Below, piece after piece: positions 1 to 64,000 of a stretch of 64,000 nucleotides of DNA (within the stretch, counting starts at the first letter, position 1; each line of letters opens with the position of its first letter). Below the pieces are notes generated by a model. The model saw nothing but the letters and a program-made list of their open reading frames with translations. It did no database searches and was not told where the DNA came from. The DNA is from Carpediemonas membranifera BICM (lineage: Eukaryota; Protista; Fornicata). The translations under genes were made by a program, and so were the position numbers. The stretch spans positions 1 to 64,000 of the forward strand of contig JAHDYR010000004.1 in the NCBI GenBank assembly GCA_019828565.1, read 5' to 3'.

Positions 1-94
1 AAAAGTTCGTGTGTTTGTCCAGGGTGTCTCCTGGTGGCGTTTCACCGTCGAGGATGGCGTGACTCGCCGCCCACCGCGCGATGCCGCCAATCAA

Positions 95-1229
95 ATGATG
101 AGCCTCCCTTCCTCGGCCCGTGGTCGGGCCACACTGACGAGTTGCCCTGATCTGTCTCCCCGTCACAGCCACGAGCTTCGTCCCTAAGCAGCCGTGAGTG
201 CACGTGGGCGCCCCTGCTCTGCGTCGGGCAGGATGTGGTCTCTGTGGGGTGGCTGCTGAACGAGCCGTTGTTGTGCAATACCAACTGCCCCCACCGCGCT
301 CGTCGCCGGCGATGATGTGGCCTTGGGCCGAGAACGAGGCAGCCAGCATTGATCGCTGACACCTATGGTCTGCGAAGACCGTCAGGGGCCGAGTAAGATG
401 TCTCGCGTCCCACAGCTTGACGGTCGAGTCCCGACCCGAGCTGAGTATCTCCCCATGCGGCGAGACATCGAGAGTGTTGAGAGACATGTCGGTGTGCTCC
501 CTCACAGCCTCACCCCAGGTATCGGCGCGAGGGTCGTAGAGGCTAAAGTACCCGGCCCCTGTTAGTAACAACCAGGCTGGGGTCGGCGGTGTCGCCATGG
601 AGCTGTCTGATGGCGGAGGGGCCGGTGCTCACCCCCGATGGATGGCATGTGGGAGATGGAAGCACGCGAGGACAGCCGCATGCTGTGGACGTCCCGGGAG
701 ACTATCGTGCCGTCGATCAGGCCATGTAGAGGCGAGGCAGCGGCCAAAGGATTTTACCGTCTAGTGAAGCTCATCTGCGTGGCTGTGGGCGTGTTCATGA
801 AGCTCTGCTCGTACCCGCCCCGCTGCCCGAGCACGGTCGCCACGCCCATGACGGAGCCGGCAGTCATCGCCTTGGAAAGGGCGTTCGAGCGCTTCCCGCC
901 GAACACAAGGCCTGACGCCTCGTAGAGGAGGTCTCGGCTCTTCCCGCCGGGGGTGTGTCCAAGGTACCGCTTGAACCCAGAGGAGAGCTTCTCGTCGGGG
1001 GTCTCCCTCCGCGGCAGTGGTGCTCGCCGCACGCTCGAGAATGGACCGCCTGAGCAACGCGTCCTTGTTCTCGTACTCCTTCAGCCTCTTGTCGAGCTCC
1101 TCTCGCGCTCAGTGGCTTCCCTTTAACCTGCGAAGGGATGAAGCCCCTCGACTCCAGCTGGAGCATGAAGCGGCGCTGCTGTATTGGACTGGCGTACTTC
1201 CATAGTGAGTCGGGCAGCCTCTCGCCCAT
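95..1229 (-). CDS. Diverged WD40-repeat protein 'W', copy 1 (frameshifted; 3' end uncertain)
   Basis: ATG at 1229 follows an AT-rich spacer (MGERLPDSLWKY...). Joined frames give ELDKRLKEYENKDALL... and WD blades such as GEILSSGRDSTVKLWDARHL, read from cleaner copies at 29145-29852 and 39400-40140. Confidence 0.6.
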
Positions 1230-1259
1230 AATAAAATAAATGCGATGGAATAAATATAA

Positions 1260-2575
1260 AAAGCGTCTCGAGCGTCCTGTTCTTGCCGCCCCCCGACGCC
1301 CCCGCCTGTCCCTCCATATGCCCACGAGCATCCCCCGGCTATAGCGTACCTTGCCCGCCTCTTCCGTTCGACCCAGGCCCTCCAATGCCGCTGGATCATT
1401 CTCACAGTCGAGTCGAGAGTCAGGTCGCCCCCTTGGCCGGTGGCCATACGCCGGAGACTCTCCCTCGTGTCCAGTCTGGGGCCACTGGGGGAGAGCGAGG
1501 TGACCTGGAAGTCCCGACCCCTGCAGAGGTTTCACAGTGAGGTTGGGCGGGTCGTCTCGCTGCCCACCAATGTATGAAAGCGACCCGATGGCCTGGCGGT
1601 GGGCCTTCGCTGCGTCCATGGACTCACGCAGCGCTGCTCCTTCCTCGGCCCGAGCTTGCGGACCTGCCGGGCGAGCGTGTTGGTGTACCCGACAATTCCG
1701 GTGCGTCTGCGGCCCCTTCACGTGGGGGTAGGCGGAGCAGTGCGCGCTCTCCAAGGCTTCCATGCGCTCCTTTGTCCGCTGCGTGGCCGTAATCTGCGCC
1801 GTAGTGATTTCTAGCACCTTCGCTGACCTGAACGCCTCGATCGAGCTTGCTGCGTCCACCAGGAAATTGCTGCCCGACCCGCATGTGACCACATACGGTG
1901 TGGGCGATACCACTGCCTTCAGCTCCACTGATAACGCGTGTTTGAGAACTATAGTCCGCTTCATCGTGCGCACGTGCTTCACCTCGACGCGATGTGACCT
2001 CATGAACCTGGCACGATCCCCGGCTGCATTCTTGATCTCATCCGCGCATTCTGAGAGAGTCTCATCCCTGTGCTGCCCCGTTCTCGGTGTGGCCATCAAG
2101 TTACTAATCGAGGTGTCGTCGTCTTCTCATCAATCTCGCCGACGCCCCCCAGCCCTGAACAGTGGCAGCGTAGGGATGTCTGAGCGGCGCCTGGCATGCT
2201 GTCTTGACCCTGGACCGGACGGTATTCTGCTCCGACTCTCTTGCCAAACTGCGCGGAGAGCTCATCAATGGGTGGAAGAGTGAGGGCTGCTCGGGGCGTG
2301 ATCGTCGGAGACGAGGAGGACTTCCCTATAGACCGCGGGAAGCGCTGCGGGGTCGGGTTGAGGGACGACATGGCGTCGTTGTCGGCTCTGAGGCGGGATC
2401 GGGTGGCCAGGCGGATCTTGCGCATGCTGAGCGTGTTAACGATGCTTGTGAACTCCTGTCACAGGTAGTACTCGCTGCTGTCTGAACAGGAGCCGCTGGC
2501 GTCGACGGCGATGCTAAGGCGGAGTCGACTTGTACTGGGAGTCGATTGAGCGTATCCCCAAGCCGGTATTGACAT
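1260..2575 (-). CDS. Hypothetical protein with C-terminal IQ (calmodulin-binding)-like motif, copy 1 (frameshifted)
   Basis: Overlapping ORF pieces 2096-2425, 864-2099 and 1109-1447; IQ-like motif VRMIQRHWRAWVERKRR. Boundaries approximate. Confidence 0.5.
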
Positions 2576-2603
2576 CTCTTGCACATATACACACGTATAA
2601 ACA

Positions 2604-4026
2604 CTACACCAACTCCTCTGTGTGCGCCGTGGCCGGGAACGCGGCGCCGCTGTTGGGGTAACCTGCGAAGAAATCGGCCAGATTAGACCGCCATCCATGG
2701 TCAAACTGGTTGTGCCAGACGCCATTCTCGTATCTGATGTAGTCATATCGCATCCAATTGATTGCCTCATTAGTCGTCAGATTTGTCAAAAATATTCTTG
2801 ACCTGCTGATGGAACAAACGATAAACGAAAGGCAACGTGGCCCCAGCGATGGCAGCCATGACCACCGTCCCTGATCTGAGCACCGCAATCCTCCACAGCT
2901 TTGCCCACAGACTGCCTTCGAGTCCGCCGACGTGGCAGACAACCATAGTCAAGGGAAGAACAGTCGTGACCGCAAGCGCGACCATGGTGGCAAGTAGCAT
3001 TGCCATAAACTGCCGGATATTACCCGCACCGATGCAGCAGTTTGTCCAGACGCAGTGGTGGTCGTGCCGCCTGATACACACGTCGCACGAACGGCAGTGC
3101 TTTGCTGCGGAGGGGCTTTCTGACGTGGTAGGACTCGCAGATCGGCTGCTCCTTCGTGTAGTCGATCTTTGAGTGTGGGTCGTCGTTGGTGATAACGCCG
3201 GGGTTCGCCTCGATTGGTGATTACTAGAAGAACGAGGGCTGCTACGGTGGGCAAAACCGCGAATATAAACACGTAAATGGGGTGGGGTGAGGGTATAACC
3301 CCGAAAAAGGAACGTCGTGACGATCGCCGCGACAAGGCCAGCGAAGTACACCAGCAAGCCGACCGGGGCACGCCTCACACGATGCCACCAGGCCGTCTGC
3401 CCCTCTTCGAATACCGTACACAAGGCCCTGGAGCTGCTTTGCCTCAGCAAGTCTTGCGGGCGTGGCACCGTCCAGGTCTAGTGGTTCGAGCGCCACGCCC
3501 CGGCCCACGAGGAAGACCACGTTCTCGTAGTTCCCGCCCATGACCGCTGCGTGGAGAGGGGTCCGCTTCCTAGCGTCAGTGGCCTCTAGGTCGGCGCCGT
3601 GTGTTGCCAGGAGCCGCACAAGATGGGGCGACCCCTGCTCGCACGCCCAGTGGAGCGGGGTGCGGCCCTGGGCGTCCCTGGAGTTGATGTCTGCGCCTCT
3701 AGTGACCAAGAGGCCGGCGGTGACCGGGTAGTCGCCCTGGATGGCCAGGTGGAGGGGGGTGAGGGCGTTGGCTTCTTTCTCCTCAATGTGCAGGGCGCCA
3801 ACTGGGTCGGAGAGCAGGAAGTCCACTACTGCTGCGTGGCCTTGCTGGGCTGCGCGTGCTAGGGGCGTCATTTGCGCTGAATCCTTCGACATTCTTTCTC
3901 GCCCGCATCGATAAGCTTCTGCACGCGGGCAAGATCGCCGTTCCAGCACGCCCAGTGCATTGATGTCTCTGTATTGCTATTCACCTCATCGTTAACCACA
4001 GCGTTCTGCCGTGGTGCCTCGTCCAT
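2604..4026 (-). CDS. Ankyrin-repeat DHHC palmitoyltransferase (Akr1/ZDHHC13-17 type), copy 1 (frameshifted)
   Basis: Ankyrin repeats ([18 protein letters not shown]); [25 protein letters not shown]; C-terminal NLTTNE and [15 protein letters not shown] motifs. Confidence 0.85.
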
Positions 4027-4394
4027 CGTCGACGCGCCCGTTCTTCGTGTCAACTCGGCCGAGTCAGCAACGGTGGCATGCAGCGCCGACGCAGCGAGGG
4101 CGCTATCTTGAGTGCCGGCCCGACATCTCCACCCTCGGCTCCTGAATGATGGTCCAAAAACAGTGTACTGTGTTGTCATGACACCGATCGTACCTGTTGA
4201 CAGCCGATGGAAGCGATGACTCAATGCGACCATGTGGTGGTGTGCTTGGGTGGCCGAGTCCCGGTTGACAGGCGCACATTTGCTGTGGCCTTCGAGTTGA
4301 TGGCTCAGAAGCGCTTCAACGTGTTCCAAGCTTATGAGTGACGGAGGAGGCCTGGCGATGGGTCGGGGCGGGTGTAAATGCTGAGCCAATCTCT

Positions 4395-7300
4395 TTACCT
4401 ATACATGTCGTTCAGCGTGCGCAGGCCCGGGGCGCTGGGCGCGTTCGTGCGGTATGTCGCGGTGACCGTGCCCATCGCGGCGAGCGCGGCTGCTCTCTCG
4501 TCTTCGGACAGCGTCATCCAGGGCGCGCTGGCGTTCGCGAAGGTGTCGACCTCGTGGTTGCGCACGGCGCTCTCCGTGTACATCTCGGTCGCGACGCTGT
4601 CGGGCAGCGCGGCGACGACTTCCGCGAAGGTGGGGCGGTCGCGCGGGTCGGGCGCCACGCAGCGGCGGATCAGCTCGCCCACGGCCGCCGGCGTGCCCGC
4701 GGGGGTCATCGGCCGGTAGCCAGCCCGCACGTGCGCGCGGATGGTGTCGAGCCCGAGGCGCTCCTGGCGGTACGGGATGTCGCGCGCGGCGATCTCCCAG
4801 AGCGTGATGCCGAAGGCGAAGACGTCGGCCTTCTCGCCGCCCACGCCGTCGAAGCGCTCGGGCGCCATCCACGGCCACGAGCCCTCGACGTCCGCCACGC
4901 GCTGGTCGAGCCGCGCGGTCAGCCCAAAGTCGCTGATCTTGGCCTTCTTGTTCGCGACGAGGATGTTGAGCGACTTGAGGTCCCTGTGCTCGTAGCCCTC
5001 GCCCGCGATGAACGCCATGGCTGCCGCGGGATGTCGCGCGCGAACTTCAGCCGCGCGTCCCAGGGCAGGTCGGTTTTCGAGAGCAGCAGCGCCGAGAGCG
5101 ACCCCGACGCGAGCTCGAGCGCGAGCCGGATCTCCCGGTCGTCCTGCTCGAGCGCGTAGAGCGCGACGACGTTGCTGCGGCGCAGCTGCTTGTGGATGAA
5201 GATCTCGCTCTGGAGTCGGTCGGCCTGCACCGCGTTCAGGTCGGCCCGCGCGACGACCTTGACGGCGCAGTCGGTGCCGCCGTACGTGCCGCGGAAGACG
5301 GCCGCCATGCCGCCCTCGCCGATGCGGTCGGCCTGGCTGAACGCGATGCTGCCCGCCGGCTTCGTGATGTCCGCGTTGAGGTCGGGCTGCACGAGCGGCT
5401 CGGGCGTCTGGTCCTGGATCAGGAGATACTGCAGGTTGCTGCCCTTCTTGACTGTCTGCGCAGCCGTCTTGCCCTTGTACGTCGCGGCCCGGTCGGCGCC
5501 GTGCTTCAGCAGCAGGCTGACGATGTCGAAGTTGCCCGCCTTGACGGCAGCGAAGAGCGGCGGCATCTTGCCGTCCACGCCGTTCGCGGACACGCCCGCC
5601 ACGAGCAGGCGCTTCACGGCAGCGGTGTCGCCCTGCGTGATGTCGTCGCTGAGCTGCTTCGTCAGGGCGTCGTTGATGGCGGCCCGGATCACGCCGGCCA
5701 TGAGCGGGTCGGCCACGCCCTTGACGGCCTGCAGCGCGTTGACGCCGACCGGCGGGAGGAGGGGTCGAGCGCCGCGGGCGAGCAGCTTCGTCGCGGAGTC
5801 CCAGTGGCCGCCCTGGATGGCGACCACGAGCGCAGTCGTGTTCCGGCTGACGGTGTCGATGTCAACCCTCGCGGCCAGCATCGCGGCCAGCATCGGCGGC
5901 TTGGCGACGGCGGCCAGCAGCGGGTGGCCGTCCGGGAAGGCGTCGTCGAGCAGGCAGCCGGCCTTGAGCAGCGCCGCGAAGGCCTGCGGCTGGTCGTGCA
6001 CGAACGCGCTGTGCAGCGGCGACCGACCCTCGCGGTCGAGGCAGTTGAGGACGACGGGGCCGAACTTGACACTCCGGAGCAGCGTCTTCGAGCGCATCTT
6101 GGCGACGTCGCCGCTGATGATGTGCGCGTGGAGCTCGTCGCTCCTCTCCAGCGCTCTTCCTTGACGCGGCCCCTGAGCGCGGGCATCGGGTCCTTGGCGA
6201 GCGCCTGCACGGGCTGGAGGCGGGCGAGGTCGGTCCTCAGCGCGAGCACTCGCGCCTCGTGCTGCTCCGCGTGCGGGCCGGCGGCGGCCAGCAGGCGCTT
6301 GGCGTCGCTCAGAGCCGCGGCCACGCACAGCGCTCGTCAACGGCGTCGAGAGCACGTGTTTCAGTCAACAGTTTCTGCATCACGAGGTGGCGGTTGAGTA
6401 GCTCGAGAAGGGCTTCAACATCGGCGGCTTGGCTCGACGTGAATCCGGTAGGACCAAGAGAGACGGTGTATTCGGGGTGGGCCAGCCTCATCTCAAAAAG
6501 AGCGGGGCAGGCCCGTGGCGAGGATGTGGATGACGACCCGCGCCAGGTCGGCGAGGTAGAGGGGCGAGTCGTCGGACGGCAGGCGGATGTCGGCGCCGAG
6601 TGTGGGTCGGGCGCAGACCTCCTCGATCTCTGGCGAGTGCTTGATATGCCACTGCTTGACGGTCTTGTCGGAAGATCCAGAGAGCAGGGTCGACCCGTCT
6701 GGGGAGAATGCGACGCTCCACACCTTATCGGCATGACCCCTGAGCGTCTCGAAGCACTCGCCGCCGTCGATGCCCAGAGCTTGGTGGTGTTGTCCCATGA
6801 TCCAGAGACGATGGTCTTGCCGTCGGGGGAGATGGCGACGGTGGTGAGATAACTCGTGTGGCCCTCCAGAGTCTGCTCGAGTCTGCCCGACTCAGCGTCC
6901 CACACCTTGATCGTGTCATCAGACGATCCAGAGACGATGGTCTTGCCGTCAGGGGAGATGGCGACGGAGAGCACCCAATCTGAGTGCCCTTCCATCGTCC
7001 TGCACGCGCCGGTGGCGACGTCCCACGTCCTGACTGTCTTGTCATCGGATCCGGACACCAGCGTCTTGCCGTCTCGGGAGAAGGCGAGGCTGTTCACAAC
7101 ATCGGTGTGCCCCTCGAGCGTCTTGACGAGTCTGCCGGTCTGGTCCCACAGCTTGATCTTGCGGTCATCACCGCCCGAGGCGATGGTCGACCCGTCCGGG
7201 GAGACGGCGATGCACAAAACTTCCCCGCCATGCTCCATCGTCGTCGTGCACACGCCGCGCTTGCCCCACAGCTTGGTCGTCCCATCCCATGACCCAGTGA

Positions 7301-8926
7301 CCATGGCGCCGTCGGGGAGGAAGGCGACTCTGAGCACGTCATCGGTGTGACCCTTCATCGTCTGGATGCACTCAGCCATCCTCGCATGCCAGGCAGCGAG
7401 CAGATCGTCGACGGCGCTGTCGGGCTTGTCGGCGGCCAGCTTGCCATACCTCATCGTGACAGTGAGGTCGGGCTCAGTCAGCCTCATGCTGAACTCTCGG
7501 GGCCGCGCCGAGAGGTGGTCGAGGACGCGGGTGAGGTCGGCGACGGTGCCCTCGAGGCGGACGATGGCCGCGGCCGGGACAGGCTCGGCGAGGGTCTGGT
7601 CGAGGGCGGTGAGCTCGGGAGAGCGACCAAGGGACCACTACTTGGCGGTTTTGTCGTCAGATCCAGAGAGCAGGGTCGACCCGTCCGGGGAGAAGGCGAC
7701 GCAGCGCACCTAATCGTCATGGCCCCCTGAGCGTCTCGGAAGCACTCGCCGCTAGCGATGCTCCAGAGCTTGATGGTGTTGTCCCAAGACCCAGAGGCGA
7801 GGGTCCTGCCGTCGGGCGAGAAGGCGACGCTGCGGACAAAGCTCGCGTGCCCCCTGAGGACGGCGACGCACTCCCAGGTCCTGGTGTCCCAGAGTCTGAT
7901 GGTGTGGTCGCCAGACCCAGAGGCCAGCAGAGCGCCGTTCGGGGAGATGGCGACGGCGGCGACAGAATTCGTGTGGCTCCTCCAGAGTCTGCTCGAGTCT
8001 GCCCGACTCAGCGACCCACACCTTGATTGTCTTGTCCTTTGATCCAGAGACGATGGTCTTGCCGTCAGGGGAGATGGCGACGGAGAGCACCAAATCTGAG
8101 TGCCCTTCCATCGTCCTGCACACGCCGGTGGCGACGTCCCACGTCCTGACTGTGTTGTCATATGATCCGGACACCAGCGTCTTGCCGTCTGAGGAGAAAC
8201 CGACGCTTCTCACATCCCTGGTGTGCCCCTCGAGCGTCTTGACGAGTCTGCCGCGCCTCCACAGCTTGATCTTGCGGTCAGTCCCGCCCGATGCGATGGT
8301 TGACCCGTCCGGGGAGACGGCGATGCACCGAACAGCCCCGCTATGCTTCATCGTCGTTCTTGCACACGCCGCGCTTGTCCCACAGCTTGGTCGTCCCATC
8401 CCATGACCCAGTGACCATGGCGCCGTCGGGGGAGGAAGGCGACGCTGATCACCCAGTTGGTGTGACCCTTCATCGTCTGGATGCACTCAGCCATCCTCGC
8501 ATTCCAGGCAGCGAGCAGGTCGTCGACGGCGCTGTCGGGCTTGTCGGCGGCCAGCTTGCCATACCTCATCGTGACAGTGAGGTCGGGCTCAGTCAGCCTC
8601 ATGCTGAACTCTCTGGGCCGCGTCGAGAGGTGGTCGAGGACGCGGGTGAGGTCTGTAGCGGTGAGGGGCGAGGATCCGATGGGATTGAGGTGGAGCTTGC
8701 TATCTGGGGCGAAGATGCGCGTCGTGGCGTCGCTGATCATGTCCTCTACTGCTCTGCACTCGCTGCTGCGTGAGATTCTCGGGGAGGACGCACCATTGCT
8801 CAGATCTACTGCGTAAGCGCTCTTGAACTCGCCGCGGGCTGCATCTCTGCACCAACGGGATTGGGAACGTACCAGCTGCGTAAGTGGGAGGCGTGGAACG
8901 AACTTTCTGCATCGTCGCCGATTCAT
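4395..8926 (-). CDS. WD40-array receptor-like gene A: leader + 2 WD40 propellers (second lacks about one blade) + connector + ankyrin repeats + TKL-type kinase; several indels and one in-frame TAG at ~7711
   Basis: ORF fragments 8348-9190, 7752-8486, 6309-7487, 4919-6355 and 4395-5018 are colinear with intact copies C and E. Kinase motifs GEGGMA, AVK, HRDLKSLN, DFG, MAPE. Confidence 0.85.
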
Positions 8927-9324
8927 CCTCGCTGAATTTGGATGGTGTTTGCGACTTTGAGCAGTCCGACATCGTGACGTCCCAAAAAGTTCGTGTTTGT
9001 CCAGGTGTTCTCGGTGGCAGCCATCGTCGAGATGGCGTGACTCGCCGCCCACTGCGGGGTGATGCCGCCAATCAAATGATGAGCCTCCTTCCTCGGCCAG
9101 ATCGCACGAGGCCAAGCACCCACCCCACGCAAGCGATAAGATCACGAGTCTGGCAGAAAAATGACGAGTGGTAGATACATGATGCTGCATGGCCCCCTTT
9201 GCGGCGGCAGGTCAATACCACATGTTCGCGAGTGCGGGAGGCACGCATCGGACACGGCTGTCAGGGGAGTGTAGTTTATGGTAAGATAGACGCTGTCGAG
9301 GGCAGTATAACCTGCTCCTGGGTC

Positions 9325-9768
9325 TCACCGGCTGGCGGTCTTGCCCGCTCGCTTGATGGCCTTGCGCATGGCATCAATATGGGACGCGTTCTTCTGAATA
9401 TCGGGCATGTTGGCCTTTCCCACAAGCGCAGAGAGTGTTGGGGTGCGCGTCATCACTGGAGAAGGCGGCTCGTCGTTTCGCTCAAGGGCAATTAGAGGCG
9501 TGGCGCTCTGAAGAACGAGATTGTTAGCGCCTACTTTCGACTTTCTGACCTTAGGAGTGAACGTATCGACCAATGTTTTTCTTGTGTTCAATGATTGCTT
9601 TGTCCGTATGGCCTTCATTCTCTTCTCTGAGGAGCTGTATTGCGATCTTCTTTCGAGTAAGCTTTGTCGGGCCCCTTGCTGCCAGGATTCTTCCTTATCG
9701 GCGAAGCTTTTGCTTCGTAGAACAGGAGTTTGGAGCACCTTAGCCTCTTTCTTTGCCGCTTTGACCAT
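9325..9768 (-). CDS. Hypothetical basic protein (may extend 5' to ~9872)
   Basis: 147-aa K/R/S-rich ORF lying divergent to the coiled-coil gene; no recognisable domain. Confidence 0.45.
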   Translation of the reverse strand: MVKAAKKEAKVLQTPVLRSKSFADKEESWQQGARQSLLERRSQYSSSEKRMKAIRTKQSLNTRKTLVDTFTPKVRKSKVGANNLVLQSATPLIALERNDEPPSPVMTRTPTLSALVGKANMPDIQKNASHIDAMRKAIKRAGKTASR

Positions 9769-9934
9769 TCAGCAGTGAGATTTGGGAAAAATTTGATCAG
9801 ACAGATCCAAGAATTCCGACCTGAGTTGAGACACTGCATGCGACGCCATCGCAGACACCTCACCTGCGCCACGTGGGTTCAGACCCTCGAGATTTAGTGA
9901 TCACTTCATTTTAGACAACGAGGCTTCATCCACC

Positions 9935-11925
9935 ATGGACCAGGATCTCTCTTCGGAGGAGAAAATTGAGAGAACGATCACGGCCAAGTATCTCAGCGAA
10001 GAGCTGGTGAAGACACAGGCACGTCTCCAGCAGCAGCAGACGTTCTACGTCGAGATCCAGGAGTCCCTCGAGCACCGCCTCGCCAAGAAGGAAAAGGAGC
10101 TTGCAGACGTTCAGGCTAAGCTTGCTCGCGAGCGGGAGGAGAATGAGAAGAATCTGGAAACCCTAGAGGCGTCGTCGACCCAATTCCGCGCCGAGGCTTC
10201 CGCTGCTCAGAGCAGGCTGGCCAGCGAGAGTTCAAAAGGTGAACGAGTTGCAGCAGCAAGTTGATGGGCTAGCGAAGGCCCGTGATGAGCTTCAGCGCGA
10301 GACGCAGCGCCGAATCACCACACTCGAAAGCGCGCTTGAAGTCTCCCAAAAAGGACGCCGCCACCCGTATCGGAAAGCTCAAGGGCGAGCTCGAAGCAGC
10401 CCACAACGCCTGTCATGCAGCGAAGGTAGAGCTTCACGCCGCTACTACCACTATTGAGATGCTCCAGAAGCGCGCTCGGACGGTCGAGACGGAGCACACC
10501 AAGGAGATCGACGAGCTCCGCACGGCCCTCCAACACAGCAGCGCAGACGCCCAGACTCGGCTTGAAAACGCCAACGGCCGCCTGACCGAGACGGAGGAGT
10601 CATACAGGGCCGAACTCAAGCGTGTCGTCGTGGAGAAGAAGGGCTTGGAAGTCGAGGCAGCCAAGGTTCCCAGGCTCGAGGCGCGTGTCCAGGAGCTGAA
10701 CCAGAGCCTGGTCGACGCGGCCACACGCGTGAGACAGATGGAAGCTCAGTTCTCTAAGGCCGAGCTGAGCAGCGAACACGCCATTGACGAAGTCAAGAAC
10801 AAGTACTCGGCAAGAATAGAGGAGCTCTCCACAGCGCTCAGGGACGCCAGGATTGAGATGGACGACGTCAGGGCGACTCAAACATCAGGATCGGCTCGGC
10901 TAGAGGCTGAGCAGAGCGAGCGGCAGCGGATCGAGAAGAAGTACTTCGAAGCACGCGAGACTATCGATGAGATGCAGGCGGTGATCGACGAGATCCCCCG
11001 CCGTATCTCAGATGCGAGGGATGAATCTATTTCGATGGCCCAGCACACGATCACTGAACTGAGGGAGACTCAAGCCCGACTCGAGGCCGACAAGCAGGCC
11101 ATAGAGCTCGAGTACAACCGGCTCAGGCGACAGACCGAGGTCCACCCAGCCAACCCCGTCGTGCTCGACCAGCTTCGTGCTCAGCTCGACGAGTGTGAGA
11201 AGAGCCTCAGTGCAGCGAGGGCGGAGGCGGATAAGAACCGGACGGAGCTACAGCGGAGTAGGAATGACCAGGGCAGCCTGGTTCTGGAGCTGCAGAAGAA
11301 GTTGCAGGAGGCGGTTGAGCGGGTTGATAAGATGGCCGGGGAGAAGGCGAAGATGGAAGACACCGTCCAGCGGGCCAATGAGACGGCGGAACGGAGTGCC
11401 AGCAGGGCCAAGGACGCTTCTGCCGCGCTCGAGGCGCTCAAGGTGGAATATGCGCAGCATAAGGCATCGACTAAGACCATGGAGACGGAGGTCATCCAGC
11501 TCAGGGCCGTGCTTGATGACACCAGAGCCAGGAGCAGCACACTTGAGCAGGAGCTGACCACGATGAGGCGATCCAAGAGGTCTGGAGTCAGATACGACTC
11601 TGACTACGGGAGACTGAGTCTGGACGAGTCGACCGAGTCCGAGCCATCGCCGGCGAGGGCCTCCGCCGGCCCTGTAACGGCCCCCAACATGAGCGAGCTC
11701 GCCACGCTCATCAGGGACCTCGTCAAGGAGCAGCTTGAGGAGAGCGGCGTCAGGTCTCAGCGGGCCCCGTCGGTCACCAGCGACAGGCCCCGGAAGAGCG
11801 TGTCGACCCGTCGCCCGGCCACTGCGACCGCCGGGACGGGCACCACGCGGGTGAAACGGGAAGCGCCTGGGCTGCCCAAGAAGACGGTGCGGCGGCCCAA
11901 AACCAGGACCGGTTTCGACTACTGA
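9935..11925 (+). CDS. Long coiled-coil protein (~660 aa after correcting two homopolymer indels)
   Basis: E/K/R/Q/L-rich heptad pattern across ORFs 9935-10264, 10239-10457 and 10282-11925. The partial copy at 46374-47110 lacks both of these frameshifts. TGTAAA lies 28 nt after the stop. Confidence 0.8.
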
Positions 11926-12200
11926 GGGCAAGGTTGTGATATATGGTAGCGTTGTAAATGATCTTAGTCGCAATCTCGCCCACCGTGAGTTCCTGTGGGT
12001 GCTCGTGCGGGCGGACGGCGGCGGGTCCTACGGCATCTTCGTCCACAACGAGAGCGGGTGGAAGCGGGTGCTCCGAGTACTTTAAATGTAGCAAGAGAAA
12101 CCAATTTGCGCTTATTCTGGCTTTTCCTCGGATTTACGTTTGTTATGTTGTCTCATGAAAATCAGATGATCATCATAGCAAAAACGACCCTCATAGAACA

Positions 12201-13037
12201 ATGACTGAAGATATGCAGTTTGTTTCGCAGTATGGCGATTATACAGGTACGAAGCAGGTCTTGACCTTGTTCGCCGTCTCGCTCCTACCAAAATCCCGGA
12301 GCTGGTCGGCCATCTGTGCAGCCTTTGCCCGGATCTTACCGACGATTGGCTTACATCCATCGATCAGCCCCTCCAGGTGAAGAAGTGCGCTAAGACCGGC
12401 CGTGATTTCGTTCTCTGCGACTATAACCGCGACGCTGACAGCTACCGTTCGCCCTTCTCCAACGAGTACGAGCCTCCGCTCGAGGACGCCGTCCTTCCCC
12501 CGGACAACCTCCGCCAGCTCGAGGTTGAGGCCAACGACATCTTCGCCACCTTCACGAAGCTGTACTACGAGAGCGGCGTGTGCTCCGTCTACGCCTGGGA
12601 CCCCGCCACCGAGGACGGGGCCTTTGCCATGGGCGTATTCATCCACAAGGTCGGCGAGGGCCACCGCGGCCTGGACCAGGGTGTGTGGGACTCCATCCAC
12701 GTCTTCGAGGTCGTCCCCGAGGGCGATAAGTTCGCCTACCGCCTGACTACCACCGTGCTTCTCTCCATGAACGCCAGCGGCACCGGCCTCAAGACCCTCG
12801 CCGGCAGCTACACCCAGCAGGCGGAGAACAACCCTCAAGGCAGGCTCTGGCTGGCACGACCACGTGGTGAACATGGGCAAGATGGTCGAGACAATGGAGA
12901 ACCAGATGCGGAACAGCCTGCAGTCCGTGTACTTCGGCAAGGCCAAGGACGTCCTGGGTGAACTCCGGGATGCGGCGGGTGCCAGCCAGACCCAGCGGAT
13001 GGCCGCCCTCCAGAGCTTCCCTGGCGGCCCAGCTTAA
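12201..13037 (+). CDS. CAPZB: F-actin capping protein beta subunit; 29-nt intron at 12218-12246; one apparent indel near 12830
   Basis: Spliced N-terminus MTEDMQYEAGLDLVRRLAP...SIDQPLQ; family motifs LCDYNRDADSYRSPFSN, LRQLEVEANDIF, LYYESGVCSVYAWD, WDSIHVFEV and, in the shifted frame, HVVNMGKMVETMENQMRNSLQSVYFGK. Confidence 0.93.
12218..12246 (+). other. 29-nt spliceosomal intron (GTTTGT...TACAG)
   Basis: Removing it joins ATG 12201 in frame to the conserved capping-protein N-terminus. Confidence 0.8.
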
Positions 13038-13307
13038 GGCCAGGAACGCCGAGTAAAGATGTGTTTGTATACTGGAGGTTTATTGGGCGATTTTGAATGA
13101 TTCATTCATTTGCGGGTGAATCTATTCTTGTTCAGTCAGAAACGAGGTAGGTCGACTTCAAAAAAGTAGAAGTAGAAGAGAAGGAAGGGACAGAGACACG
13201 CTGTCAGCGCTGACCTGCTAGTTATCAAGAGATAATACAAGAGTATGAGCACTTTTCTTTGGATCAGAACTCGGGCACAGTTGCTGCCACGAGCCTGATC
13301 AACATTC

Positions 13308-14885
13308 ATGCAAAAAACTACGCCTGCGCACGATACCACATTGCGGCAGATGAATACGATACTGAAAGAAGCACAGCGCATTACTGCGCATATCCCGGGA
13401 GATATTCCTCGCCTGTTGGATCGTGCATTTGGTTTAGGCGAACTAATCAGCGTAGAACAGCCTTTTCCCAAAGAAATCGAGACTATTGAACATCTCACCG
13501 ATGCTCTCTCACTCTTGCGTTTCAATAACGAAAAACGCTCAACTGATCATCCATCGAATCATGTCAATTTTTGCAAAAATGATCCACCTTTGAGCATGAA
13601 CATCCCCCTAAAAGCCCGAACGAGCAGCTCCCCGACCGCATATACACCCTCCTCCAGGGTACTATCTGGTCTACACTAATGCAGGCCGGGGCGGGCATGG
13701 GCTCAGCCCTCGGCCCCAACGCCCCTGAGCTCTGGTTCCTCTGCAAGAAGCTTTTCTTCACATGGAATGAGGCCTGTAAGACTGCAGGTCGTGTGACCGA
13801 GGAATCTGAAAGCGGCTTGACTTCGATTGAATACACCCACTACGCTGGCCGACTCTTCGCGCAGGTTTGCGCCAAGAACGAACGAGCCCAGCCACTGGAC
13901 CCCGAGCCGCTTCACCAGAGTACGCCTGCCCCCTGTCATTGCCCTGCACGTCTTCCACTGCATGGTCGCTGAGACGGCACACGGTGTGTTCAAATGGGAC
14001 GCCGTAGACGACAGCGGGCTTGTGGACGTGGGTCACACACGAATCACCCCTGCCCGCGTGACGTTTGAGACCGCACCCCGCATCGCGAAGTTCGAGCAGA
14101 CCCTGCCTCACTGGCGCGAGGCCGACCTCGCCGTTAGCCTCCTGGGAAGCGCTACACACGCTTTTATTGTCACTCCTGCGGCGTGGTGAGCCTGCGGCAG
14201 CAACATTCACGGCTCCCTCGGGGTCGGGCTGCCCGATCGGTTCATCCAGGACTTCACCCCTGTCGCTCTGCCCGTCGACTTTATGCCCACTGCCCTGTAT
14301 AGCAGCTTCGGCCAGACCGCGCTGGTCCGTGGGACCCAGGCATTTGTCTGTGGGTACAACGGCTTCGGCCAGCTCGGGCTCAGCCACACTGCACCCGTAC
14401 GCACGTTCGCCTGGCTTCCTTTCCCAGTCGACTGCATTTGGTTCCACGAGCAGTTTACGGCATTCGCCGTGACTGACCGCGGGCTGCACTACGCTGGCTC
14501 GGTCAGGGCGTGGCTTCGCCCCTACCTTAACATCCACTCGGAGGAGAGCGCCACGCCGTTCCCGGTCACGCTTCCCTGGCAGGTGCGCCGCGCCTTCCTG
14601 CACTACGACTTCGATAGCGAGTTCCTGTGGGTGTTCGTGCGGGCGGACGGCAGCGGGTCCTACGGCATCTTCGTCCACAACGAGAGCGAGTACGTCGAGT
14701 GGGACTTCCCCGAGGTCGTCACGGCCGTCCGGGCAGACTCGAACGACCGCTACTGGCTGGCCACAGCCTTCGGCTGGTACGGCCTGGGCCGCAACACGCA
14801 CGAGGAGCTCGGGCTCGTCGGCCCTGAGATGGTCACCGCCCCGATGAGGGGCGATGTGGGAGACGGCCGCGTTCAGGCGGGCTGA
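13308..14885 (+). CDS. RCC1/BLIP-II-like repeat protein (frameshifted)
   Basis: Motifs FVCGYNGFGQLGLSH and WYGLGRNTHEELGL in ORF 14283-14885; upstream ORF pieces 13308-13679, 13679-13972 and 13827-14189 are colinear. Confidence 0.55.
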
Positions 14886-14957
14886 CGGAGGTCCGGCCCG
14901 GGCCTGTGACGGAGGAGGACTGGTGATGGGTCGGGGCGGGTGTAAATGCTGAGCCAA
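14885..14957. repeat. ~55-75 bp dispersed repeat also found next to the stop of every kinase gene (4337-4389, 33516-33567, 49476-49549)
   Basis: gtgacggaggagg(a/c)ctgg(t/c)gatgggtcggggcgggtg(t/a)aaatgctgagccaa at four loci; the 49476 copy also shares the preceding gacggaggtccggcccgggcct. Confidence 0.85.
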
Positions 14958-15473
14958 CTACCACTGGTCTGACATTCGGCCATTACTCCCTCGCCAAGCT
15001 GTCTTTCTCGACATCTTCGGATGCGACTTGGCCCAGTCGATGGAATCCGCGATGATGCCACCTCATGAGATGAGGTCGACATTGAGGCGAGTAACGAGAC
15101 CAGCGACAGGCCCCCGGGAGAGCGTGTCTCGCCCATCAATCACTTTACCGATCTATGCCGAGCGTGCGGTCTGGGGATCGCCTGCTTGGAATCTTTACTA
15201 CTCAGACAAACACTTCGGCGTCGCTCGCGAAGTGGCTGCCGCCAGCACACCGGTACCCGCCGCCGACCTTGATCCACTCGAATCCAACGGGGCACCGCCC
15301 GATCTGCCTCAGTCTCTGCTGAATGGCCGCCTCCTTCCGGCGCCTCTCCTCGGCCTCCCGCTGCTGGCGCTCGAGCTCACGGCGCGACTTCTCCTCTTTC
15401 TCACGCTTGAGTTGTTCCTCGATCTCCCGCAGACGACGAGCCTCCTCTTCTTTCCGGCGCCTCTCCTCAGCCT

Positions 15474-15530
15474 TGTGCCATTGTTGGCTTGCGCAGGTAG
15501 ATCTGTTTACATAAACTGCACTGGCTCTCA
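15474..15530 (-). repeat. 3' LTR (57 bp)
   Basis: tgtgccattgttggcttgcgcaggtagatctgtttacataaactgcactggctctca, identical to 19690-19746. Confidence 0.92.
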
Positions 15531-18500
15531 CTTCCCTCCTCAAGGCGAAGCTAGCCAGCTAACGGCGGCCATTGCCCCGGAACTTCCGCTTGTAACGTGC
15601 GAAGAGGGGCGTGAGACCTGGGTTGAGGCGTAGGTAGTCATCCAGGGCGGCGAGGCGGTCGTAATATGCGTTATACGGAATGTACGAGTCCTCGGAGTCT
15701 TCTAGGCCTTCCCAGTGGACGAGGAGCTCGAGGCGTCGGTTGCGCTCGCGGTGGCCGACGATGGCGGAGACTTGTTGTTCGTCTTGTTCGTATGCGGCGA
15801 TGCGCTCGAGTGTCTTGAGGTCTGCTGTGCCTGGGTCGAAGCGAATGAGGCGGTCCTGGTGGACGAGCAGCTCGGACTTGGTGACGAGGTCACGGAGGAC
15901 GAATGTGTTGGGGCTCTTCCCTTCCCTGAGGAGTTGTAGCGGGCCGCGGACTGGAGGCAGAATCTTGGATGGGGGCCTTGTGAGGGATATCTCAGGAGCA
16001 CTAGGCGTTCGAGTTTCCAGTCGAAGTTGTCCGCCGGTTGGGTTTGTGCGGCCTTGTGACGCTCGTATGCGGCGATCTTCGCGCGGGCTGCGTCGTGCAT
16101 GGCCTGTATGTCGGTGTGGAATGCGTTAATGGCCTGGATGGTAGGTGTGTCTTGCGTCGCCTTGGCGGCGCTGATGATGCGTGACTCCGGGAGGGCCGTG
16201 AGCGCGGACGTGTGTCCGAAAAGCAGCTCGAACGGCGTGAAGCCGGTAGTCGAGTGTGTCGAAGTGTTGATAATGTGTTGCACGATTGGGATAAGTGCGG
16301 GCCAGTCGGTCGTTTCTGAGTCTAGTAGCAGGGCGCGCAGTCTGCGCATGATGGTCCCATTGACTCTCTCGACAACGCCGTTACTCTGTGGGTGGTACGC
16401 CGTGGAGAACCTGTGGTTCAGGCTGATCTTCTTGTTGAGAGCGGCGATGGTTGAGTTCTTGAACTGGCTTCCCTGGTCTGTCTGGATCAGGCTGGGTGCG
16501 CCGAAGAGCGACCACACCTGGAGCATCGCGTCGGCGGCTTCTTCTGCCGAGGTTGACGCAACCGGCTTGAGCACAGTGAACTTGCTGAAGACGTCGATGA
16601 ACACGATCACGTGAGCGAGGCCATTCGTCTTTGGAAGCGGGCCGAGCGTGTCTATCTGCACCGCCTCGAATGGGCGGGTCTTCTGGGTCGTATGCCACTG
16701 GGCCTTGGCGATGGGGTGGGATTTGAGCTTCTGGCAGACTGGGCAAGTCGCGACGTGCTCCGCGACGTCTCGAGTTCATGGAAGACCAGGTCTTGCCGGC
16801 TTCCTTGAGATGGGCGATCGTTTGTTTGATCGAAGCATGGCCGTTGGCTCCAGCGTGGGCCTGCTGAATGTCGAAGCGGTGGGTGCTGCTGGCGATTTCG
16901 CTGATCGCCGCGCCGCTGGGGCGGGAGAGGGCGTCCGCGACGACGTTATTTGTCCCTGCGATATGCATGATGTCGAAGGGGTACTCGGATAGGATGAGTC
17001 TCCATCGCGTGAGCTTGCGCGTCCCTTCCTCAGCCTTGCGAATCATCCACACGATGTTCTTGTGATCTGTGAGTACGGTGAATGGCTTCAGCTTGAGAAT
17101 CTGGCTAAACTCTGGCCGGGTGATGCAGTATATGACTGCGTAGAGCTCTTGCTCGACCGTCGCCCAGCGGCGTTGGGTCTCTGTGAACGTCTTTTGAGAA
17201 GTACGCGAGGGGTTTCTTCGTGTCGCCCTCGTGTTGCCACAGCACTCCGCCGGCTGCGATTGTGGACGCGTCTGTCTCAAGTGTCCACTTGCAGGTCAGG
17301 TTGGGTAGTGCCAATGCCTTGTTGTCGGTGCACAGCTCCTTCAGAGCCGCGAATGCCTTGTCGTGTTCCTCAGTCCAAGGGAGCTTGTCTAGCTTCTTGG
17401 GTGACCCCTTGAGGAGGGCGTTGAGGGGGGCTGTGGCTGAGCTGAGTTGCGGGAGGTAGTTTGCGAGGTGGTTAAACTTGCCCATCGTGCGTCTGAGCTC
17501 TGTGACGGTGGTGGGGGGGCGGGCAGCTCCTTCAGCGCGGCGACGCGGCCTGGGCTCACCGAGCGGCCGGAGCTGTTGATGATGAATCCGCAGACCTCCC
17601 ACTTCGGCGGCGCCGATGGTACATTTGTCCGCACGGAGGCGCAGGCGGTTGTCCTTGGCTCTCTGGAGGGTGAGTCTCAGGGTGTTGAGGAATCCTTCTT
17701 CGGTCCGTGCGTAGAGGAATATGTCATCCACGTAGACCCGGTGGCCGGGGATGCCATCTAGCACGGCCTCCATCGCTCGTTGAAACTTGGAGGGGGCGTT
17801 CTTAAGTCCAAACGGGACCCCTGAGGAACTCGAATTGGTGCCCGGGGACTACGAACGAGGTAAGGGGATGCTGGCCGGCTCCATCAGCTGCTGCCAGTAT
17901 CCGGACCGGAGATCGAGTGATGCAAAGTAAGAGCATCCGCCGGCTTCGTGGGGCAGGTCCCTCAGATCGGGGGAGGGGAAAGGCGTCGTCCTTCGTGGCG
18001 TCGTTAAGATCGTTGAATGCGACGCAGAAGCGGGGTTCGCCGTTCTTCTTGGTTGCCATCGTGTGGCGGCTGGCGTGCTCGGACTGGCTGTCTCGTATGA
18101 TGCCGAGCTTCTTCATCTTCTCGATCTCGGAGAGGGCGGCTGAGCCAGCCTCTCCGACAAGCTGTCGAGGACGGCACTTGAGGTGAAAAATCGCGTGTGA
18201 GTTCGATCTTGTGAGGCTGTAGTTTGCTGCCTTCGGGCGGGAGAGCCGGGTCGAACACCTCATCGAACTCCTCGACGATGCTTCGGACCTTGTTGGCGAA
18301 CTCGGTGCCGTGGTCGTCCGGGATCGTGACGGCGAGCGAATGCTTCGAGTCCGAGGTTGACGCCGCTTCGAAGACGTCGGCGTCGATCATGTTGTGCTCT
18401 TCTAGATCGTCCTTATCATCCGGCTTCTCGGACGGGAGTATCAGTAGGCGGTCGTTGAGGACGTAGCCGATGTGCCTGAGGAGGTCCTTGCCGATCAGCA

Positions 18501-19689
18501 TCCTGTCGCTGGTGCCTGTGATCATGTGGACGTCCCAGTCGAGCGTGACGGTTTTGCCATCCATGCCAGGGAGTGTGATGGACATGGTGGCGATCTTGCC
18601 CACGGAGATAACGCGGTCGTCCGCGGCGAACAGGCGGAGGTCCGACTCGCGCCATTGGGGACGACGATCTGGCCGGAGATGGTCGGTCTCGAGGGTCGAG
18701 AGGGCGTCTATGCAGTCGCGGGCGGGACGCCAGTTGCCGTCCGAATCCCGCTCGATCAGCGCCTCGTATAGCGGGATCGCGTCGTCGTCGTATCCCCTTG
18801 AGGGGCGACAGACCGGACCGCAGCGCGGAGGGCGCTGTCGGGGATCTTATGGTAGCCATCGGCCTCGACGACGGGGTTGTACCCGTCGCACGCCTTCTGC
18901 AGGCGCAGAGTGTTAAGGCGGTGGGCCGCGTTCTGGCCGTACAGTTGGGTGCCCCTTGCTTGTGATGGCCTTGAGGCGTGCACCGCGGTCGAGTGTTGGC
19001 ATCAGGGTAAGGTACAGGTGAGGCAGGATGGTCCTGGCCCTCGGCGCGAAGCTGGTCACGCACGGACACGGGGGGCGGAGGGGCGGCCGTTGCCGCTGAC
19101 GGGGAGAGAGTTGACGATTCTCGCGACATCCGCGGCCGATCGGGCCGGTTTGTCGTCCAGGGGTTCGTTAGCGTCGCGAAGGTGAGGGTCGCATCCGGGT
19201 CCGCCTCGTGGCGGTCGTGGCTGGCCGTGCAGAGGCTGGCGAGCTTATCGTTCAGCTCGGCCTCGGCGCGGTCGTAAACAGCCTGCATCCGGCGCATCGC
19301 CGGGTCGAGAAGCGGGCTGTCCTTATAGGTGTTGGCGGCTGCAGCGCAGAGCAAGAAGAGATCGTCCTGCAGAGCGTCGATGATCGCGCGGTATCTTGCG
19401 CGGCACGACGTGGCGTGTCTGTCAGGTTCTTGCTTGGCGTGTTGTGCCTGCGAGACCACGTCAGGGATAAAGGGAGTCCCAGAACGACTCGAAGGTCGGG
19501 AACGTGGAGGTGGGCCGCCATGTGGCTTGTAGAAGCTCGAGGGTCTTTGCCGTGAATGCGTGGGGGAAAGAACGGGGTCTTTTGACGTTACCGACTTCCC
19601 GTAACCAGATCTCGTACCCCGTTGTGAGGGAAGAGACGTCTATCACGGATAGACCACTGTGTGATTCTGTAGAAGCAGAATATCGATAT

Positions 19690-19746
19690 TGTGCCATTGT
19701 TGGCTTGCGCAGGTAGATCTGTTTACATAAACTGCACTGGCTCTCA
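19690..19746 (-). repeat. 5' LTR (57 bp), contains the probable gag ATG (19697)
   Basis: Identical to 15474-15530; the MAQYRYSAST... reading frame starts inside it. Confidence 0.9.
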
Positions 19747-22700
19747 GCCTCCCGTTTCCGGCGCTCGAGCTCGCGGCGCGCCTTCTCCTCTTTTCTCACG
19801 CTTGAGTTGTTCCTCGATCTCTCGCAGACGCCGCTCCTCCTCCTCCCGACGGCGCTGCTCCTCGCGCTTGGCCAGCTCCAGCTCCTCCCCAGATCTCGTC
19901 GGTTACGCCCTCGTCGCGCTCAACGCGAGTCACCACATCGACAGTCTCGTCGACTTCCTCGACTTGCTCAACTCTGACGTCCTGCCGCGTCTCGCGTCTG
20001 GGCTGGACCTCGCTGTCGGTGGCGAGGGCGACTGGCTGCTCCTCGACGAGATGCGGCAGGCTGGCGCTCTCAGGGTGGTTCCGCTTGCACTTGACCATGG
20101 CGGCGTCGACGTCATCGGCCGCGATCGAAGGTTCAGCCTCGACGACCGAAGCGGCGCGGATCGCCTGCTGGCGTAGCAGGTCCTCGAAGATCGTGTTGGC
20201 GTCTCGTGCGTTGGCCCAGGAAGCCCGGCCAACAACGGCCTCGATGTGGCTGCGCAGAGCGGCCTGCTCGTTTGAGCCGAACTTGAGGTGCTCCCCCTCG
20301 AGCTTGCCCGCGATGAAGCTGGTGCAGTCGGCCGCCGACCAGTCGGGGAAGTCGATCGGCTCGGTGAAGCGCGAGCGGACGCCGGCGTTGACGTCCATCA
20401 TGCGGTCGAGATCGGCGCGGTAGCCCGCCAGGACGACGACGGTCTTGCCCTTGTGCTTGTCCGACGTCATCTCGCTGAGCATCGTCTCGATCGCCTCCTT
20501 GCCGAACATGCCCTCTCCAAGGCCGTAAGCCTCGTCCACGAAGAAGACGCCGCCGACCGCCTCGTCCATCAGCTCCTTGACTCGGCCCGGCGTCTGCCCC
20601 ACGTAGCCTGCCATCATGTCGCGTGCGACGACCTCCCTTGCACGTGTCGGTTGCCAGCACACCCAGGCGGTAGAGGATCTTGGCCATGCACCGCGCGATG
20701 GTCGTCTTGCCTGTGCCCGGGGAGCCCGAGAAGACGTAGTTGCGGACCAGCATTGAGGCGGCTGACTTGCCGTTCCGCTCCATGCCCTGCTTGATACGGA
20801 CGAGGTCCTCGAGCCTCTGCCGGATGTGGTTGACCTTTGTACAGGCCGTCGAGCGGCTCGAACGGGTCCTTGCCGTCGTCAGCCTGCGTGAGATCAGCAA
20901 CTGCGATCTTTCGCGAGGTTGGATCGCGCTGGATCATGTGGCGCTTCGCCTTGTTCACGAGGTTGACCACAGCGCGGGCGTTGCCAAAGTTGGGCTTGAC
21001 GCGCTCCTTGGCCAGCAGCTGTATCGCGTTGACAACGACAGCTCTGCGGCACGCGAGGCCGCTTTCGGCGATGGCGTGCTTCAGGATGGCCTCGAGCGCG
21101 GTGTCGTCGAAGTCGGCAAAGATGAACGCGCTCTCGGGGTCGAAGCGGCTCGCCAGCCCCGCGTTCTGGTTGCGCAGCATGCGGCGGATGGGCTCCTCGT
21201 AGCCGAGCATGAGCACCGCGATGTCGTCGCCGGGCTTGTTGTGCACGCGCTCAACGATCGTGTCAAGCGCCTCCCTTGCCGTACACGCCGTCGTCGAGGG
21301 AGTAGCACTCGTCGATGAGCAGCACCTTGCCGCGCGCCTCCTCGATCGCGGCCTTCGTTCTCGACCGGCTCTGCCCCACGGCGTCGCCGACCAGGTCGCT
21401 GGGCCGCTTCTCGATGACCTCGCCGCTGCTGAGCAGGCCCGTGTGCTTCAAGATCTGGCCGTACAGGCGTGCGACGGTCGTCTTGCCCGTCCCAGGGTTT
21501 CCGAAGAAGAGGCGGTTGAGTGCGAAGGCGTGCAGCGGGCGGAGGTGGAGCTCGTTGTCGTAGTTGACCTTCGCTGTCTGAAGCAGACCCCGGACAGCCT
21601 CCTTCACCTCGCCAAGCCCGGTCAAGCCGTCCAGCTCGGCCAGGAGACGGCGCAGCTCGGGGTTCGAGTCGGCCGATGGCGCTGGTCCGAGGATGTCCTC
21701 GGGCAGCAGCATGTGCTCGCCGCCCAAGATGAGGCGCTTGGCCGCAGCCTCGATGGCCTGGCTGAACATGTTGCGGACGGTGCGGCCGTTGGCGAAGGTG
21801 TCGCGCGACTTGAAGCGCTCGAGGCGACGGCCAGCGATCTCGGCAACTGCCGGGGCGAGGGACCAGCCCCTGCTTGGTCGCCAGCTGGGTGAACATCTCC
21901 TGCAGCGTGTCCTTGTCGAAGTCCTCGAGCACGAACTGGCGCGAGAAGCGGCTGTTCAGACCCGGGTTCGTCGCCAGCAGGTCCTTCATGTCGTCCTTGT
22001 AGCCTGCCAGGATGATCGTGACGTCGCCGCGGCGCGTCTCGGCCACGTCCAGGATGCGGTCCATGACTGACTTGCCCGACTTCTTCTGGGCGGGGTTCAG
22101 CTGGTAGGCCTCGTCGATGAAGACGGTGCCCCTGAAGCCGGCCGGGAAGAGGCTGTCCAACTCCTTCGTGATGTCCAGCGGCGACGTGTCGGCGAGGGTG
22201 CCGCCGTTGCGCTCGGTGAACGTGTCATCGCGAGCGCCGATGTCCGCCAGGAAGCGGTGGATCAGCTTAGCGCACGTGCTCTTGCCCGTGCCAGGGTTGC
22301 CGCTGAGGATGAAGTTGAGCTGCATCGGCGTGGCGGCGTAGAGCTGCGCAGTGCGCGGGTCGTTGCGGACGCGGATCTGCTGAGCGATGTCGATGCACTC
22401 CCTCTTCAGCGCGCGCATGCCGCTCATCGCTAGCAGCTCGTCCATCGCGGCGCTGGCCATGCCGTACTGCTCCCAGGCCTGCTGGATGCGGTCGTCCTCT
22501 GACTCCGGCTGCGGCTGAGGCTCGGCTTCGTTGTCGTCGGTTGACCGCTCATCGGCCGTCGCGAATCTCTCTGCCAGCTGCGGGAATGTCTCGCAGAAGA
22601 ACCGCGTGAGGGGGGCTGACCCGCGGATCCGGGCCTCGACGAGGATGGCGAGGGGGTCAGGCTCGGGGACGGCCGCCAGGTACTCGGCGAGCTCCTCCTC

Positions 22701-25700
22701 GGCGTCCTCCATGTACTCCTTCGTGTACGCCAGCGCGCGAATCAGGCCGGCGTGGGTGTAGCTCGTGGGAATACGCTCGGCGTGCTGGGACGTCGGCTGG
22801 GCGATGAACGCGTCGATGGCGGTCTGCACGAGCTCCGAAGCGTCGTGATAGTCGGCGGGTGTGGCACCGTCGGAGTGTTTCAGAGCGGTGACAGCGATCT
22901 TTGGGCTCATGCCCCCGTCGACGAGGTCAAGGAAGTCTTGGGCAAACGCGGCCACGGCGAGGTGCCTCCGCAGAACAGGGTCACGCACGGCAGACGAACG
23001 GGGCCCATCCCCAGCTGCATTCGCGGTGCTCTTGTATTGGTCGAGACGACGCACTAAGGCGCGCAGGGACTCCGGAGCCGAGTCGGCGGTGATCGTATTC
23101 ACGACAGCTGAAAGCTCGCGGAGGATCTTCTCGGCCATACGCTGAGATATGTGGGTGTTGAAAGATTTGATCAGCTCTGTCAGCTCAGAATTATCGGCGC
23201 TCGTCTTGAAATACCTGTTCTTGTCCAACGTGATTGTCGCGGGAGGGAAGGCCAGCCTCATCTTGAAGGAGCGGGGCAGGCCCGTGGCGAGGATGTGGAT
23301 GACGACCCGCGCCAGGTCGGCGAGGTAGAGGGGCGAGTCGTCGGACGGCAGGCGGATGTCGGCGCCGAGTGTGGGTTGGGCGCAGACCTCCTCGATCTCT
23401 GGCGACTTGATGGAGGGCCACTGCTTGGCGGTGTTGTCCTTTGACCCAGAGAGCAGGGTCGACCCGTCTGGAGAGAAGACGACACTGTTCGCCCAATCTG
23501 TGTGACCTCTGAGCGTTTTTGAAGCACTCGCCGCTGTCGATGCTCCAGAACTTGATGGTGTTGTCACCAGACCCAGAGGCGAGGGTCCTGCCGTCGGGCG
23601 AGAAGGCGACGCTGAAGACAAAGTGCGTGTGCCCCCCTGAGGACGGCGACGCACTCCCAGGTCCTGGTGTCCCAGAGTCTGATGGTGCTGTCCCACGACC
23701 CAGAGGCCAGCAGAGCGCCGTCCGGGGAGATGGCGACTGTGGCGAGATAACTCGTGTGGCCCTCCAGAGTCTGCTCGAGTCTGCCCGACTCAGCGTCCCA
23801 CACCTTGATTGTCTTGTCCTTTGATCCAGAGACGATGGTCTTGCCGTCAGGGGAGATGGCGACGGAGAGCACCAAATCTGAGTGCCCTTCCATCGTCCTG
23901 CACACGCCGGTGGCGACGTCCCACGACCCTGACTGTCTTGTCATCGGATCCGGACACCAGCGTCTTGCCGTCTGGGGAGAAGGCGACGCTTCTCACATCC
24001 CTGGTGTGCCCCTCGAGCGTCTTGACGAGTCTGCCGCGCCTCCACAGCTTGATCTTGCGGTCATCACCGCCCGAGGCGATGGTCGACCCGTCCGGGGAGA
24101 CGGCGATGCACCGAACAGACCCGCCATGCTCCATCGTCGTGCACACGCCGCGCTTGTCCCACAGCTTGGTCGTCCCATCCCATGACCCAGTGACCATGGC
24201 GCCGTCAGGGAGGAAGGCTACGCTGGTCACGTCATCGGTGTGACCCTTCATCGTGTGGATGCACTCAGCCATCCTCGCATGCCAGGCAGCGAGCATGGCG
24301 TCGACGGCGCTGTCGGGCTTGTCGGCGGCCAGCTTGCCATACCTCATCGTGACAGTGAGGTCGGGCTCAGTCAGCCTCATGCTGAACTCTCGGGGCCGCG
24401 CCGAGAGGTGGTCGAGGACGCGGGTGAGGTCGGCGACGGTGCCCCTCGAGGCGGACGATGGCCGCGGCCGGGACAGGCTCGGCGAGGGTCTGGTCGAGGG
24501 CGGTGAGCTCGGGAGAGCGACCAAGGGACCACTACTTGGCGGTTTTTGTCGTCAGATCCAGAGAGCAGGGTCGACCCGTCCGGGGAGAAGGCGACGCAGC
24601 GGACCCAATCGTCATGGCCCCTGAGCGTCTCGAAGCACTCGCCGCTAGCGATGCTCCAGAGCTTGGTGTTGTCACCAGACCCAGAGGCGAGGGTCCTGCC
24701 GTCGGGCGAGAAGGCGACACTGCTAGAACTCGCGTGCCCCCTGAGGACGGCGACGCACTCCCCAGGTCCTGGTGTCCCAGAGTCTGATGGTGTTGTCGCC
24801 AGACCCAGAGGCCAGCAGAGCGCCGTCCGGGGAGATGGCGACGGAGAAGACAGAATTCGTGTGGCCCTCCAGAGTCTGCTCGAGTCTGCCCGACTCAGCG
24901 ACCCACACCTTGATTGTCTTGTCCTTTGATCCAGAGACGATGGTCTTGCCGTCAGGGGAGATGGCGACGGAGAGCACCAAATGGGAGTGCCCCTTCCATC
25001 GTCCTGCACTCGCCGGTGGCGACGTCCCACGTCCTGACTGTCTTGTCATCGGATCCGGACACCAGCGTCTTGCCGTCTCGGGAGAAAGCGACGCTTCTCA
25101 CATCATTGGTGTGCCCCTCGAGCGTCTTGACGAGTCTGCCGGTCTGGTCCCACAGCTTGATCTTGTGGTCATCACCGCCCGAGGCGATGGTCGACCCGTC
25201 CGGGGAGACGGCGATGCACCGAACAGACCCGCCATGCTCCATCGTCGTCTTGCACACGCCGCGCTTGTCCCACAGCTTGGTCGTCCCATCCCATGACCCA
25301 GTGACCTGGTGCCGTCAGGGAGGAAGGCGACGCTGAACACCCAGTTGGTGTGACCCTTCATCGTGTGGATGCACTCAGCCATCCTCGCATTCCAGGCAGC
25401 GAGCAGATCGTCGATGGCGCTGTCGGGCTTGTCGGCGGCCAGCTTGCCATACCTCATCGTGACAGTGAGGTCGGGCTCAGTCAGCCTCATGCTGAACTCT
25501 CTGGGCCGCGCCGAGAGGTGGTCGAGGACGCGGGTGAGGTCGGCGACGGTGCCCTCGAGGCGGACGATGGCCGCGGCCGGGACAGGCTGGGCGAGGTCTG
25601 GTCGAGGGCGGTGAGCTCGGGAGAGCGACCAAGGGACCACTGCTTGGCGGTCTTTGTCGTCAATCCAGAGAGCAGGGTCGACCCGTCTGGGGAGAAGGCG

Positions 25701-28700
25701 ACGCTCCACACCTTATCGGCATGACCCCTGAGCGTAGCGAAGCACTCGCCGCTAGCGATGCTCCAGAGCTTGGTGTTGTCACCAGACCCAGAGGCGAGGG
25801 TCCCTGCCGTCGGGCGAGAAGGCGACGCTGAAGACAAAGTGCGTGTGCCCCCTGAGGACGGCGACGCACTCCCAGGTCCTGGTGTCCCAGAGTCTGATGG
25901 TGCTGTCCCACGACCCAGAGGCCAGCAGAGCGCCGTCCGGGGAGATGGCGACGGAGAAGACAGAATTCGTGTGGCCCTCCAGAGTCTGCTCGAGTCTGCC
26001 CGACTCAGCGACCCACACCTTGATTGTCTTGTCCTTTGATCCAGAGACGATGGTCTTGCCGTCAGGGGAGATGGCGACGGAGAGCACCAAATCTGAGTGC
26101 CCTTCCATCGTCCTGCACACGCCGGTGGCGACGTCCCACGACCTGACTGTCTTGTCATCGGATCCGGACACCAGCGTCTTGCCGTCTGGGGAGAAGGCGA
26201 GGCTCCACACATTATTTGTGTGTCCCTCGAGCGTCTTGACGAGTCTGCCGGACTGGTCCCACAGCTTGATCTTGTGGTCATCACCGCCCGAGGCGATGGT
26301 CGACCCGTCCGGGGAGACGGCGATGCACCGAACCTTCCCACCATGCTCCATCGTCATCTTGCAGGCGCCGCGCTTGTCCCACAGCTTGGTCGTCCCATCC
26401 CATGACCCAGTGACCATGGTGCCGTCAGGGAGGAAGGCGACGCTGAGCACCTCAGCGGTGTGACCCTTCATCGTCTGGATGCACTCAGCCATCCTCGCAT
26501 GCCAGGCAGCGAGCAGATCGTCGACGGCGCTGTCGGGCTTGTCGGCGGCCAGCTTGCCATACCTCATCGTGACAGTGAGGTCGGGCTCAGTCAGCCCTCA
26601 TGCTGAACTCTCGGGGCCGCGTCGAGAGGTGGTCGAGGACGCGGGTGAGGTCGGCGACGGTGCCCTCGAGGCGGACGATGGCCGCGGCCGGGACAGGCTG
26701 GGCGAGGGTCTGGGCGAGGGCGGTGAGCTCGGGAGAGCGACCAAGTGACCACTGCTTGGCGGTTTTGTCGTCAGATCCAGAGAGCAGGGTCGACCCGTCC
26801 GGGGAGAAGGCGACGCTCCACACCTTATCGGCATGATCCCTGAGCGTCTCGAAGCACTCGCCGCTGTCGATGCTCCAGAGCTTGATGGTGTTGTCATCAG
26901 ACCCAGAGGCGAGGGTCCTGCCGTCGGGCGAGAAGGCGACGCTGTTGACATAGTGCGTGTGCCCCCTGAGGACGGCGACGCACTCCCAGGTCCTGGTGTC
27001 CCAGAGTCTGATGGTCTTGTCGCCAGACCCAGAGGCCAGCAGAGCGCCGTCCGGAGAGATGGCGACGGAGAAGACAGAATTCGTGTGGCCCTCCAGAGTC
27101 TGCCCGACTCAGCGATCCACACCTTGATCGTCTTATCCCTTGATCCAGAGACGATGGTCTTGCCGTCGGGGGAGATGGCGACGGAGAGCACCAAATCTGA
27201 GTGCCCTTCCATCGTCCTGCACGCGCCGGTGGCGACGTCCCACGACCTGACTGTCTTGTCCCAGGATCCGGACACCAGCGTCTTGCCGTCTCGGGAGAAG
27301 GCGAGGCTCCACACATTATTGGTGTGCCCCTCGAGCGTCTTGACGAGTCTGCCGGTCTGGTCCCACAGCTTGATCTTGTGGTCATCACCGCCCGAGGCGA
27401 TGGTCGACCCGTCCGGGGAGACGGCGATGCACCGAACCTTCCCGCCATGCTCCATCGTCGTGCACACGCCGCGCTTGTCCCACAGCTTGGTCGTCCCATC
27501 CCATGACCCAGTGACCATGGTGCCGTCAGGGAGGAAGGCGACGCTGAGCACCTCAGCGGTGTGACCCTTCATCGTCTGGATGCACTCAGCCATCCTCGCA
27601 TGCCAGGCAGCGAGCAGATCGTCGACGGCGCTGTCGGGCTTGTCGGCGGCCAGCTTGCCATACCTCATCGTGACAGTGAGGTCGGGCTCAGTCAGCCCTC
27701 ATGCTGAACTCTCTGGGCCGTGTCGAGAGGTGGTCGAGGACGCGGGTGAGGTCGGCGACGGTGCCCCTCGAGGCGGACGATGGCCGCGGCCGGGACAGGC
27801 TGGGCGAGGGTCTGGTCGAGGGCGGTGAGCTCGGGAGAGCGACCAAGGGACCACTGCTTGGCGGTTTTTGTCGTCAGATCCAGAGAGCAGGGTCGACCCG
27901 TCTGGGGAGAAGGCGACGCTGTTCACATCTCTGTCATGACCCCAGAGCGTCTCGAAGCACTCGCCGCTGTCGATGCTCCAGAGCTTGGTGGTGTTGTCCC
28001 AAGACCCAGAGGCGAGGGTCCTGCCGTCGGGCGAGAAGGCGACGCTGAAGACAAAGCTCGCGTGCCCCCCTGAGGACGGCGACGCACTCCCAGGTCCTGG
28101 TGTCCCAGAGTCTGATGGTCTTGTCGCCAGACCCAGAGGCCAGCAGAGCGCCGTCCGGGGAGATGGCGACGGCGGCGACAGAATTCGTGTGGCCCTCCAG
28201 AGTCTGCTCGAGTCTGCCCGACTCAGCGATCCACACCTTGATTGTCTTGTCCTTTGATCCAGAGACGATGGTCTTGCCGTCGGGGGAGATGGCGACGGAG
28301 AGAACCCAATCTGAGTGCCCTTCCATCGTCCTGCACACGCCGGTGGCGACGTCCCACGACCTGACTGTCTTGTCATCGGATCCGGACACCAGCGTCTTGC
28401 CGTCTCGGGAGAAGGCGAGGCTGTTCACAATATCGGTGTGTCCCTCGAGCGTCTTGACGAGTCTGCCGCGCCTCCACAGCTTGATCTTGCGGTCAGTCCC
28501 GCCCGAGGCGATGGTCGACCCGTCCGGGGAGACGGCGATGCACCGAACAGCCCCGCCATGCTCCATCGTCATCTTGCACACGCCGCGCTTGTCCCACAGC
28601 TTGGTCGTCCCATCTGATGACCCGGTGACCATGGTGCCGTCAGGGAGGAAGGCGACGCTGAACACGTCATCGGTGTGACCCTTCATCGTCTGGATGCACT

Positions 28701-29144
28701 CAGCCATCCTCGCATGCCAGGCAGCGAGCAGATCGTCGACGGCGCTGTCGGGCTTGTCGGCGGCCAGCTTGCCATACCTCATCGTGACAGTGAGGTCGGG
28801 CTCAGTCAGCCTCATGCTGAACTCTCTGGGCAGCCCGTCCAATGTCGAGAGGTGGTCGAGGACGCGGGTGAGGTCTGTAGCAGTGAGGGGCGTGGATCCG
28901 ATGGGCTTGAGGTGGAGCTTGTCCTCTGGGGCGAAGATGCGCGTCGTGGCGTCTCTGATCATGTCATCTACTGCTCTGCACTCGCTGCTGCGTGATATTC
29001 TCGGGGAGGACGCACCATTGCTCAGATCTACTGCGTAAACGCTCTTGAACTCGCCGCGGGCTGCATCTCTGCACCAACGGGATAGGGAACGTACCAGCTG
29101 CGTAAGTGGGAGGCGTGGAACGAACTTTCTGCATCGTCGCTGAT

Positions 29145-30419
29145 TCATCTCGCTGAATTTGGATGGTGTTTGCGACTTTGAGCAGTCCGACATCGTGACG
29201 TCCCAAAAAGTTCGTGTTTGTCCAGGTGTCTCTGGTGGCAGCCATCGTCGAGATGGCGTGACTCGCCGCCCACTGCGGGGTGATGCCGCCAATCAAATGA
29301 TGAGCCTCCTTCCTCGGCCCCAGGTCGCACACGACGAGTTGCCTCGATCTGTCTCCCCGTCACAGCCACGAGCTTCGTCCCTACAGCCGTGAGCACGTGG
29401 GCGCCCTGCTCTGCGTCGGGCAGGATGTGGTCTCTGTGGGGGTGGCTGTTGAACGAGCCGTTGTTGTGGTACACAACTGCCCCACCGCGCTCGTCGCCGG
29501 CGATGATGTGGCCTTGGGCCGAGAACGAGGCAGCCAGCATTGATCGCTGACACCTATGGTTCGAGAAGACCGTCAGGGGCCGAGTAAGATGTCTCGCGTC
29601 CCACAGCTTGACGGTCGAGTCCCGACCCGAGCTGAGTATCTCCCCATGCGGCGAGACATCGAGAGTGTTGAGAGCATGTCGGTGTGCCCTCACAGCCTCA
29701 CCCCAGGTATCGGCGCGAGGGTCGTAGAGGCTAAAGTACCCGGCCCTGTTAGTAACAACCAGGCTGGGGTCGGCGGTGTCGCCATGGAGCTGTCTGATGG
29801 CGGAGGGGCCGGTGCTCACCCCCGATGGATGGCATGTGGGAGATGGAAGCACGCGAGGACAGCCGCATGCTGTGGACGTCCCGGGAGACTATCGTGCCGT
29901 CGATCAGGCCATGTAGAGGCGAGGCAGCGGCCAAAGGATTTTACCGTCTAGTGAAGCTCATCTGCGTGGCTGTGGGCGTGTTCATGAAGCTCTGCTCGTA
30001 CCCGCCCCGCTGCCCGAGCACGGTCGCCACGCCCATGACGGAGCCGGCAGTCATCGCCTTTGGAAAGGGCGTTCGAGCGCTTCCCGCCGAACACAAGGCC
30101 TGACGCCTCGTAGAGGAGGTCTCGGCTCTTCCCTGCCGGGGGTGTGTCCAAGGTACCGCTTGAACCCAGAGGAGAGCTTCTCGTCGGGGGTCTCCTCCGC
30201 GGCAGTGGTGCTCGCCGCACGCTCGAGAATGGACCGCCTGAGCAACGCGTCCCTTGTTCTCGTACTCCTTCAGCCTCTTGTCGAGCTCCCTCTCGCGCTC
30301 AGTGGCTTCCCTTTAACCTGCGAAGGGATGAAGCCCCTCGACTCCAGCTGGAGCATGAAGCGGCGCTGCTGTATTGGACTGGCGTACTTCCATAGTGAGT
30401 CGGGCAGCCTCTCGCCCAT
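29145..30419 (-). CDS. Diverged WD40-repeat protein 'W', copy 2 (frameshifted)
   Basis: ORF 29145-29852 (FSLYDPRAD...LSSGRDSTVKLWDARHL); ATG at 30419 as in copy 1. Confidence 0.6.
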
Positions 30420-30449
30420 AATAAAAATAAATGCGATGGAATAAATATA

Positions 30450-31760
30450 AAAGCGTCTCGAGCGTCCTGTTCTTGCCGCCCCCCGACGCCCCGCCTGTCC
30501 CTCCATATGCCCACGAGCATCCCCCGGCTATAGCGTACCTTGCCCGCCTCTTCCGTTCGACCCAGGCCCTCCAATGCCGCTGGATCATTCTCACAGTCGA
30601 GTCGAGAGTCAGGTCGCCCTTGCTGGTGGCCATACTGCCGGAGACTCTCCCTCGTGTCCAGTCTGGGGCCACTGGGGAGAGCGAGGTGACCTGGAAGTCC
30701 CGACCCCTGCAGAGGTTTCACAGTGAGGTTGGGCGGGTCGTCTCGTTGCCCACCAATGTATGAAAGCGACCCGATGGCCTGGCGGTGGGCCTTCGCTGCG
30801 TCCATGGACTCACGCAGCGCTGCCTCCCTTCTCGGCCTCGAGCTTGCGGACCTGCCGGGCGAGCGTGTTGGTGTACCCGACAATTCCGGTGCGTCTGCGG
30901 CCCTTCACGTGGGGGTAGGCGGAGCAGTGCGCGCTCTCCAAGGCTTCCATGCGCTCCTTTGTCCGCTGCGTGGCCGTAATCTGCGCCGTAGTGATTTCTA
31001 GCACCTTCGCTGACCTGAACGCCTCGATCGAGCTTGCTGCGTCCACCAGGAAATTGCTGCCCGACCCGCATGTGACCACATACGGTGTGGGCGATACCAC
31101 TGCCTTCAGCTCCACTGATAACGCGTGTTTGAGAACTATAGTCCGCTTCATCGTGCGCACGTGCTTCACCTCGACGCGATGTGACCTCATGAACCTGGCA
31201 CGATCCCCGGCTGCATTCTTGATCTCATCCGCGCATTCTGAGAGAGTCTCATCCCTGTGCTGCCCCGTTCTCGGTGTGGCCATCAAGTTACTAATCGAGG
31301 TGTCGTCGTCTTCTCATCAATCTCGCCGACGCCCCCCAGCCTGAACAGTGGCAGCGTAGGGATGTCTGAGCGGCGCCTGGCATGCTGTCTTGACCCTGGA
31401 CCGGACGGTATTCTGCTCCGACTCTTGCTAAACTGCGCGGAGAGCTCATCAATGGGTGGAAGAGTGAGGGCTGCTCGGGGCGTGATCGTCGGAGACGAGG
31501 AGGACTTCCCTATAGACCGCGGGAAGCGCTGCGGGGTCGGGTTGAGGGACGACATGGCGTCGTTGTCGGCTCTGAGGCGGGATCGGGTGGCCAGGCGGAT
31601 CTTGCGCATGCTGAGCGTGTTAACGATGCTTGTGAACTCCTGTCACAGGTAGTACTCTGCTGCTGTCTGAACAGGAGCCGCTGGCGTCGACGGCGATGCT
31701 AAAGGCGGAGTCGACTTGTACTGGGAGTCGATTGAGCGTATCCCCAGCCGGTATTGACAT
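30450..31760 (-). CDS. IQ-motif hypothetical protein, copy 2 (frameshifted)
   Basis: Duplicate of 1260-2575. Confidence 0.5.
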
Positions 31761-31788
31761 CTCTAGCACATATACACACGTATAAACA

Positions 31789-33205
31789 CTACACCAACTC
31801 CTCTGTATGCGCCGTGGCCGGGAACGCGGCGCCGCTGTTGGGGTAACCTGCGAAGAAATCGGCCAGATTAGACCGCCATCCATGGTCAAACTGGTTGTGC
31901 CAGACGCCATTCTCGTATCTGATGTAGTCATATCGCATCCAATTGATTGCCTCATTAGTCGTCAGATTTGTCAAAAATATTCTTGACCTGCTGATGGAAC
32001 AAACGATAAACGAAAGGCAACGTGGCCCCAGCGATGGCAGCCATGACCACCGTCCCTGATCTGAGCACCGCAATCCTCCACAGCTTTGCCCACAGACTGC
32101 CTTCGAGTCCGCCGACGTGGCAGACAACCATAGTCAAGGGAAGAACAGTCGTGACCGCAAGCGCGACCATGGTGGCAAGTAGCATTGCCATAAACTGCCG
32201 GATATTACCCGCACCGATGCAGCAGTTTGTCCAGACGCAGTGGTGGTCGTGCCGCCTGATACACACGTCGCACGAACGGCAGTGCTTGCTGCGGAGGGGC
32301 TTTTTGACGTGGCAGGACTCGCAGATCGGCTGCTCCTTCGTGTAGTCGATCTTTGAGTGTGGGTCGTCGTTGGTGATAACGCCGGGGTTCGCTCGATTGG
32401 TGATTACTAGAAGAACGAGGGCTGCTACGGTGGGCAAAACCGCGAATATAAACACGTAAATGGGGTGGGGTGAGGGTATAACCCCGAAAAGGAACGTCGT
32501 GACGATCGCCGCGACAAGGCCAGCGAAGTACACCAGCAAGCCGACCGGGGCACGCCTCACACGATGCCACCAGGCCGTCTGCCCTCTTCGAATACCGTAC
32601 ACAAGGCCCTGGAGCTGCTTTGCCTCAGCAAGTCTTGCGGGCGTGGCACCGTCCAGGTCTAGTGGTTCGAGCGCCACGCCCCGGCCCACGAGGAAGACCA
32701 CGTTCTCGTAGTTCCCGCCCATGACCGCTGCGTGGAGAGAGGTCCGCTTCCTAGCGTCAGTGGCCTCTAGGTCGGCGCCGTGTCTTGCCAGGAGCCGCAC
32801 AAGATGGGGCGACCCCTGCTCGCACGCCCAGTGGAGCGGGGTGCGGCCCTGGGCGTCCCTGGAGTTGATGTCTGCGCCTCTAGTGACCAAGAGGCCGGCG
32901 GTGACCGGGTAGTCGCCCTGGATGGCCAGGTGGAGGGGGGTGAGGCCATTGGCTTCTTTCTCCTCAATGTGCAGGGCGCCAACTGGGTCGGAGAGCAGGA
33001 AGTCCACTACTGCTGCGTGGCCTTGCTGGGCTGCGCGTGCTAGGGGCGTCATTTGCGCTGAATCCTTCGACATTCTTTCGCCTGCATCGATAAGCTTCTG
33101 CACGCGGGAAAGATCGCCGTTCCAGCACGCCCAGTGCATTGATGTCTCTGTATTGATATTCACCTCATCGTTAACCACAGCGTTCTGCCGTGGTGCCTCG
33201 TCCAT
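31789..33205 (-). CDS. Ankyrin-repeat DHHC palmitoyltransferase (Akr1/ZDHHC13-17 type), copy 2
   Basis: ORF 31955-33457 has ankyrin repeats, TM segments and [37 protein letters not shown]. The TTxE tail is in ORF 31789-32127 after a T-run indel. Confidence 0.9.
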
Positions 33206-33572
33206 CGTCGACGCGCCCGTTCTTCGTGTCAACTCGGCCGAGTCAGCAACGGTGGCATGCAGCGCCGACGCAGCGAGGACGCTACCTTGAGTGCCGGCCC
33301 GACATCTCCACCCTCGGCTCCTGAATGATGGCCCAAAACAGTGTACTGTGTTGTCATGACACCGATCGTACCTGTTGACAGCCGATGGAAGCGATGACTC
33401 AATGCGACCATGTGGTGGTGTGCTTGGGTGGCCGAGTCCCGGTTGACAGGCGCACATTTGCTGTGGCCTTCGAGTTGATGGCTCAGAAGCGCTTCAACGT
33501 GTTCCAAGCTTATGAGTGACGGAGGAGGCCTGGCGATGGGTCGGGGCGGGTGTAAATGCTGAGCCAATCTCT

Positions 33573-36500
33573 TTACCTGTACATGTCGTTCAGCGTGCGC
33601 AGGCCCGGGGCGCTGGGCGCGTTCGTGCGGTATGTCGCGGTGACCGTGCCCATCGCGGCGAGCGCGGCTGCTCTCTCGTCTTCGGACAGCGTCATCATGC
33701 CGGGGGCGCTGGCGTTCGCGAAGGTGTCGACCTCGTGGTTGCGCACGGCGCTCTCCGTGTACATCTCGGTCGCGACGCTGTCGGGCAGCGCGGCGACGAC
33801 CTCCGCGAAGGTGGGGCGGTCGCGCGGGTCGGGCGCCACGCAGCGGCGGATCAGCTCGCCCACGGCCGCCGGCGTGCCCGCGGGGATCATCGGCCGGTAG
33901 CCAGCCCGCACGTGCGCGCGGATGGCGTCGAGCCCGAGGCGCTCCTGGCGGTACGGGATGTCGCGCGCGGCGATCTCCCAGAGCGTGATGCCGAAGGCGT
34001 AGACGTCGGCCTTCTCGCCGCCCACGCCGTCGAAGCGCTCGGGCGCCATCCACGGCCACGAGCCCTCGACGTCCGCCACGCGCTGGTCGAGCCGCGCGGT
34101 CAGCCCGAAGTCGCTGATCTTGGCCTTCTTGTTCGCGACGAGGACGTTGAGCGACTTGAGGTCCCTGTGCTCGTAGCCCTCGCCCACGATGAACGCCATG
34201 GCCGCCGCGATGTCGCGCGCGAACTGCAGCCGCGCGTCCCAGGGCAGGTCGGCCTTCGAGAGCAGCAGCGCCGAGAGCGACCCCGACGCGAGCTCGAGCG
34301 CGAGCCGGATCTCCCGGTCGTCCTGCTCGAGCGCGTAGAGCGCGACGACGTTGCTGTGGCGCAGCTGCTTGTGGATGAAGATCTCGCTCTGGAGTCGGTC
34401 GGCCTGCACCGCGTTCAGGTCGGCCCGCGCGACGACCTTGACGGCGCAGGCGGTGCCGCCGTACGTGCCGCGGAAGACGGCCGCCATGCCGCCCTCGCCG
34501 ATGCGGTCGGCCTGGCTGAACGCGATGCTGCCCGCCGGCTTCGTGATGTCCGCGTTGAGGTCGGGCTGCACGAGCGGCTCGGGCGTCTGGTCCTGGATCA
34601 GGAGATACTGCAGGTTGCTGCCCTTCTTGACTGTCTGCGCAGCCGTCTTGCCCTTGTACGCCGCGGCCCGGTCGGCGCCGTGCTTCAGCAGCAGGCTGAC
34701 GATGTCGAAGTTGCCCGCCTTGACGGCAGCGAAGAGCGGCGGCATCTTGCCGTCCACGCCGTTCGCGGACACGCCCGCCGCGAGCAGCCGCTTCACGGCA
34801 GCGGTGTCGCCCTGCATGATGGCGTCGCTGAGCTGCTTTGTCAGGGCGTCGTTGATGGCGGCCCGGATCACGCCGGCCATAAGCGGGTCGGCCACGCCCT
34901 TTACGACCTGCAGCGCGTTGACGCCGACCGGCGGGAGGAGGGGGTCGGCGCCGCGGGCGAGCAGCTTCGTCGCGGAGTCCCAGTGGCCGCCCTGGATGGC
35001 GACCACGAGCGCAGTCGTGTTCCGGCTGACGGTGTCGATGTCAACCCTCGCGGCCAGCATCGCGGCCAGCATCGGCGGCTTGGCGACGGCGGCCAGCAGT
35101 GGGTGGCCGTCCGGGAAGGCGTCGTCGAGCAGGCAGCCGGCCTTGAGCAGCGCCGCGAAGGCCTGCGGCTGGTCGTGCACGAACGCGCTGTGCAGCGGCG
35201 ACCGGCGCTCGCGATCGAGGCAGTTGAGGACGACGGGGCCGAACTTGACACTCCGGAGCAGCGTCTTCGAGCGCATCTTGGCGACGTCGCCGCTGATGAT
35301 GTGCGCGTGGAGCTCGTCGCTCCTCTCCAGCGCCTCCTTGACGCGGCCCCTGAGCGCGGGCATCGGGTCATTGGCGAGCGCCTGCACGGGCTGGAGGCGG
35401 GCGAGGCCGGTCCTCAGCGCGAGCACTCGCGCCTCGTGCTGCGTCGCGTGCGGGCCGGCGGCGGCCAGCAGGGACTCGGCTTGGGCCAGCAGGCGCTTGG
35501 CGTCGCTCAGATCCGCGGCCACGTACAGCGCTTCGTCAACGGCGTCGAGAGCACGTGTTTCAGCCAACAGTGTCAGTAACATAGGGTGGCGGTTGAGTAG
35601 CTCGAGAAGGGCTTCAACATCGGCGGCTTGGCTCGACGTGAATCCGGTAGGACCAAGAGAGACGGTGCATTCGGGGTGGGCCAGCCTCATCTCGAAGGAG
35701 CGGGGCAGGCCCGTGGCGAGGATGTGTATGACGACCCGCGCCAGATCGGCGAGGTAGAGGGGCGAGTCGTCGGACGGCAGGCGGATGTCGGCGCCGAGTG
35801 TGGGTCGGGCGCAGACCTCCTTGATCTCTGGTGAGTTAGTGGAGGACCACTGCTTGGCGGTGTTGTCCACCGATCCAGAGAGCAGGGTCGACCCCTCTGG
35901 GGAGAAGGCGACGCTGTTCACATCTCTGCCATGACCCCAGAGCGTCTCGAAGCACTCGCCGCTGCCGATGCTCCAGAGCTTGGTGGTGTTGTCCCAAGAC
36001 CCAGAGGCGAGGGTCCTGCCGTCGGGCGAGAAGGCGACGCTGCGGACAAAGCTCGCGTGCCCCCTGAGGACGGCGACGCACTCCCAGGTCCTGGTGTCCC
36101 AGAGTCTGATGGTCTTGTCGCCAGACCCAGAGGCCAGCAGAGCGCCGTCCGGGGAGATGGCGACGGCGGCGACAGAATTCGTGTGGCCCTCCAGAGTCTG
36201 CTCGACTCTGCCCGACTCAGCGATCCACACCTTGATTGTCTTGTCCTTTGATCCAGAGACGATGGTCTTGCCGTCGGGGGAGATGGCGACGGAGAGAACC
36301 CAATCTGAGTGCCCTTCCAACGTCCTGCACTCGCCGGTGGCGACGTCCCACGACCTGACTGTCTTGTCCCAGGATCCGGACACCAGCGTCTTGCCGTCTG
36401 GGGAGAAGGCGAGGCTCCACACATTATTGGTGTGTCCCTCGAGCGTCTTGACGAGTCTGCCGGTCTGGTCCCACAGCTTGATCTTGTGGTCATCACCGCC

Positions 36501-39359
36501 CGATGCGATGGTTGACCCGTCCGGGGAGACGGCGATGCACCGAACCTTCCCACCATGCTCCATCGTCATCTTGCACACGCCTCGCTTGTCCCACAGCTTG
36601 GTCGTCCCATCCCATGACCCAGTGACCATGGTGCCGTCAGGGAGGAAGGCGACGCTGAACACCGCATCGGTGTGACCCTTCATCGTCTGGATGCACTCAG
36701 CCATCCTCGCATGCCAGGCAGCGAGCAGATCGTCGACGGCGCTGTCGGGCTTGTCGGCGGCCAGCTTGCCATACCTCATCGTGACAGTGAGGTCGGGCTC
36801 AGTCAGCCTCATGCTGAACTCTCTGGGCCGCGCCGAGAGGTGGTCGAGGACGCGGGTGAGGTCGGCGACGGTGCCCTCGAGGCGGACGATGGCCGCGGCC
36901 GGGACAGGCTGGGCGAGGGTCTGGTCGAGGGCGGTGAGCTCGGGAGAGCGACCAAGGGACCACTGCTTGGCGGTGTTGTCCACCGATCCAGAGAGCAGGG
37001 TCGACCCGTCCGGGGAGAATGCGACGCAGCGGACGCAATCGTCATGACCCCTGAGCGTCTCGAAGCACTCGCCGCTGCCGATGCTCCAGAGCTTGGTGGT
37101 GTTGTCCCAAGACCCAGAGGCGAGGGTCCTGCCGTCGGGCGAGAAGGCGACGCTGCGGACAAAGCTCGCGTGCCCCCTGAGGACGGCGACGCACTCCCAG
37201 GTCCTGGTGTCCCAGAGTCTGATGGTCTTGTCGCAAGACCCAGAGGCCAGCAGAGCGCCGTCCGGGGAGATGGCGACGGCGGCGACAGAATTCGTGTGGC
37301 CCTCCAGAGTCTGCTCGAGTCTGCCCGACTCAGCGATCCACACCTTGATTGTCTTGTCCTTTGATCCAGAGACGATGGTCTTGCCGTCGGGGGAGATGGC
37401 GACGGAGAGAACCCAATCTGAGTGCCCTTCCAACGTCCTGCACTCGCCGGTGGCGACGTCCCACGACCTGACTGTCTTGTCCCAGGATCCGGACACCAGC
37501 GTCTTGCCGTCTGGGGAGAATGCGAGGCTCCACACATTATTGGTGTGCCCCTCGAGCGTCTTGACGAGTCTGCCGGACTGGTCCCACAGCTTGATCTTGT
37601 GGTCATCACCGCCCGATGCGATGGTCGACCCGTCCGGGGAGACGGCGATGCACCAAACAGACCCGCCATGCTTCATCGTCGTCTTGCACACGCCTCGCTT
37701 GCCCCACAGCTTGGTCGTCCCATCTGATGACCCAGTGACCATGGTGCCGTCAGGGAGGAAGGCGACGCTGAGCACCTCAGCGGTGTGACCCTTCATCGTC
37801 TGGATGCACTCAGCCATCCTCGCATGCCAGGCAGCGAGCAGATCGTCGACGGCGCTGTCGGGCTTGTCGGCGGCCAGCTTGCCATACCTCATCGTGACAG
37901 TGAGGTCGGGCTCAGTCAGCCTCATGCTGAACTCTCTGGGCCGCGCCGAGAGGTGGTCGAGGACGCGGGTGAGGTCGGCGACGGTGCCCTCGAGGCGGAC
38001 GATGGCCGCGGCCGGGACAGGCTGGGCGAGGGTCTGGTCGAGGGCGGTGAGCTCGGGAGAGCGACCAAGGGACCACTGCTTGGCGGTCTTGTCCTCCGAT
38101 CCAGAGAGCAGCGTCGACCCGTCCGGGGAGAAGGCGACGCAGCGGACCCAATCATCATGACCCCTGAGCGTCTCGAAGCACTCGCCGCTGCCGATGCTCC
38201 AGAGCTTGGTGGTGTTGTCCCAAGACCCAGAGGCGAGGGTCCTGCCGTCGGGCGAGAAGGCGACGCTGCTGACAACATTCGCGTGCCCCCTGAGGACGGC
38301 GACGCACTCCCAGGTCCTGGTGTCCCAGAGTCTGGTGGTCTTGTCGCAAGACCCAGAGGCCAGCAGAGCGCCGTCCGGGGAGATGGCGACGGCGGCGACA
38401 GAATCAGTGTGGCCCTCCAGAGTCTGCTCGAGTCTGCCCGACTCAGCGATCCACACCTTGATTGTCTTGTCATTTGATCCAGAGACGATGGTCTTGCCGT
38501 CGGGGGAGATGGCGACGGAGAGAACCCAATCTGAGTGCCCTTCCAACGTCCTGCACGCGCCGGTGGCGACGTCCCACGACCTGACTGTCTTGTCCCAGGA
38601 TCCGGACACCAGCGTCTTGCCGTCTGGGGAGAATGCGAGGCTGCACACATCCCTGGTGTGCCCCTCGAGCGTCTTGACGAGTCTGCCGCGCCTCCACAGC
38701 TTGATCTTGCGGTCATCACCGCCCGATGCGATGGTTGACCCGTCCGGGGAGACGGCGATACACCGAACCTTCCCACCATGCTCCATCGTCGTCTTGCACA
38801 CGCCGCGCTTGTCCCACAGCTTGGTCGTCCCATCCCATGACCCAGTGACCATGGCGCCGTCAGGGAGGAAGGCGACGCTGAGCACCTCATCGGTGTGACC
38901 CTTCATCGTCTGGATGCACTCAGCCATCCTCGCATTCCAGACAGCGAGCAGATCGTCGACGGCGCTGTCGGGCTTGTCGGCGGCCAGCTTGCCATACCTC
39001 ATCGTGACAGTGAGGTCGGGCTCAGTCAGCCTCATGCTGAACTCTCTGGGCCGCGTCGAGAGGTGGTCGAGGACGCGGGTGAGGTCTGTAGCGGTGAGGG
39101 GCGAGGATCCGATGGGCTTGAGGTGGAGCTTGTCCTCTGGGGCGAAGATGCGCGTCGTGGCGTCTCTGATCATGTCCTCTACTGCTCTGCACTCGCTGCT
39201 GCGTGAGATTCTCGGGGAGGACGCACCATTGCTCAGATCTACTGCGTAAACGCTCTTGAACTCGCCGCGGGCTGCATCTCTGCACCAACGGGATTGGGAA
39301 CGTACCAGCTGCGTAAGTGGGTGGCGTGGAACGAACTTTCTGCATCGTCGCTGATTCAT
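33573..39359 (-). CDS. WD40-array gene C (intact): leader + 3 seven-bladed WD40 propellers + connector + ankyrin repeats + TKL-type Ser/Thr kinase; ORF is open upstream to 40142
   Basis: Uninterrupted 2189-codon ORF; propeller period 1110-1113 bp; complete kinase motifs (IGEGGMAAVF, AVK, HRDLKSLNVL, DFG, WMAPE, DVYAFG). Confidence 0.93.
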   Translation of the reverse strand: MNQRRCRKFVPRHPLTQLVRSQSRWCRDAARGEFKSVYAVDLSNGASSPRISRSSECRAVEDMIRDATTRIFAPEDKLHLKPIGSSPLTATDLTRVLDHLSTRPREFSMRLTEPDLTVTMRYGKLAADKPDSAVDDLLAVWNARMAECIQTMKGHTDEVLSVAFLPDGAMVTGSWDGTTKLWDKRGVCKTTMEHGGKVRCIAVSPDGSTIASGGDDRKIKLWRRGRLVKTLEGHTRDVCSLAFSPDGKTLVSGSWDKTVRSWDVATGACRTLEGHSDWVLSVAISPDGKTIVSGSNDKTIKVWIAESGRLEQTLEGHTDSVAAVAISPDGALLASGSCDKTTRLWDTRTWECVAVLRGHANVVSSVAFSPDGRTLASGSWDNTTKLWSIGSGECFETLRGHDDWVRCVAFSPDGSTLLSGSEDKTAKQWSLGRSPELTALDQTLAQPVPAAAIVRLEGTVADLTRVLDHLSARPREFSMRLTEPDLTVTMRYGKLAADKPDSAVDDLLAAWHARMAECIQTMKGHTAEVLSVAFLPDGTMVTGSSDGTTKLWGKRGVCKTTMKHGGSVWCIAVSPDGSTIASGGDDHKIKLWDQSGRLVKTLEGHTNNVWSLAFSPDGKTLVSGSWDKTVRSWDVATGECRTLEGHSDWVLSVAISPDGKTIVSGSKDKTIKVWIAESGRLEQTLEGHTNSVAAVAISPDGALLASGSCDKTIRLWDTRTWECVAVLRGHASFVRSVAFSPDGRTLASGSWDNTTKLWSIGSGECFETLRGHDDCVRCVAFSPDGSTLLSGSVDNTAKQWSLGRSPELTALDQTLAQPVPAAAIVRLEGTVADLTRVLDHLSARPREFSMRLTEPDLTVTMRYGKLAADKPDSAVDDLLAAWHARMAECIQTMKGHTDAVFSVAFLPDGTMVTGSWDGTTKLWDKRGVCKMTMEHGGKVRCIAVSPDGSTIASGGDDHKIKLWDQTGRLVKTLEGHTNNVWSLAFSPDGKTLVSGSWDKTVRSWDVATGECRTLEGHSDWVLSVAISPDGKTIVSGSKDKTIKVWIAESGRVEQTLEGHTNSVAAVAISPDGALLASGSGDKTIRLWDTRTWECVAVLRGHASFVRSVAFSPDGRTLASGSWDNTTKLWSIGSGECFETLWGHGRDVNSVAFSPEGSTLLSGSVDNTAKQWSSTNSPEIKEVCARPTLGADIRLPSDDSPLYLADLARVVIHILATGLPRSFEMRLAHPECTVSLGPTGFTSSQAADVEALLELLNRHPMLLTLLAETRALDAVDEALYVAADLSDAKRLLAQAESLLAAAGPHATQHEARVLALRTGLARLQPVQALANDPMPALRGRVKEALERSDELHAHIISGDVAKMRSKTLLRSVKFGPVVLNCLDRERRSPLHSAFVHDQPQAFAALLKAGCLLDDAFPDGHPLLAAVAKPPMLAAMLAARVDIDTVSRNTTALVVAIQGGHWDSATKLLARGADPLLPPVGVNALQVVKGVADPLMAGVIRAAINDALTKQLSDAIMQGDTAAVKRLLAAGVSANGVDGKMPPLFAAVKAGNFDIVSLLLKHGADRAAAYKGKTAAQTVKKGSNLQYLLIQDQTPEPLVQPDLNADITKPAGSIAFSQADRIGEGGMAAVFRGTYGGTACAVKVVARADLNAVQADRLQSEIFIHKQLRHSNVVALYALEQDDREIRLALELASGSLSALLLSKADLPWDARLQFARDIAAAMAFIVGEGYEHRDLKSLNVLVANKKAKISDFGLTARLDQRVADVEGSWPWMAPERFDGVGGEKADVYAFGITLWEIAARDIPYRQERLGLDAIRAHVRAGYRPMIPAGTPAAVGELIRRCVAPDPRDRPTFAEVVAALPDSVATEMYTESAVRNHEVDTFANASAPGMMTLSEDERAAALAAMGTVTATYRTNAPSAPGLRTLNDMYR

Positions 39360-40493
39360 CTCGCTGAATTTGGATGGTGTTTGCGACTTTGAGCAGTCCG
39401 ACATCGTGACGTCCCAAAAGTTCGTGTTTGTCCAGGTGTCTCTGGTGGCAGCCATCGTCGAGATGGCGTGACTCGCCGCCCACTGCGGGGTGATGCCGCC
39501 AATCAAATGATGAGCCTCCTTCCTCGGCCCCAGGTCGCACACGACGAGTTGCCTCGATCTGTCTCCCGTCACAGCCACGAGCTTCGTCCCTACAGCCGTG
39601 AGCACGTGGGCGCCCTGCTCTGCGTCGGGCAGGATGTGGTCTCTGTGGGGGTGGCTGTTGAACGAGCCGTTGTTGTGGTACACAACTGCCCCACCGCGCT
39701 CGTCGCCGGCGATGATGTGGCCTTGGGCCGAGAACGAGGCAGCCAGCATTGATCGCTGACACCTATGGTTCGAGAAGACCGTCAGGGGCCGAGTAAGATG
39801 TCTCGCGTCCCACAGCTTGACGGTCGAGTCCCGACCCGAGCTGAGTATCTCCCCATGCGGCGAGACGTCGAGAGTGTTGAGAGCATGTCGGTGTGCCCTC
39901 ACAGCCTCACCCCAGGTATCGGCGCGAGGGTCGTAGAGGCTAAAGTACCCGGCCCTGTTAGTAACAACCAGGCTGGGGTCGGCGGTGTCGCCATGGAGCT
40001 GTCTGATGGCGGAGGGGCCGGTGCTCACCCCGATGGATGGCATGTGTGAGATGGAAGCACGCGAGGACAGCCGCATGCTGTGGACGTCCCGGGAGACTAT
40101 CGTGCCGTCGATCAGGCCATGTAGAGGCGAGGCAGCGGCCAAAGGATTTACCGTCTAGTGAAGCTCATCTGCGTGGCTGTGGGCGTGTTCATGAAGCTCT
40201 GCTCGTACCCGCCCCGCTGCCCGAGCACGGTCGCCACGCCCATGACGGAGCCGGCAGTCATCGCCTTGGAAAGGGCGTTCGAGCGCTTCCCGCCGAACAC
40301 AAGGCCTGACGCCTCGTAGAGGAGGTCTCGGCTCTTCCCGCCGGGGGTGTGTCCAAGGTACCGCTTGAACCCAGAGGAGAGCTTCTCGTCGGGGGTCTCC
40401 TCCGCGGCAGTGGTGCTCGCCGCACGCTCGAGAATGGACCGCCTGAGCAACGCGTCCTTGTTCTCGTACTCCTTCAGCCTCTTGTCGAGCTCC
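39360..40493 (-). pseudogene. Third, 5'-truncated copy of WD40 gene 'W'
   Basis: Matches ~29150-30290; homology ends abruptly at 40493, where gene D sequence begins. Confidence 0.75.
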
Positions 40494-43104
40494 CTTCGGG
40501 GCGAGTCAGCCTCATCGCGAATGAGGTGGGCAAGGTCTCCCGCCTCAGCAGGAGGCCAGCCACGGTCTTCAGGTCGCCAATCGTGAGCGGCGCGTGCTCG
40601 CCCAGCTTGATTCGGTAATCACTCGAGATTGACCCAAGATTCGCCTTCAGGAAGCTGAAAGAGTTCAGCACCTCGGCCACGGCATCCGAGTCCGGGGTGA
40701 CGACGAAGCGACCTTGCTGCAGGGTGACGGTGGCGGCTGGGTCGTCGAGCTGAACCTCGAATGAGCGGGGCGCGACCCTAGAGGCCTCGACGCGCGCGAG
40801 GAGCTTCTTCAGCGCGGGCAGGTCGGCGTGGGTGACTCTGATCGCGGTCTTGGCCGTGACCGCTTGGGCGCAGACTCTAGCAACTGCTGCGTCGAGTCTA
40901 AGATGGTTGAGCGGCAGTAGGGCGGCGGCGATCTTGTCATCCGCGGGCGAGACTGAGATGAAGCCGTTAGGGTCCATGACGGCGGTGGACGCGGCAGGCA
41001 GGGCGATCCCGGCGTCGGCGCAGGCCTGGGCGACCAGCTTGTTGAGGCGACTCTGGTTGAGCGGGGCGAGTAGGCCGCGAACCTCGGAGTTTGATGGGGT
41101 CTCAAAGAAGAGGCCATCATCCATGCTGACAGCGACAGGTGGGTGGGCCAGCCTCATCTCGAAGGAGCGGGGCAGGCCCGTGGCGAGGATGTGGATGACG
41201 ACCCGCGCCAGGTCGGCGAGGTAGAGGGGCGAGTCGTCGGACGGCAGGCGGATGTCGGCGCCGAGCGTGGGTTGGGCGCAGACCTCCTCGATCTCTGGCG
41301 ACTTGATGGAGGACCACTGCTTGGCGGTGTTGTCCACCGATCCAGAGAGCAGGGTCGACCCGTCCGGGGAGAATGCGACGCAGCGGACGCAATCGTCATG
41401 ACCCCTGAGCGTCTCGAAGCACTCGCCGCTGCCGATGCTCCAGAGCTTGATGGTGTTGTCACCAGACCCAGAGGCGAGGGTCCTGCCGTCGGGCGAGAAG
41501 GCGACGCTGAAGACAAAGCTCGCGTGCCCCCTGAGGACGGCGACGCACTCCCAGGTCCTGGTGTCCCAGAGTCTGATGGTCTTGTCGCCAGACCCAGAGG
41601 CCAGCAGAGCGCCGTCCGGGGAGATGGCGACGGCGGCGACAGAATTCGTGTGGCCCTCCAGAGTCTGCTCGACTCTGCCCGACTCAGCGATCCACACCTT
41701 GATTGTCTTGTCCTTTGATCCAGAGACGATGGTCTTGCCGTCGGGGGAGATGGCGACGGAGAGAACCCAATCTGAGTGCCCTTCCAACGTCCTGCACTCG
41801 CCGGTGGCGACGTCCCACGACCTGACTGTCTTGTCATCGGATCCGGACACCAGCGTCTTGCCGTCTGGGGAGAATGCGAGGCTGCACACATCCCTGGTGT
41901 GCCCCTCGAGCGTCTTGACGAGTCTGCCGCGCCTCCACAGCTTGATCTTGCGGTCATCACCGCCCGATGCGATGGTTGACCCGTCCGGGGAGACGGCGAT
42001 GCACCGAACAGCCCCGCCATGCTCCATCGTCGTGCACACGCCTCGCTTGCCCCACAGCTTGGTCGTCCCATCCCATGACCCAGTGACCATGGCGCCGTCA
42101 GGGAGGAAGGCGACGCTGAGCACCTCAGCGGTGTGACCCTTCATCGTCTGGATGCACTCAGCCATCCTCGCATGCCAGGCAGCGAGCAGATCGTCGACGG
42201 CGCTGTCGGGCTTGTCGGCGGCCAGCTTGCCATACCTCATCGTGACAGTGAGGTCGGGCTCAGTCAGCCTCATGCTGAACTCTCTGGGCCGCGCCGAGAG
42301 GTGGTCGAGGACGCGGGTGAGGTCGGCGACGGTGCCCTCGAGGCGGACGATGGCCGCGGCCGGGACAGGCTGGACGAGGGTCTGGTCGAGGGCGGTGAGC
42401 TCGGGAGAGCGACCAAGTGACCACTGCTTGGCGGTTTTGTCGTCAGATCCAGAGAGCAGGGTCGACCCGTCCGGGGAGAAGGCGACGCTGTTCACATCAT
42501 CGTCATGGCCCCAGAGCGTCTCGAAGCACTCGCCGCTGCCGATGCTCCAGAGCTTGGTGGTGTTGTCCCAAGACCCAGAGGCAAGGGTCCTGCCGTCGGG
42601 CGAGAAGGCGACGCTGCTGACAACATTCGTGTGCCCCCTGAGGACGGCGACGCACTCCCAGGTCCTGGTGTCCCAGATTCTGATGGTGCTGTCCCATGAC
42701 CCAGAGGCCAGAAGAGCGCCGTCCGGAGAGATGGCGACGGAGAAGACAGAATTCGTGTGGCCCTCCAGAGTCTGCCCGACTCAGCGATCCACACCTTGAT
42801 TGTCTTGTCCTTTGATCCAGAGACGATGGTCTTGCCGTCGGGGGAGATGGCGACGGAGAGAACCCAATCTGAGTGCCCTTCCATCGTCCTGCACTCGCCG
42901 GTGGCGACGTCCCACGACCTGACTGTCTTGTCATCGGATCCGGACACCAGCGTCTTGCCGTCTGGGGAGAATGCGAGGCTCCACACATTATTGGTGTGTC
43001 CCTCGAGCGTCTTGACGAGTCTGCCGGTCTGGTCCCACAGCTTGATCTTGCTGTCAGTCCCACCCGAGGCGATGGTCGACCCGTCCGGGGAGACGGCGAT
43101 GCAC
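40474..43104 (-). pseudogene. WD40-array gene D: partial + complete propeller followed by tandem connector-type domains; 5' end replaced by a retrotransposon, 3' end fused to W
   Basis: ORFs 42492-43169 and 40474-42495; 10-bp deletion at ~42770; connector motifs PRSFEMRLAHP, PRSFEVQLDDP and PTSFAMRLTRP. Confidence 0.8.
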
Positions 43105-46100
43105 ACTACAGACACTTCCGTGTCTCCTGTATGTCGCCTGATCTTCCGCCTTATTATAGCCCTCTTCATACGCCTGTTTCGGGCTGTTCCCGCCTAGGAC
43201 GGCCATGGGCTTGTTCGCCAGTCTCTCCTCCACCAGCGGTACTAACGGCACCCAATTCATCGTCCTCGCCTCATGTGTCGCCTGTTCCAGCATCCTGCGA
43301 ACCATCTGATTCCTGTTCTCCACCACACCGTTCGACTGGTGGTTCCCCGGTGTCGTCGTCCTGACCCTACTCCCTCGGCTTTGAGCCCACTCCTTGAACT
43401 CCTGGGCCGCGAACTGGGTACCAGCATCACTCGGGATCAGCCCCGCCTTGGGCAAATCCTGCATGGCGCGAATTGCCTCCGCGGCTGACGTCGTTACCAT
43501 CGGTCTCAACCAGACCCTGCGGGTCGCCCCGTCGACCACAGTTAAGATGTGTTTGTACTCGTCGTGCCCCTTCGGTATCTTCATCGCGTCGACGAATTGT
43601 ACGTCGTCTTTCTTTCTCCCCTTCACCACCACCCCTTTGTCCCAACGGGCTGCCTGCTCGGGGTGTGGTCTAACCTTCTGTGCCGCCAGCGATTCCGGCT
43701 CCGGGCCTGACCATGCTACCTCTTCCCGTTCCGGTTCGGGTTGACCCCAATTCTCCGGCGCAGGCTCAGGTGTCACTTCCTGCTCGTCCGCTCCAACCTG
43801 TGCTTCCTGTCTCGCCTTCATTCGCCTCGTCAGCACCGCCATGACTCTTTTCGGGAATCTCGAGAGTGCGTCGGCCACCTCGTTGTCTTCACCCCTGACG
43901 TACTGAATAGTGACATCGAACTCAGCATGCATCTCCGTGAACCACCGTGCCAACAACTCGTTTTCTGACTGCTCCATCGCTTTCCCAGTCAATGGCTTGT
44001 GGTCGGTGAAAACAGTCACCTTCCGTCCGGTTAGCAACTTCTTCATCTTCCGCAGTGCGCTTCTGATCGCAAATGCCTCCTTGACCGTCGTCGGCCATCT
44101 CTCCCGTGACGAGTCTGGTTTGAAACCATCCGACATATACATCACCGGGTAGTCAACCCCTTCCCTTCGCGTGTACAGCACCCCGATCCATCGCACCCCG
44201 ATGCCGTGACCACACGCGTCAGAGAGAGAGACGTCAGTCAGTCAGTCAGTCAGTGTACAACGTTAACTGCTCTTCCGGTCTGGGGATGGCTAGCACTACT
44301 TCGCAACTGATCGCCTGCTTCAGTCGTTCAAACGCCCCTTGCTCCTCGTCGTTCCATGACCACTCGACCCCGTCTGCCAGCAGTCGGTTGAGGGGCCTCT
44401 CCAGTGTGGCGCAGTGGGGGATTGTGTCGCGAACCCAGTTGACCGAACCCAGGAACCCCCTCAACGTCGATTTGTCCTTCGGTGTTGGGATGGCTCTAAT
44501 GTCGTCTTCCCTACTCTGGGATATCCTCCTCCCCTTGTCACTTATGACCCACCCGAGGTACTCAATCTCATCAGCGTCCACGATACACTTCTCCTGGTTG
44601 AGGCCAACCGAATGTTGCGCCAACCGTATGGCAACTTCCGCCAAGTTGCTTCGGTATGCATCCTCCGTCTCGCCGAACACCACAATGTCGTCTATGTACA
44701 CGACACAAGCCCGCCATAAGAGGTCAGACAGTATGCCCTCCATGGTCTGCTGCATGAAGATCGCCGCGTTCTTCAGACCGAATGGCATCCTAGCCCACTC
44801 GTAGTGCCCGGACTTCGTCGAGAATGCCGTGTACTTGGTCGCCTTCCGGTCGCCTCTTCCCTTAACTTCACTCGATGAAACGCCGACTTGAGGTCGAGCA
44901 CTGCATACCGCCGCATACCAGCCAGTACCCCGAGAATCTGGGTTATGTCCGGCAGCTTATACTCCATGTCCTCCGTCATCTCGTTCAGCCGCCGGAAATC
45001 AACGCACACTCTAAGTGCCCCGCCCTTCTTGGTTGCCGGTACCACCCGCGATGAGTATGCCGATGTTGACGGTCGGATGACTCCCTGATTGAGCATCTCA
45101 GACACTTGTCGCTCGACCTCCTTCTCTGTCTCCACGTTGAAGGACCGTCTCGGGACATGGAATCGAGTGTCTTCTGTCGTGATGATATCGAACTCCGGGA
45201 TGCCCGTCATGGCGGTGCCTTCTCTCCCACAACGGAAGCACCACTCCAGGCACTCCTCCAATGACTTGCCCTGCATGGTACCCTGAATCTTGTCCCACCT
45301 GACATCCGCCGGACTCACGAGGCCTAAGGCTACCGTGTCGCGCCATGACCTGCCTCTCTTGCGACGTCCCGCCGGATTAATGATATCTCTGCGTTGGAAT
45401 CAATGGCCACCGACCGTGTGCGACCCCACAGCAACACTTCGTGAACCAGACGTGTGTCCTTCGTATTCGAGGGTGACTCTAAATCAATAAATACGAAATA
45501 CTTTGAACCCTTTACCAGCGGGCAATCCGCCTTGCGGTGCCCCGGTTGCCGGCAAAGGTGGCACACGTCGGTGGGGAACGGACACTTGTCACTCCTGTGA
45601 TCCGTCCCCCCACACCGAAAACAGTACTGGCCCGCCTGACCAGACTGCCGCTCCGTCTTCTTCTCCCGCCCCATGCTGACCCCGTTGCGGGCGGCCAGCA
45701 TTTTGGCCTCAGCCTGTTCTCGTATCTTGATCCTGAGGACCGCGATCGCCTCGGCGATCGAGGTGGCAGCCAGCACCTCAGCCTCCACCTCCTCGCGCAG
45801 TTGCTCCCCGCGTATAGCCTCCAGGACGATCTTCATGACCTTCGTCCGGGCCTTGATCACCTCAAGACCTAACACTGCCACCATCGCTTGCATCTTTCGA
45901 GCATATTCTCCCACGCCCCGCGTGGTCAACTCCGTGAGCTTAACCGACGCCAGATATGCAAGCTTCACCTCGCTCGACGAAGGCCGGACCGCCAATCTTG
46001 CTGCCTCCTTCCAGCGCGCATCAAGCTCTCTGTTGCGCTTACGTCTTGCCTCTCTAGCCGTACGCCTGGCCTGTGTTATTGCATCGTCGTCTGAGTTGTC

Positions 46101-46361
46101 TTCCTCTCCGTCGAATGAGCCGTCCACCGCATAAGCATCGTCCATGATGTCGTCCACGCCGCCGAACGTGAGAATGTCCGCCTTAACATCCCCCGCAATG
46201 TGGGTGTGAGCCGGAACGTACCTGCCACCACGCCGCAGCCTGTATTTCACGCACTCGATCTCGTAATCAACAACTTCGTCTACGGATAGCATCTCCAAGA
46301 CAGGATGTTTGTCTCCACTTTGCTGCTCTTCACTTTTCCCCATTGATTGGTTGTTCGAACA
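43105..46361 (-). mobile_element. Second, distinct Ty3/gypsy retrotransposon, 3'-truncated after the integrase core
   Basis: Gag with two CCHC knuckles (CFRCGGTDHRSDKC, CHLCRQPGHRKADC); protease-like VAIDSNAEISLI; RT (LRVCVDFRRLN, LDLKSAFH, MPFGLKNA, YIDD); RNase H (LYTD, KEAFAI, TDHKPL, ADALSR); integrase (SDAGTQF, SNGVVENRN). No second LTR or TSD found. Confidence 0.9.
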
Positions 46362-46373
46362 TCTTCATCAACC

Positions 46374-47110
46374 ATGGACCAGGATCTCTCTTCGGAGGAG
46401 AAAATTGAGAAAACGATCACGGCCAAGTATCTCAGCGAAGAACTGGTGAAGACACAGGCACGTCTCCAACAGCAGCAGACGTTGTCGAGATCCAGGAATC
46501 CCTCGAGCACCGCCTCGCCAAGAAGGAAAAGGAGCTTGCAGACGTTCAGGCTAAGCTTGCTCGCGAGCGGGAGGAGAATGAGAAGAATCTGGAAACCCTA
46601 GAGGCGTCGTCGACCCAATTCCGCGCCGAGGCTTCCGCTGCTCAGAGCAGGCTGGCCAGCGAGAGTTCGAAGGTGAACGAGTTGCAGCAGCAAGTTGATG
46701 GGCTAGCGAAGGCCCGTGATGAGCTTCAGCGCGAGTCGCAGCGCCGAATCACCACACTCGAAAGCGCGCTTGAAGTCTCCCAAAAGGACGCCGCCACCCG
46801 TATCGGAAAGCTCAAGGGCGAGCTCGAAGCAGCCCACAACGCCTGTCATGCAGCGAAGGTAGAGCTTCACGCCGCTACTACCACTATTGAGATCCTCCAG
46901 AAGCGCGCTCGGACGGTCGAGACGGAGCACACCAAGGAGATCGACGAGCTCCGCACGGCCCTCCAACACAGCAGTGCAGACGCCCAGACTCGGCTTGAAA
47001 ACGCCAACGGCCGCCTGACCGAGACGGAGGAGTCATACAGGGCCGAACTCAAGCGTGTCGTCGTGGAGAAGAAGGGCTTGGAAGTCGAGGCAGCCAAGGT
47101 TCCCGGGCTC
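46374..47110 (+). pseudogene. Truncated duplicate of the coiled-coil gene (9935-10678)
   Basis: Near-identical to 9924-10678, with a small deletion at ~46483; homology stops at ...caaggttcccgggctc. Confidence 0.85.
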
Positions 47111-47749
47111 TGCTTCGGAAAAAAACCTGTAGAATCTCCGGTGGTAGCGTGCGGTGCAGTGGCATCAGGCCCTGGCTTTGATTGATCATTTGATTGGTTG
47201 GTGCATGCTGAGTATGCGTATCTCAAGCTGGGGACGACATCAGCTTCCAAATATCCGATCGTAGCACTGGTAATCTCATAGACTTGCCGATCCCGGCCCC
47301 CCGCCCCGCCGGCCATTCTTTGCCTGGCCAGGACGTCCGTAACAACCGGGGACCTCGGCAGCGTCTCACCCCCGAGGAGATCGAGAACCTTGCTCTCCAC
47401 GGCCAGCTTAGTGCGGAGGAAATACTAGACCTCATCTTTGTGGGCCGAGGTGGGCTCCCCCCCGGGATGACGGACGCCTTGATCGACTCGTTCGACCCTG
47501 ACCCTGCCGCTTCGTTTTCCGCACTGCAGCGAGAGCAGCAGCAGAGCAGGCGGTTCCGTAACATGGTCGCGGCGCATGAGTCTGGCAGTCCGACGGCGGA
47601 CGGAGGCGGGTCGCCTAAGGCTGCTGGGTCCTCATAATGTCAATGAGAATGGGGAGGACCAAGGCGCTGGGACAGTCTTATCTTGTCTAGTGCCACAACT
47701 AGACACCAAGCAGGAAACGTTTAAATGCTCGATTTATAACACTCCCAGG

Positions 47750-48936
47750 TTAACGCTGGGTGTGTTTCATGCGGCCGTAGGCGTCGGCGGCCTTGAGTGC
47801 GGCAAATACAGTCTCTGCAGAGACGTGGAAGGGCAGGTTGACGGCGGTGTCGTGGGGTGCAGCGGCGACAGCGGCGACCTTCATGAGGGCCTCGTCAGAG
47901 GCATTAGTCAGACCGATGTCACTGAGAGCAATGGGGAGGCCGACGGAGAGGCAGTAGTTGGCCACAGTCTCGATCTCCTCCATGGGGGCGTTCTCCATGA
48001 AAAGCTGCGTCATCACTCCGAAGGCGACCTTCTCGCCGTGGAGGTAGGCGTGGGACTCCTCGAGGACAGTCAGGCCATTGTGGACGGCGTGAGCGGCAGC
48101 CAGCCCACCCGACTCGAAGCCGAGCCCGGAGAGGAGGGTGGCAGCCTCCACAACGTTCTCGAGAGCAACGGAGGGGACCCCAGCCTCGTTGGAGAGCTTG
48201 GCCTTGACCGAGTCGGCGAGCAAAGTGTCATAGCAGAGCCGAGCGAGGGCAATGCCGGTCACGCCAGCGATCCCGCCGGCTGCAGTCTGGCAGTCCTTCT
48301 GCTTGGAGGCGCGCGCTTCAATGTAGGTGGCCAGGGCATCGCCAATGCCGGCGACAAGGGTGCGGACGGGGGCCTTGGCGATGATATCAGTATCGACGAG
48401 CACGAGCCTGGGGGAGTCCGTGAAGAGGAAGCTCTCGACGACGCCCTCCTCGGTGTAGATCACGGAGACGGCAGTGCAGGGAGCATCGTTCGAGCATGCA
48501 GTGGGGACGATGACGCAGGGCTGCTTGGTGTGGAAGGCAGCGGCCTTGGCGAGGTCGTGCAGCTTGCCGCCACCGACGGAACAGACGACGTTGTAGCCGC
48601 CAGTTCTGATCAGATCGGTTAGGCGATTGATCTCAGTCTGGCTGCACTCGCCGTTGAAGACGTGGAGAGTGGGCTTGTTGTCGTCGAAGGAAGACATCAG
48701 TGTTTTCTCCAGGCGCTTCTTGCCACCAGCTGAAATGGCGATGATAAGCTTATCACCGATCTTGTCGGTGTACTCCTTGAGCTTCTCTAGACAGTGGGGG
48801 CCTTTGTTAGATGATGATTCTGTTCATCACTTGCCGTTAACGGCAATGATCGCCTTTAAAGGACAAAAGCGATGAAATCTGTGTACAAACCCTGAACGTA
48901 GCGGGCTGGGGACATGAAGACGCGGTTAAGAGACAT
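47750..48936 (-). CDS. gldA: Glycerol dehydrogenase (GldA-type iron-containing alcohol dehydrogenase family) with an 89-nt intron at 48802-48890
   Basis: Spliced N-terminus MSLNRVFMSPARYVQ|GPHCLEKL; motifs FNGECS, GGGKLHDLAKA, PTACSNDAPCTAVSVIYT, AGIGDALATYIEA, LSGLGFESGGLAAAHAVHNGLT, HGEKVAFG. Confidence 0.93.
48802..48890 (-). other. 89-nt spliceosomal intron (GTTTGT...CTAACAAAG)
   Basis: Removal restores the conserved SPxxYVQG N-terminus in frame; branch-point-like CTAAC lies 2 nt before the AG. Confidence 0.85.
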
Positions 48937-49554
48937 TTGATGTTCTTTTGACCAGTGATATCCGAGTGCGTCCTCGAGTGCCTGACATCGCGATTTGATA
49001 TCTGAATGATTCGCCATCAAATCAAACAAATGAAGAAACCTGAAGTATGAAGCTGGGTTGACCCATTTTCCCTGCTTTTCATGAAATATGGTCACATTGG
49101 TCATGGAGTCGTCTCCCGTGCTGTCCAAGATTAGGCAATTCAAAAGAATTACCACGAGATGCCACCACAACCGTATCGCGTGCAAGATGTACCGAGTATG
49201 CAGCGAGTCTTTTGATTTCACGCCACTGGATGTGTTGGTCAACATCATTGCCCCTGCCTTACCGCATGATAGAAGATTGGTTCGTCCAAACGGACGCCAT
49301 GCTATAACTCAATGCTGGCTGAGAGGAATCTGATCCAACGTGATGCTCTCGTCAAGTCGAGTCAACCCGTTGCTCGGTCACAGACCGCAAGCTGCATATG
49401 GATGTTCACAGCGGTGGAATGACAATGTACTCATGGGAAAGTGATGGGAATCTTGAATGGGCTGCAAATGCGAGCGACGGAGGTCCGGCCCGGGCCTGTG
49501 ACGGAGGAGGACTGGCGATGGGTCGGGGCGGGTGAAAATGCTGAGCCAATCTCT

Positions 49555-52500
49555 TTACATATACATGTCGTTCAGCGTGCGCAGGCCCGGGGCGCTGGGC
49601 GCGTTCGTGCGGTATGTCGCGGTGACCGTGCCCATCGCGGCGAGCGCGGCTGCTCTCTCGTCTTCGGACAGCGTCATCATGCCGGGGGCGCTGGCGTTCG
49701 CGAAGGTGTCGACCTCGTGGTTGCGCACGGCGCTCTCCGTGTACATCTCGGTCGCGACGCTGTCGGGCAGCGCGGTGACGACCTCCGCGAAGGTGGGGCG
49801 GTCGCGCGGGTCGGGCGCCACGCAGCGGCGGATCAGCTCGCCCACGGCCGCCGGCGTGCCCGCGGGGATCATCGGCCGGTAGCCAGCCCGCACGTGCGCG
49901 CGGATGGCGTCGAGCCCGAGGCGCTCCTGGCGGTACGGGATGTCGCGCGCGGCGATCTCCCAGAGCGTGATGCCGAAGGCGTAGACGTCGGCCTTCTCGC
50001 CGCCCACGCCGTCGAAGCGCTCGGGCGCCATCCACGGCCACGAGCCCTCGACGTCCGCCACGCGCTGGTCGAGCCGCGCGGTCAGCCCGAAGTCGCTGAT
50101 CTTGGCGCTGCCCTTCGCGACGAGGACGTTGAGCGACTTGAGGTCCCTGTGCTCGTAGCCCTCGCCCGCGATGAACGCCATGGCCGCCGCGATGTCGCGC
50201 GCGAACTTCAGCCGCGCGTCCCAGGGCAGGTCGGCCTTCGAGAGCAGCAGCGCCGAGAGCGACCCCGACGCGAGCTCGAGCGCGAGCCGGATCTCCCGGT
50301 CGTCCTGCTCGAGCGCGTAGAGCGCGACGACGTTGCTGTGGCGCAGCTGCTTGTGGACGAAGATCTCGCTCTGGAGTCGGTCGGCCTGCATCGCGTTCAG
50401 GTCGGCCTGCGCGACGACCTTGACGGCGCAGTCGGTGCCGCCGTACGTGCCGCGGAAGACGGCCGCCATGCCGCCCTCGCCGATGCGGTCGGCCTGGCTG
50501 AACGCGATGCTGCCCGCCGGCTTCGTGATGTCCGCGTTGAGGTCGGGCTGCACGAGCGGCTCGGGCGTCTGGTCCTGGATCAGGAGATACTGCAGGTTGC
50601 TGCCCTTCTTGACTGTCTGCGCAGCCGTCTTGCCCTTGTACGTCGCGGCCCGGTCGGCGCCGTGCTTCAGCAGCAGGCTGACGATGTCGAAGTTGCCCGC
50701 CTTGACGGCAGCGAAGAGCCGCGGCATCTTGCCGTCCACGCCGTTCGCGGACACGCCCGCCGCGAGCAGCCGCTTCACGGCAGCGGTGTCGCCCTGCATG
50801 ATGGCGTCGCTGAGCTGCTTCGTCAGGGCGTCGTTGATGGCGGCCCGGATCACGCCGGCCATGAGCGGGTCGGCCACGCCCTTTACGACCTGCAGCGCGT
50901 TGACGCCGACCGGCGGGAGGAGGGGGTCGGCGCCGCGGGCGAGCAGCTTCGTCGCGGAGTCCCAGTGGCCGCCCTGGATGGCGACCACGAGCGCAGTCGT
51001 GTTCCGGCTGACGGTGTCGATGTCAACCCTCGCGGCCAGCATCGCGGCCAGCATCGGCGGCTTGGCGACGGCGGCCAGCAGTGGGTGGCCGTCCGGGAAG
51101 GCGTCGTCGAGCAGGCAGCCGGCCTTGAGCAGCGCCGCGAAGGCCTGCGGCTGGTCGTGCACGAACGCGCTGTGCAGCGGCGACCGGCGCTCGCGGTCGA
51201 GGCAGTTGAGGACGACGGGGCCGAACTTGACACTCCGGAGCAGCGTCTTCGAGCGCATCTTGGCGACGTCGCCGCTGATGATGTGCGCGTGGAGCTCGTC
51301 GCTCCTCTCCAGCGCCTCCTTGACGCGGCCCCTGAGCGCGGGCATCGGGTCCTTGGCGAGCGCCTGCACGGGCTGGAGGCGGGCGAGGTCGGTCCTCAGC
51401 GCGAGCACTCGCGCCTCGTGCTGCTCCGCGTGCGGGCCGGCGGCGGCCAGCAGGCGCTTGGCGTCGCTCAGATCCGCGGCCACGTACAGCGCTTCGTCAA
51501 CGGCGTCGAGAGCACGTGTTTCAGCCAACAGTGTCAGTAACATAGGGTGGCGGTTGAGTAGCTCGAGAAGGGCTTCAACATCGGCGGCTTGGCTCGACGT
51601 GAATCCGGTAGGACCAAGAGAGACGGTGCATTCGGGGTGGGCCAGCCTCATCTCAAAAGAGCGGGGCAGGCCCGTGGCGAGGATGTGGATGGCGACCCGC
51701 GCCAGGTCGGCGAGGTAGAGGGGCGAGTCGTCGGACGGCAGGCGGATGTCGGCGCCGAGCGTGGATTGGGCGCAGACCTCCTCGATCTCTGGCGACTTGA
51801 TGGAGGGCCACTGTTTGGCGGTCTTGTCCTTTGACCCAGAGAGCAGGGTCGACCCGTCTGGGGAGAAGACGACGCTCCACACCTTATCGGCATGACCCCT
51901 GAGCGTCTCGAAGCACTCGCCGCTGCCGATGCTCCAGAGCTTGGTGTTGTCACCAGACCCAGAGGCGAGGGTCCTGCCGTCGGGCGAGAAGGCGACACTG
52001 CGGACAGAACTCGCGTGCCCCATGAGGACGGCGACGCACTCCCAGGTCCTGGTGTCCCAGAGTCTGATGGTGTTGTCGCAAGACCCAGAGGCCAGCAGAG
52101 CGCCGTCCGGGGAGATGGCGACGGCGGCGACAGAATTCGTGTGGCCCTCCAGAGTCTGCTCGAGTCTGCCCGACTCAGCGTCCCACACCTTGATTGTCTT
52201 GTCCCTTGATCCAGAGACGATGGTCTTGCCGTCGGGGGAGATGGCGACGGAGAGCACCCAATCTGAGTGCCCTTCCAACGTCCTGCACTCGCCGGTGGCG
52301 ACGTCCCACGACCTGACTGTCTTGTCATCGGATCCGGACACCAGCGTCTTGCCGTCTCGGGAGAAGGCGAGGCTGTTCACAATATCGGTGTGTCCCTCGA
52401 GCGTCTTGACGAGTCTGCCGCGCCTCCACAGCTTGATCTTGCGGTCAGTCCCGCCCGAGGCGATGGTCGACCCGTCCGGGGAGACGGCGATGCACCGAAC

Positions 52501-53097
52501 AGCCCCGCCATGCTCCATCGTCATCTTGCACACGCCGCGCTTGTCCCACAGCTTGGTCGTCCCATCTGATGACCCGGTGACCATGGTGCCGTCAGGGAGG
52601 AAGGCGACGCTGATCACGTCAGCGGTGTGACTCTTCATCGTCTGGATGCACTCAGCCATCCTCGCATGCCAGGCAGCGAGCAGATCGTCGATGGCGCTGT
52701 CGGGCTTGTCGGCGGCCAGCTTGCCATACCTCATCGTGACAGTGAGGTCGGGCTCAGTCAGCCTCATGCTGAACTCTCTGGGCAGCACGTCCAATGTCGA
52801 GAGGTGGTCGAGGACGCGGGTGAGGTCTGTAGCGGTGAGGGGCGAGGATCCGATGGGCTTGAGGTGGAGCTTGCTATCTGGGGCGAAGATGCGCGTCGTG
52901 GCGTCTCTGATCATGTGATCTACTGCTCTGCACTCGCTGCTGCGTGAGATTCTCGGGGAGGACGCACCATTGCTCGGATACACTGCGTAAGCGCTCTTGA
53001 ACTCGCCGCGGGCTGCATCTCTGCACCGAAGCGGGGAACGTACCAGCTGCGTAAGTGGGAGGCGTGGAACGAACTTTCTGCATCGTCGCTGATTCAT
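49555..53097 (-). CDS. WD40-array gene E (intact): leader + 1 WD40 propeller + connector + ankyrin repeats + TKL-type kinase
   Basis: Uninterrupted 1229-codon ORF (open to 53244), paralogous to gene C. Confidence 0.93.
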   Translation of the reverse strand: MNQRRCRKFVPRLPLTQLVRSPLRCRDAARGEFKSAYAVYPSNGASSPRISRSSECRAVDHMIRDATTRIFAPDSKLHLKPIGSSPLTATDLTRVLDHLSTLDVLPREFSMRLTEPDLTVTMRYGKLAADKPDSAIDDLLAAWHARMAECIQTMKSHTADVISVAFLPDGTMVTGSSDGTTKLWDKRGVCKMTMEHGGAVRCIAVSPDGSTIASGGTDRKIKLWRRGRLVKTLEGHTDIVNSLAFSRDGKTLVSGSDDKTVRSWDVATGECRTLEGHSDWVLSVAISPDGKTIVSGSRDKTIKVWDAESGRLEQTLEGHTNSVAAVAISPDGALLASGSCDNTIRLWDTRTWECVAVLMGHASSVRSVAFSPDGRTLASGSGDNTKLWSIGSGECFETLRGHADKVWSVVFSPDGSTLLSGSKDKTAKQWPSIKSPEIEEVCAQSTLGADIRLPSDDSPLYLADLARVAIHILATGLPRSFEMRLAHPECTVSLGPTGFTSSQAADVEALLELLNRHPMLLTLLAETRALDAVDEALYVAADLSDAKRLLAAAGPHAEQHEARVLALRTDLARLQPVQALAKDPMPALRGRVKEALERSDELHAHIISGDVAKMRSKTLLRSVKFGPVVLNCLDRERRSPLHSAFVHDQPQAFAALLKAGCLLDDAFPDGHPLLAAVAKPPMLAAMLAARVDIDTVSRNTTALVVAIQGGHWDSATKLLARGADPLLPPVGVNALQVVKGVADPLMAGVIRAAINDALTKQLSDAIMQGDTAAVKRLLAAGVSANGVDGKMPRLFAAVKAGNFDIVSLLLKHGADRAATYKGKTAAQTVKKGSNLQYLLIQDQTPEPLVQPDLNADITKPAGSIAFSQADRIGEGGMAAVFRGTYGGTDCAVKVVAQADLNAMQADRLQSEIFVHKQLRHSNVVALYALEQDDREIRLALELASGSLSALLLSKADLPWDARLKFARDIAAAMAFIAGEGYEHRDLKSLNVLVAKGSAKISDFGLTARLDQRVADVEGSWPWMAPERFDGVGGEKADVYAFGITLWEIAARDIPYRQERLGLDAIRAHVRAGYRPMIPAGTPAAVGELIRRCVAPDPRDRPTFAEVVTALPDSVATEMYTESAVRNHEVDTFANASAPGMMTLSEDERAAALAAMGTVTATYRTNAPSAPGLRTLNDMYM

Positions 53098-54006
53098 CTC
53101 GCTGAATTTGGATGGTGTTTGCGACTTTGGGCAGTCCGCCATCGTGACGTCCCAAAAGTTCGTGTTTGTCCAGGTGTCTCTGGTGGCAGCCATCGTCGAG
53201 ATGGCGTGACTTGCCGCCCACTGCGGGGTGATGCCGCCAATCAAATTCGGATGCTGTCGTGTCAGCGATTTATGAATTTACGTATTTATCCAGTTGTGTA
53301 TCAGTATATGTTCAAACCACGCCCAGGCCCCACCGAGGGCGAGGGTTGGGCATGACGCCGGTGTTCATAGGACTCATGGTTTCGAGTTCAATGCTACGAC
53401 CCTTTCGAATCGCATCTCTAAACTTTACTCGAATGCGTGTAAACCACGACTGGCCACGATTCAGCCGTTGAGGGGCGCCGAGGCACTCCGCGCTGACTCC
53501 GCTGGGTGGCGGCGGTGGGAGGGGGTGGGGGAAGGTGTGGGGGGTGGATGACCGACGGTGCCAGGCGGAGCAGGTGGTTGATATAGACACGGATAAATTC
53601 GTAAACTTGTGTAAACAACTGGCTCAGGCCGACAGCTCGACTGGGAGGAGCTCCAGTGGGCTGAACAATCCCAGCTTGACATTCCACTTGTCGTACACCA
53701 GAAGGGTAGCGGACATGAGGGCGTCGGCGATGGTAAGGGCGATCTTGCGGGCAGAGATGTGGAATCTGGCTGCGGACGCGTCAAGGTAGGCCTTTTATGT
53801 CCATTCAGCATATATACAGAGATCGACAGCGTTGGCTCACATGCATCGCTGACCTCGAGACACCCTGACTAACCTTGTGGGGACATGGGAGCGGTGATGG
53901 CCCGACCCACCCGAGAAGCCAGTCTGCCCACGGCTACGGCGAATGCCCAGGCCGTCCAGCATGCTGCCTTTGGTTCGTTGACTCAGCCACTTCCCAACAC
54001 ATTCCC

Positions 54007-57000
54007 ATGACAAACGTTCCAGGCGATTCTGTCGAGCTGCTGGAACGATGGATTCTCTCTCGAGCAACACTTGATCGAGAGAATGACGCTCAACTCGCGA
54101 AAGTGCTCGAAACAGTCCCATCAAATGGACCGATGCACGCCTTCATCAGAATCCTGACCGAGCAACTGAAATCAGGCTCTAAAACCCAGTCCAGCAAGGA
54201 GAAGCAGTTGATGAAGGACGCTGTGGCGAACTTCGGCCGTGATAATCCTCTCATCGTCATTCTCTCGCGGCGAAGACTGCTCCTCTCCTACGACTCTGGC
54301 TCCCACGAGGACCAGGACGCGCTGCTTGCCCAGCTCACCAGCGACCTCCAGCTTGAGACACGAATGGCCGCCTTCAAGGAGCCCCTTGCCGCGAGGTCGG
54401 ACGCCCTCCCCTCTGCCGCCACAGCGCCAGCGCCCCTCGCAGCCTTCGAGGAGGAGCTGAAGAATGACCCAGAGAACTGCGTCATATCCGATCTCGCGGC
54501 CCACTGGGTCTTGTCCGACGTCTCCAGGCTCAAGCTCCTCTCCCGACGCAGAGTTGGCGTGTTGCTTGATTCAGCCCGCGATATAGCAACCGCACCACAT
54601 GTGCTGGACGCTATTGTCTATGCCAAGGGCGACAAGAAGGCTATGGGCGTCTTCAACGTCGAGTCAAGCCTCTCGGTCGAGCAGCTCGAGAATTATGCCC
54701 GGATGTGCCCTGAGGTGACCCACTTCGCCGCATACCACCAGGCCATGTTGGCGTCCATGTCGCCAGACGTTCCTACCGGGGGCGAGGACCCCTTTGCAGA
54801 CGAGATTGAGTCGTATCACAGCGAGATCTGGAGATACACCGAATCTAAGATCCCAGCCCAGCTCCAGGGGGTCAAGCTCGGTCTCCAGCTCGCAGTGCTC
54901 GCCTTCTTTGTCTCCAAGGGCAAGGAGGCCGAACCCGCCGTCCTTGACAAGATCCACTCCCTCCTGACCACCACGGACCTCGCGCTGGACCTCTTTACAC
55001 CTCACCAGAACGCCGGAAACAGCAGGCAGAGTCGCATTGAAGTCGACACCGACAGCGTTAGTCTCCGGCTTCTGCCCCCCTTCAATCTCCGGCCCCTGGT
55101 TGTCACGCTCCTCACTACCGCTGTGGTTCACAGAGGACCTGACCCGTATCGCGCGAAGATTCGGTCCAGTGTGATTGACTCAATCGTTGCCGAGCAGGCC
55201 ATCCTCACCGGGGGCGATGTGACCTCTGCCGCGGAGATTCTGGGCCACGCCAAGGTCCGCGAGATCACCACCAGGGTCGAGCTCGAGGTCAGGCCGATCC
55301 AGAGGTGGAGGCCGGGCGATGACGTCACACTCGAGGTCGATGTCAAGAACGTCCCGGAGCTGACGGCCAGAGTCTTTGAGATCAACGCCAAGGCCTACTA
55401 CGCCTCGAGGAAGACTGAACTCACAGCCGACGTCGGCCTCGAGGGATTCAAGCCGAACTCAACCTCGTCCATCAAGTACTCGAACGCAGCGGCCATCAAG
55501 CATCGCGAGAGGGTCAGCGTCATTCCAAAGGCAGCCAGGGGCAGCTACATCATCGAGCTGGTCGGTGGGGGTCTCTCGTGTCGCGTGCTTGCGGTCATAG
55601 GGCACTACCAGCTCGTCACGGCCCCATCGGTCCACGGCCTGGTTGCCACTGTCATTGACGAGACCGGCAAGGTTGTACCAGACGCCATTGTCACCGTCGG
55701 CGGTCGAGAACTCGAGACCGACTCCGGTGTGACTGTGATCCCCTTCACTACGAGTTCCGGCAGCGCCTCAACTCCAGCGATCGCCCACACGAGGGACGGA
55801 CCCGCCTCTCTGACACACTTGACTCTGCCGGTCGAGTCATATCATCTCTCCGGATCTTTCATTGTCCCCCACGGCGCCCTGCTCCCCGGTCACCGTGCCA
55901 TAGCCCTGCCCTGCGTCTATCTGACCGTCAACGGCGTCCAGCAGGCCTTGGATAAGATCAACCAGCCGACGATCCGCACCGTCTGCATCGACAGCGAGGG
56001 AACAGAGGCCGTCCGCGTGGTCAAGCCCGACTTATCCGACCCTGGCCTGGTCGTCGACCTGGCCGTTCCCCCGAACATGCGCTCCGTCGCCATCACCCTG
56101 GAGGGACGCATCAAGGTCATGTCGACCGGCAAGTGGCAGAATCTGACACTCACCACGAGTTACGACGTCGCCACGAACTCTGGGTCGACTGACGCGGTCC
56201 AGCCCTTCGTCCGAAAGGACAGCAGCCGCGGCTGGGTGGCTGCCCTCAAAGGCCTGAACGGCGAGGCTGTCGTCGGCGAGCGGGTCTCCGTTTTGATCAC
56301 TTCATTTGTCGCCCCCGACTTCCACTGCGAGCTGCAGACAGACGAGCAGGGTGAGATCGCTCTAGGCGATCTAGCCTTGGTTAAGGACGCCACGATCTCA
56401 TTCCCGACCCAGCGTGGGTCAGGCAAGTCTGCATCGCTCACGTTCAACCCGAACCAGCGCCAGTGGATGCCCGAGGGTCTAGTTGTCGCCAAGGAGGGCG
56501 AAGATGTGGCCGTAGCCTTGTCCCATGACTCTCTCGATGAGCTATCGTCTGTATTCCTCGAGAGACTCCGCGAGGGTGTCGTTGTCCGCCGCATCCCCGT
56601 CGCCGTCGAGACCCCCGCCAACACCGTCCTGACTGGCCTGACCGAGGGCTCTTATCGCCTCATGGTCCGCACTCCGACGGCCGTCTACCACCGGGAGGTC
56701 AGAGTTGTCAAGGCAACCGCCACACTCCCTGGTGTGCGGGCCAGCGTGCTTGTTGGCCGCAGCCGTATCGTAGAAGAGACCCAGGATGATCTCGCAATCG
56801 AAATTTCCGCCGCCAGATCAGAAGATTCGATCAAGATTGAGGCTATCACTGCTGGATTCACCGAATCTACCGTGATCCACGTCACGGTCGACCCCATTCT
56901 CCCCCGCTGGCTGCCCGAGACCCTCGTCCACCCCCACATCCCAGCCCCGGCCCAGACTACGCCCGCCTACCCCATGGCCCAGGTCAGGAACGCCATGCCG

Positions 57001-60000
57001 CTGTCGAAGGAGACTCTTTATGTCCTCAACCGGCAGGCTCAGACGGCAAGGCACGGGGTGACTCTACCGCAGCCCGAGCTCCTCGTGGTGGAGAAGGAAG
57101 CAAAGGCCGACGAGCCGTGTGCCGAGCCATGCGAGCGCGGTGGTTACGGCGGCAGGCAGAGGCTGATGTCCCGGGACAGAGCCCCCGTCCCCATGGGAGG
57201 AAGCATGGTCGGCTACGGCCTGAACCATCGTGATTTGAGATCGGCATGCTCAGCCTCCGACGGCGCCCTGCCCGCCTCCTTCATCGACCCCACCGCCGTC
57301 TCCTTCTTCGTGCCCGTCGGCGAGGACGGGTCCGCTTCTATTACCCTGCCCGCTCCTCTCTCGCACGGCTGTGTAACTGCCATAGCGACTGACTCGGGCA
57401 GAGTCGCGACCGCAAGGACTTGGGTCGACTCGTCTCCAATCGCCCATGACACGCGATACACAACGCGATACAGTGCCGACTCCTCCCTTGTCGCCGGTCG
57501 GGACGCATCTCTGCTTGGTCCCGGGTATCTCAGCGAATACACCGTCCAGGACGCAGCGGGAGCCTCCACAGCGACTTACAGCAGTCTGGCCAGGGTCCAC
57601 GCGCTCTTTGGCGCCCTGTCCGGCGACACCCGTCTGGATAAGTTCTCCTTCTTGCCGGAGTGGGATTCAATGTCTGACGCCGCCAAGCTCGCCAAGTACA
57701 GCGAGTTCGCCTGCCACGAGCTGGCTTTCTTCATTTACATGAGGGACAGACCCCTGTTTAACCAGCATATATACCCCTTCCTGTGCTGCAAGCTTGAGCC
57801 GACCTTTGTCGACCTCTTCCTCGTCGGGGCGGACCTCTTCCCCTTCCTCGCCCGTAAGAACACCCTCAACCACTTCGAGCTGATCCTCCTCGCCTGGTGG
57901 TGCAAGGACCATGACCGGCAGGCCAGTGCGGACGCCATCATCGCGCAGGTCAGCCGGACTGGGCCCCAGTCTGTGTCGGCGAGTGACATCAACAGGGCCT
58001 TCAACTATGTGTTCACATCAACTGATGAAGACGAAGAGGAGGAGGAGGAGCCTTGTCCTGAGCCGCAGCCAGAAGCTGACGAGTTCGACCGGGAACTCCA
58101 GCTCGAGGGGGAAAGCTTTGACGACTCTTCGGACAACGATGACGACGCCGACTTCTTTGCTCCCCCGCCCCCGCCACAAGCCATGCCAGCGATGGAAATG
58201 ACCTGTATGCTTGCCCATACCGGCCTGAGCGATATCTCTGATCATCTAGACTCAATGCTCGACCGAGGGGATGAGGAGCTCTGCATGGCTTCAATGCCGA
58301 TGAAGAAGGGCGGGCGCGGCCTTTCCCTACCCAAGATGAAGGCTAGTCGCCGCAACGCCAAGCCTATGGCCAGGGGGCGTGGGGGCAGAGCAATGGGAAG
58401 CCGTTCGTTCGAGAAGATGGTGGAGGAGCATAAGAAAGAGCAGGCGCCGCTGTTCCGCCAGGTCGAGGCGACAAAGGAGTACGCCGAACACAACTTCTAC
58501 CTGACAGACAGCAGTCCCGGCCTCATCGCACCCTCGCTCTTCTGGTCCGACTGGGCCCGCCACATCATCGCCAAGGGGCCAGACGCGCCATTCCTCAGCA
58601 AACACGTCGCCCTCCCTGCCATGTACGGCACGGCCCCCATCAACGCCATGCTCCTCGCCCTCGCCGTCCTGGGCCTGCCGATCGAGCCCGCTGAGACGGT
58701 GGTCACCATGGAGCGGGTCGGGGGTGCGGTGAGGAAGACGGTTGCTGCGACAGGGCCGACCATCCTGTGGAGAAAGGAGGTCAAGGTCACCAAGGCCGAG
58801 CCGACAAGAGACGATTTGATTATCTCATGGCGTATCACAGATCCTGCCGATATTCGCGACGAGAAACCGGCCACAGTCCCTACAGGCGCATCTCTTGTCG
58901 CGGGGCACGTCTACTCCCTCGAGATCGTCGTCACCAACATCGCCCCCAGATCAGCCCACTTCGACCTCCTCTTCCAGCTCCCCAGCGGCACTATTCCTGT
59001 GGCCGACGGGCTGATCTCCAAGACGGAGCACGTGAGCATCGACCAGTATGCCTCGTACACCACCTCGACGGCCTTCTACTTCCCCCTCCCCGGGGAGTTC
59101 GCCGCAGTCCCCCCGCACACCTCCAGGGGCGACGAGCTTCTCGCAAGGGGCGCGACAATGCCGACTTTGACAGTCGTTGACCAGTCAACCGAATCTGCCT
59201 CTTGGGGATTCATCGCGAGCCGCGGATCCCTCGAGGACGTCGTCAAGTTCCTGGGCACCTCAGACCTGCGTGGCGTGGACCTCACAGAGGTGTGCTGGCG
59301 CTGCAACGACGCTGATGCGTTTGATTCAATCATCAGCGCTCTCTCTGCCCGCCGCGTTTACTGCGACGAGCTCTGGATGTACTCAGCGAAGCACAACCGC
59401 GCCCCCGCCCTGCGAGCCTTCCTTGCCCGGTCGCCCCTGGCCTCCCCCGTCAGGCGCGGGGTCGGGGTTGAATTTACTAGCGGGCTTCTCTCAGTTTATG
59501 ATAACTCGCCCGTCGTCTCCATCAAGCCCATCGTGCCCCCCAGAGTCCATGTCGACCCGCAGGCTGCCATACCAGAGAGCATAGCACAGGCATACAGCGC
59601 GCTGCTTGCTAGATTGGTCTACACGCCAAGAATAACGCCCACGGACCTGCTGCATCTAGCTTACTTCCTCATACTCGAAGGGAAGGTCGATCTTGCCGAG
59701 GAGGTCTACGCCAACGCCAGCAAGCAGTGGCGCAAGACACATAGAGACGCGCCTGACCTCACGTTTGAGGGAAAGCCCGCCCCTGTGGCGTTCAAGTGCG
59801 ACGTCAGCGGCGAGATCATCACCGGCAAGCGGTACGCGTCCCTCATCGCCCCCGGCAAAGATGTCGCCAGGTCCCACCGCAAGGAGGGTGCTATCGGCGC
59901 ATCCATGCCCTTGCCGACGATGGAAGGGCTGCCGCACTACCCCTTCATCGAGGTCGAGCCCTACCGCGGGCTGCCCGGCGAGATCCAGTTCGATTATCTC

Positions 60001-60744
60001 GGAGCATATCTAGATTTCATATCAGATTCACCCAATCTCGCTGTAGCTCGGGCAGCTGTCCACAAGTATCGCGACTTCCCTATTGAAGAGTGGCGCCGCA
60101 TGTTCGAGGCAATCGGCACCCAGCTCGCCGAGCTTGACGGCACCACTCCTGAGTCGCAAGTAGAGTCGGATGAGACGATCGACCAGACTCCTGAGCTTTC
60201 GTTGACCATCGCCGACCGCAAGTGCCGCATTGCCTCACGTTGTATCGACACAGTTGAGCTACACTTCTACCGCACCTCTCTCGAGCGTCTGTTCAGCAAG
60301 CGGCCCTTCTTCGAGAACGTCGGCATGCAGCCCGACATCCTCCCGCACCACTCTGTCACTGTGCAGGTTACCGCTGACTCCATGGAAGTCAAGATCCCAG
60401 CCGACGTGGCCGAGTCCGACTGCCTTATCGAGGCCTCAGGCGGCGGGCTCTCCTCCACCGCCCTGTACATGTGCGGCGGGTTGATGCTCCTGCCGAGCGT
60501 CCAGTCGGGTCAGGTCAGAGTCGTCGACTCGGACCAGCGGCCCCTCGCTGGGGTTTACGTCAAGGTGTATGCCAAGACAGCATCCAGCCCTGCCGGCCAG
60601 TTCCACAAGGATGGCTTCACTGACAGACGAGGGTGGTTTGATTATGCGAGCCTCTCAGGGGCCAAGGCCGACGTCGAGCAGTATGCCTTGTTCGCCCACA
60701 AGGAGGGGTCGGCCGTCAGGATCGTGGAGGCGCCTCTATCGTAG
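54007..60744 (+). CDS. Very large conserved hypothetical protein (~2245 aa), beta-rich/macroglobulin-like; resembles the family I recall from Dictyostelium AbpF and planctomycete giant proteins
   Basis: Intact ORF (first ATG 54007). Motifs KYSEFACHELAFFIYMRD...KLEPTFVDLFL, TKEYAEHNFY and VYVKVYA...FHKDGFTDRRGWFDYASLS. The family assignment is from memory and needs a search. Confidence 0.75.
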   Translation: MTNVPGDSVELLERWILSRATLDRENDAQLAKVLETVPSNGPMHAFIRILTEQLKSGSKTQSSKEKQLMKDAVANFGRDNPLIVILSRRRLLLSYDSGSHEDQDALLAQLTSDLQLETRMAAFKEPLAARSDALPSAATAPAPLAAFEEELKNDPENCVISDLAAHWVLSDVSRLKLLSRRRVGVLLDSARDIATAPHVLDAIVYAKGDKKAMGVFNVESSLSVEQLENYARMCPEVTHFAAYHQAMLASMSPDVPTGGEDPFADEIESYHSEIWRYTESKIPAQLQGVKLGLQLAVLAFFVSKGKEAEPAVLDKIHSLLTTTDLALDLFTPHQNAGNSRQSRIEVDTDSVSLRLLPPFNLRPLVVTLLTTAVVHRGPDPYRAKIRSSVIDSIVAEQAILTGGDVTSAAEILGHAKVREITTRVELEVRPIQRWRPGDDVTLEVDVKNVPELTARVFEINAKAYYASRKTELTADVGLEGFKPNSTSSIKYSNAAAIKHRERVSVIPKAARGSYIIELVGGGLSCRVLAVIGHYQLVTAPSVHGLVATVIDETGKVVPDAIVTVGGRELETDSGVTVIPFTTSSGSASTPAIAHTRDGPASLTHLTLPVESYHLSGSFIVPHGALLPGHRAIALPCVYLTVNGVQQALDKINQPTIRTVCIDSEGTEAVRVVKPDLSDPGLVVDLAVPPNMRSVAITLEGRIKVMSTGKWQNLTLTTSYDVATNSGSTDAVQPFVRKDSSRGWVAALKGLNGEAVVGERVSVLITSFVAPDFHCELQTDEQGEIALGDLALVKDATISFPTQRGSGKSASLTFNPNQRQWMPEGLVVAKEGEDVAVALSHDSLDELSSVFLERLREGVVVRRIPVAVETPANTVLTGLTEGSYRLMVRTPTAVYHREVRVVKATATLPGVRASVLVGRSRIVEETQDDLAIEISAARSEDSIKIEAITAGFTESTVIHVTVDPILPRWLPETLVHPHIPAPAQTTPAYPMAQVRNAMPLSKETLYVLNRQAQTARHGVTLPQPELLVVEKEAKADEPCAEPCERGGYGGRQRLMSRDRAPVPMGGSMVGYGLNHRDLRSACSASDGALPASFIDPTAVSFFVPVGEDGSASITLPAPLSHGCVTAIATDSGRVATARTWVDSSPIAHDTRYTTRYSADSSLVAGRDASLLGPGYLSEYTVQDAAGASTATYSSLARVHALFGALSGDTRLDKFSFLPEWDSMSDAAKLAKYSEFACHELAFFIYMRDRPLFNQHIYPFLCCKLEPTFVDLFLVGADLFPFLARKNTLNHFELILLAWWCKDHDRQASADAIIAQVSRTGPQSVSASDINRAFNYVFTSTDEDEEEEEEPCPEPQPEADEFDRELQLEGESFDDSSDNDDDADFFAPPPPPQAMPAMEMTCMLAHTGLSDISDHLDSMLDRGDEELCMASMPMKKGGRGLSLPKMKASRRNAKPMARGRGGRAMGSRSFEKMVEEHKKEQAPLFRQVEATKEYAEHNFYLTDSSPGLIAPSLFWSDWARHIIAKGPDAPFLSKHVALPAMYGTAPINAMLLALAVLGLPIEPAETVVTMERVGGAVRKTVAATGPTILWRKEVKVTKAEPTRDDLIISWRITDPADIRDEKPATVPTGASLVAGHVYSLEIVVTNIAPRSAHFDLLFQLPSGTIPVADGLISKTEHVSIDQYASYTTSTAFYFPLPGEFAAVPPHTSRGDELLARGATMPTLTVVDQSTESASWGFIASRGSLEDVVKFLGTSDLRGVDLTEVCWRCNDADAFDSIISALSARRVYCDELWMYSAKHNRAPALRAFLARSPLASPVRRGVGVEFTSGLLSVYDNSPVVSIKPIVPPRVHVDPQAAIPESIAQAYSALLARLVYTPRITPTDLLHLAYFLILEGKVDLAEEVYANASKQWRKTHRDAPDLTFEGKPAPVAFKCDVSGEIITGKRYASLIAPGKDVARSHRKEGAIGASMPLPTMEGLPHYPFIEVEPYRGLPGEIQFDYLGAYLDFISDSPNLAVARAAVHKYRDFPIEEWRRMFEAIGTQLAELDGTTPESQVESDETIDQTPELSLTIADRKCRIASRCIDTVELHFYRTSLERLFSKRPFFENVGMQPDILPHHSVTVQVTADSMEVKIPADVAESDCLIEASGGGLSSTALYMCGGLMLLPSVQSGQVRVVDSDQRPLAGVYVKVYAKTASSPAGQFHKDGFTDRRGWFDYASLSGAKADVEQYALFAHKEGSAVRIVEAPLS

Positions 60745-60883
60745 GCTGAGTAGTGATATCGTTGTAAATAGGCAGTATGATTGCCATCCACAAGTAATAA
60801 ACGCGGCCGTAGTTTATAAATCACAGTAATAATGCCTACAGCCAGCTATATAACGTACGACGCTGCTATGTTCACCCCAGCCG

Positions 60884-61717
60884 TCAGTCGTCCAGCATGA
60901 TCGTGGGGATGAAGCCGCCAAGCCGCTTCACTGGCCGACGTGCCGGCACTGCTGGCCGAGCCAAGCCCTCTACGCTATACACAGTGCTCGGATCCGCCGT
61001 TGATCGGCCAGCAGCGATGCCAGTACTCTCCGGCTGACCCACCAACTGTGAAGTCAAGTCAATGACAACAGGCTTGACAGTCGGCACATGTACATGCATT
61101 GCTGCCTTATCTGGTCGCACCCGAGTCTTCTCCCGTTCCTTCAGTGCGGACTCGAGCGAGTTCACTGTAGTCTGGCGGTACAACGCTGACCCGGGCAGTA
61201 TCAGCCGAAGAAGCTCAAAGGGGTCGTACTTGCGGGCCTCTAGCTGGTACATTCCGGTAAGCACGGCCAGTGTTTGGAAGTAATCCGCGGAGGTGGCAGA
61301 GAAGGCGAGGATGTCAGCCTTGTACTCCTCAGCAGGGCGGGGCTCGTGTGCCGCGGAGTTGCGTTGGTCTTTGAGCTTCGTGAAGAGACGCTCAATGTCG
61401 TTGAATGGAAGGCATGCCACCTTGAGGCTGCATTCATCGATCAGTTCGCGCGCAGTCTCGATCATGGAAAGAAGTTCGGGCTCTTTCTTCACGAAGGCAC
61501 GAGTGAATATATTCGCGACGCTTTGATCCAGCTTCTTCTTCGCGAGTGATGAGACGGGCGGAACGCTCTCCTGCGCCGTTGCGAACTGCCTGACCATCAT
61601 CTCTGACGCCACGCCGTATTTCAGCACAGCGGTAGACCAGTCTTGGTTACATACAGCCACTTGGCCGCCATCAATGTGCTCACAGAGCGTCTTGAGCGTC
61701 TGGTGGTTATCATTCAT
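60884..61717 (-). CDS. Hypothetical helical protein with an RxxxxH (HEPN-like) motif
   Basis: ORF 60884-61804 (first ATG 61717); LFTKLKDQRNSAAHE within predicted helices. Confidence 0.55.
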   Translation of the reverse strand: MNDNHQTLKTLCEHIDGGQVAVCNQDWSTAVLKYGVASEMMVRQFATAQESVPPVSSLAKKKLDQSVANIFTRAFVKKEPELLSMIETARELIDECSLKVACLPFNDIERLFTKLKDQRNSAAHEPRPAEEYKADILAFSATSADYFQTLAVLTGMYQLEARKYDPFELLRLILPGSALYRQTTVNSLESALKEREKTRVRPDKAAMHVHVPTVKPVVIDLTSQLVGQPESTGIAAGRSTADPSTVYSVEGLARPAVPARRPVKRLGGFIPTIMLDD

Positions 61718-61989
61718 CCATCCGTGGGAACAACACCTTCGCAGTTTTGGCGGATTGATGCCAATCGGCCTCCGTAGAGCAGCGAATCGCACAGCGCCAC
61801 TCACTTCTGGCCGTGGTATGGTGGCGTCACTCGTCTTATGTCCCCGCGGGCGTCATGCGCTCGTGTGCTGGGAGCGCTAGCCTGGTTGATGGCATGCCTA
61901 GTAGTGGTATCAGTGGTACACATGTCTAGCACTCTGTTACAGTGCTGCCGTCTCTGTCACGATCTTCGACTGTGATCGAAGTCGCTGAC

Positions 61990-64000
61990 ATGATGAGCCC
62001 AAAATTCATCCACAACAACAGGATGCAGCAGCGACGATGCAGAAAGTTCGTTCCACGCCTCCCACTTACGCAGCTGGTACGTTCCCCGCTTCGGTGCAGA
62101 GATGCAGCCCGCGGCGAGTTCAAGAGCGCTTACGCAGTGTATCCGAGCAATGGTGCGTCCTCCCCGAGAATATCACGCAGCAGCGAGTGCAGAGCAGTAG
62201 AGGACATGATCAGCGACGCCACGACGCGCGTCTTCGCCCCAGAGGACAAGCTCCACCTCAAGCCCATCGGATCCTCGCCCCTCACTGCTACAGACCTCAC
62301 CCGCGTCCTCGACCACCTCTCGACATTGGACGTGCTGCCCAGAGAGTTCAGCATGAGGCTGACTGAGCCCGACCTCACTGTCCGTTTAGAAGGAGATGAA
62401 CTCATCTCTGACATGCCCACCGACAGCCAGCTCAAGGGCCTGCTTGGCAATTGGAATAGGACAAGGCCGCGCTCTTGCATACACACCCTGGGCAACCACG
62501 GCAGTATCATCACCAGCGTCGCCATCCTCCCGGACTTCACCATGGTCACTGGGTCACGCGACGGACCCGACCGACTATGGTCCACAAACGGGAAATGTAT
62601 CAGGAGTTTCAGTGGCCGCGAGGATGGCGAGGGTGGCACACACCTGGCTGCAGCATCTGACGGGTCGACCCACCTTGCGTGTAGATGGGGGTGTGACCTC
62701 AAACTCTGGGATGTGACAACAGGAGAGCTAATTCGAGTAATGAGGGGTCACATGAAGTCTGTGTACTGCGTGACACTCTCTTGTGATTGCAGAACTATTG
62801 TGACCGGTCTCAGGGACGGTTCGATCATATCTTGGAATATTTACAGTGGGGTTTCTCTATGGGAAGTCCAGGGTCATTCTGGTTCGGTTGAGTGTATCAC
62901 GTTCTCTCCGTGTGGCAAGACTATTGTCTCTGGCTCTGGGGATGACACGATCAAGGTGTGGGACGAAGCTTCTGGCATACTCGAGCAGACTCTGGAGGGC
63001 CATGCAGACAGTGTAAGCGCAGTGGCATTCTCTCATGACGGCGCCATGCTGGCGTCTGGGTCATATGACACTTCGATAAGGCTCTGGGACACCGAGACGT
63101 GGGCTTCTGTCATCGAACTCAGAGGCGACTCGGGCTGGGTCACAAGCCTCGCCTTCTCGCCTTGTGTCGGCATGCTTGCTTCGGGACATTCTAGCGGCGC
63201 TGTCAAGGTATGGAACAGCAGCTGTGCTGAGTCAATCAAAACGCTCAGGGGCCATAGGGCGTCGGTGCTCAGTGTAGCCATTTCCCCAGACGGGTCGACC
63301 CTGCTCTCTGGCTCTGACGACAAGACCGCCAAGCAGTGGCATATCAAGCACTCGCCAGAGATCAAGGAGGTCTGCGCCCAACCCACGCTCGGCGCCGACA
63401 TCCGCCTGCCGTCCGACGACTCGCCCCTCTACCTCGCCGACCTGGCGCGGGTCGTCATCCACATCCTCGCCACGGGCCTGCCCCGCTCCTTCGAGATGAG
63501 GCTGGCCCACCCACCTGTCGCTGTCAGCATGGATGATGGCCTCTTCTTTGAGACCCCATCAAACTCCGAGGTTAGCGGCCTACTCGCCCCGCTCAACCAG
63601 AGTCGCCTCAACAAGCTGGTCGCCCAGGCCTGCACCGACGCCGGGATCGCCCTGCCTGCCGCGTCCACCGCCGTCATGGACCCTAACGGCTTCATCTCAG
63701 TCTCGCCCGCGGATGACAAGATCGCCGCCGCCCTACTGCCGCTCAACCATCTTAGACTCGACGCAGCAGTTGCTAGAGTCTGCGCCCAAGCGGTCACGGC
63801 CAAGACCGCGATCAGAGTCACCCACGCCGACCTGCCCGCGCTGAAGAAGCTCCTCGCGCGCGTCGAGGCCTCTAGGGTCGCGCCCCGCTCATTCGAGGTT
63901 CAGCTCGACGACCCAGCCGCCACCGTCACCCTCGGCCCGACCGGCTTCGAGGTCGCCCCACCCAGCGATGTTGTCGATTATGTTGTCAGCGGCTTCAGCT
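61990..64000 (+). CDS. WD40-array gene F (runs off the window; absent from the ORF track): leader + 1 strongly diverged WD40 propeller + tandem connector domains
   Basis: Manually translated open frame from ATG 61990 to the window end. Leader 62028-62381 is the near-exact reverse complement of 52741-53092, and 63290-63931 of ~40722-41365; the propeller between them is divergent. Confidence 0.88.
   Translation, partial: MMSPKFIHNNRMQQRRCRKFVPRLPLTQLVRSPLRCRDAARGEFKSAYAVYPSNGASSPRISRSSECRAVEDMISDATTRVFAPEDKLHLKPIGSSPLTATDLTRVLDHLSTLDVLPREFSMRLTEPDLTVRLEGDELISDMPTDSQLKGLLGNWNRTRPRSCIHTLGNHGSIITSVAILPDFTMVTGSRDGPDRLWSTNGKCIRSFSGREDGEGGTHLAAASDGSTHLACRWGCDLKLWDVTTGELIRVMRGHMKSVYCVTLSCDCRTIVTGLRDGSIISWNIYSGVSLWEVQGHSGSVECITFSPCGKTIVSGSGDDTIKVWDEASGILEQTLEGHADSVSAVAFSHDGAMLASGSYDTSIRLWDTETWASVIELRGDSGWVTSLAFSPCVGMLASGHSSGAVKVWNSSCAESIKTLRGHRASVLSVAISPDGSTLLSGSDDKTAKQWHIKHSPEIKEVCAQPTLGADIRLPSDDSPLYLADLARVVIHILATGLPRSFEMRLAHPPVAVSMDDGLFFETPSNSEVSGLLAPLNQSRLNKLVAQACTDAGIALPAASTAVMDPNGFISVSPADDKIAAALLPLNHLRLDAAVARVCAQAVTAKTAIRVTHADLPALKKLLARVEASRVAPRSFEVQLDDPAATVTLGPTGFEVAPPSDVVDYVVSGFS

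What the first reader, a model, noticed from the sequence alone, without database searches (positions are those of the whole stretch)
4395..64000. Candidate new innate-immune/allorecognition system: variable WD40-propeller arrays fused to interchangeable effector modules, with no NACHT/NB-ARC domain
Seen: six paralogues share one leader (lost in D), carry 2, 5, 3, >=2, 1 and 1 WD40 propellers, and end in different modules. A, C and E end in ankyrin + TKL kinase, B in a triple CbxX-type AAA+, and D and F in extra connector repeats. A seventh member probably starts just left of position 1. Known: fungal NWD/HET-E NLRs use near-identical WD40 repeats with hypervariable top-face residues as sensors, but couple them to a NACHT NTPase and an N-terminal effector, and repeat single blades. 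Here the repeated unit is a whole 7-blade propeller plus linker, the sensor is N-terminal, and no STAND NTPase is visible. Inference: an independently evolved, combinatorially diversified intracellular sensor-effector family in a protist.
Basis: partly seen in the sequence, partly recalled or inferred. Interest (0 to 1): 0.92.

Follow-up and report, generated by a model that had tools for sequence, protein, structure and literature searches.

The report
NLR-like WD40 sensors without nucleotide switch
The free-living protist Carpediemonas membranifera has about 50 genes in which fast-evolving WD40 binding surfaces are joined, through a previously undescribed small hinge domain, to interchangeable kinase or ATPase modules; they evolve like fungal immune receptors but lack the ATP switch that defines those receptors, and their function is untested.

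Summary
The family is real and larger than reported. The genome is Carpediemonas membranifera. Propeller counts of 2, 5, 3, ≥2, 1 and 1 hold. No NACHT or NB-ARC match was found in the genome.

Corrections: F continues past the window into ankyrin-kinase, and D is a truncated relic, so connector repeats are not an output. A, B and D carry real lesions; only C and E are intact.

About 50 loci fall into three output types: ankyrin-TKL kinase, triple CbxX-like AAA+, and a second kinase with IBR or RhoGEF. An ~85-aa connector brackets every propeller. It is found only in this species, has no clear fold match, and module swaps fall inside it.

Across 21 propellers (93% identical), amino-acid variation concentrates at the HET-E top-face positions (dN/dS about 6 versus 0.37) and is mosaic. 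A short-read, RNA-like run confirms those variants, shows transcription, and shows most 1-bp frameshifts are assembly errors.

Best reading: STAND-free intracellular non-self sensors activated by clustering (0.55). Ligand and output are untested. Other windows of this genome noted the same family; I found no paper describing it.

The parts
1..669 (-). Upstream WD40 fragment and start region of a probable seventh (B-type) member that runs off the contig start
   Evidence: 1-7125 repeats 29206-36327 at 95.6%; window starts at contig position 1
4395..8972 (-). Member A: leader, connector, 7-blade propeller, TAG stop (7640-7638), connector, 6-blade propeller, connector, helical region, ankyrins, TKL kinase; probable pseudogene
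   Evidence: near-identical copies at C5 111k, 141k, 170k
15202..15469 (-). Detached C-terminal tail of B: coiled coil plus the CPxG..W..RCxGGxH motif typical of the triple-AAA module
   Evidence: the motif lies near the C-terminus of 31 of 119 triple-AAA homologues
15474..19747 (-). Ty3/gypsy retroelement inserted in B's coil; identical 58-bp TG..CA LTRs, AGGC target duplication; body has no depth in the RNA-like runs
19748..23250 (-). B output: helical region and three CbxX/SpoVK/EccA-type AAA+ modules with intact Walker A, Walker B and arginine-finger motifs
   Evidence: five single-base frameshifts are absent from the short-read contig
23251..29193 (-). B sensor: leader and five connector+propeller units; real 10-bp deletion near 27100
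29300..29856 (-). Upstream WD40 fragment duplicated with B and C (in frame with C); not shown to be part of the protein
33573..39404 (-). Member C, intact: leader, three connector+propeller units, connector, helical region, ankyrins, TKL kinase
   Evidence: start codon inferred from the 5' alignment
40474..43104 (-). Member D, relic: partial propeller with the 10-bp deletion, full propeller, about three connectors, then a break into an unrelated gene
49555..53142 (-). Member E, intact (1195 aa): leader, connector, one propeller, connector, helical region, ankyrins, TKL kinase with catalytic motifs intact
61990..64000 (+). Member F: leader, connector, one diverged propeller, tandem connectors; continues beyond the window into ankyrin-kinase
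35583..35822 (-). Example of the ~85-aa connector domain (core PRSFxMRL); module types diverge directly after this motif

Best explanation
A lineage-specific family of cytosolic sensor-output proteins in a biotic conflict (pathogen, endosymbiont, virus or selfish element), working like fungal HNWD NLRs but without a STAND switch. Shown: (1) each sensor unit is a 7-blade WD40 propeller whose top face is under diversifying selection while the scaffold is conserved and shuffled between copies; (2) unit number varies from 1 to 5; (3) outputs are exchanged inside a shared ~85-aa connector, which acts as the recombination joint; (4) outputs are intact enzymes (TKL kinase, a second kinase with IBR or RhoGEF, triple AAA+); (5) the family is transcribed and many copies are broken (birth and death). 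Inferred: a foreign protein binds one or several top faces; multivalent binding clusters the molecules or relieves self-inhibition, so the kinase trans-phosphorylates or two triple-AAA chains close a six-module ring. Induced proximity would replace the ADP/ATP switch of NLRs. No signal peptide or membrane segment was apparent on reading the sequences (not tested with a predictor), so an intracellular site is assumed.
For: 29 of 42 HET-E-equivalent positions show three or more residues, versus 10 of 241 others (P=3e-21), and all 21 units have different top-face haplotypes. dN/dS is 6.2 versus 0.37 with shared synonymous rate (LRT 119), and 1.6 with a class-specific rate (P=0.006). Four-gamete incompatibility rises from 0.25 to 0.62 with distance. 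20 of 29 variants in the RNA-like contigs hit top-face codons (15% expected) and 26 match genomic alleles. The same positions are the selected binding face of HET-D/E (PMC1805685, PMC12222747). Junction sequences are shared up to the PRSFxMRL motif and then diverge by type. Three output classes genome-wide. No NACHT or NB-ARC.
Against: No ligand, induction or phenotype is known. A count-based test using only the top-face codons' own synonymous changes is not significant (ratio 1.27, P=0.41; six of seven blades for the loop positions), and recombination inflates single-tree dN/dS. Synonymous change is also raised about 3.7-fold at these codons. All five AAA-type copies are lesioned, and the one seen in RNA has a stop just before AAA1. 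One strain and one RNA data set only. My search for a described virus or parasite of this species found nothing.
Confidence: 0.55

Rival explanations
1. Allorecognition or mate-compatibility system: the propellers read a polymorphic self protein after cell fusion, as HET-D/E read HET-C, and trigger rejection.
For: Same selected positions and concerted evolution as het-d/het-e (PMC1805685). The species has Hap2 and Gex1 and is probably haploid and sexual (PMC8516963).
Against: About 50 loci with three unrelated outputs looks broader than one het locus. No polymorphic partner was identified. Fungal NLR families of this kind are mostly of unknown function, with only some acting in allorecognition (abstracts).
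Confidence: 0.12
2. Non-defence signalling or targeting family: variable propellers are substrate adaptors that direct kinases, ubiquitin-related or AAA+ activities to different cellular or prey-derived proteins, and diversify by paralogue specialisation.
For: Outputs are ordinary signalling modules, and the same ankyrin block is reused in other families of this genome. WD40 top faces are the normal place for any change in specificity.
Against: Very recent mosaic shuffling among 93%-identical units, variable unit number and frequent pseudogenes fit an arms race better than stable subfunctions.
Confidence: 0.2
3. Largely neutral by-product of an unstable, segmentally duplicated, retroelement-rich contig end; top-face variation reflects relaxed constraint plus a local mutation or conversion hotspot.
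For: 29.2-kb tandem duplication, nearly identical copies, many lesions. Raised synonymous rate at top-face codons. The genome lacks canonical replication factors and may depend on recombination (PMC8516963).
Against: The scaffold is under purifying selection (ratio 0.37-0.41). Top-face codons differ by multi-base, radical changes and give a ratio above 1 even on their own synonymous rate. Intact members of 1500-2400 aa lie on many contigs.
Confidence: 0.1
4. Assembly artefact: architectures and copy number come from mis-joined Nanopore reads.
For: R9.4 Nanopore assembly (PMC8516963). A and B copies differ almost only by homopolymer indels (B versus the 86k copy: 2 substitutions and 29 gaps in 7.4 kb), so some may be redundant. 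No short-read contig was shown to bridge the propeller-AAA junction by 31 bases on each side.
Against: Each architecture recurs at diverged loci and, for kinase types, on other contigs. The independent short-read data contain the AAA module as one 3.5-kb contig and the same top-face alleles.
Confidence: 0.03

Closest known systems
Fungal HNWD/NWD NLRs (Podospora het-d, het-e, het-r)
   Same: WD40 sensor with near-identical repeats, concerted evolution, variable repeat number, pseudogene members, and diversifying selection at the d-a loop and b-c turn positions of the top face (PMC1805685, PMC12222747).
   Different: No NACHT; sensor is N-terminal and output C-terminal; the homogenised unit is connector + whole propeller (blades within a unit only 34-63% identical) rather than a single blade; outputs swap at a dedicated domain.
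Fungal NLRs in general (variable effector-NOD-repeat architectures, including kinase effectors)
   Same: Combinatorial exchange of effector domains, with a protein kinase among them, and repeats of high internal conservation (PMC4986451).
   Different: The central NOD that defines them was not found in these proteins or in the genome.
Bacterial WD40 proteins with conserved repeats and kinase fusions (PkwA, PDB 5yzv; WD40 repeat protein 2ymu)
   Same: Closest solved propellers are of this type; PkwA joins a Ser/Thr kinase to WD40 repeats without a STAND domain (own knowledge).
   Different: Kinase is N-terminal in PkwA (own knowledge); here it is a C-terminal TKL-type kinase behind ankyrins, with connectors and alternative outputs. 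Descent was not tested.
Triple SpoVK/CbxX/EccA-type AAA+ module of oomycetes, chytrids, algae and others (often fused to helicase/NFX1 or ankyrin parts)
   Same: 30-43% identity over the three AAA modules and the same C-terminal CPxG..RCxGGxH motif. One metagenome protein (P0071) also fuses near-identical WD40 repeats to it.
   Different: None of the homologues I tested carries the connector. I found no paper giving this module a function.
Giardia NEK kinase-ankyrin expansion (own knowledge, not tested)
   Same: Large lineage-specific kinase plus ankyrin family in a fornicate.
   Different: Different kinase group, no WD40 sensor, many inactive kinases; here catalytic motifs are intact.

Membership tests
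NLR / STAND receptors (HNWD type) | Central NACHT or NB-ARC NTPase | tested here: not met
   No PF05729 or PF00931 match in the genome (controls responded). The only NTPase is CbxX/SpoVK-type AAA+.
NLR / STAND receptors (HNWD type) | N-terminal effector and C-terminal repeat sensor | tested here: not met
   Order is connector-propeller(s)-output in all members mapped.
NLR / STAND receptors (HNWD type) | WD40 repeats of high internal conservation under concerted evolution | tested here: met
   Units 89-97% identical, mosaic; the unit is the whole propeller.
NLR / STAND receptors (HNWD type) | Diversifying selection at top-face positions 10, 11, 12, 14, 30, 32 | tested here: met
   weaker in the count-based test. 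Position 39 is not variable.
NLR / STAND receptors (HNWD type) | Ligand-triggered oligomerisation and cell death or defence output | not testable with these tools
   Needs biochemistry or culture work.
TKL protein kinases | Intact catalytic motifs and TKL signature | tested here: met
   PF07714 best kinase match; glycine loop, VAVK-like lysine, HRDLKSLN, DFG and WMAPE present. No kinase tree was built.
CbxX/SpoVK/EccA AAA+ clade | AAA + AAA_lid_6 modules with Walker A/B and arginine finger | tested here: met
   Three modules, all motifs intact; scores are below the CbbX and EccA cut-offs and just below SpoVK's, so it is not one of those equivalogues.
Diversity-generating retroelement targets | Adenine-specific mutation of the variable region | tested here: not met
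   Variable top-face columns: A 27/36, C 17/28, G 33/40, T 16/22.
   No Pfam or PDB sequence match for that segment; kinase and IBR do match. No structure was predicted.
Known protein domain families (connector) | Sequence or fold match | tested here: not met
   No Pfam/NCBIfam hit; full-length profile hits only in C. membranifera; best fold Z 5.2, Foldseek E 0.11, Atlas TM 0.52. A weak match does not prove a new fold.

The most novel reading that the evidence does not exclude
A protist with no detectable NLRs has independently built an intracellular immune-receptor repertoire from whole WD40 propellers, a new hinge domain that serves as both spacer and recombination joint, and swappable kinase, ubiquitin-related and AAA+ outputs, activated by clustering rather than by a nucleotide switch.
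Probability: 0.4. Interest if true: 0.88.

Novelty: new variant of a known kind. Interest (0 to 1): 0.72.

Why it matters
Intracellular non-self recognition in free-living protists is little known, and the known repeat-sensor systems of fungi, plants and animals depend on a STAND NTPase. Here the same WD40 surface positions are diversified as in fungal HET-E, in a distant eukaryote where no NACHT or NB-ARC was found. If the function holds, the switch is dispensable and the design evolved twice. The species is culturable and two window members (C, E) are intact, so ligand and activation are directly testable. The connector is an undescribed, well-folded domain.

Tried and rejected
I did not seek those letters by another tool; members outside the window rest on loci L001-L030, on coordinates, and on database proteins. 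So I did not read the 68-74k AAA copy beyond 71253 or the junction of F with its kinase.

Connector repeats as an output class: rejected. Frameshifts as proof of decay: rejected for 1-bp indels, accepted for the shared TAG, the 10-bp deletion and the retroelement. TAG read as glutamine (as in Iotanema): unlikely, since the 2289-aa neighbour frame ends in TAG and the reassignment is reported as specific to Iotanema; not tested genome-wide. A short intron in the leader: rejected, splicing it would create a stop and length differences are multiples of three. Adenine-directed mutagenesis: rejected. Known fold for the connector: none found; weak bacterial profile hits cover only 20-35 positions. 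The tail query was in the wrong frame; its 100% hits still give the copy positions, and its C67 hit is meaningless. IQ-TREE did not print dN/dS, so I fitted a codon model on its tree. Paper searches found no description of this family or of the triple-AAA module; the library lacks most subscription journals.
Full report
Source. The window is the first 64 kb of contig C5 of a 24.24-Mb, 69-contig genome. Database names identify it as Carpediemonas membranifera, matching the published assembly (24.2 Mb, 69 contigs, Nanopore R9.4 plus Illumina; PMC8516963).

Anatomy in the window. Mapping modules of the intact frame C onto the window gives six members with 2, 5, 3, at least 2, 1 and 1 propellers. 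A, C and E end in a helical region, ankyrins and a TKL kinase with intact catalytic motifs. B ends in three CbxX/SpoVK-type AAA+ modules with intact Walker A, Walker B and arginine-finger motifs. F does not stop at its connector repeats: its frame continues to about 65,050 and an ankyrin-kinase 97% identical to C's follows. D is cut by a gypsy integrase at its 5' end and breaks into another gene at its 3' end. Positions 1-7125 repeat 29206-36327, which places a B-type start at the contig edge.

Errors versus real lesions. A and B each have three near-identical copies further along C5. They differ mainly by single-base indels next to the same base, the pattern of unpolished long reads. A 3564-nt short-read contig over B's AAA region lacks all five extra bases. 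Three lesions are shared between copies and so are real: a CAG-to-TAG change after A's first propeller, a 10-bp deletion in B's second propeller and in D, and a Ty3/gypsy element with identical 58-bp LTRs between B's AAA modules and its tail. Only C and E are intact here. Some of the near-identical copies may be assembly redundancy.

Family size. Coordinate searches show about 22 loci with ankyrin-TKL kinase, five with the triple AAA+, and more than 20 with a second kinase followed by an unassigned segment and an IBR finger, once by RhoGEF. That is roughly 50 loci, counting duplicates and broken copies. Of the five AAA copies, four have 4-11 kb between AAA3 and the tail, and the fifth (C5:68-74k) has a stop just before AAA1.

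The connector. An ~85-aa domain with a PRSFxMRL core lies before and after every propeller and forms tandem arrays of up to about nine. At least 150 copies occur in the genome. A profile search of 1.84 billion proteins gave full-length hits only in C. membranifera; other hits cover 20-35 positions. It folds confidently (pLDDT 89.5; strand-helix-three strands-helix), and three in tandem give pLDDT 86.7 and pTM 0.72. No fold search gave a clear match. Sequences of A-F are shared up to the core motif and diverge by type right after it, and D's break also lies there. The connector therefore serves as the homology joint for swaps; a structural role as spacer is inferred.

Selection. I took 21 distinct connector+propeller units, masked codons with indels, and labelled the positions published for HET-D/E (d-a loop and the residues flanking the conserved Asp; PMC1805685, PMC12222747). 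The labels come from those papers, but I had seen the alignment first. Units are 89-97% identical, blades within a unit 34-63%. Three or more residues occur at 29 of 42 labelled positions and 10 of 241 others, and every unit has its own top-face haplotype. A codon model gives dN/dS 6.2 versus 0.37 with a shared synonymous rate, and 1.6 (P=0.006) with a separate one. A conservative count on the labelled codons alone is not significant (1.27), and recombination inflates tree-based values. Incompatibility between sites rises with distance, showing mosaics. There is no adenine bias.

Expression. Runs X1 and X2 give the same contigs and behave as RNA: the multicopy retroelement has no depth, the AAA region 29, the propeller region 130-400. 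Their kind is not on record, so this is one data set and an inference. Of 29 variants seen in these contigs, 20 hit labelled codons (15% expected) and 26 match genomic alleles, so the variation is not long-read noise. The only AAA-type contig carries six substitutions including the stop, and so corresponds to the 68-74k copy, not to B. An ATG follows three codons after that stop, so a split product is possible; it is more simply a null allele. Extra depth on the shared connector half implies that kinase types are also transcribed. No contig was shown to bridge the propeller-AAA junction.

Mechanism. The best-supported reading is a set of intracellular sensors in a biotic conflict. Variable top faces bind foreign ligands, tandem propellers add avidity or breadth, and clustering switches on the C-terminal enzyme. 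Diversification by selection, shuffling, unit-number change and output swapping is shown; ligand, activation and outcome are inferred. Rivals are allorecognition, non-defence adaptors, neutral duplication and artefact.

Comparison. It works like fungal HNWD NLRs in how the sensor evolves, but is not a member: no NACHT or NB-ARC match was found in the genome and the domain order is reversed. The propeller resembles bacterial conserved-repeat WD40 proteins such as 2ymu and PkwA. The ankyrin-kinase block has no close relative with a propeller outside this species. The triple AAA+ with its cysteine motif is a widespread mobile module in microbial eukaryotes, and one metagenome protein has independently fused it to WD40 repeats. 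I found no paper on this family. Other first-stage notes on this genome describe the same family; they are not independent evidence.

Verdict. A real, transcribed, undescribed family with a new domain and an arms-race signature; function untested. New variant of a known kind, interest 0.72.

Noticed in passing
window 15474-19747 (-): Ty3/gypsy element with identical 58-bp LTRs, a purine tract before the 3' LTR, a 4-bp target duplication, and a 12-bp palindrome rather than an obvious tRNA primer site at the end of the 5' LTR; body silent in the RNA-like runs.
   Followed up: partly
window 43105-46400 (-): Second gypsy element, cut within integrase and joined directly to D's propeller.
   Followed up: partly
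window 53875-60744 (+): Intronless 2289-aa frame with no Pfam or NCBIfam hit; Atlas look-alikes (0.92-0.97) are hypothetical proteins of Verrucomicrobiota and Planctomycetota, with weaker alpha-2-macroglobulin-like hits.
   Followed up: partly
C5:71543 (window-equivalent 22469) and window 7640: Two separate CAG-to-TAG stops fall at domain boundaries; the one before AAA1 is in the transcribed copy and is followed by an ATG three codons later.
   Followed up: partly
window 1-7125 and 29206-36327; 9924-10677 and 46363-47110: 29.2-kb segmental duplication carrying a DHHC palmitoyltransferase-like gene and other neighbours, and a duplicated piece of a coiled-coil gene; mirrored on the + strand further along C5.
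   Followed up: partly
L031:740-4060 (P0071): Metagenome protein with near-identical WD40 repeats fused to the same triple-AAA module but no connector: an apparently independent fusion.
   Followed up: partly
P0163, P0165, P0167 (same species): The ankyrin block of A/C/E is reused in other families: behind a small GTPase with a TKL kinase, and ahead of a tail with an OTU-protease-like cysteine motif (seen by eye only).
   Followed up: no
P0009 (same species): 1678-aa protein made of about 12 diverged connectors with no propeller or output detected; possible source of the domain.
   Followed up: no
window 47750-48823 (-), 12209-12958 (+), 14190-14882 (+): Ordinary neighbours judged by eye: glycerol dehydrogenase-like, capping protein beta-like and RCC1-like genes.
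   Followed up: no

Follow-up and report, generated by a model that had tools for sequence, protein, structure and literature searches.

Receptors built from recombinable repeats, in which a homogenised scaffold carries a diversified binding face, are used in immunity by fungi, plants and animals, where they are linked to NLR or immunoglobulin-like systems. Templated diversification from silent copies by gene conversion is a feature of trypanosome VSG genes and of the chicken immunoglobulin pseudo-V genes. In Podospora anserina, members of the NWD/HNWD family (het-e, het-d and het-r) are under positive selection at codons 7, 9, 25 and 27 of the WD40 repeat (Paoletti et al. 2007, PMC1805685; Chevanne et al. 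2010, PMC2873952). Dyrka et al. (2014, PMC4986451) reported fungal NLRs whose ANK, TPR and WD repeats are highly conserved within the protein, while the highly repetitive WD40 proteins that Hu et al. (2017, PMC5587647) reported from prokaryotes, fungi and protists have internal repeats with an identity of 0.7 or above. The Podospora NWD family is the closest known case to the locus of Carpediemonas membranifera described here.

The window, by which we mean the whole stretch of 64,000 nt that was analysed, contains 13 close copies and 1 diverged copy of a 1113-bp cassette (Table 1). Each cassette encodes 371 aa, consisting of a connector, which is an alpha/beta domain of roughly 85 aa, ahead of a seven-bladed WD40 propeller; DNA identity among the 1113-bp units is 90-97%. 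The 14 units counted by a first-pass annotation of this sequence all exist in the window, but only 10 of them lie inside the interval 23420-43104 to which it had assigned them, with arrays A, E and F outside. The family as a whole numbers about 55 cassettes, nearly all within the first 325 kb of one contig, and includes recent segmental copies; the number of tandem cassettes per gene ranges from 1 to 5. Three further copies of array B are found on this contig, and no telomere was seen at its start. Half of the window's cassettes are in broken genes, since stops, frameshifts and a 10-bp deletion interrupt arrays A and B and unit D1. In array B, the 10-bp deletion is found in B2, B4 is interrupted by a TAG stop, and there are several 1-bp indels; D1, whose 5′ end is cut off, shares the deletion of B2; A1 has two stops and five one-base insertions, and A2 lacks one blade (126 bp). 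Many of the frameshifts in the broken copies look like assembly errors. A giant ORF at 53875-60744 was considered as an array of connector domains and dropped, having no similarity to them.

Table 1. Coordinates of cassette arrays, genes and C2 motifs in the window.
Feature	Position	Strand	Remarks
Array A	6654..8578	-	A1 7464-8578, A2 6654-7463; then ankyrin repeats and broken kinase 4919-6355
Gene B, C-terminal part	19796..23414	-	connector and CbxX-type AAA+ modules (AAA, AAA_lid_6); frame broken
Array B, five cassettes	23415..28791	-	B5 23415-24356, B4 24357-25466, B3 25467-26576, B2 26577-27677, B1 27678-28791
Gene C	33573..40142	-	intact 2189-aa ORF: N-terminal region, cassettes C1-C3, connector, ankyrin repeats, TKL-type protein kinase
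Cassettes of gene C	35844..39011	-	C3 35844-36788, C2 36789-37901, C1 37902-39011; free of frameshift and stop
C2 blade 1, d-a loop motif AEVL (codons GH+2 to +5)	37770..37781	-	hypervariable
C2 blades 2-7, d-a loop motif	37653-37664, 37530-37541, 37407-37418, 37281-37292, 37155-37166, 37029-37040	-	
C2 blade 3, b-c turn motif WDK (D-1, D, D+1)	37476..37484	-	hypervariable
C2 other blades, b-c turn motif	37719-37727, 37599-37607, 37353-37361, 37227-37235, 37101-37109, 36975-36983	-	
Array D	41311..43113	-	D2 41311-42249 (intact, in ORF 40474-42495), D1 42250-43113
Ty3/gypsy-type pol fragment (RNase H, integrase)	43054..44196	-	abuts truncated D1
Gene E	49555..53244	-	intact 1229-aa ORF: N-terminal region, one cassette 51805-52743, connector, ankyrin repeats, kinase
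Unit F	62377..63339	+	diverged family member; about 70% identity in blades 5-7

Gene C is matched by Pfam WD40 (PF00400) over 22 stretches (E = 7.5e-268). The structure model forms a seven-bladed propeller of 28 strands after the connector (pLDDT 89.5), with TM scores, normalised to the target's length, of 0.94-0.97 against the 7-bladed WRAP-T and PkwA structures (rmsd 0.8-1.6 Å) and of 0.84-0.89 against WDR5; the GH/WD signatures, four-stranded blades and closed fold of a seven-bladed WD40 beta-propeller are all present. The C-terminal modules of the genes are either ankyrin repeats with a TKL-type kinase or a CbxX-type AAA+ ATPase. The kinase domain matches Pfam PK_Tyr_Ser-Thr (E = 2e-42), and from the catalytic motifs found in the translation of gene C (Lys in strand 3, HRD, DFG and APE) the kinase effector is predicted to be active. 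The members have the look of intracellular multi-domain proteins. NACHT is absent from the genes, and NACHT/NB-ARC gave no match genome-wide at E <= 0.001; membership of the NLRs was rejected on this basis.

In both sequence and structure the propeller best matches bacterial WD40 Ser/Thr kinases of the PkwA type and the repetitive Nostoc propeller 2YMU, at 42-56% identity, and its top hits in general are WD40 proteins of a generic kind from bacteria and algae, at no more than 56%. As in the PkwA type, a kinase is joined to WD40 repeats; however, besides this limited identity, the family-specific connector is missing there, and the Carpediemonas kinase is C-terminal, of a TKL/Tyr-like Pfam type and preceded by ankyrin repeats. 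The N-terminal and connector part of gene E matches only Carpediemonas proteins. An exhaustive connector search returned 24 representatives and found the connector almost only in Carpediemonas; eight were checked by name, and the five named proteins among them all belong to Carpediemonas, bar a repetitive surface protein of Lactobacillus. The existence of close relatives elsewhere was rejected on both propeller and connector searches.

Variation among the cassettes is concentrated in 35 top-face codons, namely GH+2, +3 and +5 plus those around the Asp of SGSxD, at which DNA divergence is 16-38% compared with 2-6% in the scaffold. Polymorphic nucleotides make up 66/105 of these codons versus 89/753 elsewhere (Fisher p 8e-29). 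By blade register, nonsynonymous diversity is 0.26 at H+2, 0.41 at both H+3 and H+5, 0.36 at D-1 and 0.16 at D+1, while most other registers stay within 0.00-0.10 (Mann-Whitney p about 1e-17). This pattern is confirmed as real and far beyond chance. The motif lists of the first-pass annotation could all be reproduced: DEVL, AEVL, DAVF, DDVL, DDVT, DDVF, NWVI, NWVF and ADVI in blade 1; RDVC, RDVR, NDVR, NNVW, DVVN and DIVN in blade 3, with W, D or Y before the Asp; N, K, S or R before the Asp in blade 4; and DWVR, DCVR, RDVN, DDVN, DKVW and DWAN in blade 7, with E, V, D, S or K. Its description of multi-base codon changes also holds, with at least two bases changed in 61% of differing top-face codon pairs versus 19% elsewhere. 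Confinement to the top face, on the other hand, was too strong a claim, for D+1 and a handful of sites in the c-d and a-b loops vary as well (register +31; blade 3 H+11; blade 4 H-7 and H+29), and six of the selected sites in the window set, about a quarter, are in bottom loops. On the model the variable codons occupy the d-a loop and the first residue of strand a, together with the end of strand b and the b-c turn. They coincide with the WD40 hotspot positions R1-2, R1 and D-1 of Wu et al. (2012), the neighbouring GH+2 and D+1 varying too. As judged by the strand topology of the model and the published hotspot rule, as opposed to measured coordinates, they map to the canonical WD40 top face, in agreement with the ligand-contacting role they had been given.

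At the a-priori top-face codons dN is 0.57 and dS 0.20, a ratio of 2.8, whereas it is 0.44 for the remaining codons; as the comparison is among paralogues of one genome, ongoing selection is here indistinguishable from old, maintained diversity. Top-face pN/pS is 1.8-2.5 with local baselines and about 6 with a scaffold baseline, and the bootstrap lower bounds exceed 1 under three different neutral baselines. Since these codons carry an excess of amino-acid-changing differences, each cassette therefore has its own binding face, and after de-duplication 23/23 top-face haplotypes are distinct. Codon likelihood fits, made with our own code on fixed per-blade FastTree trees with naive empirical Bayes and assuming no recombination inside blades, gave an LRT for M2a vs M1a of 60.1 for the window and of 138.7 for a set of 18 intact units; for M8 vs M7 it was 61.5, and w2 was 4.2-5.6 for 9-13% of sites. 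The selected sites were on the top face in 16/22 cases for the window and 19/21 for the intact set. The LRT dropped to 14.7 once the 35 codons were removed, and three null simulations returned 0.0. A top-face-only omega tested against 1 in the window was modest (2.41, p = 0.012). A single-tree codon model was set aside in favour of the per-blade trees, as its signal was inflated (LRT 152, omega 8). These results uphold the diversifying selection proposed in the first pass.

Relaxed constraint or pseudogene decay, in which positions on the surface just drift, above all where the copy is broken, could draw on the damage to arrays A and B and unit D1 and on a connector dN/dS near 1, a value that comes from very few differences. 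However, the same pattern is seen in five intact cassettes of the window and 21 intact cassettes of the family, omega is above 1 and not about 1, and equally exposed positions, such as SPDG of the a-b loop, are invariant. Moreover, nucleotide alleles equal amino-acid alleles at 13/14 motif loci, with almost no synonymous-only allele pairs. Decay is therefore very unlikely to account for the variation.

The PHI test detected pervasive recombination (p = 0.001, also with scaffold-only sites), and a GENECONV-like test reached its permutation floor in 9/55 unit pairs, the mosaic structure being blade-wise; this bears out the gene conversion and mosaics that had been suspected. The NDVR motif, suggested to be a recombinant of NNVW and RDVR, sits in unit B4 within an NNVW-type flank that encloses an RDVR-type tract of 13-25 nt. 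Shared tracts also link broken arrays with intact genes (B1-E1, 306 nt; B1-D2, 268 nt), and scaffold distance is smaller within arrays than between them (0.043 vs 0.052, p = 0.006). Evolution of the cassettes is concerted: exchange by conversion or crossover, in short tracts of about 15-300 nt that pair homologous blades of different cassettes and genes, has kept the scaffold 94-98% identical while reshuffling the variants. Short tracts common to broken arrays and intact genes are a likeness to the VSG and pseudo-V systems, but in contrast to those we see no sign here of somatic or programmed conversion, directionality or a single expression site.

It could be argued that the cassettes are old, subfunctionalised paralogues, whose ancient top-face differences are held by purifying selection on fixed partners while conversion erases divergence elsewhere, with no ongoing arms race. 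Motif alleles do have their own linked synonymous variants, with a synonymous diversity of 0.205 in the flanking codons and 0.068 in the scaffold, a threefold difference, and this suggests old haplotypes; raised diversity of this kind is also expected if motifs travel as short tracts. Further points in favour are that identical motif alleles reappear in several cassettes and that the sites of variation are shared by diverged members on other contigs. However, motif loci are almost unlinked among cassettes, and this near-free recombination, with the distinct haplotypes, poorly fits fixed, co-adapted faces. Omega above 1 even inside these same codons and the recent segmental copying with its differing cassette numbers also count against old paralogues, which we regard as an improbable explanation, albeit less so than the others considered here.

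A targeted mutator, that is a diversity-generating retroelement or other site-directed hypermutation writing the variation in place of selection on ordinary mutations, might be suspected from the clustered, multi-base changes and the reverse transcriptases of retroelements nearby. Yet the four bases vary similarly (A 26/32, C 13/18, G 30/34, T 16/21) by every substitution type with no adenine-specific signature, and the nearby reverse transcriptases are ordinary Ty3/gypsy pol genes. With no adenine bias, and with Ty3/gypsy RNase H and integrase the only RT-linked domains seen, the cassettes were rejected as targets of a diversity-generating retroelement. Nor are motif variants copied from other blades of the propeller, a source that was rejected since 0/67 d-a and 4/49 b-c 12-mers are shared. 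We give this mechanism little credence.

Assembly or polishing artefact, in which the polishing of a long-read assembly with multi-mapping short reads copies variants between near-identical cassettes and creates false mosaics, gains something from copies B, L002 and L006, which are without substitutions and have different 1-bp indels, indicating a noisy assembly here. Moreover, the sole difference of one copy is a 7-nt change within 14 nt at one motif, which mis-polishing could yield. Such errors, however, cannot account for variation that keeps in phase with codons and with the register of the WD40 blades. The 70 motif alleles of the five-cassette array are constant in three or four independently assembled copies, and the cassettes are traversed by the intact ORFs of genes C and E. 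An artefact is thus highly improbable. Scattering of the variable sites over the model, a dN/dS of 1 or less at them and a lack of recombination signal would each speak against diversifying selection with gene conversion; all three were examined and none was found, and this interpretation is supported.

The likeness to Podospora NWD extends from paralogous WD40 genes with a near-identical scaffold, and repeat exchange both within and between genes, to the continued participation of pseudogene members and to selection at the same four positions, a d-a loop pair that flanks the conserved Val and a b-c turn pair that flanks the conserved Asp. Unlike that family, the Carpediemonas genes have no NACHT or HET, neither being detectable in the genome, and the sensor is N-terminal to an ankyrin-kinase or AAA+ partner. 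The exchanged unit is the connector-plus-propeller cassette, with exchange between homologous blades, and in place of near-identical 42-aa repeats the blades within C2 are 43% identical in protein (0.56 in DNA). Furthermore, the host is a metamonad protist instead of a fungus, and RIP is absent. The family resembles the proteins of Dyrka et al. (PMC4986451) and Hu et al. (PMC5587647) in that the repeat scaffold is conserved and diversity falls at predicted interaction hotspots. Those proteins, however, are defined by within-protein repeat identity, which at 0.43 here falls below the 0.7 of the highly repetitive WD40 class, the value of 0.91 being that between whole propellers.

Taken together, we consider it likely that this is a concerted cassette family specific to C. 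membranifera that forms a diversified recognition repertoire, acting through the top face and controlling a kinase or ATPase. Each propeller would bind a different ligand by its top face, and binding may control the C-terminal kinase or ATPase; the targets would most plausibly be non-self or rapidly changing partners. The mode of action would resemble that of the fungal NWD/HNWD receptors, yet in a protein that is not an NLR. More speculatively, and with distinctly less confidence, Carpediemonas, in which no NLR-type NTPase was detected, could have independently built an innate repertoire of whole-propeller cassettes wired directly to kinases or AAA+ ATPases, in which the broken multi-cassette arrays, present in several copies along the contig, would serve as silent donors whose top-face motifs are micro-converted into expressed genes. 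A recognition repertoire of the likely kind described above would make this receptor design convergent in a free-living metamonad and independent of an NLR core. The design operates here on whole propellers, with kinases or AAA+ ATPases as output, and the family offers a testable way into how a deep-branching protist recognises non-self or ligands.

We found no paper describing these genes. Logan contigs matching the stretch fall into two small sets of 74-331 nt pieces of uncertain kind, probably one data set filed twice. In public annotation the genes appear only as 'tyrosine kinase', 'WD repeat protein' or 'CbxX/CfqX'.

The 64-kb window lies at the very start of a contig of 470,618 bp in a genome of 24.2 Mb. 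Self-comparison showed that a 1113-bp unit on the minus strand recurs across it, in arrays A to E, with one diverged copy, unit F. The first-pass annotation had counted 14 units between 23420 and 43104; the total of 14 holds for the window, but only 10 of the 14 lie inside that interval. Genome-wide there are ~55 units, nearly all within 325 kb at the start of the same contig (C5: 1-325 kb), and these were retrieved for comparison as loci L001-L019. Large segmental copies recur on the contig, with five-cassette arrays at 86.5, 121.6 and 150.9 kb that lie in the opposite orientation to the copy in the window. Several Ty3/gypsy insertions also lie within the contig's first 325 kb. No telomere repeat was seen at the contig start.

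Arrays of the 1113-bp cassette and intact genes carrying them in the window
Feature	Position	Strand	Content
Array A	6654-8578	-	2 units
Array B	23415-28791	-	5 units
Array C	35844-39011	-	3 units
Array D	41311-43113	-	2 units
Array E	51805-52743	-	1 unit
Unit F	62377-63339	+	1 unit, diverged
Gene C	33573-40142	-	intact 2189-aa ORF: three cassettes, ankyrin repeats, PK_Tyr_Ser-Thr-type kinase
Gene E	49555-53244	-	intact 1229-aa ORF: one cassette, then ankyrin repeats and kinase as in gene C

Each unit, or cassette, encodes a connector of ~85 aa followed by a seven-bladed WD40 propeller. An AlphaFold2 model had a mean pLDDT of 89.5 (97-98 in the propeller) and matched solved seven-bladed propellers with TM-scores, normalised by the target's length, of 0.94-0.97 (WRAP-T, PkwA) and 0.84-0.89 (WDR5). 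We assigned the top face from the strand topology of this model, in which strand a of every blade begins with GH+5, the d-a loop contains GH+2 and GH+3, strand b ends with D-1 (D being the conserved Asp of SGSxD) and D+1 sits in the b-c turn. The variable sites are thereby predicted to occupy the d-a loop, the start of strand a, the end of strand b and the b-c turn. Residues generally required for top-face binding are R1, at the start of strand a, R1-2 and D-1 (Wu et al. 2012). Of the connector we note that the model gives one copy (37800-38060, minus strand) the form of a small beta-alpha-beta-beta-beta-alpha domain. Its matches among the names checked are largely C. membranifera proteins, one annotated as a RhoGEF, and a weak, recurrent similarity links it to a 22-repeat LPXTG surface protein of Limosilactobacillus.

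When all units were projected onto the frame of cassette C2 before motifs were read, every motif list of the first-pass annotation was recovered. Nonsynonymous diversity is near zero across most of the 42-residue blade register and peaks at GH+2 (0.26), GH+3 (0.41), GH+5 (0.41), D-1 (0.36) and D+1 (0.16), with a minor peak in the c-d loop (register +31, 0.23; register contrast, Mann-Whitney p ~1e-17). Polymorphic nucleotides make up 66 of 105 in the 35 codons at the five top-face positions of the seven blades, against 89 of 753 elsewhere, and cassettes differ at 2-6% of scaffold DNA compared with 16-38% of the top-face codons. Moreover, 61% of differing codon pairs on the top face differ at two or three bases, versus 19% elsewhere. 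A targeted mutator would explain part of this picture but not the absence of base bias.

Over 21 codons chosen a priori (GH+3, GH+5 and D-1 in seven blades), dN was 0.57 and dS 0.20, a ratio of 2.8, against 0.44 in the remaining propeller. Top-face pN/pS was 1.8-2.7, 1.7-2.5 or 5-8 when the neutral baseline was taken from the same codons, flanking codons or the remaining scaffold, and bootstrap lower bounds exceeded 1 for the window set, the five intact window cassettes and 21 intact family cassettes. Site models were fitted with a purpose-written Goldman-Yang-type likelihood, using one tree per blade to limit the effect of recombination. For 11 window cassettes, M2a was preferred to M1a (LRT 60.1, p 9e-14; omega 4.2 at 13% of sites), with 16 of 22 sites at posterior > 0.9 on the top face, and M8 to M7 (LRT 61.5; omega 3.9 at 14% of sites), with 21 of 28. 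In 18 intact de-duplicated cassettes the M2a-M1a LRT rose to 138.7 (omega 5.6 at 9% of sites), and 19 of 21 such sites were top-face. Removing the 35 top-face codons reduced the LRT to 14.7 and the selected class to 0.4% of sites; fitted alone, those codons gave an omega of 2.41, an improvement on omega = 1 (p = 0.012). Simulation under M1a, in three data sets, returned an LRT of 0.0, with parameters recovered. Relaxed constraint would explain part of the top-face variation but not omega > 1 in intact genes, and the diversifying selection first proposed from the sequence is supported by the dN/dS ratio and by the site-model comparisons. Confinement to the top face is too strong a description: variation is concentrated there, but selected sites also lie in the a-b loop (blade 3, GH+11), the c-d loops (blades 2, 4 and 6) and the junction after blade 7.

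The suggested shuffling between units was likewise supported, by PHI, a GENECONV-like test and blade-wise mosaics. Approximately half of informative-site pairs failed the four-gamete test, and the PHI signal across all sites (z = -11.5) remained significant when the analysis was limited to scaffold codons (z = -3.7, p = 0.001) or to third positions of the scaffold (p = 0.012). Which cassette is the closest relative shifts from blade to blade: E1 and B1 show 0 differences in blades 2-3 and 18 in blade 7, C2 and C3 show 0 in blades 4 and 6 and 18 in blade 7, and A1 and B3 show 0 in blade 4 and 19 each in blades 2 and 7. In the GENECONV-like permutation test, 9 of 55 pairs reached the lowest attainable p value (0.0005) and 32 had p < 0.05; tracts spanned 27-315 nt. 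The blade-3 motif NDVR, suspected to be a recombinant of NNVW and RDVR, is so constructed in B4, where NNVW-type sequence runs for 75 nt upstream and resumes downstream of a 13-25 nt RDVR-type tract. Exchange runs between homologous blades rather than between different ones. No two of the 23 de-duplicated cassettes share a top-face haplotype, and association between motif loci drops from 0.11 for neighbours to ~0 at distance. Synonymous diversity in motif-flanking codons is three times that of the rest of the scaffold, and at 13 of 14 motif loci the nucleotide alleles coincide with the amino-acid alleles; both results fit motifs that selection keeps distinct and that travel in short tracts. 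The most serious rival, in a comparison of paralogues of a single genome, is that the top faces are old and now conserved and that conversion erases all other divergence. We favour a mechanism in which selection would keep the motifs distinct and short tracts would carry them between cassettes. In some cassettes (A2, 6654-7463; L019; L016:1457-2362) one blade (126 bp) or part of one (51 bp) is missing, as expected from unequal exchange between blades, and a six-bladed unit may fold unlike the others.

Assembly artefact could account for part of the mosaics, but the variation is phased to codons and blade register and recurs in independently assembled copies. Array B recurs three more times on the contig (L002, L004 and L006), and array A likewise recurs. 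Most cassettes of array B, L002:300-5685 and L006:275-5657 show zero substitutions, yet their 1-bp indels differ; therefore, most 1-bp frameshifts in the array B region are probably assembly errors. In window units such indels mostly lengthen base runs. A 10-bp deletion in the second cassette and a TAG in the fourth are common to all array B copies and are probably real, so that gene B was already broken when duplicated. The identical 10-bp deletion occurs in B2 and D1 (unit nt 577-586; window regions 27050-27110 and 42500-42560), flanked on either side by one copy of an 8-base direct repeat, and could reflect replication slippage more than once, or conversion. The fifth cassette of L006 (L006:4704-5657) differs from its twins (window 23415-24356 and L002:4731-5685) by only 7 changes, all within 14 nt (unit nt 610-623), so that the blade-5 motif reads TNSVF instead of TSYLA. 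The change would be either a very recent micro-conversion or a polishing error.

The gene C kinase retains HRD, DFG and APE motifs. Gene A carries two cassettes together with ankyrin repeats and a kinase that is broken, gene B has five cassettes followed by CbxX-type AAA+ modules, and gene D is 5'-truncated and adjoins a Ty3/gypsy pol fragment. By NCBI names, the N-terminal, family-specific part of gene E matches C. membranifera proteins only. No hydrophobic stretch was found by eye in the N-terminal regions, and we therefore take the proteins to be intracellular. In evolutionary design the family matches the Podospora NWD family and, more broadly, fungal NLR repeats. In Podospora, strong positive selection acts at four positions, two in the d-a loop (codons 7 and 9) and two in the b-c turn (codons 25 and 27), each pair flanking a conserved codon (Paoletti et al. 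2007); the same four positions are hypervariable in Carpediemonas. However, the NACHT/HET architecture that defines the Podospora NWD family is absent, with NACHT and NB-ARC missing from these genes and none detectable genome-wide. The near-identity of individual repeats is also absent, blades being 43% and whole propellers 91% identical. The family, of which a literature search found no published description, is best described as a metamonad version of the Podospora NWD design that works at the level of cassettes, is not an NLR and is coupled to a kinase or AAA+ module.

The gene C ORF begins ~250 aa upstream of the usual family start, the Met of MSDCSK (39400-40142, minus strand). This stretch encodes a weak, different WD40-like sequence and represents either a genuine extension of the N-terminus or read-through from a gene lying upstream. 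Between arrays B and C lies a gene for a DHHC palmitoyltransferase with ankyrin repeats (31955-33457, minus strand). Lastly, an ORF of 2289 aa (53875-60744, plus strand) lacks both a Pfam match and any similarity to the connector. Language-model features place it closest to giant bacterial hypothetical proteins, with a weaker alpha-2-macroglobulin-like resemblance.
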